From: Oopsacas minuta
Taxonomy: Eukaryota > Animalia > Porifera
Length of the DNA stretch: 64,000 nucleotides
Assembly: GCA_024704765.1 (NCBI GenBank)
Contig: JAKMXF010000312.1
Span: forward strand, 346,181-410,180
Direction of reading: 5' to 3'
Numbering within the stretch: the first letter of the stretch is position 1; every line of letters starts with the position of its first letter. Shown here piece by piece: positions 1 through 64,000 of this stretch. The notes under the pieces were generated by a model. The model had not been told where the DNA came from, searched no databases, and saw only the letters and a list, made by a program, of their open reading frames with translations. The position numbers and the translations under genes are program-made.

Positions 1-107
1 GAGCGATTAGCTAGTAATCTCCTATTAGTATTTTGATTCGTATTGTGTACGTGTATTTGAATTAAGAGTGTTTCGTCAATAGAAAATTTGTTTTCTAGTA
101 ATTGTAA

Positions 108-3100
108 TCATACGTTGTTATGAAGAAATCTAAGGATAGTATTACCCATTACATATAGAGTTAGGTAATATTATTTCTACAAGAGCACCAAGGATTTTAC
201 ACCGTCGGCACAGATCAAAAAATATTTTTAACTCACCAACGAAGGAACGAAGTTCATTCTCTGACGACGCAACTGTTTAACTAACTGGAAAATATCAACT
301 TCATTGTTCTGTTGTAAATTCTGTATACTCTTGTACACAGTATAAACAACACCTGACTTTCCTATACCATCAATACAATGCAATACTATTGGCCGATGCT
401 TGATCACTTCAGTTTCGTTCTGCAATATGTTTAGGATATCTATAACCTCATCTGTATTAACTGGTTCATCGTTTTCATCCCATGAAGTTGAAATTATCTG
501 CGTGAAAGTGTGCATTCTATTTTCATACCAGTTTGTTAACTTTATCACATTTCTTATCAAACCGCCAACTTCTTCGGATTCGACTACCTCCGTGCGGAAA
601 GGCATTACATCTATGAACTCTGGCATATTCGGCCAATAAGGCACGCAATTTGACTGTCGATTGACTATATCAGCGTACTCCTTAGGAGTTGTAATCATAA
701 TCACCATTAATGTCTGTGTTTGGTACAGCATTTGTAGGAAATCTAATATCGTGTCCTCTACAGGGTTAATAGTCAGGATATACTTGTAAGAATCCAGATA
801 GGACGCGTTGATGTAATCCACAGGTAAATCTTCTGATGATAATACAACGCGATTATGGTCGCATGGGAGAGCGTTTTTAATTGGATTTTTGGTGTCATTC
901 AGCATGTCCATTCCTACATAACACTCTAATGGAAATCCCTTTTCACTTTGATACTCGAGTTCGTAGTATTGTTCAAATAGGATAGAGACAGTTCCTTCTT
1001 TCTCAGATTCCATAAACCTCTGGAAAGTGCTAGGAAATTCGGAACCAGCTATAACAGTGTTTTGGTATAGTAATTCTAAAATTGATAAGTAGATGAATTT
1101 GTATTGACGGAAAGTTTGCACCATTTGTGGACGATGTTCTCTCATTTCGTGGACAACTCTATAGATGCTAATTGGCTGTTGATTTTGAATTGCTTCCAAC
1201 AGGTTGAAAAGTGTTAGAAAAGTTCCAGTACGGCCAACACCCGCTGAACAATGTACGACAATAGGCTTTTCAGCGTTTAGAATTGAACTCTTTACAATAT
1301 TCACAAATTCTAGGATATCCTTGAAAGTCGTCGGTACATCATGATCAGGCCATGCTGTGAAATGGAATTGCCGAATGTTTCGAATTAGCGTGCCGTCCAT
1401 CACTGTCATTCGTCTAATAACATGAGATGCAAACATATCTTCACCACAGAATACAACTTTATAACGACCGAAAGTTTCAAGATTTTCAGTCGCAAAATAC
1501 TTTTCGCATTTCTGTTTTCCACCTTCGCGCAAATTTGTTACCATCACAATATCATTGACCTCATGTTCCATTACCATTCTCCAAAAATCCTCGACTGTGC
1601 TTTCCTTGGGGCCCTGTGCTGCAATAAATGTGTGTGGCACGTACACACCCGGTATGTATGAAGCATTAATATAGCTTGTAAGAACACTATTGCCCTCTTG
1701 CATTAGGATTACACGGGATTTATCATAGGGCAAAGTATCAATGAATTTATTCTTCGCGCTACTGCCTTCAATTTTGGCTGCTGTCCATGAATACCTTCGC
1801 TGTGTGCCGCCCAAACTTTTGTATTCACTTTCTAGTGCATTCCTTTGGCTCCATACTGTATCCATGTGATGTTTATAGTATTCAAGTTGGATAGGTTCAA
1901 AATACGGATTGTCTTGAGCATTCTCGTTAATTGTTATGTTCTCATATGCACTTGTACTCGATAGAATTTTTGGGACATTTTGGTGTTGCTCATCAATAAG
2001 ATTAGGAGCAAAGTTTGGATTTGTATATTGTGTATTGTGCTCAATCGATTTAGCTTTCTCCATACTCACAATCTCTGGTTCTTCTCCTAGAAGATTCGAT
2101 TTAACAAATTGCCGAGGTTTACGTGTATTCAACCAAATTAAGAGCGTCAATAGAACCATGAGTATACCCAAAGTCAATAAGAGAATTACTACGACAGCAA
2201 CAACTATAAGTGTTGTTGTTGAATTTTGAGTTTCTGGTAGATTTGTTGCTGCAATATACTCGAAGAAATGTATGATTTCTTTGCTACTTGTTTGTATGGT
2301 GAAAGCATAGGATAGTTCAATACGTATGGTGTAATTTTGATTCGACGTTAGCCCAGTTAGATTGTAGGAGAAGGCTTGTGTCATTCCTGCTATAATATCT
2401 GTATTACCAATTCCGTAGTATATGGTGAACATTTCGTTTGAGTCATTTGTCTGTGGAAATGTTAGATCCCAGGTTATTCCGATTGTGGTAGAGTCTAATG
2501 TTTCTGGGTATATGCCCTTTATTGTTTGCTCAAAGGCTCCTAAAAATAGAATTGATGAAATTCGACAGTAAATTACTACTGTGTACCGTACAAAACGGGA
2601 TATCAGGGACGCCGAAAATGCTGTCCCGTTTCCTCGTATCTAGGAATTCATGCAAAATTATCTCATTACGTCTCCAGAAGTTTCAGTTTCCATAGGCCCC
2701 ATTCTCAGAGGTTACATTGTATAATATCTGTGAATGCAGTATGGATTATGTGATTACATTGTTTTGATCTTACCTGTTACTTTGAGTTCAAAATCAGCTG
2801 TTGTATATACTGTACTATTAGATGAACTTCTCTTCACTGCAAATATCCCTGCGTGCTCTACCATTAGAAGCTCTATTGTGTATGGCTTGATTGCTAGTTC
2901 GGTACGTTCTTGGTTATCAAGATCAATTGTCCATAGACAAGTGATTAAACTGCAGTCAAATTGGATGTTAGTTGTCAACACTGGAATCTCAAGTGTTTGT
3001 GCCATTGGGAACATATTGTTGGTTGCATCATCGAATGTCATTGTTGTATCACCATAGGTAATAGTAACAACAACAGAATCTGCAAATATAATAATAATAA

Positions 3101-6100
3101 TAATTTTAGAGTTTTCAAGATTTTGGCATAGATTTTGCCTGGATTTTGTATGAACCCTTCAAGTGTATAGCGTGAACTTCGAAGGCTCATCATTTGGCTA
3201 CACTAATATATAATTACCTCTTATATCCAAGTTTACGCCTCCTAATACAGTAGCAGGGCTCATTCTGTAAAAGCATCTCAGTACAAAATCTCCACTACCT
3301 ACAACACTGAACACTTCATCCAAACTAACAGGATTCCCAAACTCAGGAGAGTATATTCTATCTTCAGATGTGAGTACTCTTTCTGGTGTCCAGCGTATTG
3401 AACTATCTGCAATGGTAGAGTCAATATTTTCATAGTATAACATTGTAGGAGACCCTGCTGTATATCCTATCTCTATTGTGCTATTAAAGTCATCGAGTGT
3501 AACTGAAATATGAAATATAAAAAGCCAATTTTCTAAAGTTTGCATTTTCACTTACTTATGGTAGAAGTAGGGTCTAAAATGAAAATGTTATGAGAAATTG
3601 ATCCATCAATAACGCATGCGTATTGCCCAGGTTCTTCAGCAGAAATTTCGAGTATACTGAATCCTGTTGTTGAGTTAAAATCCGCACTTGATGTTTTACT
3701 GATGACATGATCACTACCTACAATACTATACAACCATTCAATGTTGGAAGTGCTGTTGTCTGTTGCACACACTATTGATACACTGGTTGATGGCTGAATT
3801 GCTGTACCATTGGATAATGGTGTTATCTCGTTTAAGCCTTCAATTCTGCCAATATTTGTGCCTATAACAGGATTATTAACTTGAATTCAGCGTTGCTATA
3901 ATATGAAGAATTTTGGTTTTGACATGAACATTGCAGAAACTATGAACTTAGGGCATGAACCTTTGGCATAGACTTTAAGTTGGCAACACTTAATTTTAAC
4001 TTTTAGCTGTGTAAAGGGCACCTTCTTAAAATGTTATACAAATATATCAACACAAATCATTACAGTATAAATACCTTGTGTGAAAACTGAAATCTTGAGT
4101 ACCACCTCCTCTTGGCTTGATTCCCAAAATTTTACAGAAAATTGAACATCTCCATTATGCTGTAGTGACATTATAGGAATATTCAAATCGGTTCCTATTT
4201 CATATCCTCCTAGAGATTGACTCCAGCTTCCGAACAGAAGATTACTTTGTATTACTACATTTTGTGCGTAAGTAGGTATCTGTATTATGGTATTACCATA
4301 GGGTTGTCCGAAGTATTGTGGGTCAGCTCCATCGTAAAATACAGCAAGATTTGCCTCACCTAAATATTGTAAAAAGTATATAATTATAGTTATTTAAGGC
4401 CTAGTATAGTATACTATTGGTAAGGTAAATTGTCCAGAGACATAATTTTCGGGAAGAAGGCACTCTGAACTTTACTTTGCAATTTTGGGCACAATAAACT
4501 GATTTGTACTTTTTGAGATTTGTCCATGCAAAGTGATTGGACCTTGCTGGCATAAAGTCTTACCCTGGATGTTTAATGTTGCTTGAATTCTGATGTCAGA
4601 CTTAATTGTTACATAACAATATATTTCCATGATACTTGGCAGTTCAATATTCACAAGTGACCTAACTGTAACAGGATTTGGATGGGGGGAACCTCCGATT
4701 AGCCAAGATACATTTCTCAGGTTGATAGTTGTATCCATGGGGTCACAATGTAGTTGTATTCCATCACTGTCTATACCCACTGTATAATTGTAAGTGTTTC
4801 CCCCAGTAACAGCTAAATGTATATGATTAGATATTCCACTTATATACAGTCGAATTCGGCTTTTTACTCGTGCGTTTTGTGGGGTAAAAACTCGATTTAG
4901 ACTGTATAACAATAAACTCTAGAATACTTACCAGTTGTTGCTGTTGGGCTACGAGTAAATACACCCATATAATATGTGACTTGAATACCATCCATTGTTA
5001 TTTCACAATTATAATATCCTTCTAAATCTAATGTAGCTTTGAATTTACCAATACCATACAAAGTTGTAGCAGTAAGGCCTTGCACATTTTTACTAAATGT
5101 TGTTTGATGCCCCCAGTAAACAAGGGAACCCGGTTCAGATGTACAAACTAGCCAAGTGTCAGCGTAGAAAATTGAGTTGATAGGCTGCACTGTATATTGC
5201 CCTGAGGAAGTTTCTATCGCAACAGGACTACCTATAGGAATAGAAAATAACAAACTGTGAAACGCAATAGGAAGTCAAAGATTTATGCAAACCTGTTTGA
5301 GAAATATCTATAGCGAATATTTCCTTCACTTCACCATTCCAAGTTTGATTCGTGTTGAAACTGTATCTTCCAGGTGATTCCAATGTAAATAATTGAATTA
5401 TTGCAGTGTTATTTGGTATAAAGGGGTAAATAGGAATTGTCCATGTACCAGACTCTATATTCGTTATAAGTGTGACGTCAGTTGAATAGAGTGGAATTGT
5501 TATAGAGATTGGATCAGGGCTTACAGTACCGTAATTTGTAGTATCAAATCCAGTGTAACTTAGCATGAGCATAGGATCTATTACAAATGTTCAAATCAAA
5601 AGATAGAATTTTTAGGCATTTAATAACTAACCATATATAGTAATCTGTACTGAAAATGTTGCTACACTTTCCATATAGCAGGTTAAATTCAAACTAGCCG
5701 CTATATTATTGATAACAACAGGATTGTTGTAGGTTGAATTTGTTGTTGTATCTCTCCATGTTATTGTGTTGAGGTTGATTGAGGTATTTTCTTGATCACA
5801 TAATAACTGTATGTCATTTTGGTCAATACCTTTGATATAGTAGTAAGACATCCCAGCAGTTGCAACTAGATAAGTTAGACATTGTATTAGTAATTTTGAA
5901 AATTGAAGCTGCAGAATTATCAAGCAATAGAATGGGAGTATTGTATTGTCAAAATTGAATCTTTTTTCAAATTTTAAGCGACAAAAATGGTGTAAAACTA
6001 TTTATATTAGAAGAATTATATACCCAAAGTGCACATCTAGACCCAAAACTACATCCTTGTACCAATTTTCATTTAAATTGGACAACTAGATTTCCCAAGA

Positions 6101-7103
6101 CAGCGCCTACGGAGATTTTTGGATTATCACTTCTGGTATTAATAACATACCTGTAGTAACCATAGGATTAAATACAGCTACTGTGTAAGTTACATTCCTC
6201 ACTTTACAGGTATAATACCCCTGTTGTGACGTCATTATTTCGATGCTACTTATTCCTGTAGTTGTATTCCATAATGATGTAGTTTCGTTTTCTGTTGCAT
6301 CTTGATTGGGTTGGTATGTCCATTGTATTTGCTGAGAAGTGTCATTTGTAGCGCATACAAGTGTTGTATTAGTGTGGAATATGTTGTTATCAGATAGTAT
6401 AATGTATTCAGCAGATGCTGTTTGTTCAGCTAGTCTTGTTCCTAATGTGGAAATAGTGAATATTTGTAGTAATTAACATACGTGTAGCATTTTAATGGTG
6501 ATTTCTCGACATATATGAATTTCACCTTTATCCATGGTTCAAAAGTTAAAAATGACTTACAGACTAGCTGTGCTAATACAATTGCATTGCCCAATATACG
6601 TACACCAATTATTTGTGTAACTTTAATAGGAATTTCGCGAAATGATCATCCATATAATTCCGTGGATACTCTTATTTGAAAGCTAACTCACCAACAACAG
6701 AGATACTTATCTGTATCGCTAACACATCACTTCCATTCTTAGAAACATAGAACCTGTACAGCCCACCGTGATTAGCTGCGAATACTGGAATTGCAAATGT
6801 ACTATCTGTAATATTGGTATTATCTGGAGCTTGCCATTTCCCTGTGACGTTAGTTTCTAAAGTAACATTAAGTGTTAATACTGTAATATCAGCTGTGTTA
6901 ACTTCAGGCGGGAGAAGAGCATGAGTCTCAATCGTAGTGTGAGATAGAGTAATAACTGGTGACCCTATAAGGAAATAATAGATATTAAATATGTCTATTT
7001 GTAAGTGTTTGCTATAGTTACCTTCTGCAGTTGACTGATGTATTAAAACTGCGAACAAAACAAGCAAATATCCACAAAAATGGTGCATAATCAATGAACG
7101 CAT
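108..7103 (-). CDS. Receptor-type protein tyrosine phosphatase 'RPTP-A': signal peptide, 10 Ig-like exons, FN3, TM, active D1 + D2
   Basis: Hand-spliced exons (descending): 7103-7022 signal peptide MRSLIMHHFCGYLLVLFAVLIHQSTAEG; 6964-6692; 6441-6151; 5865-5632; 5577-5293; 5231-4932; 4812-4564; 4359-4075; 3861-3556; 3502-3218; 3079-2774 (each a multiple of 3, phase 1); 2539-237 (FN3, TM LIVVAVVVILLLTLGILMVLLTLLIWL, D1 with WPDHDVP, HCSAGVGRTG, QTFRQY; D2 HCIDGIGKSG); probable last exon 176-108 with in-frame TAA at 171-173. Confidence 0.88.
2577..2721. mobile_element. MITE family M1 copy (Tc1/mariner-like TA|CAGTGTAACCTCC termini), degenerate, in RPTP-A intron
   Basis: Left end tactgtgtaccgtacaaaacggg, internal cagggacgccgaaaatgct shared with other M1 copies, right end gaggttacattgta. 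Confidence 0.65.
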
Positions 7104-7910
7104 TATATTATTAACTCAATAACAAATGTAATACAGTTTTTATACCTTGCCTAATTCCAATGTAATTTGAGTTCAAGTCATTGTATCTTCTGCATACCAT
7201 ACACCCTTGGTATATGTTGAATGATATCTGGTTTACAGAGGTATATCATATTGCAGTGTTATTTGCTATTGAGTATATTAGAGGGTGGATATGCGTAGTA
7301 TTGTATGTGGATTAGGGTTGAACGGTGGTATTAGTGCTAAGGTTGGAATTCCAAGGGTATTTATTGGTTGCTAATTAGGAAATCAAGCTATTAAATAGGG
7401 TGGCTTGTATTATATGGGAAGTTTTCTGATGTAATTTCTAGCTATTGCGACAATTTTAGATTTTTTCCGATTTTTTCCATAATCTTAACGAGACTTTGAA
7501 CTTGAATTTCTACTCATTTTATCGCCATTAGATTACACCAAAATATAGCCGAATTTTCTCCATAATTTGTAGAGGAAATTTCCCATTAATAATAACAGGC
7601 AATTGTGTAATACATTACTCATATACTGATTTCAAATAAGCTGTGGGAGTTCTAACAGTCTCAACACAATTAATCTCAAATTAAATTCTCCGTTTTATGC
7701 ATACAAATGTATTGGAGAGATTATTAAGTAATTTGACTGAGGTTTGCTGTGCTACCAGTTTATGGAAAAATTAACTTTAGAGATATATTCTTACATTTAT
7801 CTATGTTGTAGGCAGTCAAAGAGTTAAATTACTCAAATTACTATTTAATAATAGAATACTTGTGTATTGGAGAAGTTCTGTTTGGAAAGATATTATTTTA
7901 TGATGAAGGA

Positions 7911-10900
7911 ATGAGAACAGAATATTTATTTATTTTGATAGTATTTGTGCTGCAGATATTGTCAGTTATTGGACAAGGTAATTAATATATGTGAATTTAT
8001 TGGGTATTGCTTATAAGAACACTGGTTATCTAATATAGGAACCATCCTCTTGAAAACGGTTATGAGAACATATATTGCTACTCCTAAGGGTGTTCTTATA
8101 AGCAATAACCATTGTGTATACTATTAGCAGTTAAATCCGTACTCATTTTGCTGAGTACACAAGTATAAATCGAAAATTCCTTATTTATAATATATAGAAG
8201 GGAGGTTATTTAATTATTTTCGTAAGAGTTTTGATGGGATTTATGATTTCTTAATTTTCTAGACACTCAAATAACAATATCAACCACAACCACCCCTTAC
8301 ACAAACTTACCTCCTGAAAGCAACACTGCAGAAATTCTTATACTATCTCTGAATGTTACTTTAGAAGCTAATATAACAGGGATGTGGGAGAGACCTGGCA
8401 AAACATATAGTCACGATAAATCAATCAATTTTGATGTTTTCACTGTCGACTTAGCTGGTTCGTACAAATTTTATGCTGATGGAATCAGGACTGTATCGAT
8501 ACAGATTGACATTTCTGCTACAGGTAAATATTGTATATATTACGTCTGTAGGTAAGCACTTCAGTAAATATTGTGGAATCCGCCTATTAGCAACCGTTTT
8601 CATCGACATGGCCATAAAGTGATGGTTTGTATGGTAATTTGTGTGTATAATAGCCTAATTGTTTAATAATAGAACAGAACTCACAGGAAAAGTATTGGCT
8701 ATACAACTAGATATATCTGTCGATCACGGTTGAAGATTTATGATCGTAATGAAGAGAAACACAAATAAGTTATTACTTCGTTTTCTGTATTTCCGACAAT
8801 TTCGATATTTTCACACCTTGATGACGTCATAAAATCACACATTTTGCAGACTGTATTCGGTTGAACTAATGTATATTGAAAAAAGTTTTGATATACAACA
8901 TTTCCTCCAGGTAGTAACTTTGCTGAAATGACGTCATCTGGAGTATACACAATATTATCTGATAACAATGTGTTCTATAATGACAGAACACTAGTATGTG
9001 CGACTAGTGACACTAGTACAGAGCCAGAATGGAGTCGAAATGGAGCAGTGATCACTGGAACCTGGGATGATGTAACAGGAATAAGTACACTAGACATAAC
9101 TATATCACAACAAGGATATTATACATGTACTCCTGTATCAGGGACAAGTTATACTGTAGCTATATTCAATCCTGATATTACTATAAGTGAGTTGTATTAA
9201 AGATGAATCTTTTTAGCATTTGGAAATTGTCAATGTTGTTCTTACTTTCTTTATAATATACACTTTCTTGTGTTTAGTTGCACAAGGCGGAGTTACTTAC
9301 TATTACACTAAAGATATAGATCCCTCTAATATACAGCTCTTGTGTACTACAACTGATCTTACTAAGGCATTGGAGAGTATAGATTGGACTATTCCTGGGC
9401 AAACTAATAGAAATCCTGTTCTTCTCGAAGAACTCCCAAATTCCATCACTCAATTGAACTGTTCTGCAGGGCTAGTAACTGCCAAACTTAGAATACAAGG
9501 TAAATTGGCATATGTTACTGGTCCTGATTTTCTATATAGCATAAGCGTAAGATCCAATTCACAACTCCTACCCATCCAAAGAGAGGCTATTCATATGTAT
9601 TTATAGATATAGGTAGGCCACTTCCTAGGGGGCCCAAAGCATCATTTCTCCATTTTCTGCCTATTATAGAAAATGCTATACATAGATCACTGACTCAATT
9701 TACCGATACCTACTTATTTCTCTATCCCATTAGGACCGCCTGTAATAACACTATCCACTACGCCAGATATAACATATTCTATGTTACCTACTGCATCAGA
9801 GGCTAATAATGCTGATATCATGGCCTTGTCTAAGAATGTTACGCTGGGAATTAACCTCGTAGGAGAATGGAAATTTCCTAACGGTTCTAGGAGCCAATCC
9901 AACCCTTTAGTATTAGAATTATTTACAGCTAATCTAGCTGGAGTATATGAATTCTATATAACAGATTGGAATGGTGTAGATATACTAGCAATACAGATAA
10001 CATTATCTGCTATGCGTGAGTGTGTTCTATGTGATATTTAACTGTAGAAGGATCCAATGTATTTATATGTTTATCTTGTATAGCTTATTTTGCGGAGTTG
10101 TCACAGGGAGAATACACACTATTATCTGGTAACAATGTGTTCTATCATGACACGACGCTAGTATGTGGGAGTAGTGACACTAGTACAAAGCCAGAATGGC
10201 GTCGAGATAGAGAAGTGATCACTGGAATCTGGGATCCTATAACGGGAATAAGTACACTAGACATTACTACATCACAACAAGGATATTATACATGTACTCC
10301 TGCATCAGGGACAAGTTATACTGTAGCTATATTCAATCCTGATATTACTATAAGTGAGTTGTAATTCATATTATATATTATAAAGTGAATTTTGTAGATA
10401 GTGTTGTTGTTACCATTTTTATCATGTATCTGTTCTAATGTTTAGTTGCAAAAGACGAAGGAATTTACTTTTATACTCAAGATGTAGATCCGATAGATAT
10501 ACAGCTATTGTGTACTACAACTGACTTCTCTATAGCACTGAACAATATAAAATGGATGAATGGTGGAACAATGTATAATAATCCTGCTATTCTTAATGAT
10601 ATCCAAAATACATTCACTACATTGACTTGCAATACAGGAAATATACAAGTAAACCTGATGTTACAAGGTAACTACAATTATACACAAGTCTGTCTATCAT
10701 TATTACTTATATGAGTTATATCGTAATTTACTACTTAAATATGATACTTTCCATTAGGACCTCCAATTCTCACGGTAAGTTATCCAAGTTTGACTACTCC
10801 CTACTCAACATCTGTCAGCAGCACATATAGCATCACAATCTTAACACAGGACGTTACTATAACTAGTAACCTGATGGGAACATGGCAATCAGTTGTCAGT

Positions 10901-13900
10901 TCTCCTGCAAGTAACATAGCTATCCAAGTTGGAACATTTACTAAAGACAAGGCTGGTTTATACAGTGTATATGTTACACCTTGGGATGGAACATCTGATA
11001 TACCCGCTATACAATTGGATATTTCCGCAATAGGTAGAGTTGATATGTTTGGAATTATTCTCAAATCTGTGCACTTTTCCATACAAATGCCTCCCTAATT
11101 AACGTAGTATACTGTGTGTTCATATTTTCTTCTCTTTAGGTAATAACTTCGCTGAAATGACGTCATCTGGAGTATACAACTTCCTTACTGGGTTTGAAGT
11201 GTTCTATGTTGATACTACATTAATTTGTGCTACAAGTGATTCAACTGAACCTCAATGGAGTTATATAGGAATTCCAAGTGGTAACAATACACCATCAGGC
11301 GTATGGAATTCTGATACAGGGCTAAGTACATTGAATATACAAACAACAGCACAAGGATATTATAAATGTAATAAAGGAGCACTCTTCTCGGCATCTATAT
11401 TTGATCCTAGTATTACAACTGGTAAGATAGAAATAGAAATGTGTATTTCTATAATGAATATTTGAACATATTCATGTGTATTTAGTTGTGAAGCAAGGAG
11501 AAGTATACACATACTCATATACTAAGGGAGTAGATTCTTCAGATATACAACTGTTTTGTACAACTAGTATTAACAGAGCATTCCCTAACATGAAATGGGG
11601 TTCATTTGGGAATCCTGTAATTCTCAATAATGTACCAAACCAAGAGTTTGATACATTTGATTGTACATTTGGACCCATTGGCATACTAAGTATCGATCTA
11701 TTAGTACAAGGTGAGTACATTTATACGTAATTTCCTTCCAATACACTTTGAATGCATTATTCCAAAATTTATTTCAATAGGACCACCTGTAATAACACTA
11801 TCCACTGCACCAGATACAACATATTCTATGTTACCTACTGCATCAGATAACAATAGGGCAAATATACCAGTGTTATCTGAGAATGTTATGCTGCAAACTA
11901 ATCTCTTAGGAAGATGGCTAAAACCTGATGGATCTTCTACTGATGGAAACTTTATAGAATTCATACTATTCACTGTAGATCTTGTTGGTATTTATCAGTT
12001 TAATGTAACAAATTGGGAAAACCAGGAAGAAAAGGCAATACTGATCAATATTTCTGCAGTTGGTAAGATATATTTATATACAGTTGAACTCGGAAAACAA
12101 AATTAGCATATACTAACCGATGGATGTCTTATCCGAATATTATTCCTATACAATTCATACAATATTTGATAATCCGCTTTGGAGAAAAGTACGTACAAAT
12201 CGAGTTCTAGTGTATTTCCTTATATTATAGGTACCAACATTGGAATGGATTCAAATTCCACTATTACAACAATTTATATGGTATATTCTAGGTACTGCAT
12301 TTATAACCATGACACAAAACGACTCTCAGATTATTTATCAAGAACTGAATAATAATTCAATAATAAATATGACAGGGAATGCATCCTTAGCTTGTGCTAC
12401 GTCACATATACCAGCGGAGGAAAATGATATAGAATGGTTCTATCAAAAAACAAGCATAGCAGATCCGGGAGCAATAAGAGGGGATTATAATCTAACAATT
12501 GGGCTGAATGTATTGGTTACTGACCAACCTGGATTTTACAGATGCGAAGTGTCAAACGAAAATCGTGAAAAGTTCATATATTTTGTAGGAATAGTGCCCA
12601 CTTCTGATGATATTCAATCAAGTGAGTGATTTACAAGCATTGATTGCATTTACAAATTGTGAAAATTAGGTCTGCACAGGATGTAATTTCAGTGTTTAAG
12701 CTACTATCATTGTATTTATCCTCATTTAGTTGGCAGAGATGATCTAGAGACTGCTAAAACAATTGATTATATCTTAGGAGAACCTCTAATGTTGTATTAT
12801 TATGATGTAAATATACCTATAACCGCAATTCGCTGGGGTGTTGAAGTTGGGTCAACTGAATTAGAAGAATTTCTGAATCCAGTAGATGTCAATGAGGTGT
12901 TTGCAAAGTTTGGAAGCGGTGCGTACAAGTTCCGTTGTTTCTATAGACAGAGTCCTATTACTAATGTTGGAAATATATCACTAAATATGAAAGGTAAAAT
13001 TCAATGCATTTTCTATTACACGTGTCATAACACACTAATTTTCAAATATTTCACTAGATAATGCTTCTTTGATGGTTGAGAGTGACGCAATATGACAATA
13101 TTCAATGATAGTGGAAATAAAATTTTCCGATCCGGAAAGAATAGACATTGAGATTGTCTCTAAGAATGTGCTAATTTCCTGCAGTTTAAGTCCGTGTGGG
13201 ACAAATTGAAAAAGATGGAAATCTTTTAACTACTGAAGAGATAAATATAGTTTCATTGAGGATAGAGAATCAAGGATTATACTCATTGAGGAGAAATACT
13301 AGCGAAGGAGTTGAATATACTACTGCTGCCTTCAATCTAATTGTTACAGGTATTTGCCAATTGTTGCAAATTATCTATTGAATTAATGCGTTTGAAACTG
13401 CCTCAACAAAACATTATTGCGAATTTTAATAATTCATTGCCTAAAATTTTGTGAATCTAACGTCGATATAACCATCCTATTTGCAAGTATACATAATATT
13501 GTGACACCTTATCATATTGTAGTCATCTATGAATGTTCTATAAGTATAACTAATCTAATATATTATTTAGGCTATATAGAACAGAACATAATAAATCTGA
13601 CCCCAAGGTATATAAATGATACTTCTATCCAAATATCATGGCAATTACTAATATCCTTACCTGACAACGCAGAGGAAACATTCACCGTTACATATCAAAC
13701 ACTAAATGGCGTAATACAAACAGCTGGAATAACAACAGAACTAAACTATAACTTAACTGATCTCATCCCCGGTCAAACCTATACAATTTGGGTTGAATTG
13801 TCGTATACATACACTTTTATGTCGCCAAAACTTTCAATTGAAGTTACCATCCCCGCACTGGATTTCCCACTGATATATGTCGTAATTGTTGTCATTTTAA

Positions 13901-16199
13901 TCGTGATAATTGTATTACTGGCTATTACAGCTGTATTAATCATCCTCTTAATTTGGAAACTTCGGAAGAGGAAAGTGAAAAAGTTTGAAGTACTTGAGAC
14001 AGAGGAAATTCCACCTGAACCGAGTACTAAGCCAAGCAAAGACTTTGGCTACTCCCCAGTGCCAATTGATAATCTTGCGTACAATCCAGAATTGACCGAG
14101 TCAATGGGTGTAAAGTCAAAGTTTAAGGAATCAGCAAGGAATAGTGGGAATTATCAAAATTTGAAGGAAGTTATGGACCCTAGGATGGAGCCTATAGCTT
14201 TACATTTGTTTAAAAAGGCAATTGATATGCTTTGGAAAGATGAAACTACACTTGAAAATGAATACAAGAGTTTAGGTGGTGAAACACTACTTTACGAATG
14301 TGGGTATGCTCAATTAGATCAAAACCGAATCAAGAATAAATATAAATTCATTTATCCATATGATAAATCACGTGTTGTGCTGAAGAAACTTGGGAAAGCA
14401 ATGCACACAGATTATATCAATGCAAGCAATATACCAGGAGTATATGTTAAAGAGAATTTTATAGCGGCACAAGGCCCGAAGGAAAATACTATTAAGGACT
14501 TTTGGAGAATGGTCTTTGAGCTGAAAATTGTGAATATTGTTATGGTTACTAATTGTGTTGAAGGTGGTAAGCAGAAGTGCGAAGAATATTTCCCAACAAA
14601 AGAAGGACAAATTAGTGAATTTCCTCCTTTCAAAGTTCGTATTACAAATGCGGTACAGTCCAGAGGTCATATCACAAGGATAATTAGTATTGAAAGGGGA
14701 AATGAAAAGTTTCAAGTCAAACACTTCCATTTCACAGCCTGGCCAGACCATGATGTACCATCTCTACATCACGAATTGCTACAGTTCATTGGCTATGTAC
14801 ATGAGAATATTACTCAAAGCGACGCGCCAATACTTGTACACTGTTCAGCTGGTGTGGGTCGTACAGGGACGTTTATTACTCTATTCAATCTGAGGGCTAA
14901 TATATTGAAACAACAGCCTATTAGTGTTTACCATTTAGTGCACGAAATGAGGGAACATCGTCCTCACATGGTGCAAACCTTTCGGCAATATAAATTCATT
15001 TATCTTGCTGTACTTGAATTGTTACAGGAAAAGACTGCGGTATCTGCCGAGGAATTTCTGAGTACTTATCAGAATTATATGGAATCTGCGCGGATAGAAG
15101 AATCCGAATTTGCAAAACAGTTTTCGGAGCTTAATTATCAATGCGATAAGTCTTTTGTATATTCCTCAGATAAGGGCGAAGAGAACGCCGATAAAAACCC
15201 CGTGAAAGATATCCTACCGTACGACATTAACCGCGTTATGATCTATTCTCCATTTTTCACCTGCAACTATATAAATGCTACCAATCATAACGATTTTTTC
15301 ATAACCACTCAACATCCCTGTGAAAATACTCTACGGGACTTCATGCAAATGATATATGAGACTAATGCTGGGCTTGTGGTCATGCTTACAACATCAAAAG
15401 AGAAGAGTAAGATATTAGGGAATTTATCAGAACGTAAGGCTTATTGGCCACATAAGGATGATACCTTGGAAGTACCACCCTTCCAAGTTCAAGTAGTGAA
15501 TGCTGAGAAGACAACAGCAATGATAAAACAGAAAATATCACTGAAGAATGTAAAGGAGAACTCAGAACATGAATTCCTACAAGTAATTTCTGCAACTTGG
15601 AATGAGAAAGGTGAACCTATCGATTATCAATGCATTATTAATGTAGTTCGCTTTATCACAGTTCAAAGACAAAAATATCCACATTCGCCGATTATAATAC
15701 ACTGTGTGGATAGCATTGGGAAAACTGGTGTTGTGTTAACTGTATATGAATGTATTAAAGAGATGCAAGAGACTGGAGAAATTGATATTTTCCATACAGT
15801 TAAGCGACTGAGAAGAGAGAGAATGAAATGTATACCACATTTGGTAAGTTGACTTTCTCATAGAATCGAATTTATTACTGTGCCGTGGATGGCTTTATAT
15901 GTTACCATATACTTACAGTGGATTCCGGTTATAAGAACACCAGATATAAGAACATACCGGTTATTGGAAGTAAGAACACACATTGCTACTCCCAAGGAGG
16001 TTCTTATAACCTGTATTCACTCTCCCGTTAACACCTTTAGAGATTAAAACACCGAATTCGGCGTATATACTCGTAGTAACCTCTCTAGTTGTGCAACTGA
16101 CAACATAAATTTTTACATGTACATTTTCACACCTTCTCTATCTTTTAGTCTCAATTCCAAGCATGTTTTACGCTAATGAAGCAATACCTCGATTATTAA
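7911..16199 (+). CDS. Receptor-type protein tyrosine phosphatase 'RPTP-B': signal peptide, 13 Ig-like exons (one decayed), FN3, TM, active D1 + D2
   Basis: Exons 7911-7977 (MRTEYLFILIVFVLQILSVIGQG), 8263-8523, 8911-9186, 9278-9499, 9734-10015, 10084-10353, 10446-10667, 10758-11033, 11140-11421, 11486-11710, 11781-12062, 12292-12621, 12730-12993, [13058-13349 frameshifted], 13571-15843, 16149-16199 (SQFQACFTLMKQYLDY*). D1 KNKY, WPDHDVP, HCSAGVGRTG; D2 HCVDSIGKTG. Confidence 0.9.
8005..8108. mobile_element. MITE family M4 remnant (GCTTATAAGAAC...GTTCTTATAAGC)
   Basis: Inverted termini gcttataagaac / gttcttataagc and internal ttgctactcctaagggtgttc shared with 15914 and 50222 copies. Confidence 0.65.
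15914..16022. mobile_element. MITE family M4 copy in last intron of RPTP-B
   Basis: tacagtggattccggttataagaac ... gttcttataacctgtattcac; TA|CAGTG terminus. Confidence 0.75.
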
Positions 16200-16484
16200 C
16201 CAGAAGGAACTGTTGAAATAAGTCACCTAATATATGAATGCTCATTTCTTAATATTATTTTGATTGTCTCTCTGTATTATATTTAGTGTGTAATTCCAAT
16301 GTATTAGCTATTTATGTGAAGTGTGATTTGTAAGCTATACTTGTGTGTAGTTAATTTTATTGGTTAATAGTTTCTAATATATATCGTTTGCTAATGAATT
16401 ACATATGTAGATTGAATTCTTGTAAAATGACGGTATAATATTTCGCGAGTTTTCGATACATAAAGTTCTGGGAATTGCAACAGA

Positions 16485-18582
16485 ATGTGTGTTAGAAATT
16501 CGATATTTATTTCATTTTTACTGTTCTTGTTGATTGTTATTGGACAAGGTAAGTTGTATTCCTTAAAATGTAATCCAGTTTTACAGCCAGTATTTGTAGC
16601 CATACGAATTCAATTGAATATTTATCTCTCTCTTCGAACATTGGCTATTGACATTACGCGTTTAAGATACAGTGTATGCCGGTTTTAAGCACACACTTGG
16701 GATTAGCGATACATGTACTTATAACCGGCATAAATATAAGGGAATATATGAGAACTGTTTTCCAGAGGATTGTTCTTATAACCGACATACAATGCATCTA
16801 TTATAGGTAGTTATATTCAAGAGATCGAGATTATAAGCATTATAGCCCTCAATGAAAATACAGTATTAATATCATGGGATCTTAAAGTCCCACTCTTACA
16901 GAATTCAACTGAAGTTTTCCACATACACTACGGAAGGTATAATACAAATACTTATGCTGGACACACGAATAATCAAAGCTACATACTCCGTGACCTCACA
17001 GCTGGGATATCCTACAGAATATACATAGCTATGACGTATGTATTCTCTAATATAACATACAAAACTGACACATACCAATTCAAGATTGAGAAAATTCCTG
17101 CTACAGAGATGAATATACCCAGTATTGCTGCTATTTCTATTGTCGTATCCTTGACTATATTATCTATTGGGGTTTTAGTGATAGTATTGGCGATATGTGG
17201 GCTGAAACGTGTTGGAATTACAGGGAAATTTGTTCGAGAACGGCTGCAATTGAATGGCAAAACAAACAGTAATATATGTATGATTACATCATCTGAATGT
17301 AATAGTGGGAATATTACATTGAATGATACAGCTGAAACTCGTAAGAATGCGATTTCTATCGAAGAAACTGTGATAGAACAAGGAATTGATATTGATTCGA
17401 TATATTTCGCGAATATCAGTCAGAACGATTGTAATGTTAGCGAAATAACTAACGTAATTGAAACGGAAAGTATATCTGATATTCCAGACGTTTTAAATAC
17501 TGAAAATGCAGACCAAAGAGTTGAATATACTCCCGAACAGCTCAGTGAAAATCTTTCTGATAAAACATACACAATTCCACCAACATTAAGCAAAGATTTG
17601 AATGAGACATATGAAATTACATACAAAGATGTTGAAAATATTGATCAACAAAATACAGAAATTGTTTTCAATATTGAGCTCGAGTTTGAAGCATTAAACG
17701 CTGAAACAAGTGAGCAAAACTGTGAATTTGATGTGAATAATATTACGCTTGAATCGCCAAATTTTGAAGGTTACACACTAAATGCAAGTTACCTTTATAA
17801 TGCAAATATTATTGCGACAATACACCCAACGCGTAGGAGGGATTTCCTACAACTTGTGTACCAAAGTAAATGTAGTTTAATTGTAATGCTTACGAGTAGG
17901 CTAGAGCAGCAAAGTATTATAGCTAGAACATCAGAGTATGTACGATATTGGCCAGTTGATGAATACACAAATGAACAGGAAGATACGCTAATTGAGCAGG
18001 AGATATCTTTACAGCATAGTGTCGAAAACAATAGTATATCATTCAAACATATAATATTTACTGGGTGGGATGATAACGGTGATATTGAAGACATATCGAA
18101 TGTTATTAAGCTGCTGCGGATAATACAAACACATAAAGAAATGAACATGAATACTCGAGTAATAATACATTGTAATGATGGCGTAACGAAGACTGGGATA
18201 TTAATGACTTGCTATACTGCATTACAGGATATGGAGGATAGGAATTGCTATAATATTGAAGATATTGTGAGAGATCTAAGACAGCAGAGAACAAACATGT
18301 TGCCAACCCTTGTAAGTTATTTAATTGTGCGATATATTCTCATTTTTGCATACAGTGAAACCTCAATACGAACACAGTTAATTGGAATTTCCGTATAAGA
18401 CGTTTAAATGTTCACCAATGGTTATTGAGATTACACCGGTTAATACGAACTCAGGATAAAGCGTACACATTTTGACCGCCTCTTGGTGTTCGTATTCACT
18501 GCATTTACTAAATTTATATTTCTAGACATCTTACAGAGCTTGTTATCGTATCATGGAAGAATTCTCATCACTACAGCAATGA
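16485..18582 (+). CDS. Truncated RPTP paralogue 'RPTP-C': signal peptide, single FN3, TM, acidic linker, degenerate D2-like domain only
   Basis: Exons 16485-16548 (MCVRNSIFISFLLFLLIVIGQG, same ttattggacaag|gt junction as RPTP-B), 16807-18311 (FN3 ISWDLKV...LRDLTAGISYRIYI; TM; NASYL, DFLQLVY, HCNDGVTKTG), 18526-18582 (TSYRACYRIMEEFSSLQQ*). Last intron at the same position as in A and B. Confidence 0.85.
16668..16796. mobile_element. MITE family M4 copy in RPTP-C intron 1
   Basis: tacagtgtatgccggttttaag ... gttcttataaccgacatacaatgca; internal segment matches 50700-50760. Confidence 0.7.
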
Positions 18583-18825
18583 TGATTGACTGTGAAAGTA
18601 GTAATCCTTTTATGATTTCAAATTGTGTATTCCTTAAATCATATTTAATTAATAAAATCACAAAAAACTAGTATATTTCTCTACTGCCATTCTCTGCAAA
18701 AATGTGGACTTTTAAAAGCAACCAAAATGTAGATTATTATAATTATATAATATTAATATGTAATGTTAAGAAGTACCAGGGATAATAACGCTAATTCATT
18801 TATATAAGTTATACTTGCTTTTCTA

Positions 18826-18960
18826 TAGTGCTTATGTTTCCATGGCAACCTAAGAGATGCCCATCAAATTGTATTCATTTTAATTATATAATTCACATTA
18901 TATCTAGAGTGCTTATGTTTCCATGGCAACATAAAAGATCCGATCAAATTGTATTCATTT
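18826..18960. promoter_or_regulatory. Tandem ~55 bp direct repeat, each unit carrying an RFX X-box (GTTTCCATGGCAAC at 18836 and 18917)
   Basis: agtgcttatgtttccatggcaac...atcaaattgtattcatttta occurs twice, 81 bp apart; the core fits the X-box consensus GTYNCCATGGNAAC. Confidence 0.55.
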
Positions 18961-19218
18961 TACTCAAATATTTCACTGAATTATAATAGCATTACAAAGC
19001 GCTATTCTTACATAACACGGGGGGTAAATAGATAGGACATTTAATAAACTTCATGAGTTACTCAGGGCTCTCAACCGGGAAACCTTCAAAATCCTGAGAT
19101 GTGCAATTTACTATTAGTTTTCCATGAAAAGACCAGGGATTTTGTAGTTTTGTAGGCCTGACATCGTGAGAGTTGGTAGCCCTGATTACTTATCAATCTC
19201 CAATTCACGAAATTAGTT

Positions 19219-19425
19219 ATGGCTGGCCTTGGTTTAGAAATTGTAAAGATGTCACTGTACGTATTCTTCCCAGTGGCTCTGTTTATTTATTTCAATGTCC
19301 CTGCTTTCCAAATAAAAGATATGAAAGGTTGGAGACGAAGATTTGAGAATACTCAGAAACTCCCAAAGACTTTTGAAGGGACGAGACAATTGGCTGAAGA
19401 GTTTATGGCGAAGAAGAGAGATTAA
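19219..19425 (+). CDS. PET100: PET100 cytochrome c oxidase assembly factor
   Basis: 68 aa, intronless; LEIVKMSLYVFFPVALFIYFNVP matches the PET100 N-terminal motif (LE..RM.LY..FPV..F..FN.P). Confidence 0.85.
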   Translation: MAGLGLEIVKMSLYVFFPVALFIYFNVPAFQIKDMKGWRRRFENTQKLPKTFEGTRQLAEEFMAKKRD

Positions 19426-19528
19426 TTTTGTACACTTTCAATAGATATAATTCTATGCATTAAATGGCGTTAGTAAGTAAGTTATGACGTAATATATATT
19501 ATTATATTTCTTAAATATTAGCTATATT

Positions 19529-21054
19529 ATGTCGGATACAGCAGAACCAATTCCCAAACCTATTCCTTCACCTCTTTCATCTCCAGACAGTGATACAGAG
19601 CTCCCGGTAGAGATGTCTCCTCCTCCTCCTACTGAATATTCTACTGACCCTATATGGTCTGACGTTATACCGATACCACAACATGAAGGACCATTTCCGG
19701 TTGTCAGGATTGCATACACGAAGGTAATAATAATTTCTCCTAGTTATGAATTCAATGGTAATCTGACTTAATATATTATTCTGTATAGGAATTCAAAGAA
19801 GTACACGATTACCTCCGTGCTATGCTTAAAACCAATGAACAGAGCGATAGAGCTCTATCACTCACTGAACATGCTGTAACACTAAACCCAGCTAATTACA
19901 CTACATGGCAATATAGGAGAGTGTTATTGAAGGCTATGGGATGTGATTTGGAGAAGGAATTGGATTTTATTGCTAGTGTTATTGGGAAACACCCTAAGAA
20001 CTATCAGGTGATTTATTTGTTTGTTTGTTTTCCAGTTTGTTTATTTCATTGGTTGCTTGTTTGCTACAGGTATGGTACCATAGACAGAAGCTAACTGAAT
20101 GGATTGGATCTCCAGGAAAAGAATTCGAATTCACTGCTGATTGTCTAGAAGATGATACTAAGAACTACCATGTATGGCAGTACAGACAATGGCTATTAGA
20201 GAAATTCCCTAGTTACTACAAGGCTGAATTGGAATTTGTTGATACTCTGATTAAAAATGACGTCAGGAATAATTCTGCTTGGAATCAGAGATATTTTGTT
20301 CTAACTAAAATGAGTGAATTTACAGTAGAACTAGTCAGGAAAGAGGTATGCTATTATGACGGAAATAGGTTATTAGTTATGTGACCATGGATGGTGGATT
20401 TATTTCATCTGCTTGGACGTTGTTCTACGTCATTTTGAGGAACTCCTAGCTTGATTGGGCGGGGAAATTGTACAGTCAACTCCCGTTATGTCAAACATAG
20501 ATATACCGAAGTCTTATATTGTACAAATATGGTTCCAAACCGTCAAAGTAGCATATATTATATCGGTTATATCAAAGCAATTATTGAGGTCCCTTGAGCT
20601 TCGATATAACAGGAGCTAACTGTATATAACATATATCCACCATCCATGGTTAATATCCAATAATCTTTTAGCCGGGAGTTTTAATATTTGAATTATACAG
20701 ATTGAGTATACAAAACTTTGTATCCGGTTATCACTACATAATGAGAGTCCTTGGAATTATATGAGAGGTATCCTGAATTGCCAAGATTTGAGTTTATATC
20801 TTGAAGTTAAGATCTGGATTCTGCAAACAATCGCGAAAAGAAAACCGTCAATATACGCGTATAGTATTCTAATTGATATATGTGAAATGGAGATTGAAGA
20901 GGGAGGTCCTGAAATGTGTCAAAATGCCTTGACAGAAGCTCTGAGTTACTGCCAAATCCTGGGAGAAGATATGGATGTTATACGTAAGAATTATTGGGCT
21001 TATACTGCAGACAGATTGAAAAATTTATTCACAGTTATCCATGGTGTAAAGTGA
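19529..21054 (+). CDS. FNTA: Protein farnesyltransferase/geranylgeranyltransferase-I alpha subunit
   Basis: join(19529-19723,19789-20007,20070-20345,20701-21054); PFTA repeats NPANYTTWQYRR, KNYQVWYHR, KNYHVWQYRQW, DVRNNSAWNQRYF, NESPWNYMRG. Confidence 0.95.
20367..20665. mobile_element. Foldback family M3 (arms ...ttaaccatggatggtggattt / aaatccaccatccatggttaa...) with nested M2 MITE (20471-20624)
   Basis: Left arm gtgaccatggatggtggattt (~20381), right arm atccaccatccatggttaatatccaataa (~20635); inner element tacagtcaactcccgtt...aacaggagctaactgta. Confidence 0.75.
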
Positions 21055-21318
21055 GTGTATATTATTATATAAAATTATTATATTTATTTGTTGGAAGATT
21101 TTAGTAATCTGTAAGCATGCAAATGCAAGTGTTACCCTCTGTATGATTATATCAGTGTTGCCAGATAATGGACAAAGTTCATAGATTTTTGCTTTGGAAT
21201 CAACTTCTGAACTTTGAACATTTGACTAATGGCATGAATTTGTGGGTACTTGGCAACACTGTTATATATATTGATGTGTTTTACCATAGTATGCTGTATA
21301 ACGTTAGATTTTATGTAA

Positions 21319-23095
21319 ATGGCTATCGCCCCCCCTTCACAGCCAAAGATATCTCTACCCACTGGACCATATCCACCTCTACCATCCAGCACATTCCATT
21401 CATCCTTAATCGTTACCAAGGAAATTTCTATGATATCTAAAGGTAGTTTTGTTGTTATAAAGCCGATTGGTAAAGGCTCTATGGGAATAGTATATTTGAT
21501 AAAAAGTTTAAACGAAGATAGCATTGAAGGAGCTGAGCTATTCGCTATGAAGGAAATGGACTATGGATATGACGGTAATGATTTGAATGGCAAATTCAAG
21601 TTAATTCAACGCGAAATTCGCATTCTATCCCATCTATCACATCCTAATATTGTACATTATTATACTTCAATGATTTCTGTAGCTAATGGTTGTATACAAT
21701 TAGTACAGGAGTATTGTAATAGAGGTACACTGTATCAATTTGTCAAGGAGAGGAGAGCTAATTCTGAAGAGTTTCTTAATGAGAAAGAGGTTTGTTAATA
21801 ATGGATTATTCTCTTTAAAATTAGCTTAATTTTTATGTCCAAACAATTTCTCGAAAATACGCTTTGATTTTCTATCAAATTTCCCATATTTTATCCAATA
21901 ATACCTGATACATTGTTTTGACCAACATATATGCTTATTTGATATTTCACCATGGATGATGGATTTCTTTTATTTAAGTTATATACAATTCCCTCCAATC
22001 AAGCGAGGAATGCCTCAAAATAACCTAAAAAAACATCCAAGCTGATAAACTAAATATACAATCCATGATTAAATAATTACTAAGCATATTGGGGACTATT
22101 TTCAAAATTACAAACATATCCTTTGTATATAGGTACTTATATGGAGCTGTCAATTAGCAAGTGCTCTCGTATATCTCCATGATTCTAAAATCCTACACAG
22201 AGACTTAAAGTCACAAAACATATTCTTAACATCAGACCTCTCGGATTTTCACACATCACCGCTAACAACCGTTCTCAAACTTGGTGACTTTGGAATATCT
22301 CGCCCTTTAGAAGGAACTTACGATCTAGCTAGTACATGTATAGGCACACCAGCTTATATGGCGCCTGAAGTATGTCATAAGAGTTTGTATAGCTATCCTT
22401 GTGATATGTGGTCTATTGGCTGTGTCATTGTTGAAATATGCAGTCTCAAACCCGCATTCCAAAGCACAAGTATGGTTGTTAAGATATTCACGTACAGTCA
22501 ACTCCCATTTTATTGAACACGAACCTACCGAAATAACCGCTTATATGGAAGTCTGAATTGTACAAATATGTATCAAATTATCGGTCCCTTGAGCTTTGAT
22601 ATAAGGGGAGTTAACTGTATTAGATATCCTTGGTTTTATCTACACACATATTTTATACTAGGTCTCGTTGCTATGGTTTTTAAGATTCTGAATGCTGATT
22701 ACACACAGATACCAGGGAAATATTCACAGAGCTTATCTGCGTTTATTGACAGTTTATTTCGCGTAGAACCTGAACTAAGACCAACTGCGAAACAGGCTAT
22801 GAATATTTTAAGTGAATTATTGGAAACTGTGTCTGTGACGAAATTTGCGGAATCTAACACTTTGGATGAATATGATAATGATTTTGATTCATTTTCGGAC
22901 CATTCTAGCGATACAAACTGTGATATTTCGCAGGGAATGGCTACCCTATCTCTTACACTTTGTCCCGACACGACTAAGGAAATAGTCACACAAACTACAA
23001 ATGAAAATGTAGTTAAATCTCGCGGAATTTCACAGCAGAATTCTGATAATTATTCAGATGATTTTGATTCTTACTCCGAGAATGAAGATGGTTGA
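21319..23095 (+). CDS. NIMA-related (NEK family) Ser/Thr kinase
   Basis: join(21319-21789,22133-22469,22662-23095); GKGSMG, FAMKE, HRDLKSQNIF, LKLGDFGISR, IGTPAYMAPE. The 3' end may extend through a further small exon near 23195-23227. Confidence 0.9.
21921..22103. mobile_element. Foldback family M3 copy in NEK intron 1
   Basis: atatgcttatttgatatttcaccatggatgatggattt ... aatccatgattaaataattactaagcatattggggactattttc. Confidence 0.65.
22493..22619. mobile_element. MITE family M2 (pogo/Tigger-like TA|CAGTCAACTCCCG termini) in NEK intron 2
   Basis: tacagtcaactcccc ... ggtcccttgagctttgatataaggggagttaactgta. Confidence 0.8.
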
Positions 23096-23712
23096 TTAAG
23101 CAAACTAAATTCTATTAATATTAACAAGGAAATACAGCTAAGTTATATTTTGTTTGAATTGTATAATTTTCGTTATATAAGCCATTGCTTGCAGATGCTG
23201 ATTCCATACTTGCTGACCAGAGGTTGGTAAGTAGGATTGTTGGTATCACTCTCTTCCCTTGAACGGTACCTCCCCTGCATCTTAAGACTTGTATATCTGT
23301 TAACTACCCCTGTACTTTACCCCCAACTAAGTTATCCTATATCTCCATTAGAGTATTATAAAGCAAATCGTCTGTATCCTTTTATGTAATATGAAACTCT
23401 TCTTAAATATTACTCATACAATTGAGTGAATAGCCTATTAATATCCTAAAAGTATTATTTCTGAGTATAAGCACACAGTTTTTATTTTCAACTCAATATA
23501 TAGTATACTCAACACCAGTTATATCTAACACAGATATATGGAAATACCAGCGAAGTTTGAAATTGTAGAAATATGGTCCCAAACCGTCAAATTAACTTGA
23601 GCATCGAAATAATAATATTAATAAATCTTATGAATTACGCAAAATTCGTTTTCGTAGTTATTTGTTCATTTCTTTTCAATTATAATTTGCATTAGTTTTG
23701 AGAAGTTACAAA

Positions 23713-26700
23713 ATGGAAGATTTTGTGAAAACCTTCAAGTCAGTACGTACTATACCTAATCTTGTCCCATCACGAGAGACAGTTTTACCCCCAGAACTTC
23801 ACCGCAAAGCTAAATATTTAGTTAACAGTAAAACTCACGAGTACAAAATACTGAAAATATACGAGATTATTATTTCTAATCTCCGCAGTGGGAAGAGTAT
23901 ACTGGATATTAAGCAGGGATTGTATAGTATTTCTAAATACCCTCTATGCTTGTTCTTGGACCAAGATAGACCGGAGTTCCATCAAATTCGGGTAAGTTTG
24001 TTTCTAACCATAGAGAAACCAATAGCTGTTGTTCATAACCATTTTTACCATATATGGGCATGTTGTTATACGAAAATGGTCCCCTTATGTGCTTATTAGC
24101 TATTTAACCGTGGATGGTGGATTTTGTATATTTTTTATATTACATACAAATTTGCCTGTACAATAAAGTAGTGAGTGATCCTAAATGACCTAAAACAACA
24201 ACCAAGCAGATACACTAAATCCTCCATCCATGGTTAAATAACTAATAATCATATAGTGGCCATTTTTCACAATATGACGTCATGCTTTATTATTTATCTA
24301 TTCCGTATAGACTTTCTCTGGATATTACACATACGAGATTAAAGAGAAACTAGAAAACTTTGGGCAAATTTTAGAAGCTTTAGGCTACTATTACGACGAA
24401 TCAAGTCAACTGTACAAATTGGATAATGAATTCCGTCAGAATCCTGGATTTGATGAAACCATAGCGATAATTGGATGTGAATTATTGCTGGCTTGCGAGG
24501 AACTGGATTTATTCCTTGAAATGTCAAAAACCCTTCAAACCGATCCAGTACTTCATTTCCAATCACTCCATGGTTTCACCCCAACTCCAAATTATAAACC
24601 TCAAGCTGATAATTATCAACCATACGATCAGATTACAGGTAATCCGCCGGTAGATCCATACCCACCACAGCAACAGAGACAGGATGCTCAACTTCGTAAT
24701 CATATGTATGGAGACGTAGATCATAAACAGATGAGGGGCCGTTCTCTACCGCCTACCCCAGGAAGTGTAGGACTAGCAGAAGTTGACGTGAAGCCTGCTC
24801 TGACGAAGAACGTCTGTGATCAAGGTAGATATGATATTATATCACAAAATATTGAGCATAAGAATCGAGTTTCTGGGTTGCCCGAGCAGAAAAGCTTAGA
24901 CCCTTTTCCAAATGTATTGGATAATGAAGGGGCTAAAGCTCACAGTGGAAATCAAGGTATTTATCAACCTCAACAAAACAATCCACAAGTTATCGAACCA
25001 GGTCAAGGGAGAGGACCCATGGTTAATCCTAAATATCTTCAGGAACCGCTAGGAGGCGGTGGATATGATCCTAGAGATATCAATCGACCACCTCCAGCGA
25101 GCCAGGAATATACTCAGGGAGATGTCAGTCGACTATCAATGGAGCATCCAGGTCATCCTTATATATCACCAGATCCCCAGGTATACAATTATAGAGATCC
25201 TCATCAACTACGAATGGAGAATCAAAGCCATTCTCAGATATCAGGAAACCAGGGATATGATCAAAGAGATGCCAGCCAAATACGAATGGAGAATCAAAGC
25301 CGTGCTCAGCTACCAGGAAACCACGTATATGATCAAAGAGATATTAGTCGAATACCAATGGAGAATCAAAGCCGTACTCAGCTACCAGGAAACCACGTAT
25401 ATGATCAAAGAGATGCTAGTCAAATACGAATGGAGAATCAAAGCCGTCCTCAGCTACCAGCAAAACCGGTATATGATCAAAGAGGTGTCAGCCAAATACG
25501 AATGGAGAATCAAAGCCGTCCTCAGCAACTAGGAAACCAGGTATATGATCAAAGAGATGCTAGTCAAATACGAATGGAAAATCAAAGCCATCTTCAGCTA
25601 CCAGGAAACCAGGTATATGATCAAAGAGATGCCAGCCAAATGCGAATGGAGAATCAAAGACATCCTCAGATGCCAGGAAGCCAGGTATATGATCAGAGAG
25701 ATGCCAGTCAAATACGAATGGAGAATCAAAGACATCCTCAGATGCCAGGAAGCCAGGTATATGATCAGAGAGATGCCAGTCAAATACGAATGGAGAATCA
25801 AAGACATCCTCAGATGCCAGGAAGCCAGGTATATGATCAGAGAGATGCCAGTCAAATACGAATGGAGAATCAAAGAAATCCTCAGGTATCAGAACACCAG
25901 GGATATGATCAGAGAGAGTCAAATGAAGCATACATGGCCAATCGAAGTCAATCACAAACAACAAATAATCCCCAAAGTAATGAACAATTGGATGCGATTA
26001 ACTCTCCACGATTCCAAAGTATCATAAATCAAGGTAAAATTGAACAACAACAAGCACCTATTCTTCCTAAGCCTGATGGGATGCCAGATCATTTGTTAAA
26101 TAATTTTGATGATTATAAAGATATGCCGGTACATAATGCTATACACTCTCAGACACCACGTGGTATAGGAAGTCGTAGCACTGGTAGTCCTGCTCAAGCA
26201 TTAGATAAAGTCCAAGAGTCCCCTGGACGTACTAGCCCACAAGGTGAAGGGGATCCCTTCCGAAGTGAGGCATTTTACAGACATGGTAGTGTGTCATTAC
26301 ACGATACACAGAAAAGAGTTTCACAAGAACAGCAACTACACAGTGATGTAAAAGAGCCAGAAGGGCCCACTCGTAACCTTTCAGATAAACAGAAGGAGTT
26401 AAGTGATAAACAAATAGAGCCACCCCAACAATCATATGGTGAATCAAGAATGCATCAGGAAGACAGGACACAAATGCCACGGCCACTGGGATTTGATGAA
26501 CCATTGCGACATTCTGACAGACCACAGGACATACAGCATCGAATCCAGAATATGCACTTAAGTCAAACTGACCCTAGACATCAATACGAACAATCTAATC
26601 AACCTCAGAATTACTATAAAGATCAGCAATATATGTACCATGAACAGCATATTGATCCTGGAGTAGATCCCAAAAGGTATGATCCGTACCATGGACAACA

Positions 26701-27778
26701 TGGTAATCCCGGAGTAGATCCCAATAGGTATGATCTGTACCATGGACAACATGGTAATCCCGGAGTAGATCCGAAAGGGTATGATCCGTACCATGGACAA
26801 CATGGTAATCCCGGAGTAGATCCGAAAGGGTATGATCCGTACCATGGACAACATGGTGATCCCGGAGTAGATCCGAAAGGGTATGATCCGTACCATGGAC
26901 AACATGGTAATCCCGGAGTAGATCCGAAAGGGTATGATCCGTACCATGGACAACATGGTAATCCCGGAGTAGATCCGAAAGGGTATGATCCGTATTATGG
27001 ACAACATGTTGATCCTGGAGTAGATCCCAAAAGGTATGATCCGTACCATGGACAACATGGTAATCCCGGAGTAGATCCCAATAGGTATGATCTGTACCAT
27101 GGACAAGATATTAGGCACAGACCCCGACAGCCTTCTTCACATGACTTTTCAAAGCCAGTGAGTGCTAGAGATTTTCCAGGTCACGACTATCAACATGAGC
27201 TTTACAGTAATCCTGAGCTTAGGAACTTTGGGCCAGATCAAGACAGGACCTCTAGAGAACAAATTGATCCAGTCTCTCCACATGATATACCACCACATAA
27301 TGAACAGATCACAAATCCAATTGGACATCGCAGAAGGGAACAACCTTATGACGAGTATCATCAACAACAATATGCACCTTATGATCAACAACAATTTCCA
27401 ACTCATCAACAACAATTCCCAACTCATCAACAACAATTCCCAACTCATCAACAACAATTCCCAACTAATCAAGAATCATTCCCAACTCATCAAAAATTTC
27501 CAACTCATCAACAACAATTTCCAACTCATCAAGAATCATTTCCAACTCATCAACATCGTGCTAACGATATCCCATGGGATTGCCCTCACTGTACGTATAA
27601 AAACAATCCACACTCTAAAGTATGCGAAATATGTTCTAAAACCCCAGATTTCCTTCTCTCACCCAATTCAGCTGTCCCACAACACAAGAGAATGTGTGAA
27701 ACATGCAAACAACTGAATAGCGTGGATGTTAAATTTTGCACAAGTTGTGGAAGGAATTTTTTCCCTGATATGTTGTAG
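23713..27778 (+). CDS. PUB-like domain protein (SPATA2/Tamozhennic-like N-terminus) with internal tandem repeats and C-terminal RanBP2/NZF plus second zinc ribbon, ~1248 aa
   Basis: join(23713-23991,24311-27778); GLYSISKYPLCLFLDQDRPEFHQIR|TFSGYYTYEIKEKLENFGQILEALGY resembles the SPATA2-type PUB fold; WDCPHCTYKNNPHSKVCEICS is a canonical NZF; RMCETCKQLNSVDVKFCTSCG is a second C4 ribbon. Confidence 0.75.
24071..24268. mobile_element. Foldback family M3 copy with ~55 bp TIRs
   Basis: cgaaaatggtccccttatgtgcttattagctatttaaccgtggatggtggattt ... aaatcctccatccatggttaaataactaataatcatatagtggccatttttc. Confidence 0.8.
25184..25915 (+). repeat. Coding tandem repeat, 72 bp / 24 aa unit (YDQRDASQIRMENQxxPQxPGxQV), 9 full copies plus degenerate flanks
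   Basis: Unit starts at 25616 and 25688 (72 nt apart); periodicity visible in both DNA and translation. Confidence 0.95.
26630..27110 (+). repeat. Coding tandem repeat, 51 bp / 17 aa unit (YDPYHGQHGNPGVDPKG), 8 full copies plus partial flanks
   Basis: tatgatccgtaccatggacaacatggtaatcccggagtagatccgaaaggg iterated. Confidence 0.95.
27385..27555 (+). repeat. Coding tandem repeat, 21 bp / 7 aa unit (QQQFPTH), about 8 copies
   Basis: caacaacaattcccaactcat iterated, with caagaatca variants. Confidence 0.9.
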
Positions 27779-28274
27779 GAGTATATTTGTGACTTCAAAC
27801 TCTTGAGAATTGTGTTTTAGATTGTTATACATACCCCAACTATGTCTGTGTTATATCTTAACAATAATTATATTACAGTTTTGTCTTTCACTAAATTATA
27901 CAATTTATATACTAACTCGTTTTGACGATTATTATAGGAATTATATGACGTCATTTCAACTTGGTTTGAGCCTCATAATGACCGAGAATAACATCCAAGC
28001 AGATAAACACGAAATTTCATATCCATGGTTAAATATCTAATAAGCGTATAGGGGACTGTTTTCGTTAAAACAAGCTACATTAGGCTTTTTATTATATCCA
28101 TAGTCCTGCAATACTGTATATGAAGTTCACGTTATTGTTAGTTACACACTGTATTCATGGAATCCATAAGTTACACATTTGTAATTCGTATTGTTCCTCT
28201 GTAATATATAATATGTAATCCAACTTTATTGTGTTTCTAACTGATATTTCAATGTATATTCGATTGTTTTAGCG

Positions 28275-31200
28275 ATGTTACAAGCACATACAATATTTCC
28301 AGGAGCAGTGAACGATATACCGTGTACATTTAGTCCAGCTAGATTGCTTACACAGGATGACTCTGTATTTCTAGTATATGCTTCTGGGAATAAGATTGTG
28401 TTTATTTCACAAGAACTTTCTCCTATAGAGAAAATATCTTCTATTGATTTAGGTATTGCATTGAATGCGTGTATTGTATTACTGGACCAGGGATTATATT
28501 TATTGTATAGGTCTCCCTATTGAGATACAAGTGACTGCTGTAGCTGCATCTGAGTTCAGAGGGGTGGTAGCTGCTGCCTGGGGTCATAATCTATTCCTGT
28601 TTCACACATCTACTCTCACTTATGAGAGGAAAACTCTAAGATTGGAGTGGACACCTTTACAAAGAGATCCTTATATGTTTGGGTTTGTATTTTAGTGGTA
28701 ATTAGGGTTGGGACTTGGGACTGACAATTGTAATCTATTACACATTTCCTGTAACCATAATCTTTGTTTATTGTAATCGTTATATAATTATTTGCTTATA
28801 GATCTCCAGTAGATGGACTAGTATGGAATAAGCTAGGTAGCAATCTCCTCGTTACTCATGGAAATATACTAGCTCTATTCTCTTTATCTACACAAACAGA
28901 AGATACACAGCTGGAGATTAAATGGGAGACCAGACTAGCTACTAATACACGAATTGTCAAGTAATATATACTAATACAATTTCTCGTTCATTATACTACA
29001 ATAATTTCCTTATAAGGAAATTAGTGCTCCTTTTAAGGATTATAATGTAATATTCGTAGTAAAGTTTTCTATCAATATTGCTTGGTCTATTGTCTCCAAT
29101 TCTACCCTAAATCAGTGGTTCACAACCTTCGTAGCCCACGTTCGTCGGCAAGGGTCCATCTTTGTTTGTTTAGTCACATTATTTACTTCTAGATTTTCTC
29201 CTGACGGTCAATTGTTCGCTACTTGTGGTGTAAAGGATAAACTTATAAAAGTTTGGTATTTACAGACTAATGATTTATGTAGCAGTCTCACACGATACAC
29301 ATTTGTGTATCTCAAACATTCCACTGCGATTACAGGGTTGTCATGGAGAGATACTCATCTTTATATGCCTAAGAATGGAGTACCTAATGCATTGCTGACT
29401 CACACATCTGATAATACTGCTCATATATGGGTCTGTTGATATTATGGTTACAATATTATTTGGAATATATGAAAAAATTGTCCACAAAGTTCATGGTTCA
29501 TGCTATGCTCATGCCGAGTCCATCAGTCGAAAATTGGCAAATTCAAAATCTTTGAACTTTGCTCATGATCTTACAACACTAATCCTGTCCATGGTCCATC
29601 ACTCTTAACTATATTTATCTTACAATTCAGGTCCAGAAACTTAACAGTCTAGAAGAGGAAGGCCACCCTCTACAGATATATCACTGTACTACTATATCAC
29701 CTCAAATCAACCAAACATTCATAAGCTCTATCTCCTCGGATATACTCACATTCGCTCCTGTATGGGTTAACAACAAAGTTTTACTTTTCGCAGATAACAT
29801 GATAGAAATGCAGACTAAATCGCGTTTAAATGTCCATGATGAAACCACGGCTACAACACCCGCACAAACTCCTGTTATTCCAACAGAATCAGCTGATAAT
29901 AGAGAATTCACATTCCCCAGAGATATGCAATATGCTAATAGCCTATTGAAACAGGTTAAAGCTGAATTAACACTGTTGGATTCACCGCTACCGCCTCATA
30001 TGACGTCACAGCTGTTGAATAAATGGAGATCTGCACCTGACCTTATTCTTGCTATTAACCCGCTAGATGGCTCTATTTTAATATGGAATTTGGATCATTT
30101 AGATTCAGATAATTCGTATTCGGTTAAGAAGCATTGTCTGGTGTCTAGGATGCCTCATAATATCCCTATGGAAGAAGCACAGTCTATGTATAAGTTAATT
30201 GGCCTAGCGTTATATCCTAGTCCTGTAGAGATGCAGCATGGTACGAGAAGATGCTCACACTTCCCATTCTCTGAACAGAGCTATTTCTCATCATTTAGAG
30301 CTAATGAAGTTGAAGAAATACAATCCACGTCATCAAATATTGAGCATGTAATACACAGTACTAAATTCCTAGTAGACAGATTGTATTTCTTCAGTTTACA
30401 TAAAGATGGCAGTTTAAACGTTTGGCATGCTATTTTCTCTGAGAAGAACACTACCTGTAATCTATCTGGTTTGGTGCATATGCTATCTACAGGTGGTCAT
30501 ATGTTCTCTGACGTCATCTGTAAGAAGCATCCCTCTTTGCCTATCATAGCTAGTGTATCGCAAGATTTAACTGGTGTTGGACATGCGTATTGTAGTGATC
30601 TTATTTTGTGGAGAGGGGAACCTATAGGTATGTTAAACTCCAGCGGTGGGTTGAGGCAGACTGCAAAATTGCTGGGTAAGTATAATGGCGATTTTTCACA
30701 CGCTGTTTGGTTGCCTACACTATTGTCTATGAAGGGTAATCTACCGAGTAGCGCGTGTATTCCTACTGGTACGTTCTTATTAACGAGCGTAGAGGATAAA
30801 CTTTCGCTTTTTCTCACCTTATGCATATCACCACTTGATGTATGGTCTTGTAACAAGGAAACGTATACTTCTATTAATCATAATTTGGCTGAGAATAACG
30901 TGAATTTTCACACCTTTTCCAACAGCAATTACCCTACTTTTGTATACAAACTATCTGATGTAATCGACTTGAGTGAAATCGAAGGCGAAATTCTGAGTAT
31001 ACAAATATTCTCTGAGAAATCCCTGCGAAATTTCATAGCCAGCAATGAATCGTGTCATGTCGTATTCGACGAATTTGAATGTAATTTGACAGATAACGCT
31101 AGCTATATTGTAATGCTCGTGAACTTACCGAATACCCGCGGGCAGTATCTTAGCGTGTTTGATAAATCAGATGGAGTAGGCGATCAGTTACGCACAACAC

Positions 31201-34200
31201 AAACTCATGTATGGAAATGTAACGTTAGTTTCCAATCAAAACATAAGCCAGTTTCTACAGCTATTTTAGACAGACGTATTTCTAAGGTAACATTATTCTA
31301 TGATATGATTAGTAAACTTGAAAGTAAGATTAATATTTCTACTACAAAACTCAAAACAGCTGTGCTACCATTCGAGGGGGAGCGTCTCACATTTGTGGAA
31401 CAAGTCTCACAACTAGCGGATGTAGGATACACCTACTTTTCACCGTTTTTGTTCTCAACACTCGCTTCGAATGGTGTTGTTAATAATTGGCAGTGTGATG
31501 ACGTGGATGGTGACGTTATATGGGTACCTTACCCCTCAATAGAGGGAGGGAAGGTGTGTCTTAATAGCTTGATGACGGGGTCTAATATTTACACACCTTC
31601 TAGTTTTATGAATATACTCAGTGTGCATGTAGCTGATTCGTTTCTGTTAGCGATTTGCTTTACGCAAACTGAGTCGAATTCGAGGTTTATTGCAATATTG
31701 AATTCACAGCAAAACGGGAGTATTGATTGGAAATGTGAGGATGTGCTAGAAATCGCGAGGAGCTCTAGTTTATGTGCTACACACTCTGTACAGGTTGAGT
31801 GGGTATCGTGTAAGAATGGGAGGTTCATATTAGCCGTAATGTGGGGAGCTGGTATACATATTTTCGCGAAATGTAACAAGGAACAAGTGAAAGAGAATAT
31901 ACAAATATATGAGAATATACACGATGGGATAAGCCCATTACATTCATATGTAAATTCATTGATGGATACCTGTATGGGTAGATGGGTGAGAATTGCCGCG
32001 TTTGAGGCTCCGCTTAACCGCGTGTCACCCAATGATGTCATGGGAATATGCCACGTAGGTGGCGGCGCACTGTTACTTTCCGTTAACTCCGTCCTTGTAT
32101 TGCTATCGCCATGGATTATATCAAAGGACACTCCCTTATGGGAAATTAGCTTATCAGAGAGTATATCATTTTCCCTATTCGATATAGACACTGTATTAAC
32201 TCGTACTCTCCCTCAATTCCATCCATATGTTCTGTTAGAATTAATACAAGCTGGTATGCTAGAACATATCAAGGCAATTCTACTTCATATAGCTCAGCGT
32301 GTTGTTAGCACAGAACAACTGAGTATTGGGGTTCAAAGGTCACGAACCGGAAGTGTTATAAAAGATACGTTAGATACTTATAATGCGAATGAGGATATTT
32401 ATGATTATTCTGATTTAGAAGCTCAGCTGTTTAGTGAGGAACAAATAGTGGTTGATAATCGTGATGTCATTGTTAAGCAAGTTAAGTATATACCTCCCCT
32501 ACCTCTATCTGCATTCCAACAACGCACTATTGTTGCTAACGACGTATTCAGTGAGTTTACACCACTAATACAGTCCTGCTTATCCCGGGCATTACCGGAA
32601 TGTGCGTTACCTGAACTGTTACCTATTGAAGAAATAGAGCTACAAGCTATTGTAAGCACGATGGGGAATATGAAATTGCTGGAAGAATTCGGGGATACAA
32701 ATACGACGGATAAGGACGTACCGCTGGTTGATGAGTGTGGGTTAAGGTATCGGCTAGCATTGAAGAGATATGTACACTGTAAGCAGTATACTCCTAATAC
32801 GGATTTCTCTAGCTTAATCACACCGGGAGATTTTGTATGGGGATTCCATTCATTCGAGCAGGAGAAGTTGCTAAAAGACATTCCATCTATCGCTAGTGGT
32901 AACCCAGATTGGACGGAGCTTAGACATGCTGGGGTTTGCTGGTGGGTTCGTAGTGTCGAGATGTTACGGCCTTTTATTGAGAAATTAGCTAAGTCGAGAT
33001 TCGCGGCTAAAAACGATCCGTTAGATGCCGCGTTGTTCTATTTAGCTTTGGGCAAGAAGTCGGTTTTGAAGCATTTATTTAGGACAGGCGGTAACACGAA
33101 AATGTATGACTTTTTCGCGAATAATTTCACACAAGATCGTTGGAAAAAAGCCGCGAAAAAGAATGCATTCAAACTCATGAGTCTACAACGATTTGAAACG
33201 GCGGTTGCATTCTTTTTGCTAGGACATTCTATCTGGGACGCAGTAGAGGTTTGTATCGATAGATTACAGGATTTCCAATTAGCCTTGCTTATAACACGAT
33301 TGGCAGAAGGAGATAGAGGTGAACATTATCAGAGATTACTGCGTTTAATCGTTGGTACGAAAACAGGTGACGAAAGCCGAAAAATACCCGAGTTAAGACA
33401 GAGTGCGTATTATAGGTCAATGGCTTATTGGCAGTTAGATGACTATACAAATGCAATTGATACTCTACTTTACATAGAACCGAATTATATCAGCGCGCCT
33501 ATTTGTAATTTCTATTTCTATTTGAAATCTCATCCGCTCATCTGTAGACACAGACGCCAATCTCCAGACTATTTAACACAAGAGGAAGTTAAGCTTGTTT
33601 TCAGTACTGCTGGACATTATATAGATAGAGGTAGTCCGTTGTTAGCTATATTGATTTTATTGAAGTTTGGTAAGGAACAATTCGCATTGACTCAACAGGC
33701 TATTACTAAGAAGATTGAGGTTGTGAGTACTCATACTCAATTAGATACACAGATAAATACAGGTAGGTAAATGCGGTACAGAGGTTCCAAATGCATTCAT
33801 TTATATATTTATTTTGTTATAATTATTACACGTCACAGGTACAATATCAACAGAACTATTCGGCCCCCCTAAACTCCAAGATTTCCCTAAACAAACATCT
33901 GACTCATTCGACTGGAGTAAACCGGCATTCTCTGTTCTTACTTCCGTCGACTTTGAACCGCCTAAACTCACAGAACGTGCTGAAGACTATGATTGGACTT
34001 CTGGTACTTCTTTCAATAATTCTCTAATGCAAGATGATGACGACTATATTCCCCATGTAACTCCACATCAGTTAGAGTCTGTAAGGGAAAATCAAAATGA
34101 ATATGGTGAAGTTGATGATAATATTGTACTGGATTTAAGACCTAGTTTGTTACACGCGAAATTTAACACTTCTCTATCGTATCTATGCCAGAATATGTCG

Positions 34201-37044
34201 AATCTTAAAGCTGTTAACGGCGAGGTTGGGAATAGCTCGAAATTTAACACATATCTTCGAGAATTTATATCCACTGAACTGGAACAAGCTGCCAATAATT
34301 TAAATATGCATTTCGAGTTTGAAAATATAACCGCGAGTTTGAAACCATTACTAATACCACTCGCGGAATATCTCACCTTATCACAGAATAATCTAGTCGC
34401 GAAACAAGCAGCTATAACCTTATTATACACACTTATTTCTACCGATTCTTCACACTTTCCAAAGGCTGATTCTATCGGTTCAATCCCCATCTTCCTATCC
34501 GCTCCATTACCCCCTGCTTATTATATGAACCTGTTAACTTATACGAATAATCAAGTCTTGGATTTATTTAATTTTGTAAAGAAATTCAGATTTCCATTAA
34601 ATACACTTACGCGTGAGATTGGAATAGAAATGATACTACAGCAATGTACAGTTATATCGTATTGTCTACTGACGTCACTCAGCTCTATGAAATTCGGTTT
34701 TTCACACCTTTATACGTATTCCCCTCGTAGCACTCCCTTGCATCCTTATAAGCTATCAGGTGGTGGAATGAATAATAAACTCTCCAGTTGGCCTGGCGTT
34801 AACAATAACGAACATGCTCTTATAACAGAAAGCACGCGTAAGAGAATTACAATACTATTAGCTGAGGCATGTGGTGGAGTATTGCTTGCTTTATTCGCTA
34901 ATGCTTATCTACAGCAGAATGCCAAGCTCATGTTCTTGTTGCTAAGGAATATGCCTGACGACAAGATGTGGTATGAGGTATTCTGTGGGGGAGAGGGAGG
35001 TCCCCCTCTTGGTAGTCCAGTTATTAGTATACTACAGTTTTATCTACGTGAAAAACCGCAAGTTAATACAGCTTCTTTCTCTGTTATTAATGGTTAGTTG
35101 AATAGATAATGTATATACAGTGTAACCTCTATGAATGGTCTGCAAAGGACGCCGAAAAATGCTACCCCCGTTTGTGAAGATTTCTCTGTTGTAAATTTGT
35201 ATAAATATTTCTTTTAGAAGAATTGAATTCTACTCAAAGTTCAGATGAATCACACAACACTGATTTCACACGTCCTCTTTCTGTATACATGTGGAGTATT
35301 ATATCACTATGTGCGGTTAAAAAGGTGTTAGAAGCTGTTAAACATATATCAGCTATGATTGGGATTGATACAGAGCTACCGCTTAAATCTTCATTGCTGT
35401 GTCAGATTAGGACACAGGGTATGAGATGGGAGAAAGACTTGAGTACTTATTTGGATTCATCGTGTAGTTTGACTGAAAAGATTAAGAGCTCTTCTATTAC
35501 TGATTCGTCTAATTCATCTTCTCTACGGTGAGTAGATAGATCGATAGATCAAGCGATTACTATTACGATTCTGATTACATTTCCTAATATACAGGTCTAT
35601 GATAATACGTCACATAAGAGCACTAGACAGCTGTGAGGTATCCACACAGATGAGAGAAATGTTAGAATTCCTAGAACAGATAGACGACGCTAGAGAAGTA
35701 CTATACTATTATCTTAAACCTCCTACTGAAGATTCTACAGAGTTATACAGGCCTAAGGTGTTGTTCAGAGAAGAAGATCCTATATACTCATTCTGTTACT
35801 CTCCTAGTAAGCCATTGGTACTTGCTCTATCTAGTTCTAAACATATTTATGAGATCGATATTAGCAGGTAAATTTTGCACAGTAACAGGCTTTGTAATAA
35901 GAGATCTGTAAGGCGTTTCAATATTAAATGTCATAGGTTCGATTCAGGCCAGTGGGTAGAAGACAGTGACGCGTCTCCAGAGGATCCTAGCCCTGTAGGA
36001 GGCAAGTCACACCGTCTAGAAGACTTCTTGGTAGTGTACCAGCCCAGTGAGAAGCGAGACTCCCCGCTAATCGGAGGGGGATCTCATGAACAAACTGGTG
36101 CCACTAGCTCCGTCCTAATTAAACGGTCACAACACAATGTACGTAGAATGGAGGCACATCCAGAGCTCCCGTATTATCTCTGTGGTACACAGGACGGAGC
36201 TGTACATCTATGTCAGTTTGATAACGAAGGAATTGTTCAGAGTCTATGTAAGAGCCATGCTACTATTACTTCTATACACTTCACTCATCAAGGCAATAAA
36301 TTCGGTATCTTAGACAAGGAGGGAGGATTCTCTAGCTGTCAAGGAATATATACTAGCATGTCACAACCTCAGAAACTTATTACGAATTGTCATTCACGGT
36401 CTAGCGAGGATTTCTGCTATTTGTCGTCTTCTAGTTTTATAGCTACATGTGGATATTCCGGGGATTCTACTAATGTTAGACTATGGGATTTGTTGATGCC
36501 TTCTAAACGTATGATAGTTAAACAGTTCTACTGCCATCCTGAAGGTTTGTTATGTTATTAGAGGGTTGGGGCCGTTATGATTACAATTGTAATTGTATTA
36601 ATCAGAAAGTAATTGGCTCCAACCCTGGCAATATTCACAGTTGTACAATTCGTTTAATACCTAATTTTAGGGTCTACTATACTGGCATACAGTCAGAGAC
36701 ATCAACAGCTGATCTCTGGCGGTAGAAAAGGTGATATATGTATATTTGACATAAGACAACAATCACTTATACAGAGAATAGAAGCACATACAGATGCTGT
36801 ACGAGCTATTGCACTGAATAACTCTGAAGATTTCTACGTGACAGGATGTTCAAGCGGATCAGCTAAACTATGGGGATTAACTGTACACAGCCCAATACGG
36901 ACATTCAGTATGCTACACCCTAAGTCAAGTATGTTCCGCACTGAACCAGGGATAACGCATTTATCTCTTACAGAGGATGGGTACTTATTGTCCAGTGGGG
37001 GCGATGGGACCGTGAGGAGATCACCTGTACATCATTTGCTATAG
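28275..37044 (+). CDS. DMXL: DmX-like protein / Rabconnectin-3 alpha (RAVE Rav1 homologue)
   Basis: N-terminal AHTIFPGAVN, KFSPDGQLFATCG..KVWY; Rav1p_C region IEKLAKSRF..KNDPLDAALFYLALGKK, DRWKKAAKKNAFKLMSLQRFE..VAFFLL; C-terminal WD40s (RRMEAHPELPYYLCGTQDG). About 12 exons, including one of ~4 kb. Confidence 0.95.
35116..35185. mobile_element. MITE family M1 partial copy in DMXL intron
   Basis: tacagtgtaacctctatgaatgg...ggacgccgaaaaatgctacccccgtttgtgaag. Confidence 0.7.
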
Positions 37045-37517
37045 ATACATACAACCAATATATTGTATTTGTGTATATTCAGTAATCAATTATAGGTATA
37101 AATATATTTACACAGAATCTCCGTATTACGCTTAATTATGTTAAAATGTTATTAATCGGATATAGTACACACAACCTCTGAGATGGGGACTGGAGGACTA
37201 TTTTACACTCCAACGGGCCTCCAAAAATCATGTTTCATCATCGACTAATCCTCAAAATACGTATTTGGGTGATATATCCATATAAATGTACTCATTTTCG
37301 GGAAGATAGCTAAAAGGCTTTGGTAATACATACACCGATGACGTAGAGTATGTATTTTAGCAAATAATTGTAGCTTCTTGTTAACGGGAATCTTCTGTAA
37401 ACAATAGCTTGTATTAATAAATAAAAATAGAAATAGGTTTAAAATCCAATTAATCTTTATATACACATACAAATGAGCATCAATAATAAAAAGCTATAAA
37501 TTCTATACAAAACATTC

Positions 37518-40500
37518 TTAGTAGTTCTTTGGCTTAGGTGGAAGCTCTGGTTTAGTGATTAAATACGGAGATACGAGGTTGGATGTGTTCTTAACGTAAG
37601 CTACGTTATTTGTAAATGTTATATCAGGTTCATAGTCATCTAAGGTGTTTACTGTCTCCTCGCATGAACCTGTTTGTGTTTTGTGTTTAGATGATTCTCC
37701 TGATGAAATTAAGCTCTTTGTTTTACGTATTTCTATAGGGGTGATGTCTAGGTCCAGGAAATCTACACAACTGTATCTGTAGATAGAAACGGAAATTTGT
37801 AAAAGGGATGGTGAGTATCAAATTTGTGTAGAATTGATTGCGGTACTGTAAGAGCATGATATACCCTGTGGAGGTCATAGTGAGGACAAACGGGGCAATT
37901 ACCACAGATTTGAAAACCATGGCTCCTATATTGCCTCGGACGTATGCTTGACTCATCTCTGAGAGAATGTATTACATATTTTAAGACTTACCTATTGTCT
38001 TGTGGTGCTTGAATATTCGTAACATCCTTGGTATGAGCTATTAGAGTTTTATGTTTGAATGAATCCAATACATTAACAGGGAAATGATCTATGAATGGAT
38101 TTGTAGTAACTTCCTTATTATGTTGTATAGTATTGTATCCATCCTCGTTCTTTGGATAGAAATTAGCTGTGTTTTTACTGTCAGGTACTTCGGAGTAGTC
38201 TATTGGCTGTGTAAACTCTGAATTGTTCTAAATAGAATTTCAATTATTTACATTTTAAAGAAATTCCACCATTAGGATATTAGATATTAAACCATGGATG
38301 GTGGATTTTTGTGTACTAACCTGATGCTTTGTCTTGGGTATAGTATTCCAGTCATCATGTCTAAGTCTACTATATTCTAATTCCACTGAACTTGTTTGGT
38401 AGTTAGGAGTACTGTATATTGTAGCTGATGGTATATCAGGGAGAGGTCTACTGATATTAGGAGATTCAGGTGGTGACGTCATATGATTATTAGGCATGTC
38501 ACCGACTGATGATACACAACTTGAATAGATTGGTAATGGTTGTAGCTTACGTTCAGGGAGTGTTACAGCTGACTAAATGATAAGAAAGAGCTCACCACTG
38601 TAAAACCTCCACAAACGGGGAACTTCTGAAAACGGAGTGAAAAGTATATTGTCCGAATTCCTAGCCTCATACAGATGAATCTCTACCCGTTTAGACAGTT
38701 TCTACCAAAGTCCCGTTTGCGGAGGTTACACTGTATATATCTTACCCTTGGTTGAGCTGATGGTGTCTTAGTTAGCTGTGATTTAGACATTACGAATTGT
38801 TTAACTTTATAATACAGAGGTCTGCATTCATCTCCTTGAAACCTGATCTGTCCGTAACCAGTGAAAGAGCGACTAACAAATACAGATAATAAACCAGGGA
38901 TATACAGGCTTTATTTTGACTAAAATAGGCCCTATATGCTTATTAGATATTTAACCAAGGTTGGCGGATTATGTTATATACAAATCCACCATCCATGGTT
39001 AATTATCTAATAAGCATATAGGATCAGGATTTTCGTAGACTTACTGTCCAGATGTTATAATGAGCTTATCATCATTTGTTAGTTTAAATTCTCGGATATG
39101 AGTTATTAGCCATGTAACCTGAGTTTCTAGCGTTACAGCATGACACAACTTTATATCCTGATTACGTACAATCACTACACACAAGCCTTTAGGTACCAGT
39201 GTTAATGTAGATACTTCTACTTCTACTTTGTACTTGGATACTACTTCCTCAATAATTGCATGAGCTAGAATGGTGATGTGTAGTTATGCAATATCTTAAG
39301 CCAATGGTTACCTTGGGACAATGGACCTCTTGGCCCACGTACGATAGCAAAGGGTCCACATAAAGTGTTAACATTTGTTTAAGGGAAAAAGCCACATAAT
39401 TTGCAATTACTTCCCTGGAATTCTTGTAATAGAGAGATTTAAAGTCTATTTTGTATTGGAAATAATTCCTCAAATAAGTTCGCGTATTTGCAAGGGATTT
39501 TCGTCCAAAATACGACTTTGCTAATAGCCTAACTACACTGTATTATGATTAGAGAGTATATAAATTACTTGGAGAAGATACTGTAGTCTTAACAGTAGGT
39601 TTCCTGTTGTTGTTATGAGGAGGTAAGGGTGGAGCTACAGGCACCTCAGTAGGAGGCTCTGCTCCTATCTTACTTATATCATTCATAGAATTACTCTTTG
39701 TTCTGTTTCTGATTGAGCCAGTTAGTTTCATTGATGTTGTTAGGCTGTTGTCCACTAGATGGTCTATTGATGTAGTTCTGGGGAATAAGCACTCATTCAG
39801 CTCCTATAATGAATGACGTCATCAGAGCGTAATAAAATGGTTACGACGAAAATGGTTGTTATATGATTAATTTTTTTAACCATGGATACATTCAACCCCG
39901 TTATGCCAAATACGGATATATCGAAAATCCAGTTTCGATATGACGGGAGGTGATTGTATACAAATCCACCATCCATGGTTTAAATAACTTCATCATAAAG
40001 TACAAACATTAACTCACTTCAACCCATGATTCTAAGCCGAATTGACTATCACATTCAAACACATATCTACTGCCTGGAGGACAGACAGCAAACATATGTC
40101 TAACTTGTTTATGATTCTGCTGACATATGACAACTGGTGTGACAGTTCCTGTCAAATTGAATGTGTATTTAGGACTGTAACCTGATCGGAATTGAGACTC
40201 GTTAGAGTATGCATCGAATACAATACGGGGTGTACTACCTTCTATCTGTTTGAATACTAACCATACTTTCTTCCAATGCTAAATATACATCAGTTAGTAA
40301 ATATATTGTGTAGTTGTATTTCACTGATTACATGGTGAAAGAATGACAATATTCATACGGCAGGTAAACTTGATGCGGGCAGTGGCGCTGAAACAAATTT
40401 ACAACTAACAGTGGTCTTATTCATGAAAAATACTTACATGGAATACTTTCCTCTCCTGTATACACACATAACCTTGTTTCTTAATCTCATACTGCTCGTC

Positions 40501-40548
40501 AGTGTCTGTCTGACAAAAGAATGCCGATCCGCTCCTGTCTTTATTCAT
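37518..40548 (-). CDS. Dok/IRS-type adaptor: PH domain, IRS-type PTB domain, Tyr/Pro-rich tail
   Basis: Mostly missing from the ORF track. Exons give MNKDRSG..KKQGYVCIQERKVFH|HWKKVWLVFK...YVFECDSQFGLESWVE (PH); QVTWLITHIREF..LIITSG|HRSFTGYGQIRF (IRS-PTB pattern W..IR.F...GR...TG.G.F.F); tail with IYSTP, YSEVP, YNTI, PELPPKPKNY*. Confidence 0.8.
38596..38735. mobile_element. MITE family M1 copy in Dok-like intron
   Basis: actgtaaaacctccacaaacgggg ... cccgtttgcggaggttacactgta. Confidence 0.8.
38921..39035. mobile_element. Foldback family M3, near-empty hairpin copy
   Basis: cctatatgcttattagatatttaaccaaggttggcggatt-(~12 nt)-aaatccaccatccatggttaattatctaataagcatatagg. Confidence 0.8.
39847..39990. 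mobile_element. Foldback family M3 with nested ~72 bp mini-M2 (39887-39958)
   Basis: cgaaaatgg...ttaaccatgga|tacattcaaccccgttatgccaaa...gatatgacgggaggtgattgta|tacaaatccaccatccatggtt. Confidence 0.7.
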
Positions 40549-40898
40549 TATTATAATACTTATTTCTATTAATTACTTGTATTAATATTGCTGATACTGA
40601 CTGTAGATATATTTACATAGTAATTCAATATCTTATATAACGATATAATCAATGACGTCATACAGTATTTATGTCTTATAGCTTATACCAGTGATAATAT
40701 TCTACAGCTAATACATACGTTGATGACGATAGCTTACAAGAAATATTTCCTATATTTATAGCGACTTCCGGTCAGTCATATACTTTCCACCTCCCCCAGA
40801 GGGAACAGCTAGGTCTTATATACAGTTAAAATGATCAGATTGAATGATCTGTTTATATAAGTTTATATGAATAATTCAATGTATAAAGTGTATGTATA

Positions 40899-41864
40899 TT
40901 AGTTAATGGGATCTAATGGTCTGTTAAAGCCACCTCGACGGTTCATATACTGTCTGTATCTGCGCTTTTTCACAATACGTACTTCAGATTCCATTTTACC
41001 AAGATATTGGTCTGTTTTCTTCTCACCTTTTGTGCTGTGAAATTCCGCGAATCCCATTACTCGCATCATCTCGGTTTCCTCCGAATTATCTAGATCACTT
41101 GAATTATTGTCATAATCTCGTTTCTTTTCGCGTTTGTAAGCTCTTTTGAGTTCTAATTTATAATCTAAAAATAGAAATTATGTAAGTTCTATCAATTTGA
41201 AGGATCCCTGGTCCAATGAGTACAAACATATGTATATTTTCACAACTTTGATTATATTATTGTTGCTACTAAAGTTCTAGAATATTATTTGAGATTAGCT
41301 ATCTAGCTTATACGTATGCTAATCGATAGAATTATCAATTCATTTGCTTAGAATAGTTATTCAACATAGTTGTATAGTTAATATACACATACGTCATGCT
41401 ATACTACCTGAATAATCCTTCTTGTAAGATGATAAAGATCTCTTCTTATCTAAGCTAATTTTCTTTATAGTTCTCTCTATCTCCTCAAGCTTTGGAGACC
41501 TGCTTCTGCTACGTGTATGCTTCTTTCTATCATAATATGATGACATATCGTCTCTATTGGAATATACGTACAGTCAATTCCCGTTAAATCAAAGCTCAAG
41601 GGACCGCGAAGGTTACTTCGATATAACCGATGACATATATGTTACTTTGACGGTTTGGGACTATATTTGTATAATTAGCGGGTATTTCAATACAACGGGA
41701 ATTGACTGTACAGTATCTTACCTGTGTTCCTTAGAATGAGTATGAGACTTGTGTCTTCGTTTAGGACTGTGTGCATGTGTGTGTGTATCTCTCTTATGTC
41801 TGTAAGATCTGTGAGGAGATCTGCTCCTACTACGAGTATGAGATCTAGATCTGCTTCTTCTCAT
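40899..41864 (-). CDS. SNRNP27: U4/U6.U5 tri-snRNP 27 kDa protein (RS-rich N-terminus + DUF1777)
   Basis: Not in the ORF track. join(41864-41722,41553-41408,~41164-40899): [17 protein letters not shown]...[16 protein letters not shown]...[23 protein letters not shown]. Confidence 0.92.
41569..41710. mobile_element. MITE family M2, full copy in SNRNP27 intron 1
   Basis: tacagtcaattcccgtt ... aacgggaattgactgta; perfect terminal inverted repeat flanked by TA. Confidence 0.88.
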
Positions 41865-41940
41865 CTATTGCTACTATACGCTACTATTAAACCTCTGGAG
41901 ACGGAATGAAAATAAATAGAGCGAACTCCTAGTCCATAGA

Positions 41941-42008
41941 AATGAACCTCCACAAACGGGGTAGCATTTTCGGCGTCCCTGACACCTCGTTGTAGAGGTT
42001 ACACTGTA
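41941..42008. mobile_element. MITE family M1 partial copy upstream of SNRNP27
   Basis: aacctccacaaacggggtagcattttcggcgtccctgacacctcgttgtagaggttacactgta. Confidence 0.75.
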
Positions 42009-42178
42009 TAACAATCCTGGATTCATGGACCAGTGCTGTTAAAAAATAAATAGAGTTTAAGCAAAATAAAAAGTGTTTATTGTTTAAGAATGATAAATAA
42101 ATAAGCAAGAGAAGAGAATTATAAAGCCTATTAGTAAATTGTTAGTAGTAAAAACTAAAAACAGTGTGAAATTTCGCG

Positions 42179-45083
42179 TTACACCAGCCCAGCAATGTTC
42201 TTCTTATCTTTACGTAACATTCTCAGAGATACGTTGCTATCTACTCCAGCTACATCAGGCTGTAATGGACCTACACTGATACTACGGGTTAATGTAGGAT
42301 CCTTCTTAGCTCTGAGGAGAACTTCTTTACTTACTCGCTTCTCTATTTCTGCTGTGTCTATTAGATAGCCTTCTTTAGAAGCGTCAGTAGACCTGTAAGT
42401 TATATTAATTCAGAGTTATAAGAAACAGGTATATACTGTATGTGAAAGTATAAAGGAATACCTTAATAGAGGCGGTTTAGCGAGTAGAATAGCTTCATCC
42501 CATTGATGCCAGGTCTTCTTACCTGGAACTATCTCTTCTGATAATCTGAGTCTTATCAGAGTGCTAGCTGGTGTATCAGCTGTTAGTTTGTCTAGATCCT
42601 CGCTTATGTGTTGGAGGGTAGGACGTTCTGAGGGGGTCTACAGGGTGTGTGGTAACATCATACTTAACATATTCAAGCTTTTATATGTCAAATATTTACC
42701 TGATTGAGTCCATCAGTAATTACAGCAAACAGCTTCTCAGCTACATTAGGAGGTTGTGTAACTTTCAATTTCTTAACCTGAGATAGTCTAGCTACATATT
42801 CTACTCCTGTACCTCCTACTGTAGCTATACTCAGAAGTAGAAGAGATAGAGAGTATACGTCACTCTTGTTAGAGTGTGGACTACCATTGAGTACTTCTGG
42901 AGCACCGTAATAGAGCTTCTCTTGGTTAGATCCTGCTTGTTCTCCCTCAGGAGAGAAGCCTGATATCTATACGGGGTTCTAAGTTATAACTATTGGAAAT
43001 GGTCTTTCCTATATTGTTAGCAGATATTTAACCATGGATGGTGGATTTCGTATATTAAGATACTGCGTAACCTCCACAAACGAGATGCCAGAGACGCCGA
43101 AAAATGGCAACACTCAAGCAGATCAACTAAATCTACCATCCATGGTTACATATCTAATAAGCAAATAGAACGATACTAACCTTAACTACAAATGCTTTAC
43201 GTTGTTCCTGAAATAGAACCTTACTAGTAGACAAGCTCCTGTGTAGAATACGTTTCTGTTCTAAGTACTTCATACCCTGCGACACATGACAGCAAATTGT
43301 CACTAGATCATCACTAACACGGGGTGCATACTTATCAGCCCATAGGTTAGTGAGAAGAGATAGGTACCAATGAGGGACAGGACCTTTACGTAGCTGAGAC
43401 AGGAAGTTGGTTAGATTTCCTGCATTCATATCTTCATATACTATACAGTAGGGAACACGCTTGCTTATGAAGCCTAGCACTTGTACGAAATTGTTATTCT
43501 TGCTGAGCATTGAAGTGATCTGTTTACGATTTTCTAGATAGAATTACACTGTTGTAATACATACGGGAATATTACGAAAATTTGCTCTAAATATTTGTAT
43601 CATTATCAATACTCACCTATTCTTAACATTACATCTCTCTCTACATCAGCTCTCTTATCTCCCCATTCACCTTCAAACCTCTTAACTACTACATTATCTT
43701 CATCTAGTTTAGCTTGATAGAATCTACCGTAACTGCCTTCAGCTATTTTAGCTCCGAAGTTTAGTCTCTTGTAGTTAATCTCTAGACTACGTCTGAATAG
43801 AGGACCTGATCTAAGGATAGGACTGGAGTGGGAAATAGAACTAATGTGAGGTCTTCTTCTTAGCAGACAGAATACCGCCAGGCCAGACAATGCGATACAA
43901 ACCGCGAAAATAGATATGAATAAGATTACTCCTAGAAAATAGGCGATAAATACAGTCAAATATATATATATATATATATATCGAAACACCCGCTTATATG
44001 GAAGTCTGTAATTGTACAATTATGGTCCTAAACCGTCAAAGTAACATATATATCATCAGTTATATCAAAGTAATTATCACGGTCCCTTGAGCTTTTGTAT
44101 AACGGGAGTTGACAATACAGTGGATGACGGATATATGCACCAACAGTTCTCATATATTCCTGTATATTATGCCGGTTATCAGAACATGTATTGCTACTGC
44201 TAATTGGGTTCTTACAACCGATATCCACTGTAGAAAATTACTACAAATAAACCATGGATAACTAACCTATAGGAATAACAACAATAGCATATACAGGCAA
44301 AACTGTAGGAACAGTAGTTTCCATAGTAGGAGGAGGTATAACAGTGAGATTAGCTATCATAAGGGTTACTACAGGGTAACCAGGTAGAGGGAGATAGCCT
44401 TTACAGATGTACTGAGCTTCTATTGGATTTATTTGCAATAGTAATCTACCATCAAAGAAACTGTTATGATACGAATCATTGGTTACAGCTAGTTCATTCC
44501 TAAACCAATGAGTTATAACAGTGAAACCAGGAATACCAATAAACTCTGCTTGAGACGGGCAATGAAATGTGTGTACACGTCCCTCTGTAAGCACGTAGCT
44601 AGTCTCTACAGGGTATATACTGTCATTCGAAAGGAATTGTTGCATTATTTGTGTAGCTTGATTGTACGGATCCTCTTCAAGTACTTCTAGCTGAGCTAAC
44701 TCTATGTCTATAGAATTAGCTAGTGTACCTTCATCTCCTTTACATATGTATATGCCAGCATCTGAAGATATGATAGGATCAAACTTTATTACTACTCTTA
44801 TCTCTGGTTCTAAGATCTCAACCTGTACAGATATAGGAAAATAACCCCCAGGGCTAATTTGGGCATGCATGCATACATATCAACTCACCATCCCTGTTGT
44901 TATCAAGGGCCCTTCAGGTCTCTGTATAATAAGACCAGGGATTGGTACAGAGGATTGACAGTAGATGTGTTCTGTTATATTTTCATAGAAAATATATGAA
45001 TCCAATCCCACAGGATCTGGTGAGATTATTACATTAGCTCTGTATGTGTATAGAGATATCAGTAGTAATAGTATGCAATGCAT
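42179..45083 (-). CDS. Receptor tyrosine kinase-like pseudokinase with 2 Ig-like domains
   Basis: Exons 45083-44889, 44822-44267, 43931-43617, 43533-43181, 42966-42700, 42637-42462, 42392-42179. Signal MHCILLLLISLYTYRA; Ig motifs DAGIYIC and HWFRNE..AQYIC; TM VILFISIFAVCIALSGLAVFCLL; kinase fold AEGSYG, VVVK, HRSLSTSKV (HRD lost), ISGFS (DFG lost), YGAPE, KSDVYS. Confidence 0.85.
43008..43168. mobile_element. Foldback family M3 with nested M1 fragment (43061-43110)
   Basis: cctatattgttagcagatatttaaccatggatggtggatttcg | tactgcgtaacctccacaaacgag..gacgccgaaaaatg | aaatctaccatccatggttacatatctaataagcaaatag. Confidence 0.75.
43981..44118. mobile_element. MITE family M2 copy next to a (TA)n microsatellite
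   Basis: ggtcctaaaccgtcaaagtaacatatat...ggtcccttgagcttttgtataacgggagttgac; (TA)~10 at 43960-43981. Confidence 0.75.
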
Positions 45084-45120
45084 TTGTAGGCTAGTTTGTT
45101 GATAAAGATAATTGATATTA

Positions 45121-45274
45121 CAAGTGGAAACGGGGAACTTCTGGAAGCTGAATAGAGCGAATTCCCAAACAATTGATACAAATGAACCTCCACAGACGGG
45201 GAATTTGGCGAAACGGAGACAAGAGGTAGCATTTTCGGCATCCCTGACACCACGTTTGTGGAGGTTACACTGTA
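45121..45274. mobile_element. MITE family M1 copy in the ABCA-pseudokinase spacer
   Basis: aacctccacagacgggg...ggtagcattttcggcatccctgacaccacgtttgtggaggttacactgta. Confidence 0.78.
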
Positions 45275-45374
45275 TGCTGGACAAGTTTTGATAAATAAAC
45301 TTATTATTTATGTTAAAAAGACGAAAAATCGCATAAAACTATACAAGAAATGAGCAAAAGAAGCATTAAAATGT

Positions 45375-48300
45375 TCAAACACTCTTCAGAGGATCTGTAA
45401 TAGACAGAAACACATCTTCTAATGTTGTCTGTCCAAGAGAGAAATCTGCTATCAAATCTCCTCGTTTCATTTCTATTAGAACTCTAAGCAGAGAAGGTAG
45501 ACACACGTTTTCCAAATGAAAAGTCAAAAGTGTCAAATGAGACTCTAACGGTTTGACAGCTCGTGACAACTTGTTACTAATCTCTTCTATAACAGCTACA
45601 TTATCATGTGAGAGAGATAAATATACCTTCAAGATATATCCCTCCCCGAATTTAGCCTTCAAATGCTGTGGTGATCCAATACACTGTACTCTCCCCTTAT
45701 GTATTATAGCTATACGAGTGCATAAGGCTTCACATTCAGTCATACTGTGTGTAGTTAAAAGAGAAGATACGCCGGTATTTGTGACGTCACGTAATAGTTC
45801 CCATAAGAACTGTTTAGCATATGGATCTACACCGGAAGTAGGTTCATCTAGAAGCAGGAGATTAGGCTCAGATATCAATGCTATTCCTGTTTGAAGCTTC
45901 CTTCTGTTACCGCCTGAGTATTTAGCTGATGGTGTATTAGCGTATTCTTTGAGTTGTAATCTCCTGATAGTGCTGTCTACTGCATTTTTTAACGCGTTGC
46001 CATGGATACCCCTGAGACGTCCGAATAGATATAAATGCTCTCTACCTGTGAGACGATCGAATAAGGAATCGAACTGCGGACAATAACTCATATTTCTATT
46101 TGCTTCCTGTCTGCATTTTGTGACGTCAACACCCTTTACATATATCTTACCGCTACTGAGGGCGCGTATACCTGTAATGCTATCGAATATTGTTGTTTTA
46201 CCGGCACCATTTAGGCCAAGCAAGCCGAAACATTCATTCTTAACTGCAAACGTGACGTTATCTACTGCTGTGAATTTCCGCAGTTTCTTAATAGTGACGT
46301 AGTTCTTTGTTATATTGTGTAGAGATATGGTATTTTCTGAGGTGTTAGAATTCGCGAGTACACGCTCTCTCTCCTCTTCAACATCAGAATCACATACGAT
46401 GTCACGTGGATAGTTCTCATTACAATTGTGTGTGTACTTTGATCGAAAATTTGAGAAGAAAGTTACAGAAATCGTTAATACGAAAACTAATATAAACTCT
46501 ACGTATATTATCAGCAAACATTTCCCTATAGGATCCCATTGGAAAGGATCAGATTTTTGCAGTCCAATAGAAAATCCAACTTCCGCTTGTTCTAGCTCGT
46601 AATAATATGTAGTAATGAGGTGATATAGTATGTACGGGAATGAGAATTGTGGTATGAATACGAACGTGTTTTTAAGCGCAATACTGAAGTTCTTAGAACT
46701 GCTATTATTAGTAATGTCTAATGAGAATATTATTACAAGAGTCATAAGTCCGAATACAAATGTACAGCAAGCCATGACTACATATGCTAGACTTGGGCTC
46801 TTGAATGGACGAGATAATAATTGCAAGGAAGATATGCTGGTTAAGCCAAATCCTAACGCAGCTAATAGGAAAGTAGTTATATGCGTCTTGGATACGAATG
46901 GGTAGTATTGGAATGCACCCATTATAACCATAGACAGCAGCACAGCGACACAATACGTTATGACGTCATAGATAAAGGATACGATCCAGTATACAACTTG
47001 ACTTAACCCAGATAACTCCTGGAGATATCGTGTACCTGATACTTTCTCTTCTAATACGAATACCACTGAGAATGCTACGAGGAATGAAAACCCAAAAAAC
47101 ATCATGAATGATACGAGCATTGGTTTCCCACTTGTTATTTCTGCATAGACCCTCTGGAAGGGGGTCAGAGGCCAGATTTCAGAGTTACCGATTATTCCGT
47201 AACTTGTGAAATTCCGCGAATATCCGAGGTTATCTCTCAATTCACGTCTAAGTATTGCATTGTTCATAACATTAAGTGATGACGTAATAGCTCTAAATCC
47301 CTTGAAAGTGAACCAAGCTTTAGAATAATTCCTAACTCCAAACATATCATTATAATCTGTAGTATTGAATACTGGTATATCTTTCCTGACGTCACCAAAT
47401 GATACACCTTGATAGCGATTCAGTATAAACCTATCAAATGACCTTATAAGGTAATCTGTAACGTTACGGCCTCTTAAATCCTGTAGAGTACTTCCATCAC
47501 CTTGTGACACCATTTCTAATGGATCGGGACCGGAAGCATGGGGAGGGCATGACAACCACCCTGTGTTACAGTTACATGACGTATTATAGGGTGTAGTTTG
47601 GTTCTGTTTAGGAATACTCCATACAGTAGGGCAATAGCTACACTGTATAGAGTTATGTATAATAGATTTGTTATTACGTACACATGGTTGATCAGATACA
47701 ACTCCCAGACCTCCAGGACATGTTATAGTAGATAGATAGCTATCAGCTGATGACTGAACAGCTGGAGAGGATAGGAAGAAGTACTGGGGACTAGACAGAG
47801 ATAAATACATACCAGGGTGATACCTTATTACATCCGGTACCCCACTGACTGTGTATACTACTGTAAGAATCATAGCTAGGAGGATAGCACATAGGAATGG
47901 TATGTATTGGAGCAGTAACCCTCTGACGTCACGGCGTGTGTGATGTATTCTCTTCAGGAATAACGCATAGCTATGTAACAGTAGAAGTTTAAGCTTATTG
48001 ATAAATGAATTGGGTTTAATACGCGTTACTGGCTTGTATGTGTTATCTATAATGACGTCATCATCATGGTCGACTGTGTATCTTAATTCTGTTAGCATTA
48101 AGAACAGCTGTTCTAAGCTCGGAGCTGATAATCCATAGGATAATATGTGTAGTCTATCTCTATTAGATTCTAGCTTGTGTAGAATATCAGGGAGGTTGTA
48201 TCTACTGCTGGTTACACAGGCGTTTGATAGAGGGAATCGTAGCTCTTCTACTGTCTCTTTGACACCATTTATATCTCCGAGTATTTTGTATAACTCCTGT

Positions 48301-51300
48301 CTATGTGTGACGTCATCAAATGTATGTTTCTTCTCTACAGTAAGCAAGTAGTTCAGACCGAAATTAGCCTTTAAGAATGGTACAGCTCCTATACAGAGGA
48401 TATGTCCGTGATCAATCATAGCTATTCTATCTCCGAGTACTTCAGCTTCTTCCATTTGGTGTGTGGATAACAGAATACATCTATTTTGTCGTTCTGATAG
48501 CAAGAAGTCCCATATATGACGTCTGGAAGCTGGATCTACTCCGGCAGTAGGTTCATCTAGGATAACTAGCTTGGGAGAACCAAGGAAGGCCAAAGAGACG
48601 CTGAGCTTCCTTGCCATACCCCCGGATAGATTAACCACACATTTATTCATATGAGGTAACAGCGCCATACATTCCAATAGCCTATTAGAATCACTAGCTA
48701 TCTGGCTAGATGTTAAGCCTCTTAAAGCCCCGTAGAAGTTCATATGTTGCTTAACAGTTAAGTGTGGGAATAGTATATTATGCTGTGGACAGAGTCCTAT
48801 ACTATCTCTACCGTGAGTTATACGGATACTACCAGATGTCTGTTTGTTTATTCCTGATAATATCATCATTAAGCTCGTCTTACCAGCACCGTTATGACCC
48901 AATAACACTGTAATATGACCTTCATACAGATTTAATGATATAGAGTGTAGTGCTACTTTCTTCTTTAAGCCTAGCGCCCCCCATGAGTATACCTTACCCA
49001 GTTGATTGATGGACACACCCTTTGTAAGATGGGTGGGGTCTCTCTCTCTAGCTAGAGGTTCCCAAACTCTAGGGACACTAGCCCGATCGAATGTAACCTC
49101 CTCCATAAGAAGCTCATCACTATCTCCACTTATTTCCTCGTATTCTTTGTTTCTACGTAAATTCTGTACTATTCTAGCCCACCTGTCTTCTCCTAGCCAA
49201 AATGATGGAGTTATCAAGAAGTACCATGGATGTCTACGACCGTAACTCCCAGGCAGTATAGCTTGTATATACAGAGCTAATACAGTGTATAATATAGCGT
49301 CTATACACATACATGACCAGCTGATACCTGGGGTAGAGAATCCTTTATCTAACGGAGAAGTAGCTAGATTATTCCAATGTAATCCTACACCTCGTAGCTC
49401 AAATTGTACTGTATGATACACGAATAGACCTAATGCTGTAGGAGCTAACAGCTGGGATAGCACTATTGTAATAGGAGGTACTCTAAACTCTAATATCTGT
49501 ACCAGAATTACTAAGAAATAAAGCAGGAAGTATACCAGACCTACAGTACTAGCTGCTACTGTAGCTCTCCTGAATGGTAAGCTTAAGAGAATACCTAATG
49601 GTAATAGAGCTAGGTTGTAGCTGAGCTGAGCTAGCAGTAGGATAAGGAACGATGAATACGTTAGAACTAGCTTAAGTATTGCTATAGATAGCAAGGAAGG
49701 AATAGCTAGTAGTATATAGTATACAGCTAGCCAGCTAGCCCAGTGTTCTAATACACCTACTCCTAGTACAGACATGACGTCACGTAATCGCTTCTCCCGC
49801 TCTTGTACTATTGCTCTAGCCAGTAAGGATATTGTTAGAACACTCCCCGCTGTTAGAATAAGTGGGATAGTTATCTGACCGATTAGCAGATTACTGTTGA
49901 AAAGGAAGCAAGGATAGGGAAATGGTTGTAGGTATCCAGCTGGTATATGTGCTGTACTGTTCGTGTATGTGTTAATAAGCGCACGTTCTACAAGATCTTG
50001 TATGAACACATACCCGTATTTGAGATCATTAAGGTCGTAGTCTGAATTCTCAGGACCTGGTTTCCATGATATATCTCTTAGAAGATAAGAACCCATTGAT
50101 GTAGTGAAATTCATTCTTATCTTATAAGAGCTCTGAGGAGGTAGTGTTGTAGCATTAGTAATGTTCTAGAAATATATAATACAGTGTAACAAATGGGGAA
50201 TACAATACAGCTAGAATGGTTATCACTTATAAGAACACACCAGATATAAGAACATATTCCTGTATATTTATATCGGATATAAGAATATGTTTGCTACTCA
50301 TAAGGGTGTTCTTATAAGCGATAAACATAGTCTTTTGCACTGAAAATATGTAACTAACTTGAAATATAATCCCAGCTAATACATATGTAATATTGAGCTC
50401 TCTCTTCCTCTGTGAACTAGTAACAACATCTAGTATACTCTGTTCTGTAGGATAACCTCTAAAGAAATCCCAATTAACTCTAAACACAGCATTAGATAAT
50501 GTATATCTGGTGTATAGCTCCACTGCCTGTGTGTAGCTCCATAGACTGTCTGGACTGTTAATATCTAGTAGAGAGGATGCTTGATTAAGCTGTGAGGATG
50601 ATGGGAGGTTAGGTATAGGATTGACATTCTGTAGCTTAGCCAAGTATCTAGATACAGTGGATACCGGTTATAAGAACCTCATCAGGAGTAGCAGTACATG
50701 TTCTTATAACCGGCATATAATACACAAGGAATATATGAGAACTGTTTCCGAGGATGGTGCTCATATCGGTCGAAGCTCAAGGTACCGCTATTACTTTGAT
50801 ATAAGCGGGTATTTTGATGTGTTCGTGTTAGATATAATGGGAGTTAACTGTACCTTAAATCATTAACTAGAAGCTGCTTAGGATCCGCTATAGAGAAATT
50901 ATATAGAAGAGATCGTAATTGATAATTCTCATCTCTTATCTTGTTAAGAGAGTCCCTAGCTCTGTCTATTAATTCAAATGTGTGATTCATTTCATGTGCT
51001 ATTGATCTGGTTAGTGGAGTATCAGGCGAGAATAATATTCTCACTCCATTCTCTAGCAAACCTAGTATAAAGCCATCATTAATAAGACGTCATATGACAT
51101 CATTTACAGTGTAACCTCCATCAACGGGGTGCCAGGAACGCCGAAAATACTACCTCGTTTCCCTGTTTGTGGAGATTCGTTTGTATGGTATTTCGCTTTA
51201 TTTATACGTCACTCCGTTTCCATGTGTTCCCGGTTTCCACAGACCCGTTTATGGAGGTTACACTATATACCTTGTGTAGTATTGTTATCGCTATTATTCT

Positions 51301-52258
51301 GGAATGCTGGTCCTAAGATAAGACCCAGAAATCTGTATATATACTCATTCTGTGATCTAGTTAAGTTAGATCCACACAGGTATTTGTCTGGGTTTTCAGA
51401 TAATTTGTATAACTCCTGAGATAGCTGTAGATATGTTAAGAAATCCTGCTGTATAGATAACAAGCTAGTGATTGAGTTGTTAGAGTTTGTTATTGTAGCA
51501 AGCATGTATAGGATAAGTATTTGGTTTCTATCTAGTGTAGAGACGTCTATATCTAAAGGATAATTGCAGATAATAATGACACTATTCATACGGCAGTTAA
51601 ACTTGATGCGAGCGGTGGAGCTGAAACAATATTTCAACTAACATAGGTACCTTTATGGTGTATAGGATCTGTACATATAGCTGGATTCAATCCTAGCTGA
51701 ACTATCAGCTGTTTATTGTATTTACATAACATTGCTATACGTTGTAGTAATAATGTATTGTCTGTGTGTGTTAGCTCATCTGTTATGTTAGCTGTTGTAA
51801 GTGATGCTAGAGAGGATAGGGAAGATTGAAATTTAGAGTCTCTTAGATCATCTGATAGTGATGTCTGTATTAGAATAATAAAAATATATTTAACAGGCAA
51901 TAATCTTATTCAAATTATAAGGAAATTGGTATACCTTTTGAATGAGTTCGTATAACGTATATACTTCAGAGTGTTTAAAATTGGGCAATCCATCAAGTCC
52001 ATTAGTCCAGGTATCTGTTAGGTCACAGTACATAGTCTGTAGAAATGGTATAAGCCCTGCGGATGGTAACGCCTTAGCAGCTGTCTGTGTAGTAGCGTGA
52101 GATTCCGGTGGTAACACCAAGGATAATAAGAATAGAATTATACATAGGATTACTGGGAATGATACTTCAAAGAGTGTAGATTTCCAATTTCGAATTTTCC
52201 AGAGAAGATTCTTCTTGAAGAGTAGAAGGAAGCGTTTCAGTATGTTAGGTTGTGACAT
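45375..52258 (-). CDS. ABC transporter subfamily A, full transporter (ABCA1/4/7-like)
   Basis: N-terminal LLFKKNLLWKIRN..TLFEV, PSAGLIPFLQT; YKIRM, YGYVFIQDLVERA; NBD1 GHNGAGKT/LSGGMARKL/LDEPTAGVDP; NBD2 GLNGAGKT/YSGGNRRKL/LDEPTSGVDP. Terminal exon of ~4.8 kb (50165-45375). Confidence 0.95.
50222..50323. mobile_element. MITE family M4 copy in ABCA intron
   Basis: cacttataagaacacaccagatataagaacata...tttgctactcataagggtgttcttataagcgata. Confidence 0.7.
50653..50852. mobile_element. M4 MITE fused to an M2 right half in ABCA intron
   Basis: tacagtggataccggttataagaac...gttcttataaccggc, then gaagctcaaggtacc...gatataatgggagttaactgta. Confidence 0.7.
51105..51267. mobile_element. MITE family M1, full copy with both TIRs, in ABCA intron
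   Basis: ta|cagtgtaacctccatcaacggg ... cccgtttatggaggttacacta|ta. Confidence 0.88.
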
Positions 52259-52714
52259 GACTCATGGTAACATTCCCTAACAACTATATATATATAATCA
52301 CTGTACTATCTGCATATTGATTGTACTGGTTTATGCAATCAATCAGATTATCAGCTGATTAGACATAATAGCGATTTTATAGATTTTGTAAATTCCTATC
52401 GAGGAAGACAATCTGACTGTACTTTAATCATTTTAACAGATAATAGATAAAACGATAATTCACAAGCAGAACGATTACTTCATAAACTTTTGTAAAGCCA
52501 ACAAGATTCATAAATTTCAAAAGTGTTACAATAAAATGATCAAAATTTGAGACAAAAGAGTGAGAATTTTAACTAATAAATATCATCATTGCAAAGAATT
52601 GAGTAACTTCTAAGCAATAAATGATACATTGAAATCTCAAACGGGGCCTTTACCCTGGATTTGAGAATCCTGGCTCCGGATCTGCCAGATCCTCGGAGCG
52701 AATTCCTAGTCCCA

Positions 52715-52791
52715 TACAAATGACCCTACACAAATGGGGAGATGGGTAGCATTTTGGCGTCCCTAGAACCCCGTTTGTGGATGTCACACTA
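52715..52791. mobile_element. MITE family M1 degenerate copy
   Basis: ggtagcattttggcgtccct..ccccgtttgtggatgtcacacta. Confidence 0.65.
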
Positions 52792-52973
52792 TTTTCTATT
52801 TGCATACTTCACCCTTTTATTAAATATATTTGTATAAGAACAGAAGTTAAATGCTAAATATGCAAACAACGAGAATAATCTTGTTCTGTGTAATGAATTA
52901 ATAAATTGGTTACAGATCCATTAATAAATTCATAGGAATCTATTCTACGATTAAAAAGCCGCGGTTATATGAT

Positions 52974-53513
52974 TCACATAAGGGAACAACAGTTTCCAGT
53001 CTTATCAAGCTTCATTTGGTTGATAACCTTAACTACATCCAGGAATACGTTGGTAACGTTAACTCTCGTCTTTGCCGAGGATTCATAGAACGGACAAACC
53101 CATTCAGCGGCTAGATAGGCCGCGTCTCGCTGTGTTACTACTCGCTCTGTAATCATATCGCATTTGTTGCCTACTAATACAAGCGCGGAGTTCCTAGGGC
53201 CTTTTAGCTGGAAGATCTTCTCTCTCAGAGGCTGGATATCTACGAATGACTGTGCGTTTGTTATTGAGTATACAAGTACAAAGCCCTGTCCGTTCTTAAT
53301 ATAAAGATCTCTCATTGAAGCGAACTGCTCGGTCCCTGCTGTGTCCAATATCTCTATCACACACGGAGAGTTGTCTAATTCTATTTCTTTACGGTAAAAG
53401 TCCTCAATCGTTGGGTCGTATGTCTCTAAGAATGTGCCTGATACGAATTGTACCGTGAGACAGCTCTTGCCTACTCCCCCACTACCCATCACTACAACTT
53501 TATATTCCTTCAT
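52974..53513 (-). CDS. RAP2: Rap2 small GTPase (CaaX = CSLM, preceded by an extra Cys)
   Basis: Intronless; [44 protein letters not shown] is the Rap2 signature. Confidence 0.9.
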
Positions 53514-53727
53514 TACTGACTATTATTGATCCAAATTCCAAGTAAAATGTATTTATAGAAAATATAAATCTAGCGAGTAATTCGAGAATGCAGAACAATA
53601 AATTTTTGTGGCCAATGGGCAGTGCTATATGACTCTAACATAGAATGCTCTAGCAAATAATTGCATGTACTTTACACCTGGAAATTGTATAAGCGTTACA
53701 CGTACACACAAGTATTTAATAAAAATT

Positions 53728-55325
53728 TTATAGCAAAACATTTTCTATTGAAATGAGTGCACACAAATTAACTTTCCTGAAGCAGCAATATATCGGCATA
53801 TTTCTACCTGTAGATACTGTAAGGTATGGAGAGTTTATCTGTGAATTAGATAGATCGAATAATCGCAGTGTTTTGTCGTGTGATATTGCAGAGATAGAGT
53901 TAGAATCTGAGGAGAAGTCTACTTTTGATATTATGCGTTCAGAAGCGCGGAATTCTCTTATGACTTTACTCTCTGCGATATTCCATACTCTAACTACTCC
54001 CTCCTGACAGCCTGTAGCTACAAGTTTACCATCAGGAGAGAATGACAGACAAGTGACAGCTGATCTCCCACCTGTTAACAGACGTACACACGCACCATCC
54101 TGACTGTTCCATAGTCTACAGCTACCATCTTGCCCTCCTGTAGCTAAATACACACAATTTGGATGTAGATCTACACAATTAACGCCAGAACAATGACCAG
54201 AGAATATCCTTAACGGATACAGTAGCTCTGTACTCCATAGTCTAGCTGTACCGTCTTGTGACGAGCTAGCAAAGTATCCGCTATCTATTTGCTTAGGTAG
54301 ACATACTGACCATACAGGTGACTGATGGCCTACATACTCTGCTATACAATCTCCTGAATCTTTAAGATTCCATAGTCTACACGTACCATCTCCTGAACCG
54401 GATATAACCCAATCAGCTGATAGGGATATTGATACTGAGTAAACCGGGGAGGAGTGTCCTCTCAGATGTCTGGTGGTATCTGGGGGAGGAGGTGGATGAG
54501 AGGGGGAGAGATCGGGTGGATAGAGTTGAGAGGTAGGAAGAGAGAAGGGTGACACTAGTAGAGATCCGTCTGCATGACCAGATAATATTAATGATTTGGT
54601 GAAACTTATTTCAGCTGAGTGAGGCAGGGACGGAGTTGCTGATAGAGATATGTGTAGGACGGAGGGTGAGGGAGACAGAGAGGAGAGTTGTGTAACACAA
54701 CCACGGATAGATTCTAGAGATGAATTAGAAGATGATACACGTTTTGAGGGAGATATGTTGGAACGAGATTTTGACATCCTTTTCTGAGGTTTCCTTGCTT
54801 CTTCACATTCCTTACTTCCAACCTAACAACACAATATGAAACGAAATATTCTATATAATTATTTGTATTCCATACTTGTATGTGTATATTAGCTTGTAGA
54901 GGTAGATGAATACACGAATCTGGATGAGAAGTTAGAAATGTTTCGAGATGAGTAAAAGCGCAATTTGAGAGTTTGACAGAGTACTTGTGTTGTGTGTAAG
55001 CAGCTAGGTCAGCGGATATGTCAGGAAGTTGTGAGAGAAGTTCCAGCTGTTTGTGTGAAAAGTTATGAGAATGTTGAGCTGAAAATTCTCTGAGAAGAGA
55101 CGGGTTTGAGACAGAAAGAAAAACTGACAAATGTAAGAAGATTGGAAATAGCAGAGATGATAGCTCTTCTCGTTTGTTAGAATCTTTAACAAAACAAACA
55201 ATCAAATTAAATTCTGTAGCAAATGATTCAGGATTTGAGTTAAGAATACTGTAAGGACTGACTGTACTGTTTGAATTAGTAGCTAACTGATCTCTTAGTA
55301 TTAATTCCTGTAGTGTAGATTGCAT
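53728..55325 (-). CDS. TAF5L: TAF5/TAF5L-like (NTD2 + WD40 propeller)
   Basis: NTD2 ELSSLLFPIFLHL; WD40s RGHSSPVYSV..SGSGDGTCRLW and LYPLRIFSGH..HPNCVYLATG. One intron near 54790-54870. No LisH region, which favours TAF5L over TAF5. Confidence 0.75.
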
Positions 55326-55332
55326 ATTTCAC

Positions 55333-55346
55333 GTTGCTATGGAAAC
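55333..55346. promoter_or_regulatory. RFX X-box (GTTGCTATGGAAAC) 8 bp upstream of the TAF5L ATG
   Basis: Fits the X-box consensus; the reverse-strand flank agagcttatgtttccatagcaac resembles the 18826/18907 units. Confidence 0.45.
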
Positions 55347-55400
55347 ATAAGCTCTATTGGAATTATAATACAAATCGTACACAACAAATTATATACAGTC

Positions 55401-56106
55401 TCAATTGATATTATATGTACTAACTACACTATAATCTGACGTCATCAACTCTACAGTAGCACAGTATCCAGCATTTAGGTTGTCCATAGAATTGGTTTTA
55501 AGTCCCATCGCTACTTCTACAGAGTACCAGTGACAGACAGCTATAATAGTGTTATCAGGGTAATCAGCTGTTAGAGCTATAAATGCTTGCTTCATTCTTT
55601 CAGCTGCAGATTCTAATGTCTCTTTATAAGCAGGGTATACTGCTGTAGGAGAGCAGGTGTATCTGCTGGGGTCTATCATGTGAATAAGTGGGTCTATCTG
55701 TTTGTCAAGCCATCTCCATCTATATAATAATAATATAAAGTAATGTAGTAACTCATCATGCAATTAATACATACTTTACTTCTGAGAAGATATACCCGTG
55801 CTCACACAGAATATCTGATAACTGTGGTCTTATTTCTATGTTAGAGATCTGTAGCTGGTCAGCTATGTGACTAGCAGTCTGCATACATCTTATGAAGGGA
55901 GAGCATACTACCTTGATGAAGTCAGAAGAAGGGAGCAATGATTTAATGCGTACCCCTGCTTCTTTAGCTTGCTCGTGTCCTGCTATAGTGAGGGGAGGAT
56001 CGTAGGGGTAGTTAGGGTCCTTCCAATCCTGTGATTTGACAGCGTCTGCTCGTTCTCCATGTCTAAGCACTATTAGACGTCGGTCAGGTACAATGCTAGA
56101 TGCCAT
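55401..56106 (-). CDS. Histidine phosphatase superfamily (PGAM/Sts-like) protein
   Basis: RLIVLRHGER, DPPLT..GHEQA, CSPFIRCMQTA, second His in VCHWYS; two exons. Confidence 0.85.
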
Positions 56107-56293
56107 AAACTATTGTATTGACTAGTTAAACTGAATATTAATCTCAATTAATTACTTAATTATTCAATATTACAACCCAATTCCTATCGATAAAGGAAAT
56201 AACTATTTAGTTGATTACAATGCTTCATAATACGTATAGAGTCCAGTCAAAAGAACAATTGTGTAACAACTAAATTCAATTTCTTTTCAGTGC

Positions 56294-56755
<462 letters not shown>

Positions 56756-56973
56756 TCAAGCTAATAATTATGAGAGAGGAAAATGCCTATTTATACCAGT
56801 AAAAGTGAATAATGTAAGTAACTTATTTCTGTCATAAATCAATTCAAACTAAAACAATATTATTTTAAAAATTAAACCAATAGAATGCCGTAAAAATATA
56901 TATATACGCATACAAATAATGATAGAGTCTTGGAGGGACAGTAATTCATAAACACACTAATTCACAAAAATGG

Positions 56974-57510
56974 CTATAAAATGCTACAAATCTTCTTAGG
57001 ACGCCTGGAGCGCATAATTAGCTTAGCGAGTTCGTAGAATATTATGTCAACGTTCTGGTTAGTTTTGGCGGAACATTCGAAGAAGGGACAGACCCAATCT
57101 GCAGCCAGATGGGCGGCTTCCTTTTGTTGTACCTCCCTCTCTGACTGGGGCATATCACACTTGTTACCTACGAGGACTAATGGAGTTGTTTTAGAACGAC
57201 GGATCTTGAAAATCTTTTCTCTTAGAGGCTGCGCGTCGATATAAGTCTGAGTAGATCCTACGGAGTATACAAGTAAGAATCCTTGCCCGTTGAGAATGTA
57301 TAAATCTAGCAGTGTGGAGAACTGATCTGTCCCTGCTGTGTCTAGGATCTCTAATACACAAAGTGAGCTATCTAGCTCTACTTCTTTACGATAGAAGTCC
57401 TCGATTGTAGGGTCATATCTCTCTTTGAATGTTCCTGTAACGAACTTTATTGTTAGACAGCTCTTGCCTACTCCCCCACTTCCCATAACCACTATCTTAT
57501 ACTCACGCAT
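56974..57510 (-). CDS. Second, divergent Rap2-like GTPase (polybasic tail + CSIL)
   Basis: True start [17 protein letters not shown] at 57510; the ORF-track extension runs into an M2 [24 protein letters not shown], tail RSRRPKKICSIL. Confidence 0.88.
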   Translation of the reverse strand: MREYKIVVMGSGGVGKSCLTIKFVTGTFKERYDPTIEDFYRKEVELDSSLCVLEILDTAGTDQFSTLLDLYILNGQGFLLVYSVGSTQTYIDAQPLREKIFKIRRSKTTPLVLVGNKCDMPQSEREVQQKEAAHLAADWVCPFFECSAKTNQNVDIIFYELAKLIMRSRRPKKICSIL

Positions 57511-57540
57511 TGCTAATAATATATTGAATAGAAATTCGTA

Positions 57541-57670
57541 AACACAGTCCACTCCCGTTATATCGAAGCTCAAGGGACCTCGATAATTCCTTCGATATAA
57601 CTGATGACTTTGGCTGTTTGGGGCCATATTTGTACGAATACAGGCTTCGATATAACGGGAGATGACTGTA
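57541..57670. mobile_element. MITE family M2, full copy ~30 bp upstream of the Rap2-like ATG
   Basis: cagtccactcccgttatatcgaagc ... gcttcgatataacgggagatgactgta. Confidence 0.85.
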
Positions 57671-57791
57671 TTGTAATTATAAGATAATTAGAAAGCAAAT
57701 AAAAGGAAAATAATCCAATACTCACAAGTATTAACGTAATTCAAATATCATTACAATACAGATAGAGTCGTACCTGTTCGAAGTAACAAAT

Positions 57792-60778
57792 CTATACAGA
57801 CTTTTCTACAAGAAATGACTCTAATAGTTTATACAGATCCTCTCGGGTGCCTTCCTTCCTCAAATGATGATTCTCATTAAAATAAGTGTGCATTCTACTG
57901 GATTGTTTCTCTCGTTTGAGTGAAAGAGACAGCTCTGCAGAGTTCTGGTAGTGTACGTTATCATCAGCTGATCCGTGTATCAGTAACAACTTACTGCCGT
58001 CTATGTTACCGGCACGTAGGAGCAGTGATGAGTCATTATATCTATAAATAGACGTGTTTAATCTCAGTATAAATAATACTCCCAGTATAGCTGAAACGGA
58101 TATATAAAACCCGGTCCCTTAAGAGGGAGTTAATTGCAAATCTTCGTCAATAAATGGATAAAAACATAGATTATGATTAACGAACATTTTCGGTTTATAT
58201 GGAAAATATTCGTGAATATTTTTAGTATTACAAATACGAATTTAAGCCAATAAAACTTGAATTTGTGTGTATTCCTGTGCAGCCATGCTATGACTCACCC
58301 TTGTGGATTATTCTGTGGGGTATTCATGTATCTCTGTGTGTATACTGAATCATAGTATCGCCAGTCAGTTACTGGAGATATTACGATAGCAGCGGATAGC
58401 GAGTTATCCTTTTCAGATGACGTCATGCCGCTTAGATAACCACCATAAGATGACCCCATTATACTGACAGAACGGACCCAGGATTGAGATAAGAGATAGT
58501 TGGATAGACTAGCTTGATCTCTTGCTTCTAGAACGCCAAGTCTGTTCTTTACTGCAAATCTAATTCATAGAGATTAAGAAATTCGGAGTTGCAATTGTAT
58601 CGCTTATAAGAACATACTAAGCTACTCCCAAGTTTGTTCATAAAAGCTAAAATTACTTTTCATAATTTCGAAGTACCTGAAATCTTGTCCTCTGCAACAA
58701 GTACCACTCCCTTCTACTGTAATAACTACAAATCCCAAAGAGCTGACCAGATGAGCTATGAATCCAGAAAATGGGTAGAGAGGATGGGAGAGAGAAGCTA
58801 GATTAGAGTTAGGACCCCCGTACACATACAGGAGAACTGGATATGAATTGGAGAAATCGAAATCTTTGGGTATCATTTTTGTACCGTAAAAACTCTGAGA
58901 TTTATCTTTAAACTCATAAGGCTTTACTACAGGCAGAGAATATGTAGATAGAGTTCTTTCTAGAGCTGTGTTGTTATGTAATACAAGTAGTAGCTTCAGA
59001 GAATAGTCCAATAAGATAGAGAAAGGTGTGTCAGGTCCCAAACAGTTCAATAGGAAATAGCGAGCTATAAATCATACAATAATTATACTGTAATGTAATG
59101 TATTATGATTAATATACTTACAATCTTGACTGAAGGAAGTAGAAACAACTTCACAATCTCTATTCTCTAACTCTGTGTTAGTCAGCTGATTACTAACATC
59201 ACAACTTACACAAATCACTTGAGTTATGTCTGTCAGTGAAACTAAGTATAGATGTGTCTTATAACTGTACTCAGCTGTTGTATAGAATACTAACTCAGAG
59301 TTATAAACAGCTGTAATTGATCTAACTTCATTACCACTAGTGACAGATGTTACTACTCCATTACTATATGATTATATATATATAAGTACAGCAAACTAAA
59401 ATGTTAATATATTAACCTACCTAATCTTGACTATCTGTGTGTATGCATCCTGCGGTAACAGAGTGATTACGTCACCATTTGATAGGAAGTAAGGAGCTAG
59501 TATGCTAGCTTCTACCCACCCTTCTGTTTGGTATGTGTGTACTGTAGATACTAGAGTACATGTAGTGTCATAGAGGGATAACGTCATATCAGTTTGTAGT
59601 CTGTTAAGGAATCTGACAGATACGTGTGTAGTATCCTTCCAATCTACTCCTTGTATGTAATGGTATCCAGTGGGCATTGGTATCTAATACAAATAGTATT
59701 AACTAATATACTATGTATTATATATATACTTACAGAGCATGTAGTACTGTTAGTTGTATCTACTAGCATTAACTTAACAGTACTCTCTGTATCTCCAGAC
59801 TTAGGATAAGGTATTAGAGTATAGGAAGGATAAGGACCTATCTCTGCCCCATACTCTATTATAGTAGCTTCAGGCACTCCGGTAGTATTGAATACAAGGA
59901 ATGCTAGTACAGGATCTGTGACGTCAGAGGGATATACACATGATCCCGTAGAGAGTATTTCCTCTTCATACACCCAGTCAGGAAAACCTGCTATCTCTCC
60001 TAAATTATTTGAGTAGAGAATAATGATGTCAGGAATCTGGCTAGTTGTGACGTCACTGATGAAGTACATCTATAAACAAGAGCAAAAGTTTATAAGCACA
60101 ATGTAACCACCATAAACGAGGAAACATGGTAGCATTGTCGGACCCGTGTGTGTAGCATATACTGAATATGAAATTACTTACAGCTGACTGGTTAGCTAAC
60201 ACCAGCTGATCAGTATGTGTCCATTTGACTACTCTCCATTGACTCCCAGGTATAATATAGTTATTCATAGAGCTGAGTTGTAGAATAGAATAATCAGCTG
60301 TATATGAATATCTGTATAGCTTGTTAGAATTATGAGCTAGCAATAAGTATGATTGAGATGGTGATATGAACCAATAGTCTATCTCTAGCTCTTCCCAGAA
60401 AGTAGCATTCACTAGCACACTCGTGGTGTTATCTATAGGATGTATATAAATGTGTATAGAGGTTGGATGTCTAAGCAAATTACCTGTAACATTCAATAGC
60501 TCTAATCCGTTAGGAGAGATAGAAATCAGCTGATCGTCAGAGGCCCAGCTACCAGAGAACAGCTGTGCATGGAATGAAGTATTGAGGATATCTTGTAAGG
60601 ATATGGGAGTACCTAGGTCATTGGGTTTCAATAAGAAATGTACTAATACACCGATACCTACAGCAATCAAGCAGACTACTAGCACTATTAACAACACACA
60701 CACGAATATTATAAGGAGTTTGCAACTATTATTCTTGTCCTTCTTCTTCTGTTGCATAAAAGGTGAATGTTCTTCCAT
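57792..60778 (-). CDS. Dipeptidyl peptidase IV family (S9B) type II membrane protease
   Basis: N-terminal TM; propeller motifs KLYRYS, GFPDWVYEEEI, YPKSGD; YPVLLYVYGGP; catalytic GSSYGG (~58440-58457), HGSADDNVH, ENHHL; about 7-8 exons. Confidence 0.92.
58598..58640. mobile_element. M4 MITE remnant in DPP4 intron
   Basis: atcgcttataagaacatactaagctactcccaagtttgttcataaaagc. Confidence 0.5.
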
Positions 60779-60888
60779 TATAACAGCTAATATATTACAC
60801 AATATAATTCCTTACAGAACTAACAAGCAATAGAATTACTCTAATAATTAATTACAACAGAGAATTTACTACATATAAGTAATCGGGT

Positions 60889-61986
60889 TTATTTGTCGCT
60901 AATAGAGTTCAGTACTGAGTCATCTGCTGAGAATGAATGGTCTAACACTACTTGATTATCTTCTACATTTATCCTTGCTCCGGCTAGACTCTTTACTTTC
61001 TCTTTCAAAGCTTCAAACTTGTCTTTAAGAACAGGTCCCCATTGGTCTTCACAAGCTAGCGGGGGTGTAGTGTGAGGAGAGAGAGATAGGAGATTTGACA
61101 GCTCTGTGTCTGTTTCTAATAGAACTTGTCTTAAAGAATCTATTATTGTTACGAGATCTCTTTGTTTATCCTCGTATTGTCTGATTATGCTCTGATACCT
61201 ATACACATATAATATAACTCTGTAAATGCATATATTTATCAAAATATACATTTCTAGCTCTTCTTTTCCTTCTAACTTCCATTTAGCTCGCCCTGACTCA
61301 CTGCGAGATTTCTTGAGAGAATTGAGTATCTCCAAACTTCTTTTCTCATCTTTACTCTTGTCAGACAGTATCTGTTCGAGTCTTTCCTTCACTCTCTGAG
61401 TCTCTTTCTCTCTCTTCCTAGTTTCATGTACGTACTGGGTATGTAGATGAGCTGATTGAGATTTGTGTCTAGCTAGTTCATCACTTGTCTGTTTATATCG
61501 AGTAGTCAGTGTTCTGTAGAAATGAAGGAATAAACTCGATAAACACGGAAATGAATCAACTTACTGGTTAAGTTGAGAGCATTTCCTCTCCTGTTCTTGG
61601 TAACGGGATGATTGCTTCAGAGCACGCTCCTTATCACGCGACAACACTTCATTACGACTTTCTAAATAATTCAATTCTCCACGACATGCTGCAAGGTGAT
61701 CGTCACGTAACGAAATAACACATCTTTGATCTCTCACTTTAGCCAAGAGCCAGTTTATAATATCTACCTAATAACAAGGTGAATATCGTGGAGATATACA
61801 AACAATAATAGGAAGTAATACCTGAGATGATTCATCAATAGGATTGAGGGAATAAGGGCAACCCTCTGTCTCTAAGGAGCGCTGGAGAGATAGGAAAGGT
61901 GGAGGGGGAGGGGGAGAAGAAGGAGGAGGAGAAGGAGGAGGAGAAGGAGGAGGAGAAGGAGGAGCCTCAATAGGTTCAAGAGACAT
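60889..61986 (-). CDS. SSX2IP: Afadin- and alpha-actinin-binding protein / centriolar satellite protein (ADIP/Msd1)
   Basis: Spliced TQYVHETRKREKETQRVKERLEQILSDK..SLEILN..GRAKWK..EELEMYQSIIRQYEDKQ parallels vertebrate SSX2IP (TQYNHDMKRKEREYNKLKERL..MDILN..RGSW..EDEMYKILLNDYE, recalled from memory); Pro-rich N-terminus encoded by (GGAGGAGAA)n. Confidence 0.8.
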
Positions 61987-62224
61987 ATGAAAAACAGGCT
62001 AGCATATGACTAGTGTACGAATAATTATCTTAGTTGTGTAATAAGCGTATAACGTATAATACGTATTATAAATCATGGAACATGAGTACACTATTTGGAA
62101 AGCAGTGATGGGTATTGATTTGACAAAATAATGTTTTGAAATTGATAGAACATATTTACTGTATTGTTGTTATGCACTATTTGGATAAGAGGCAGGGAAA
62201 GTGCGTCCTACAGAAATTATGTAA

Positions 62225-62298
62225 GCCCTCATAATTGGGATTGAACTCGCATCTATAGCATTACAAGTACTAAGTGCTATGCATCCACAATATAAAGC
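62225..62298 (-). pseudogene. Decayed tRNA-Thr(TGT)-like sequence (tRNA pseudogene or SINE head)
   Basis: Reverse strand gctttata-ttgtggatgcatagcac-ttagta-cttgtaa-tgcta-tagatgcgagttcaatcc-caattatgagggc: B-box-like GAGTTCAATC, anticodon loop CT-TGT-AA, acceptor stem partly broken by C>T changes. Confidence 0.45.
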
Positions 62299-63154
62299 AC
62301 AATATCTTAAGCGAGTCATTCATTACAATTTCCAGAGCAACAATACAAATTATGAGACTATTAATGACGGCATAGGAGGTAGGCCTCAGAATACAAAGTA
62401 GGGATCAATCTAATGGCGATGAATTATGTCGGGTAAAATCGTTTTGAAATTTAATGCAATTTGATCAAATGTTTATGAAAAATCGCTGAAAAGAGCAAAT
62501 GTCGCAACATGGACAACAAATGCAATCGTATATCTATAAGAGAATGTTCTTATAATTATTATAAGGAAATGTGTTTAGAATTACAAGGAAATGTTCTTAT
62601 AATTATTATAAGGAATCTTTCATGATACAAGAAATTGTGATACAATTTATAGCATCAAATATATGAATAAATCGATGGTAGTGCCCCAGCGATGCTGCTT
62701 AGTAACTTGGCTGTGAGGAAAGACGCTTGAGAGACTACGCAACATTCCCATCCGTTTCGAGATTTGATCAAATGCAGCAATTGCCTCGATAAGCCTGAAA
62801 TAAATAGAGGAAAAATATGAGAAAGAGAATTGTGAAAAAGCGAAGCGAAAAGAGAAAAGAAGAGAAGATTCTATTATGTTAAATTCTGATCGTATATATA
62901 CTTGTTGATGAGTTACAGGTGTCACAACATGTTTAGTATAAACTATAATATTTGCATAGTTACCACCTGCATCAACTGAAATGTTTATAACGCTTGCAAC
63001 ACCTGCAACATCAGTAACAACTGCACCGACTACAACAACTGTACAAGTGAAAAGAGTATAAATACGAGCGATAATCTCATTTCGAATATTTCTTCTACTT
63101 CGATCTAAGATGTCTCATCCCTTCACTCTCTTTCCTCCTCCACGGTCGTGTTCT

Positions 63155-63375
63155 CTCCATCAATTACAGTGCTACAGGCATACTCTCAATTATACACTAA
63201 CCTCTGCTCAATTTGCTGATAGGATTATCTCAATTCATCATTCACCTCTGTTCAATTTTGTAACAGAATTCCCTCAATTCATCACTCACCTCTGTTCAAT
63301 TTTCTTACAGAATAGCGTCAATTCGTCACTCACCTCTGCCCAATATTGTAACAGAATTCTCTCAATTCGTCAATA
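63155..63375. repeat. Non-coding tandem repeat, 44 bp unit, about 4.5 copies
   Basis: (a/c)acctctg recurs at 63199, 63243, 63287, 63331. Confidence 0.85.
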
Positions 63376-63659
63376 ACCGCAAACCTTATCACTATAAATT
63401 CCTATATAACAGAACCTGGAAACATTAGAAATGCTAAAGAAGTGATTGGAAAAACAATTATAGTGTATGTTAATCGATTCGGAAATTGTTAAGAGCTTAG
63501 AATGATGATTTGAATATTTAAATATTATGTACTTATAATGCATAGGGTAATGGAATAGTTATACTACAAAACATCCATAAAATAGATTAAACAAGTAGTA
63601 CAGTCAATGCATAAGAACATCGTCCAGAACTGGAAATAATGGACGTAAAAGCAGAATGT

Positions 63660-63990
63660 CTTAGACAAGAACATGTTCCTATAACCAGCATGTCTTGTAT
63701 AGAAACATGTTCCTATAACCAGCATGTCTATAGCCGAACAAGTTGGATTGAAAGCTGGGTAATGGAGTGTCTTGCTAGTATTATATAAAAACTGGCTAAG
63801 AAGATGGTAGACGATGGACTTTGACATGATTATCTAAGTAGACTTTGTGGATAGCAGTGAAGGATGGATTTTTGGATTGAAAGCTGGGTAATGGAGTGAG
63901 TGATTTTTTGAGAAAACAAGGAAAGAATGGGGAGTGTCTTCACTGTATTAAATTGTTTCCAAGGAGAGTGTCTTCACTGTATTAAATACA
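63660..63990. repeat. Patch of short direct duplications
   Basis: aacatgttcctataaccagcatgtct x2 (~63668, ~63703); ttggattgaaagctgggtaatggagtg x2 (~63743, ~63872); gagtgtcttcactgtattaaat x2 (~63932, ~63966). Confidence 0.75.
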
Positions 63991-64000
63991 ATCAATTCAA

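What the first reader, a model, noticed from the sequence alone, without database searches (positions are those of the whole stretch)
2774..13349. Head-to-head RPTP pair built from a cassette array of symmetric phase-1 Ig-like exons, (A-B-C)n-A-D-E-F
Every ectodomain intron I could place is phase 1, and every ectodomain exon except one is a multiple of 3 and encodes one domain. Three module types recur in fixed order: A (Cys-free), B (C-W-YxC Ig) and C (short, 74-83 aa, QLxC..W..NPV..C). RPTP-A has (ABC)2-A-D-E-F and RPTP-B has (ABC)3-A-D-E-F; they share an ~800 bp divergent spacer (7104-7910). Any exon can be skipped or duplicated without frameshift, which allows combinatorial isoforms or copy-number alleles. 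Paralogous modules are strongly diverged in sequence while D1 is well conserved between the genes. I infer a diversifying recognition receptor family (allorecognition- or immune-like) wired to a phosphatase. I do not recognise this architecture among the vertebrate RPTP subtypes.
Basis: partly seen in the sequence, partly recalled or inferred. Interest (0 to 1): 0.75.

Follow-up and report, generated by a model that had tools for sequence, protein, structure and literature searches.

The report
Glass-sponge phosphatase receptors, Ig-like cassettes
Two neighbouring receptor tyrosine-phosphatase genes of the glass sponge Oopsacas minuta have outer parts built from a repeated three-exon set of antibody-like domains; they belong to a large receptor family that the papers searched here do not describe, and its role in recognition is plausible but untested.

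Summary
Window 228-16196 carries two head-to-head type-I receptor tyrosine phosphatase genes, with start codons 807 bp apart. All 25 introns I placed are GT-AG and phase 1. Each ectodomain exon is one module, in the order (A-B-C)2-A-D-E-F for gene A and (A-B-C)3-A-D-E-F for gene B. GenBank's protein KAI6650360.1 matches my gene B model exactly for 13 exons.

The genome is the glass sponge Oopsacas minuta, not human.

- **Folds:** A folds as an Ig-like sandwich. B and D have the Cys-Trp-Cys Ig pattern. C is probably a small Ig-like domain.
- **D-E-F:** These look like a diverged B-C-A unit, so the ectodomain reads A-(B-C-A)n.
- **Family size:** The genome holds at least 104 A, 134 B and 84 C exons. 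Arrays of 1-6 units end in D1-D2, D2-only or phosphatase-free tails.
- **F in gene B:** This exon is a decayed half-module.

The "diversifying recognition receptor" reading is only partly supported. Family-wide dN/dS is 0.4-0.5. However, gene B's tip module A1 shows 18 nonsynonymous and 0 synonymous changes against its two partial copies. Module number varies between paralogues, and exon-limited gene conversion occurs. Isoforms and polymorphism were not testable.

The scan had already noted this family on other DNA of the same genome (s1-211788, s1-270249). It is a new variant of a known kind.

The parts
7022..7103 (-). Gene A exon 1: start codon and signal peptide (MRSLIMHHFCGYLLVLFAVLIHQSTAE); ends in phase 1
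   Evidence: donor G|GTAACT; 57-nt intron at 6965-7021
6692..6964 (-). Gene A module A1 (Cys-free Ig-like), 273 nt
   Evidence: A profile hit
6151..6441 (-). Gene A module B1 (Cys-Trp-YxC Ig), 291 nt
5632..5865 (-). Gene A module C1 (short, QLxC..W..NPV..C), 234 nt
5293..5577 (-). Gene A module A2, 285 nt
4932..5231 (-). Gene A module B2, 300 nt
4564..4812 (-). Gene A module C2, 249 nt
4075..4359 (-). Gene A module A3, 285 nt
3556..3861 (-). Gene A module D (B-like Ig), 306 nt
   Evidence: B profile hits it (C312:349737-349958)
3218..3502 (-). Gene A module E (C-like), 285 nt
2774..3079 (-). Gene A module F (A-like, full length), 306 nt
228..2539 (-). Gene A last large exon: FN3-like domain, transmembrane helix, active D1 (VHCSAGVGRTG, WPDHD) and inactive D2 (HCIDGIGKSG, read off the translation)
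   Evidence: acceptor ctatttttag|ga at 2540, phase 1
7104..7910 (.). 807-bp divergent spacer between the two start codons; no notable repeats; the last 265 bp (7646-7910) are copied with gene B's 5' end on C92 and C345
7911..7977 (+). Gene B exon 1: signal peptide (MRTEYLFILIVFVLQILSVIGQ)
8263..8523 (+). Gene B module A1, the membrane-distal tip; excess of nonsynonymous change against its two partial copies
8911..9186 (+). Gene B module B1; about 230 nt homogenised with B2
9278..9499 (+). Gene B module C1
   Evidence: structure model
9734..10015 (+). Gene B module A2 (the sequence that was folded)
10084..10353 (+). Gene B module B2
10446..10667 (+). Gene B module C2
10758..11033 (+). Gene B module A3
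11140..11421 (+). Gene B module B3
11486..11710 (+). Gene B module C3
11781..12062 (+). Gene B module A4
12292..12621 (+). Gene B module D (Ig_3, below threshold)
12730..12993 (+). Gene B module E (C-like)
13114..13200 (+). Decayed N-terminal half of gene B's F module: readable only in another frame, with a stop upstream; not in the coding model
13191..13349 (+). Gene B F remnant, the C-terminal half-module. My acceptor is at 13190; GenBank's model starts the exon at 13251. Both are phase 1-1
13571..15843 (+). Gene B large exon: FN3 (Pfam E 4e-7), transmembrane helix, active D1, inactive D2 (IHCVDSIGKTG)
16149..16196 (+). Gene B small terminal coding exon, according to GenBank's model

Best explanation
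**What it is.** These are two paralogous type-I receptor protein-tyrosine phosphatases of the glass sponge Oopsacas minuta. They sit head to head inside a cluster of at least five related receptor genes.

**Shown.**
- Each protein has a signal peptide, a long ectodomain of 10 (gene A) or 13 (gene B) Ig-like modules, one FN3, one transmembrane helix, a catalytically competent D1 and a D2 that lacks the catalytic arginine and the WPD aspartate.
- Each module is one phase 1-1 exon.
- The ectodomain is one tip module A followed by repeats of a three-exon unit B-C-A. The membrane-proximal unit D-E-F is an old, diverged copy of that unit.
- The unit is shared by a family of hundreds of exons in this genome. 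Family members carry different heads (module A or C-type lectins) and different tails (D1-D2, D2 only, or no phosphatase).

**Inferred from paralogue comparisons.** The family evolves by birth and death. Events include duplication and deletion of units through recombination between homologous exons, exon-sized gene conversion, truncated copies, and decay of single cassettes. The symmetric phases tolerate that decay.

**Inferred, untested.** The array is a long arm that presents a fast-evolving tip (A1) to a ligand on another cell or microbe, and it also sets the size of the ectodomain. Ligand binding, or size-dependent exclusion from close contacts, would change where D1 meets its phosphotyrosine substrates, as proposed for CD45 and LAR-type receptors. 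D2 would serve a regulatory role.
For: **Genes and domains**
- Pfam Y_phosphatase E about 1e-115 with two stretches per gene, and fn3 E 4e-7.
- The closest solved structures are the tandem domains of PTP-alpha, PTP-epsilon, PTP-sigma and LAR, E 1e-101 to 1e-106.
- D1 has VHCSAGVGRTG and WPDHD. D2 has lysine in place of the catalytic arginine, and WDEND or WNEKG in place of WPD.
- N-glycosylation sequons run at 1.4-2.3 per 100 aa in the modules against 0.6-0.8 in the cytoplasmic part.

**Exon model**
- From. It is identical to GenBank KAI6650360.1 for 13 exons. That annotation used RNA-seq hints (PMC10280926).

**Module folds**
- A: AlphaFold pLDDT 85.5. Foldseek returns NCAM Ig1, MDGA1, AMIGO and Izumo Ig domains. 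The profile against PDB hits the Hoc Ig domains at E 1.6e-6. In the 1.84-billion-protein library its C-terminal half matches hemicentin-like and other Ig-repeat proteins.
- B and D: Ig_2 and Ig_3 at E 1e-4, below Pfam's cut-off.
- C: pLDDT 80.9. All 50 best structural neighbours are Ig-like domains, Z up to 5.9.
- E resembles C and F resembles A.

**Family**
- At least 134 B, 84 C and 104 A exons, and 123 PTP-domain matches in the 61-Mb genome.
- Arrays of (B-C-A)1-4 with E-F or D-E-F and a PTP tail in at least 10 genes on C312, C345 and C111, two of them with D1-D2.
- Lectin-headed, PTP-less proteins with 3-6 units.

**Dynamics**
- The C92 copy of gene B lacks B1 to A3.
- The B-C unit duplication includes the intron.
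- B1 and B2 exons are 87% identical while the intron is 60% identical and dS is 0.11, which indicates gene conversion.
- A1 shows 18 nonsynonymous and 0 synonymous changes.
Against: - There is no expression, isoform, polymorphism or ligand data.
- Family-wide dN/dS is below 1 (0.41-0.52).
- The A1 signal comes from one exon among about 220 pairwise comparisons. It rests on two truncated copies. Part of it lies in a cluster next to a 3-nt indel that could be a single complex mutation.
- Gene B carries a broken F cassette, so it could be on the way to becoming a pseudogene.
- The Ig assignment of module C rests on modest structural scores.
- Modules A, B and C are not detectably homologous to one another by profile comparison.
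- D1 activity is inferred from motifs only.
Confidence: 0.72

Rival explanations
1. This is a constitutive adhesion or stalk receptor without diversification. The (B-C-A)n array would be a structural spacer, as in long Ig stalks. The receptors would mediate ordinary homophilic or matrix adhesion, as PTP-mu or LAR do, and the differences between paralogues would reflect old subfunctionalisation.
For: - The same B-C-A array serves as a stalk under C-type lectin heads in proteins without a phosphatase.
- Family-wide dN/dS is 0.4-0.5, which is purifying selection.
- Core residues of each module are strongly conserved.
Against: - The tip module A1 of gene B shows an excess of nonsynonymous change.
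- Truncated copies, D2-only members and a decayed cassette point to fast turnover.
- Distal modules have higher dN/dS (0.41-0.52) than the membrane-proximal F (0.22) and FN3 (0.16).
Confidence: 0.3
2. The locus works as a combinatorial isoform generator. Because every cassette is phase 1-1, regulated skipping of cassettes would yield many ectodomain isoforms from each gene, in the manner of CD45 exons 4-6 or Dscam-type diversity.
For: - All 25 introns are phase 1, so any skip keeps the reading frame.
- Gene B's damaged F exon could be skipped without a frameshift.
- GenBank's model and mine use different phase-compatible acceptors for F.
Against: - No transcript data were available.
- Symmetric phase 1-1 exons are generic to metazoan extracellular modular genes, most of which are spliced constitutively (PMC8001218).
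- The single GenBank model includes all 13 upstream exons.
Confidence: 0.12
3. Gene B, or the pair, is a decaying member of a birth-and-death family and no longer makes a functional receptor.
For: - The N-terminal half of F carries a frameshift and a stop.
- Truncated copies of gene B's 5' end exist on C92 and C345.
- dN/dS is about 1 between gene B and the C92 copy over 342 codons.
Against: - Thirteen ectodomain exons and an open frame of about 760 codons covering FN3, the transmembrane helix, D1 and D2 are intact, with all catalytic motifs present.
- All splice sites are canonical.
- A ratio near 1 is expected if only the truncated C92 copy is neutral.
- The A1 pattern (exon changing faster than its introns, with no synonymous change) is not neutral decay.
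Confidence: 0.1

Closest known systems
Classical tandem-domain receptor PTPs with Ig/FN3 ectodomains (LAR, PTP-sigma and PTP-delta, type R2a; catalytic domains also close to PTP-alpha and PTP-epsilon, type R4)
   Same: Type-I topology. Ig-like modules plus FN3 outside the cell. An active D1 followed by an inactive or regulatory D2. The best sequence matches in PDB are these proteins.
   Different: Here there are 10-13 Ig-like modules of three recurring subtypes and a single FN3, not 3 Ig plus 4-8 FN3. The modules fall below Pfam Ig thresholds. There is no MAM, carbonic-anhydrase or mucin domain. The family is expanded and clustered in one sponge lineage.
CEACAM/PSG family (N-(A-B)n arrays of alternating IgC2 subtypes)
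   Same: Alternating Ig subtypes in a fixed order, one domain per phase-1 exon. The number of repeat units differs between paralogues. The family is clustered and turns over quickly. These points about CEACAM come from my own knowledge. The only tool link is weak: CEACAM1 is among the weak PDB hits of the B and A profiles.
   Different: The unit here has three modules rather than two, there is no demonstrable homology, and the tail is a phosphatase rather than ITIM/ITAM or GPI.
CD45 (PTPRC)
   Same: A receptor PTP with a fast-evolving ectodomain of variable size, in-frame cassette exons, and an active D1 with an inactive D2. It offers the size-dependent segregation model that I invoke. These points about CD45 come from my own knowledge.
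   Different: The variable part of CD45 is mucin-like and its fixed part is cysteine-rich plus FN3. CD45 scores lower than the alpha, epsilon, sigma and LAR proteins here (E 8e-84).
Sponge aggregation factor genes (Amphimedon AqAFs)
   Same: A clustered sponge gene family with repeated three-exon domain units and an extreme phase-1 bias (154 of 155 introns). It has been proposed as an allorecognition locus shaped by exon shuffling (PMC5400394).
   Different: Aggregation factors are built from Calx-beta, Wreath and VWA/VWD domains, are secreted proteoglycan cores, and were not found in hexactinellids (PMC5400394). The present family is Ig-like and membrane-bound with phosphatase tails.
Class 1-1 exon-shuffling modules (Patthy)
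   Same: Every module is flanked by phase-1 introns, and the signal-peptide exon also ends in phase 1. This is the general rule for metazoan extracellular modular proteins (PMC8001218).
   Different: Nothing differs in principle. This property on its own is ordinary.

Membership tests
Classical receptor-type protein tyrosine phosphatase (tandem D1-D2) | PTP catalytic domain above Pfam threshold, present twice | tested here: met
   PF00102 E 2e-115 and 4e-115, two stretches each, cut-off 20.9 bits
Classical receptor-type protein tyrosine phosphatase (tandem D1-D2) | D1 active-site motif HC(X5)R(S/T), WPD loop and Q loop | tested here: met
   VHCSAGVGRTG and WPDHD in both genes. QTFRQYKF is seen in both translations. 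D2 lacks the arginine and the WPD aspartate.
Classical receptor-type protein tyrosine phosphatase (tandem D1-D2) | Signal peptide, ectodomain and a single transmembrane helix | tested here: met
   Hydrophobic N-terminal exons and one run of about 28 hydrophobic residues before D1, read directly from the translations. No predictor was run.
Classical receptor-type protein tyrosine phosphatase (tandem D1-D2) | Phosphatase activity | not testable with these tools
   Needs an enzyme assay
R2a (LAR-type) RPTP | Three N-terminal Ig domains followed by 4-8 FN3 domains | tested here: not met
   10 or 13 Ig-like modules and one FN3
R2b (PTP-mu-type) RPTP | N-terminal MAM domain | tested here: not met
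   No MAM hit in any exon at E up to 1
Immunoglobulin superfamily domain: module B/D | Cys...Trp...YxC core and a Pfam Ig model above the gathering score | tested here: inconclusive
   The core pattern is invariant. Ig_2 and Ig_3 score 20.8-22.7 bits against cut-offs of 27-30. PDB profile hits to CEACAM1, MDGA1 and NCAM are at E 0.06-0.4.
Immunoglobulin superfamily domain: module A | Ig-like beta-sandwich fold | tested here: met
   pLDDT 85.5, 8 strands. Foldseek hits Ig domains with TM 0.5-0.63. The Hoc Ig domains score E 1.6e-6. The canonical disulfide is absent because the module has no cysteine.
Immunoglobulin superfamily domain: module C | Ig-like beta-sandwich fold | tested here: inconclusive
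   pLDDT 80.9. Foldseek gives no hit at E 0.001 or better. All 50 top VIA-align rows are Ig-like, but Z is only 4.4-5.9. There are no PDB or Pfam sequence hits.
Class 1-1 exon-shuffling module genes | Domains bounded by introns of the same phase (1-1) | tested here: met
   25 of 25 introns are phase 1. Thirteen boundaries are confirmed by KAI6650360.1.
Sponge aggregation factor family | Calx-beta and Wreath domains | tested here: not met
   No such Pfam hits. The family is reported absent from hexactinellids (PMC5400394).
Polymorphic allorecognition or immune receptor locus | High allelic diversity, positive selection at binding sites, and linkage to fusion, rejection or infection phenotypes | tested here: inconclusive
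   Only paralogue comparisons were possible. There is one positive signal (A1) against family-wide dN/dS of 0.4-0.5. No population or phenotype data.

The most novel reading that the evidence does not exclude
The A-(B-C-A)n receptor family could be the self/non-self or microbe recognition system of glass sponges. Phosphatase-tailed members such as these two genes would act as signalling receptors, and D2-only or tail-less members as decoys. Glass sponges lack the demosponge aggregation-factor genes yet still discriminate self from non-self. Specificity would lie in the fast-evolving tip module, and unit number would be an additional variable.
Probability: 0.15. Interest if true: 0.8.

Novelty: new variant of a known kind. 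Interest (0 to 1): 0.5.

Why it matters
Receptor tyrosine phosphatases with Ig/FN3 ectodomains, and phase 1-1 domain exons, are textbook features of animals. In that respect the locus is ordinary.

What is not in the literature I could search is the lineage-specific superfamily it belongs to. That family is a three-module Ig-like super-repeat used as a variable-length arm. It carries lectin or Ig-like heads and phosphatase, pseudophosphatase or short tails, and it amounts to hundreds of exons in a 61-Mb genome of about 16,400 genes. The genome paper does not mention phosphatases.

The molecules behind tissue recognition in hexactinellids are unknown (PMC5400394). This family is a concrete candidate that can be tested.

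The locus also gives a clean natural example of cassette evolution. It shows unit loss or gain, exon-sized gene conversion, positive selection confined to one exon, and a decayed cassette that the symmetric phases tolerate.

Tried and rejected
- **Homology among A, B and C.** Profile-profile comparison found none (probabilities 0.2-1.9%). I therefore do not claim that the three modules derive from one another.
- **Gene conversion as the cause of A1 divergence.** No sampled A module carries the window's state at more than 10 of 22 diagnostic sites. A diverged donor would also have brought synonymous changes, and there are none. Rejected, although donors I did not sample cannot be excluded.
- **Purifying selection as the cause of B1/B2 similarity.** dS in the exon is 0.11 while the adjacent intron is 40% diverged. 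Gene conversion fits better.
- **Special structure in the 807-bp spacer.** Only short repeats at chance level.
- **Full genome-wide map of arrays.** Array strings cover only C312, C345, C321, C111 and C92.
- **First dN/dS script.** It timed out and I rewrote it.
- **Joined exons.** Every query was a single exon by reference. The only full-length sequences used were database records (P0129 and others).
- **Origin of the contig.** It is a glass-sponge contig, not human.

Full report
**Origin of the window**

The window is G000:C312:346181-410180 of a 61.46-Mb assembly in 365 contigs. That matches the published Oopsacas minuta genome: 365 scaffolds, about 61 Mb, 36% G+C (PMC10280926). GenBank proteins of O. 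minuta lie on contigs of exactly the lengths seen here: KAI6650360.1 on 410,180 bp and KAI6647141.1 on 264,024 bp. It is a glass-sponge contig, not human.

**The observation**

Two long open frames bracket the region. One is at 228-2432 on the minus strand (734 aa) and the other at 13417-15852 on the plus strand (811 aa). Each carries two Y_phosphatase domains at E about 1e-115, and gene B also has an fn3 hit.

Between them the coding sequence is broken into open segments of about 90 aa. I enumerated GT...AG pairs that keep the reading frame and used the paralogous exons as a guide. This gave 11 introns for gene A and 14 for gene B.
- All are phase 1.
- All ectodomain exons are multiples of three.
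- Introns are 53-387 nt long.

GenBank's KAI6650360.1 (P0129, 1893 aa) contains my gene B exon translations E1, A1, B1, C1, A2, B2, C2, A3, B3, C3, A4, D and E in order. Each is separated by exactly one residue, the split codon. That annotation came from BRAKER/Augustus with RNA-seq hints.

The two models differ in three places:
- F starts at 13251 in GenBank's model and 13191 in mine.
- GenBank places the start of the large exon at 13571. I had listed that acceptor as my second choice and now adopt it.
- GenBank adds a small terminal exon at 16149-16196.

I found nothing remarkable in it.

**The modules**

Alignments confirm three recurring types in fixed order.
- **A** has no cysteine and an invariant N..G.W...F...G.Y core.
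- **B** has the C...W...GYYxC pattern.
- **C** is 73-82 aa with Y.Y..D...L.C...W...NP...C.

*Module A.* From a 27-sequence alignment, A folds with pLDDT 85.5 into an eight-strand sandwich. Its Foldseek neighbours are Ig domains of NCAM, MDGA1, AMIGO and Izumo, and Ig-like decorations of phages. Its profile hits the Ig domains of T4 Hoc at E 1.6e-6 in PDB. In the 1.84-billion-protein library its C-terminal half matches hemicentin-like and other Ig-repeat proteins. Full-length matches are confined to O. minuta records and unnamed ENA open frames.

*Modules B and D.* These reach Ig_2 and Ig_3 only below Pfam's cut-offs.

*Module C.* C folds with pLDDT 80.9. Foldseek gives nothing significant. All fifty best VIA-align neighbours are Ig-like domains, at Z 4.4-5.9. 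I call C probably Ig-like.

*Relations between modules.* A, B and C are not detectably related to one another. E is C-like (hhalign 84%), F is A-like (94%), and the B profile hits D. The ectodomain is therefore better written A-(B-C-A)n, with D-E-F as the oldest, membrane-proximal unit.

**One exception**

Every other family member has an F module of about 95 aa. Gene B's F exon encodes only the last 33-53 residues. The missing half is still recognisable at about 13114-13200, but in another frame and behind a stop codon.

Because the exon is phase 1-1, either use of an internal acceptor or complete skipping would keep the frame. Which of these happens needs cDNA.

**The cytoplasmic part**

D1 has VHCSAGVGRTG, WPDHD and the Q loop. 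D2 has lysine in place of the catalytic arginine and lacks the WPD aspartate. The nearest solved structures are the tandem domains of PTP-alpha, PTP-epsilon, PTP-sigma and LAR.

Identity between gene A and gene B is as follows:

| Region | Identity |
|---|---|
| D1 | 55% |
| D2 | 40% |
| FN3 | 39% |
| Juxtamembrane | 26% |
| Ectodomain modules | 18-51% |

**Family context**

Six-frame profile searches of the whole genome find at least 104 A, 134 B and 84 C exons, and 123 PTP-domain matches, 23 of them at 200 bits or more.

In the 162 kb fetched for the map, plus the window and contig C92, local HMM mapping gives these arrays:
- On C312, C345 and C111, (B-C-A)2-4 followed by E-F or D-E-F and a PTP tail: D2 only in most (one more array ends directly in D2), D1-D2 in two, both (B-C-A)2.
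- One (B-C-A)3-E-F array with no PTP match in the stretch fetched.
- Two giant PTP-less arrays.

The window's neighbourhood reads, from the left:
- minus strand: (BCA)4-D2;
- minus strand: (BCA)2-FN3-D1-D2;
- minus strand: gene A;
- plus strand: gene B;
- plus strand: an FN3-TM-D2-only gene.

GenBank proteins named after their C-type lectin heads ("macrophage mannose receptor", "IgE Fc receptor", "ladderlectin") carry 3-6 B-C-A units and an FN3 but no phosphatase. The genome paper does not mention phosphatases. My literature searches found no description of this family.

**Dynamics**

Contig C92 (18.4-21 kb) holds a truncated copy of gene B at 85-91% nucleotide identity. It comprises 265 bp of promoter, exon 1, A1 and intron 2, which is then joined to B3-C3-A4 and a D-like exon. 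It therefore lacks B1 to A3 and has no transmembrane or PTP part. C345:225206-226328 holds a second fragment, comprising promoter, exon 1, A1 and part of intron 2, at 93.5% identity.

Within gene B, the B1-C1 and B2-C2 pairs are duplicates that include the intron. However, the B exons are 87% identical (dS 0.11) while that intron is 60% identical and the C exons 66%. This indicates a gene-conversion tract limited to the B exon.

dN/dS for paralogue pairs with dS below 1:

| Module | Median dN/dS |
|---|---|
| A | 0.52 |
| B | 0.47 |
| C | 0.41 |
| E | 0.40 |
| D2 | 0.29 |
| F | 0.22 |
| FN3 | 0.16 |

This is a distal-to-proximal gradient of constraint, but there is no general positive selection.

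The exception is gene B's A1. Against both partial copies its dN/dS is 2.7-2.8. On the branch that separates gene B from the copies:
- The exon has 23 changed sites in 261 (8.8%), against 8 in 508 (1.6%) in the flanking introns (p = 5e-6).
- There are 18 nonsynonymous and 0 synonymous changes (p = 0.009).
- Other A modules more often share the copies' state than the window's (9.9 against 5.7 of 22 sites). The changes therefore probably arose in gene B, and no sampled module could be a conversion donor.

Caveats: this is one exon picked from about 220 comparisons, and several of the changes cluster beside a 3-nt indel.

**Interpretation**

The anatomy and the mode of evolution are well supported. 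The function is inferred. I read the array as a long arm of 10-13 Ig-like domains. It presents a fast-changing tip and sets the size of the ectodomain, and it is coupled to an active D1.

A role in self/non-self or microbe recognition is attractive. Hexactinellids lack aggregation-factor genes yet discriminate self from non-self (PMC5400394). I put that role at about 15%.

The phase 1-1 layout is the general rule for metazoan extracellular modules (PMC8001218) and should not be read as an adaptation.

**Limits**

**Earlier notes of this scan**

Notes on other pieces of the same genome (s1-211788, s1-270249) describe the same cassette family. Notes s1-290559, s1-290567 and s1-290575 describe the neighbouring genes. 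All of these agree with what I found.

Noticed in passing
window 17031-18398 (+), with upstream exons from about 16485: A third receptor gene directly downstream of gene B. It has an FN3-like piece, a transmembrane helix and a single D2-type PTP domain (IIHCNDGVTKTG, no catalytic arginine). It is a D2-only pseudophosphatase member of the cluster.
   Followed up: partly
G000:C312:323777-346000 (just left of the window; loci L045-L047): Two more family genes lie on the minus strand: (B-C-A)4 ending in a D2-only tail, and (B-C-A)2-FN3-D1-D2. That makes five related receptor genes in about 45 kb.
   Followed up: partly
G000:C92:18388-21058 (locus L042 4388-7058): A truncated copy of gene B (SP-A1-B3-C3-A4-D'), 85-91% identical, with no transmembrane or PTP part. 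It is followed by an unrelated open frame. The C3-A4 intron is open in frame. A 71-nt remnant of a D2 3' end lies just upstream on the opposite strand.
   Followed up: partly
G000:C345:225206-226328 (locus L056): A fragment copy of gene B's promoter, exon 1, A1 and part of intron 2 at 93.5% identity. A D2 remnant lies on the opposite strand nearby (225099-225215).
   Followed up: partly
G000:C16:3.5-19 kb versus C312:115-125 kb; C11:493-505 kb versus C277:408-420 kb: Pairs of lectin-headed giant array genes whose GenBank proteins cluster at 90% identity or more yet differ greatly in length (2284 against 2747 aa; 1037 against 2521 aa) and in module strings. This could reflect recent copy-number change, uncollapsed haplotypes or annotation differences.
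   Followed up: partly
window 19500-21100 (+): Split open frames with TPR-like repeats of the 'NYHVWQYRQWLL' type. They look like a protein prenyltransferase alpha-subunit gene and are unrelated to the finding.
   Followed up: no
window 6965-7021 (-): Gene A's first intron is 57 nt, a multiple of three and free of stops. Retaining it would insert 19 residues in frame between the signal peptide and A1.
   Followed up: no

Follow-up and report, generated by a model that had tools for sequence, protein, structure and literature searches.

The window analysed here, a 64,000-nt stretch of the genome of Oopsacas minuta (Hexactinellida), carries a RAVE/Rav1 (DMXL-like) ORF, a pair of paralogous PTP exons, an ABCA ORF on the minus strand (45378-50165) and, distributed over these, other ORFs and DNA outside them, 26 copies of the palindromic octamer TGACGTCA (Table 1). 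The first-pass annotation had listed 26 starts, every one of which proved exact, and had counted eight copies in ABCA; all eight lie within its ORF and share the frame nnT GAC GTC Ann.

Table 1. Copies of TGACGTCA in the window, with reading frame, context and state in the relatives' loci (L numbers)
Element	Position	Frame	ORF or context	Relatives
TGACGTCA	5473..5480	Asp-Val	minus-strand ORF 5231-5590 (120 aa)	
TGACGTCA	6227..6234	Thr-Ser	minus-strand ORF 6110-6472 (121 aa)	
TGACGTCA	8822..8829		78-aa minus-strand ORF 8741-8974, putative coding	
TGACGTCA	8929..8936	Thr-Ser	plus-strand ORF 8892-9197; paralogous exon copy of site 11158	
TGACGTCA	11158..11165	Thr-Ser	plus-strand ORF 11103-11462; paralogue of site 8929	
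TGACGTCA	20258..20265	Asp-Val	plus-strand ORF 19998-20381	
TGACGTCA	24275..24282		no ORF of at least 60 aa; just upstream of ORF 24311-27775	
TGACGTCA	27946..27953		77-aa ORF 27807-28037, putative coding	
TGACGTCA	30001..30008	Thr-Ser	RAVE/Rav1 (DMXL-like) ORF 29583-33767	
TGACGTCA	30509..30516	Asp-Val	RAVE/Rav1 (DMXL-like) ORF 29583-33767	
TGACGTCA	34670..34677	Thr-Ser	ORF 33823-35094	
TGACGTCA	38474..38481	Thr-Ser	minus-strand ORF 38258-38572	
TGACGTCA	39814..39821		60-aa ORF only; probably non-coding	
TGACGTCA	40653..40660		45-aa ORF only; probably non-coding	
ABCA site	45782..45789	Asp-Val	ABCA	O. minuta-specific via Glu>Asp; Glu in all six other species/paralogues
ABCA site	46121..46128	Asp-Val	ABCA	O. 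minuta-specific; in L001 the GACGTC core stands without flanking T/A
ABCA site	46961..46968	Asp-Val	ABCA	common to L001, L008, L005
ABCA site	47387..47394	Asp-Val	ABCA	O. minuta-specific via His>Asp (CAC>GAC); His kept in five other orthologues
ABCA site	47924..47931	Asp-Val	ABCA	common to L001, L008; decayed in L009 (TGACATGA)
ABCA site	48053..48060	Asp-Val	ABCA	common to L001, L008, L009
ABCA site	48308..48315	Asp-Val	ABCA	common to L001, L008, L003; decayed in L009 to TGATGTCA
ABCA site	49775..49782	Asp-Val	ABCA	common to L001, L008, L009, L004, L005
TGACGTCA	55437..55444	Thr-Ser	minus-strand ORF 55404-55763	shared (L001:5372)
TGACGTCA	58418..58425	Thr-Ser	minus-strand ORF 58298-58564	shared (L001:2525, L003:145)
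TGACGTCA	59919..59926	Asp-Val	minus-strand ORF 59647-60069	O. minuta-specific; relatives Glu-Ala
TGACGTCA	60048..60055	Asp-Val	minus-strand ORF 59647-60069	one-mismatch form TGACGTAA in L001

Abundance and form of the element

Dinucleotide-preserving shuffles of the window (100 trials; largest count 3) predict 0.59 copies of the octamer, and Markov models of the window 0.35 (order 2) or 1.18 (order 3), so that the 26 observed amount to a 22- to 75-fold excess. Under these composition-aware nulls the word therefore exceeds the at least 15-fold over-representation expected of a HIP1-type word. Since one-mismatch variants occur at counts near expectation, the unit must be the exact octamer, and enrichment is confined to the full palindrome: 26 of the 31 GACGTC hexamers lie within it, and half-sites outside it are close to their expected numbers (TGACG, 35 versus 22-33; CGTCA, 26 versus 21-27). 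Among the palindromic octamers compared there is no general excess on this scale, the next ones reaching z-scores of at most 8 against 51 for TGACGTCA, and template switching toward perfect palindromes, which the first-pass annotation had offered as a possible cause, is therefore not supported. Across loci of 24-64 kb the spacing of sites is Poisson-like (CV about 1), with no sign of a ruler or an architectural period. The window is depleted in CpG, with an excess of TpG/CpA (CpG observed/expected 0.65 overall and 0.5-0.93 in ORFs), and the motif CpGs make up only 2% of all CpGs.

When the flanks are included, the unit is a symmetric 10-mer, (A/G)TGACGTCA(T/C), the base at -1 over 124 half-sites being A in 73, G in 33, C in 16 and T in 2. 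A T at this position would be common in coding sequence. The flank composition carries no fixed-distance splice signal. A purine at -1 and a pyrimidine at +1 are also what surrounds the core of the CREB/ATF cAMP response element (CRE), with which the octamer had already been equated; cores and preferred flanks coincide. The 10-mer is the optimal homodimer site of ATF/CREB-class bZIP proteins. The palindromic site ATGACGTCAT has been suggested to bind an Atf1 homodimer (PMC2396409).

Placement in coding and non-coding DNA

Most sites lie in ORFs (a cut-off of 75 aa takes in 23 of 26, one of 100 aa 20 of 26), so the earlier figure of 21 in coding exons is about right. The stress laid on coding exons was nevertheless misleading: enrichment is 48-fold inside ORFs of 100 aa or more and 42-fold where no ORF reaches 60 aa, and this equality marks the element as a DNA-level feature. 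Both strands are used and so, as had been noted, are both open frames, with 14 Asp-Val and 12 Thr-Ser occurrences over ORFs of at least 75 aa. The codons required are indeed uncommon, GAC supplying 22% of Asp, GTC 14% of Val and ACG 12% of Thr. The excess survives synonymous-codon shuffling that keeps each protein and its codon usage (eight long ORFs, 6,888 codons, 2,000 trials), with 11 sites observed where the shuffles gave 0.36 on average and never more than 4, and Asp-Val pairs prefer the motif codons, 9 of 33 being encoded by GAC GTC where about one is expected.

The element also reaches into protein sequence. The replacements that gave rise to new sites include Glu>Asp, His>Asp and Glu-Ala>Asp-Val, many gains came about by changes other than at CpG (for example CAC>GAC and GAG>GAC), and Asp-Val dipeptides number 10-12 in motif-rich species and 6-7 in others, with about 4.5 expected. 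Permissive Asp-Val contexts in ABCA are nearly all filled (O. minuta 8/9, L001 6/7), and occupancy is very uneven among neighbouring genes, at 1/5 in RAVE and 0/4 in ORF 24311-27775.

Distribution in relatives

Orthologous loci were compared in seven other assemblies, presumably of glass sponges. The excess extends well beyond the window: six relatives, one paralogous locus and the window together hold 62 sites against 1.4 expected, and density in O. minuta and related glass sponges, over transcription units and spacers alike, is 0.2-0.7 per kb, about 45 times expectation. Within the assemblies compared, one paralogous locus that is rich in transposons has no site in 24.5 kb. The demosponge control, Geodia, has one site in 63 kb.

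Orthologous sites are conserved above background. Five ABCA sites are common to O. minuta and L001 (5/8 and 5/7 of their respective totals), against 8-14% of control 8-mers in the same gene (P about 0.001-0.002). Four-fold sites are at random identity between O. minuta and L003-L005, yet motif sites are shared. Over whole loci, L001 and L008 retain 12/15 and 12/13 sites against a background of 35%, and retention in L009 and L010 (7/15 and 6/13) is at background levels. Most losses in the latter pair fall at the central CpG, mainly as CpG>TpG or CpA, which indicates that this CpG is mutable when unprotected. A second palindrome, the E-box-type site ATCAGCTGAT, is enriched 40- to 80-fold in one glass-sponge subclade.

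The flanks of the sites are unrelated, and the sharing expected of a repeat or MITE family is found only between the paralogous PTP exons at 8929 and 11158. Sites 24275 and 27946 stand beside, not inside, a dispersed repeat of roughly 40 bp, which bears out the earlier statement that the sites are not part of MITEs. An origin as an artefact or a decayed repeat family, for which only this paralogous pair speaks, is effectively refuted by the unrelated flanks and by the recurrence of the excess in Logan contigs and in assemblies made independently, by different projects and with different technologies. The excess thus neither disappears under codon- or dinucleotide-preserving nulls, nor is limited to the window, nor traces to one repeat, the three outcomes against which the first-pass annotation had set its label of a HIP1-like hyper-iterated palindrome; we retain that label.

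Alternative explanations

The main rival to selection on the sites is molecular drive without organismal function, which we consider unlikely but still deserving of serious weight. Near-cognates would be turned into the motif, and mutated sites restored, by biased gene conversion or by mismatch repair directed at the sequence, perhaps in connection with a protein bound to the perfect palindrome; the process would act like GC-biased gene conversion or bacterial very-short-patch repair. Such a force would be blind to protein fitness, which fits the replacement of a conserved His, and it would also fit the near saturation of permissive ABCA sites, the equal enrichment in ORF and non-ORF DNA, the Poisson-like spacing and the decay of one lineage at background rate, as expected after loss of an enzyme. 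However, repair of the very-short-patch type depletes its own substrate words, and no one-mismatch neighbour of the octamer is depleted (ratios 0.3-2.2, counts 1-9, the CpG>TpG neighbour at 1.5-fold); the T:G-mismatch neighbour TGATGTCA/TGACATCA was observed 9 times against 5.9 expected. The enrichment of the unrelated ATCAGCTGAT would require a second specificity, and is easier to reconcile with a process that reads the dimer sites of transcription factors than with one repair enzyme specific for one sequence. Strong occupancy differences between adjacent genes and the empty transposon-rich locus also speak against drive, and we know of no such repair activity in eukaryotes.

Protection alone, in which a bound factor shields sites of neutral origin from CpG methylation and deamination or from mutation so that they persist, was another earlier suggestion and seems to us improbable. 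It would be consistent with the predominance of CpG losses in L009/L010 and with the CpG depletion of the window, and an absorbing state would fit a pattern in which old conserved genes are saturated and transposon-rich DNA has few sites. At the overall CpG observed/expected ratio, though, full CpG protection yields about 1.5-fold, not 45-fold, the motif holds too few of the CpGs, and many of the gains are transversions that involve no CpG. Local mutation rates are usually higher where transcription factors bind, and to our knowledge no 45-fold reduction in total mutation rate is on record for protein-bound DNA. We would likewise give little credence to the recognition site of a DNA-modifying or processing system, by analogy with HIP1 and its cognate orphan methyltransferases, or of a dimeric non-bZIP reader: the phenomenology matches that of HIP1 and the GACGTC core resembles type II restriction-modification sites, but the full 10-mer, flanks included, coincides with the ATF/CREB optimum. 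Less probable still is an RNA-level element, in which an RNA-binding protein would recognise UGACGUCA in pre-mRNA or mRNA, the word serving, for instance, as a signal for splicing or for stability. Most sites do lie in transcribed, mostly coding DNA, and a palindrome gives the same RNA word from either strand; such an element, however, offers no reason for a perfect 8-nt palindrome with symmetric flanks to 10 nt, nor for equal enrichment outside ORFs, eight of the sites are deep in one 4.7-kb ORF, far from splice sites, and the flanks carry no splice signal at a fixed distance.

A proposal for maintenance by selection

The element spreads through point substitution, not transposition. A directional force creates sites wherever one or two changes suffice, including places where an amino acid is replaced as a result, and the sites are then kept across saturated synonymous divergence. 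The best reading, which we hold tentatively, is that these are dispersed bZIP-dimer sites kept by weak selection. The reader would be a bZIP dimer on double-stranded DNA and the force natural selection for its occupancy, which may mark or maintain a chromatin or transcription state across host genes rather than act as a classical promoter CRE. If the sites are in mutation-selection balance, a 45-fold excess corresponds to a scaled strength near ln(45), or about 4. The force would depend on a trans-acting factor able to weaken, as may have happened in the L009/L010 lineage. We infer both the bZIP reader and any function from the sequence itself. Several observations count against selection: the near-saturated permissive ABCA sites look equally like drive, spacing is Poisson-like and neighbouring genes are unevenly occupied, and selection could act on some tens of thousands of weak sites only if the effective population size is large. 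The pattern also differs from that of classical CREs, which are promoter-proximal, sparse and often half-sites; here there are full palindromes only, at about 0.4 per kb, and most sites lie deep in ORFs.

On balance, we think that glass sponges have a genome-wide code of optimal transcription-factor homodimer palindromes in gene bodies, with ATGACGTCAT as its main word and ATCAGCTGAT as a second word in one subclade, maintained strongly enough to reshape proteins. We found no publication describing this iterated palindrome for any animal genome. If the proposal is true, this would be the first animal counterpart of the iterated words of bacteria (HIP1, USS), and would represent either a chromatin or self-marking system with bZIP and bHLH dimers as its readers or a new, occupancy-coupled molecular drive.

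Relation to known systems

The closest likeness is to cyanobacterial HIP1 (GCGATCGC), an exact palindromic octamer in 15- to 300-fold excess that is conserved within and between ORFs (PMC5861425). Both words exceed expectation by tens- to hundreds-fold, are found in ORFs as well as between them, have positions conserved beyond background, and are clade-wide with an abundance that varies by lineage. Unlike HIP1, which is a methyltransferase site on bacterial chromosomes, the glass-sponge word is a eukaryotic transcription-factor site in an animal nuclear genome; HIP1 is also reported to be periodic at 10-90 kb; our loci of 24-64 kb, which showed no period over the 1-60 kb that they cover, are too short for that range. 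The ATF/CREB site, including the palindromic M26 form ATGACGTCAT of S. pombe, has the same core and preferred flanks, but hotspot motifs of the M26 type should erode by conversion, whereas the glass-sponge word accumulates.

The uptake sequences of Haemophilus and Neisseria (USS/DUS), at about one per kb, are likewise short words pushed into coding sequence, where they alter codons and amino acids. They are not palindromes, however, and are explained by uptake bias and recombination in competent bacteria, a route with no analogue in the animal germ line. The bias of very-short-patch repair in E. coli (CCWGG excess, CTWGG deficit) illustrates how repair could enrich a symmetric word with a methylatable C; in the glass sponge the T:G-derived neighbour shows no such deficit and the magnitude is far larger. 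Exonic 'duons' and the periodic A/T clusters (PATCs) of C. elegans, the latter linked to protection of germline genes from silencing, are similarly DNA-level signals in gene bodies that limit sequence choice. Duon effects are subtle and disputed, and PATCs are intronic and degenerate, whereas in glass sponges a single exact word dominates and alters amino acids.

An exact palindrome in large excess

The 64-kb window contains 26 copies of the CRE-type octamer TGACGTCA, located at precisely the starts reported in the first-pass annotation, compared with Markov expectations of 0.35 (order 2) and 1.18 (order 3) and with a mean of 0.59 and a maximum of 3 in dinucleotide-preserving shuffles of the window, a null against which the proposed excess therefore persists. 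Since counts of its one-mismatch variants and of the AP-1 heptamer are close to expectation in the window, and half-sites not within TGACGTCA show no enrichment there, the unit is the exact full palindrome; 26 of the 31 GACGTC hexamers in the window lie within it. Pooled over seven loci (the window, the orthologous ABCA loci L001 and L003-L006, and the paralogous ABCA locus L007), its z is 51, with the next palindromic octamer at about 8. Spacing of the sites is Poisson-like, and a search for regular spacing or clusters found neither.

Apart from two sites in paralogous PTP exons (8929/11158), the 26 copies have flanking sequences unrelated to one another, which rules out descent from one decayed repeat family; as explanations, an artefact or a repeat can in effect be dismissed. 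The sites also lie outside the dispersed short element of the window, probably the MITE family from which the first-pass annotation had set them apart, and two of them adjoin a short dispersed repeat without overlapping it.

Placement in coding and non-coding sequence

When synonymous codons were shuffled ORF by ORF in eight long ORFs totalling 6,888 codons, with both protein and codon usage preserved, a mean of 0.36 and a maximum of 4 copies arose in 2,000 trials, against 11 observed, so that the excess holds under a codon-preserving null as well. GAC (22%), GTC (14%) and ACG (12%) are minority codons in these ORFs, and GAC GTC writes 9 of the 33 Asp-Val pairs, all nine within a full TGACGTCA. 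Contexts that could hold the octamer without a protein change were counted over ORFs of at least 75 aa, with coding sequence called by ORF; it fills 14/34 of those for Asp-Val and 12/40 of those for Thr-Ser, where codon usage predicts about 1%. Occupancy of such permissive contexts is uneven, at 8/9 in the ABCA ORF, 1/5 in the Rav1/DMXL-like RAVE ORF and 0/4 in ORF 24311-27775.

The octamer is read in both stop-free frames and on both strands. The use of both frames had been recognised from the start, but the stress then laid on coding exons does not stand, since across the window and eight related loci enrichment is 48-fold where ORFs reach 100 aa or more (62 copies vs 1.29 expected) and a similar 42-fold in sequence free of ORFs of 60 aa or longer (10 vs 0.24). 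Placement in coding sequence mostly reflects the high ORF share of a compact genome.

Distribution across presumed glass sponges

The excess extends beyond the window to the syntenic ABCA loci of other assemblies, which from their 58-78% ABCA identity and conserved synteny presumably all belong to glass sponges (about 275 kb of glass-sponge sequence in total). With 0.13-0.30 copies expected per locus, L001 (78% aa identity to O. minuta) has 17 sites in 23.5 kb, and its close relatives L008, L009 and L010 have 13, 8 and 9; L003, L004 and L005 (69-71%) have 6, 6 and 5, and L006 (59%) has 2. The demosponge Geodia barretti, as a control, has a single copy in 63 kb on eight contigs, against 0.66 expected. 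No copy occurs in the 24.5 kb of L007, a transposon-rich paralogous locus of the assembly that also contains L003, and a single one in about 20 kb of L005 flanks; by comparison, syntenic loci that are gene-dense, from the same assemblies or their sisters, carry 6 per 25 kb. This scarcity could mean that the word marks old host genes, or that it needs time to build up. L007 and the L005 flanks are also AT-richer and carry MULE/FLYWCH and integrase ORFs.

Gain, retention and loss of sites

In the ABCA codon alignment some sites are common to three to five of six species, while identity at four-fold sites between O. minuta and L003-L005 is 0.27-0.31, against 0.26 at random. O. minuta and L001 have in common 5/8 and 5/7 of their ABCA sites, compared with 8-14% of other 8-mers in the same gene (P about 0.001-0.002), and over the whole loci of L001 and L008, which are about 14% diverged, 12/15 and 12/13 sites are shared, non-coding ones included, compared with 35% of 8-mers. 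Shared sites beyond ABCA include 55437 (L001:5372) and 58418 (L001:2525 and L003:145).

Several gains changed the protein: His to Asp at 47387, where five other orthologues keep His, Glu to Asp at 45782, Glu-Ala to Asp-Val at 59919, and Asn to Asp in the L003-L005 group. Asp-Val dipeptides number 10-12 in ABCA of motif-rich species and 6-7 in the others, with about 4.5 expected and 3-6 of the reverse dipeptide, so that the DNA word shapes the protein. A directional force acts on the octamer at the level of DNA, across the clade and with effects on protein.

Sites are also lost, as in O. minuta by a Met to Ile change in ABCA at a site that five others keep. L009 and L010, which come from one sample, differ by 1.2-1.4% and are probably two haplotypes, retain sites only at background level (7/15 and 6/13), so that maintenance is lineage-dependent and can lapse. 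Relative to L001 and L008 they lost about half of the ancestral sites, mostly by CpG to TpG or CpA; at least three of the losses are of sites ancestral by the O. minuta outgroup, and in each of these three it was the central CpG that changed. This lineage offers a natural experiment for tracing the responsible factor. Finally, contigs with about 96.7% identity to the ABCA region of O. minuta (window 45300-50200; 4,901 letters compared) are present in X5, a public run that carries the label of another organism. None of the 40 differences listed changes any of the eight ABCA motifs, with 124 further differences outside that set and about two hits expected by chance. Its source is a close relative or a divergent population, and could polarise recent gains and losses.

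A symmetric element and a second palindrome

The base at position -1 of TGACGTCA is A in 73, G in 33, C in 16 and T in only 2 of 124 half-sites. Position -1 falls, in the Asp-Val frame, on the middle base of the codon before, which would often be T (in codons for Phe, Leu, Ile and Val); coding therefore does not explain the near-absence of T, and the recognised element is a symmetric 10-mer around the octamer. An exact 8-bp palindrome with a symmetric flank preference suggests a dimeric reader of double-stranded DNA, for which an ATF/CREB-class bZIP would be the best candidate. The window has 10 copies of ATGACGTCAT, which is the M26 site of S. pombe in its palindromic form; binding of an Atf1 homodimer to it has been suggested (PMC2396409).

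A second palindrome, ATCAGCTGAT, exceeds expectation 40-80-fold in O. minuta, L001, L008 and L009 (6 in the window vs 0.15 expected; 3-4 in each of the three loci vs 0.05-0.07), with no enrichment in L003-L006 or Geodia. It presumably resembles the AP-4 bHLH-ZIP site. Its flanks are unrelated, it is used in several reading frames, and at least one O. minuta copy was gained by an amino-acid change. ATCAGCTG/CAGCTGAT sites number 23 in all. L009 keeps ATCAGCTGAT while losing CRE sites, and ATCAGCTG stands at full density in the L009/L010 lineage.

Possible mechanisms

The reading that we tentatively favour is that TGACGTCA would represent dispersed bZIP-dimer sites across host genes, kept by weak selection for their occupancy. 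The main rival, biased repair or conversion that is either coupled to occupancy or driven by an enzyme, we consider rather unlikely though it carries real weight. Its very-short-patch-like form is not supported: the neighbour derived by a T:G mismatch should then be scarce, whereas TGATGTCA/TGACATCA stand at 1.5 times expectation and no neighbour is clearly depleted. Two unrelated dimer-site palindromes are also easier to reconcile with a process reading transcription-factor sites than with a single repair enzyme dedicated to one word.

Methylation shielding, one of the mechanisms first proposed, is improbable as the sole cause: with a CpG observed/expected ratio of 0.65, even complete shielding would yield only about 1.5-fold, the motif contributes 2% of the CpGs present, and many of its gains did not involve a CpG change. 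Template switching toward palindromes, also suggested at first, is unsupported, as palindromes in general are not enriched. We give little credence to a HIP1-like modification or some other reader. An RNA element is very improbable; flank composition revealed no splice signal at a fixed distance from the octamer.

Highly iterated words are familiar from bacteria, as HIP1 and as uptake sequences. None of this kind was found described for an animal genome: a full-text literature search returned neither a report of this motif being over-abundant in sponges nor one of a eukaryotic iterated palindrome, and the glass-sponge genome papers do not mention the octamer. The first-pass comparison with cyanobacterial HIP1 remains apt, as this is the closest known phenomenon, with a 15- to 300-fold excess, conservation within and between ORFs and an unknown function (PMC5861425), and TGACGTCA is likewise in excess both within and outside ORFs. 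In this clade as a whole, a canonical transcription-factor site of animals stands about 45-fold above expectation; it overrides codon preference, brings Asp-Val to more than twice expectation in a conserved transporter, and has displaced a histidine that is otherwise conserved. If selection is responsible, ATF/CREB-type factors would have a previously unrecognised genome-wide role in an early-branching, syncytial animal, and the octamer would be an extreme natural case of a regulatory code within coding sequence; under drive, a mutational or repair bias of a kind new for eukaryotes, and capable of fixing protein changes, would be at work. As a practical caution, for glass-sponge genomes the excess skews statistics of codon use, of dipeptides and of conservation.

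Genes and other repeats in the window

The long ORFs code for tandem receptor tyrosine phosphatases, RAVE/Rav1 (DMXL-like), an ABCA transporter (100% identical to a protein of the glass sponge Oopsacas minuta), a TAF5-like WD40 protein, Rap/Ras GTPases and a kinase.

Coordinates of features in the window
Feature	Position	Strand or orientation	Remarks
Receptor-type tyrosine phosphatase ORFs (three)	228-18398		tandem PTP domains; one with fn3 domain
Short upstream ORFs in the PTP cluster	6110-6472, 8892-9197, ~10100, 11103-11462		paralogous; presumably exons
Dispersed short element	~20384, 20643, 21949, 24227, 28022, 38291, 38992, 39972, 43031, 43139	both	ends roughly ...AAATCCACCATCCATGGTTAA...
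Tandem array	26688-27150	plus	8 or more units of 51 bp (17 aa); inside ORF 24311-27775
RAVE ORF	29583-33767
ABCA ORF	45378-50165	minus	eight TGACGTCA sites
ATCAGCTGAT	29888, 47742, 52350, 54412, 57963, 60525		E-box CAGCTG core
TTCGCGAA	6634, 17406, 31863, 33114		palindrome

ORF 24311-27775 ends in RanBP-type zinc fingers, and its 51-bp array accounts for part of an excess of ACCATGGA/CCATGG. The palindrome TTCGCGAA is modestly over-represented in the pooled loci (11 vs 1.9 expected).
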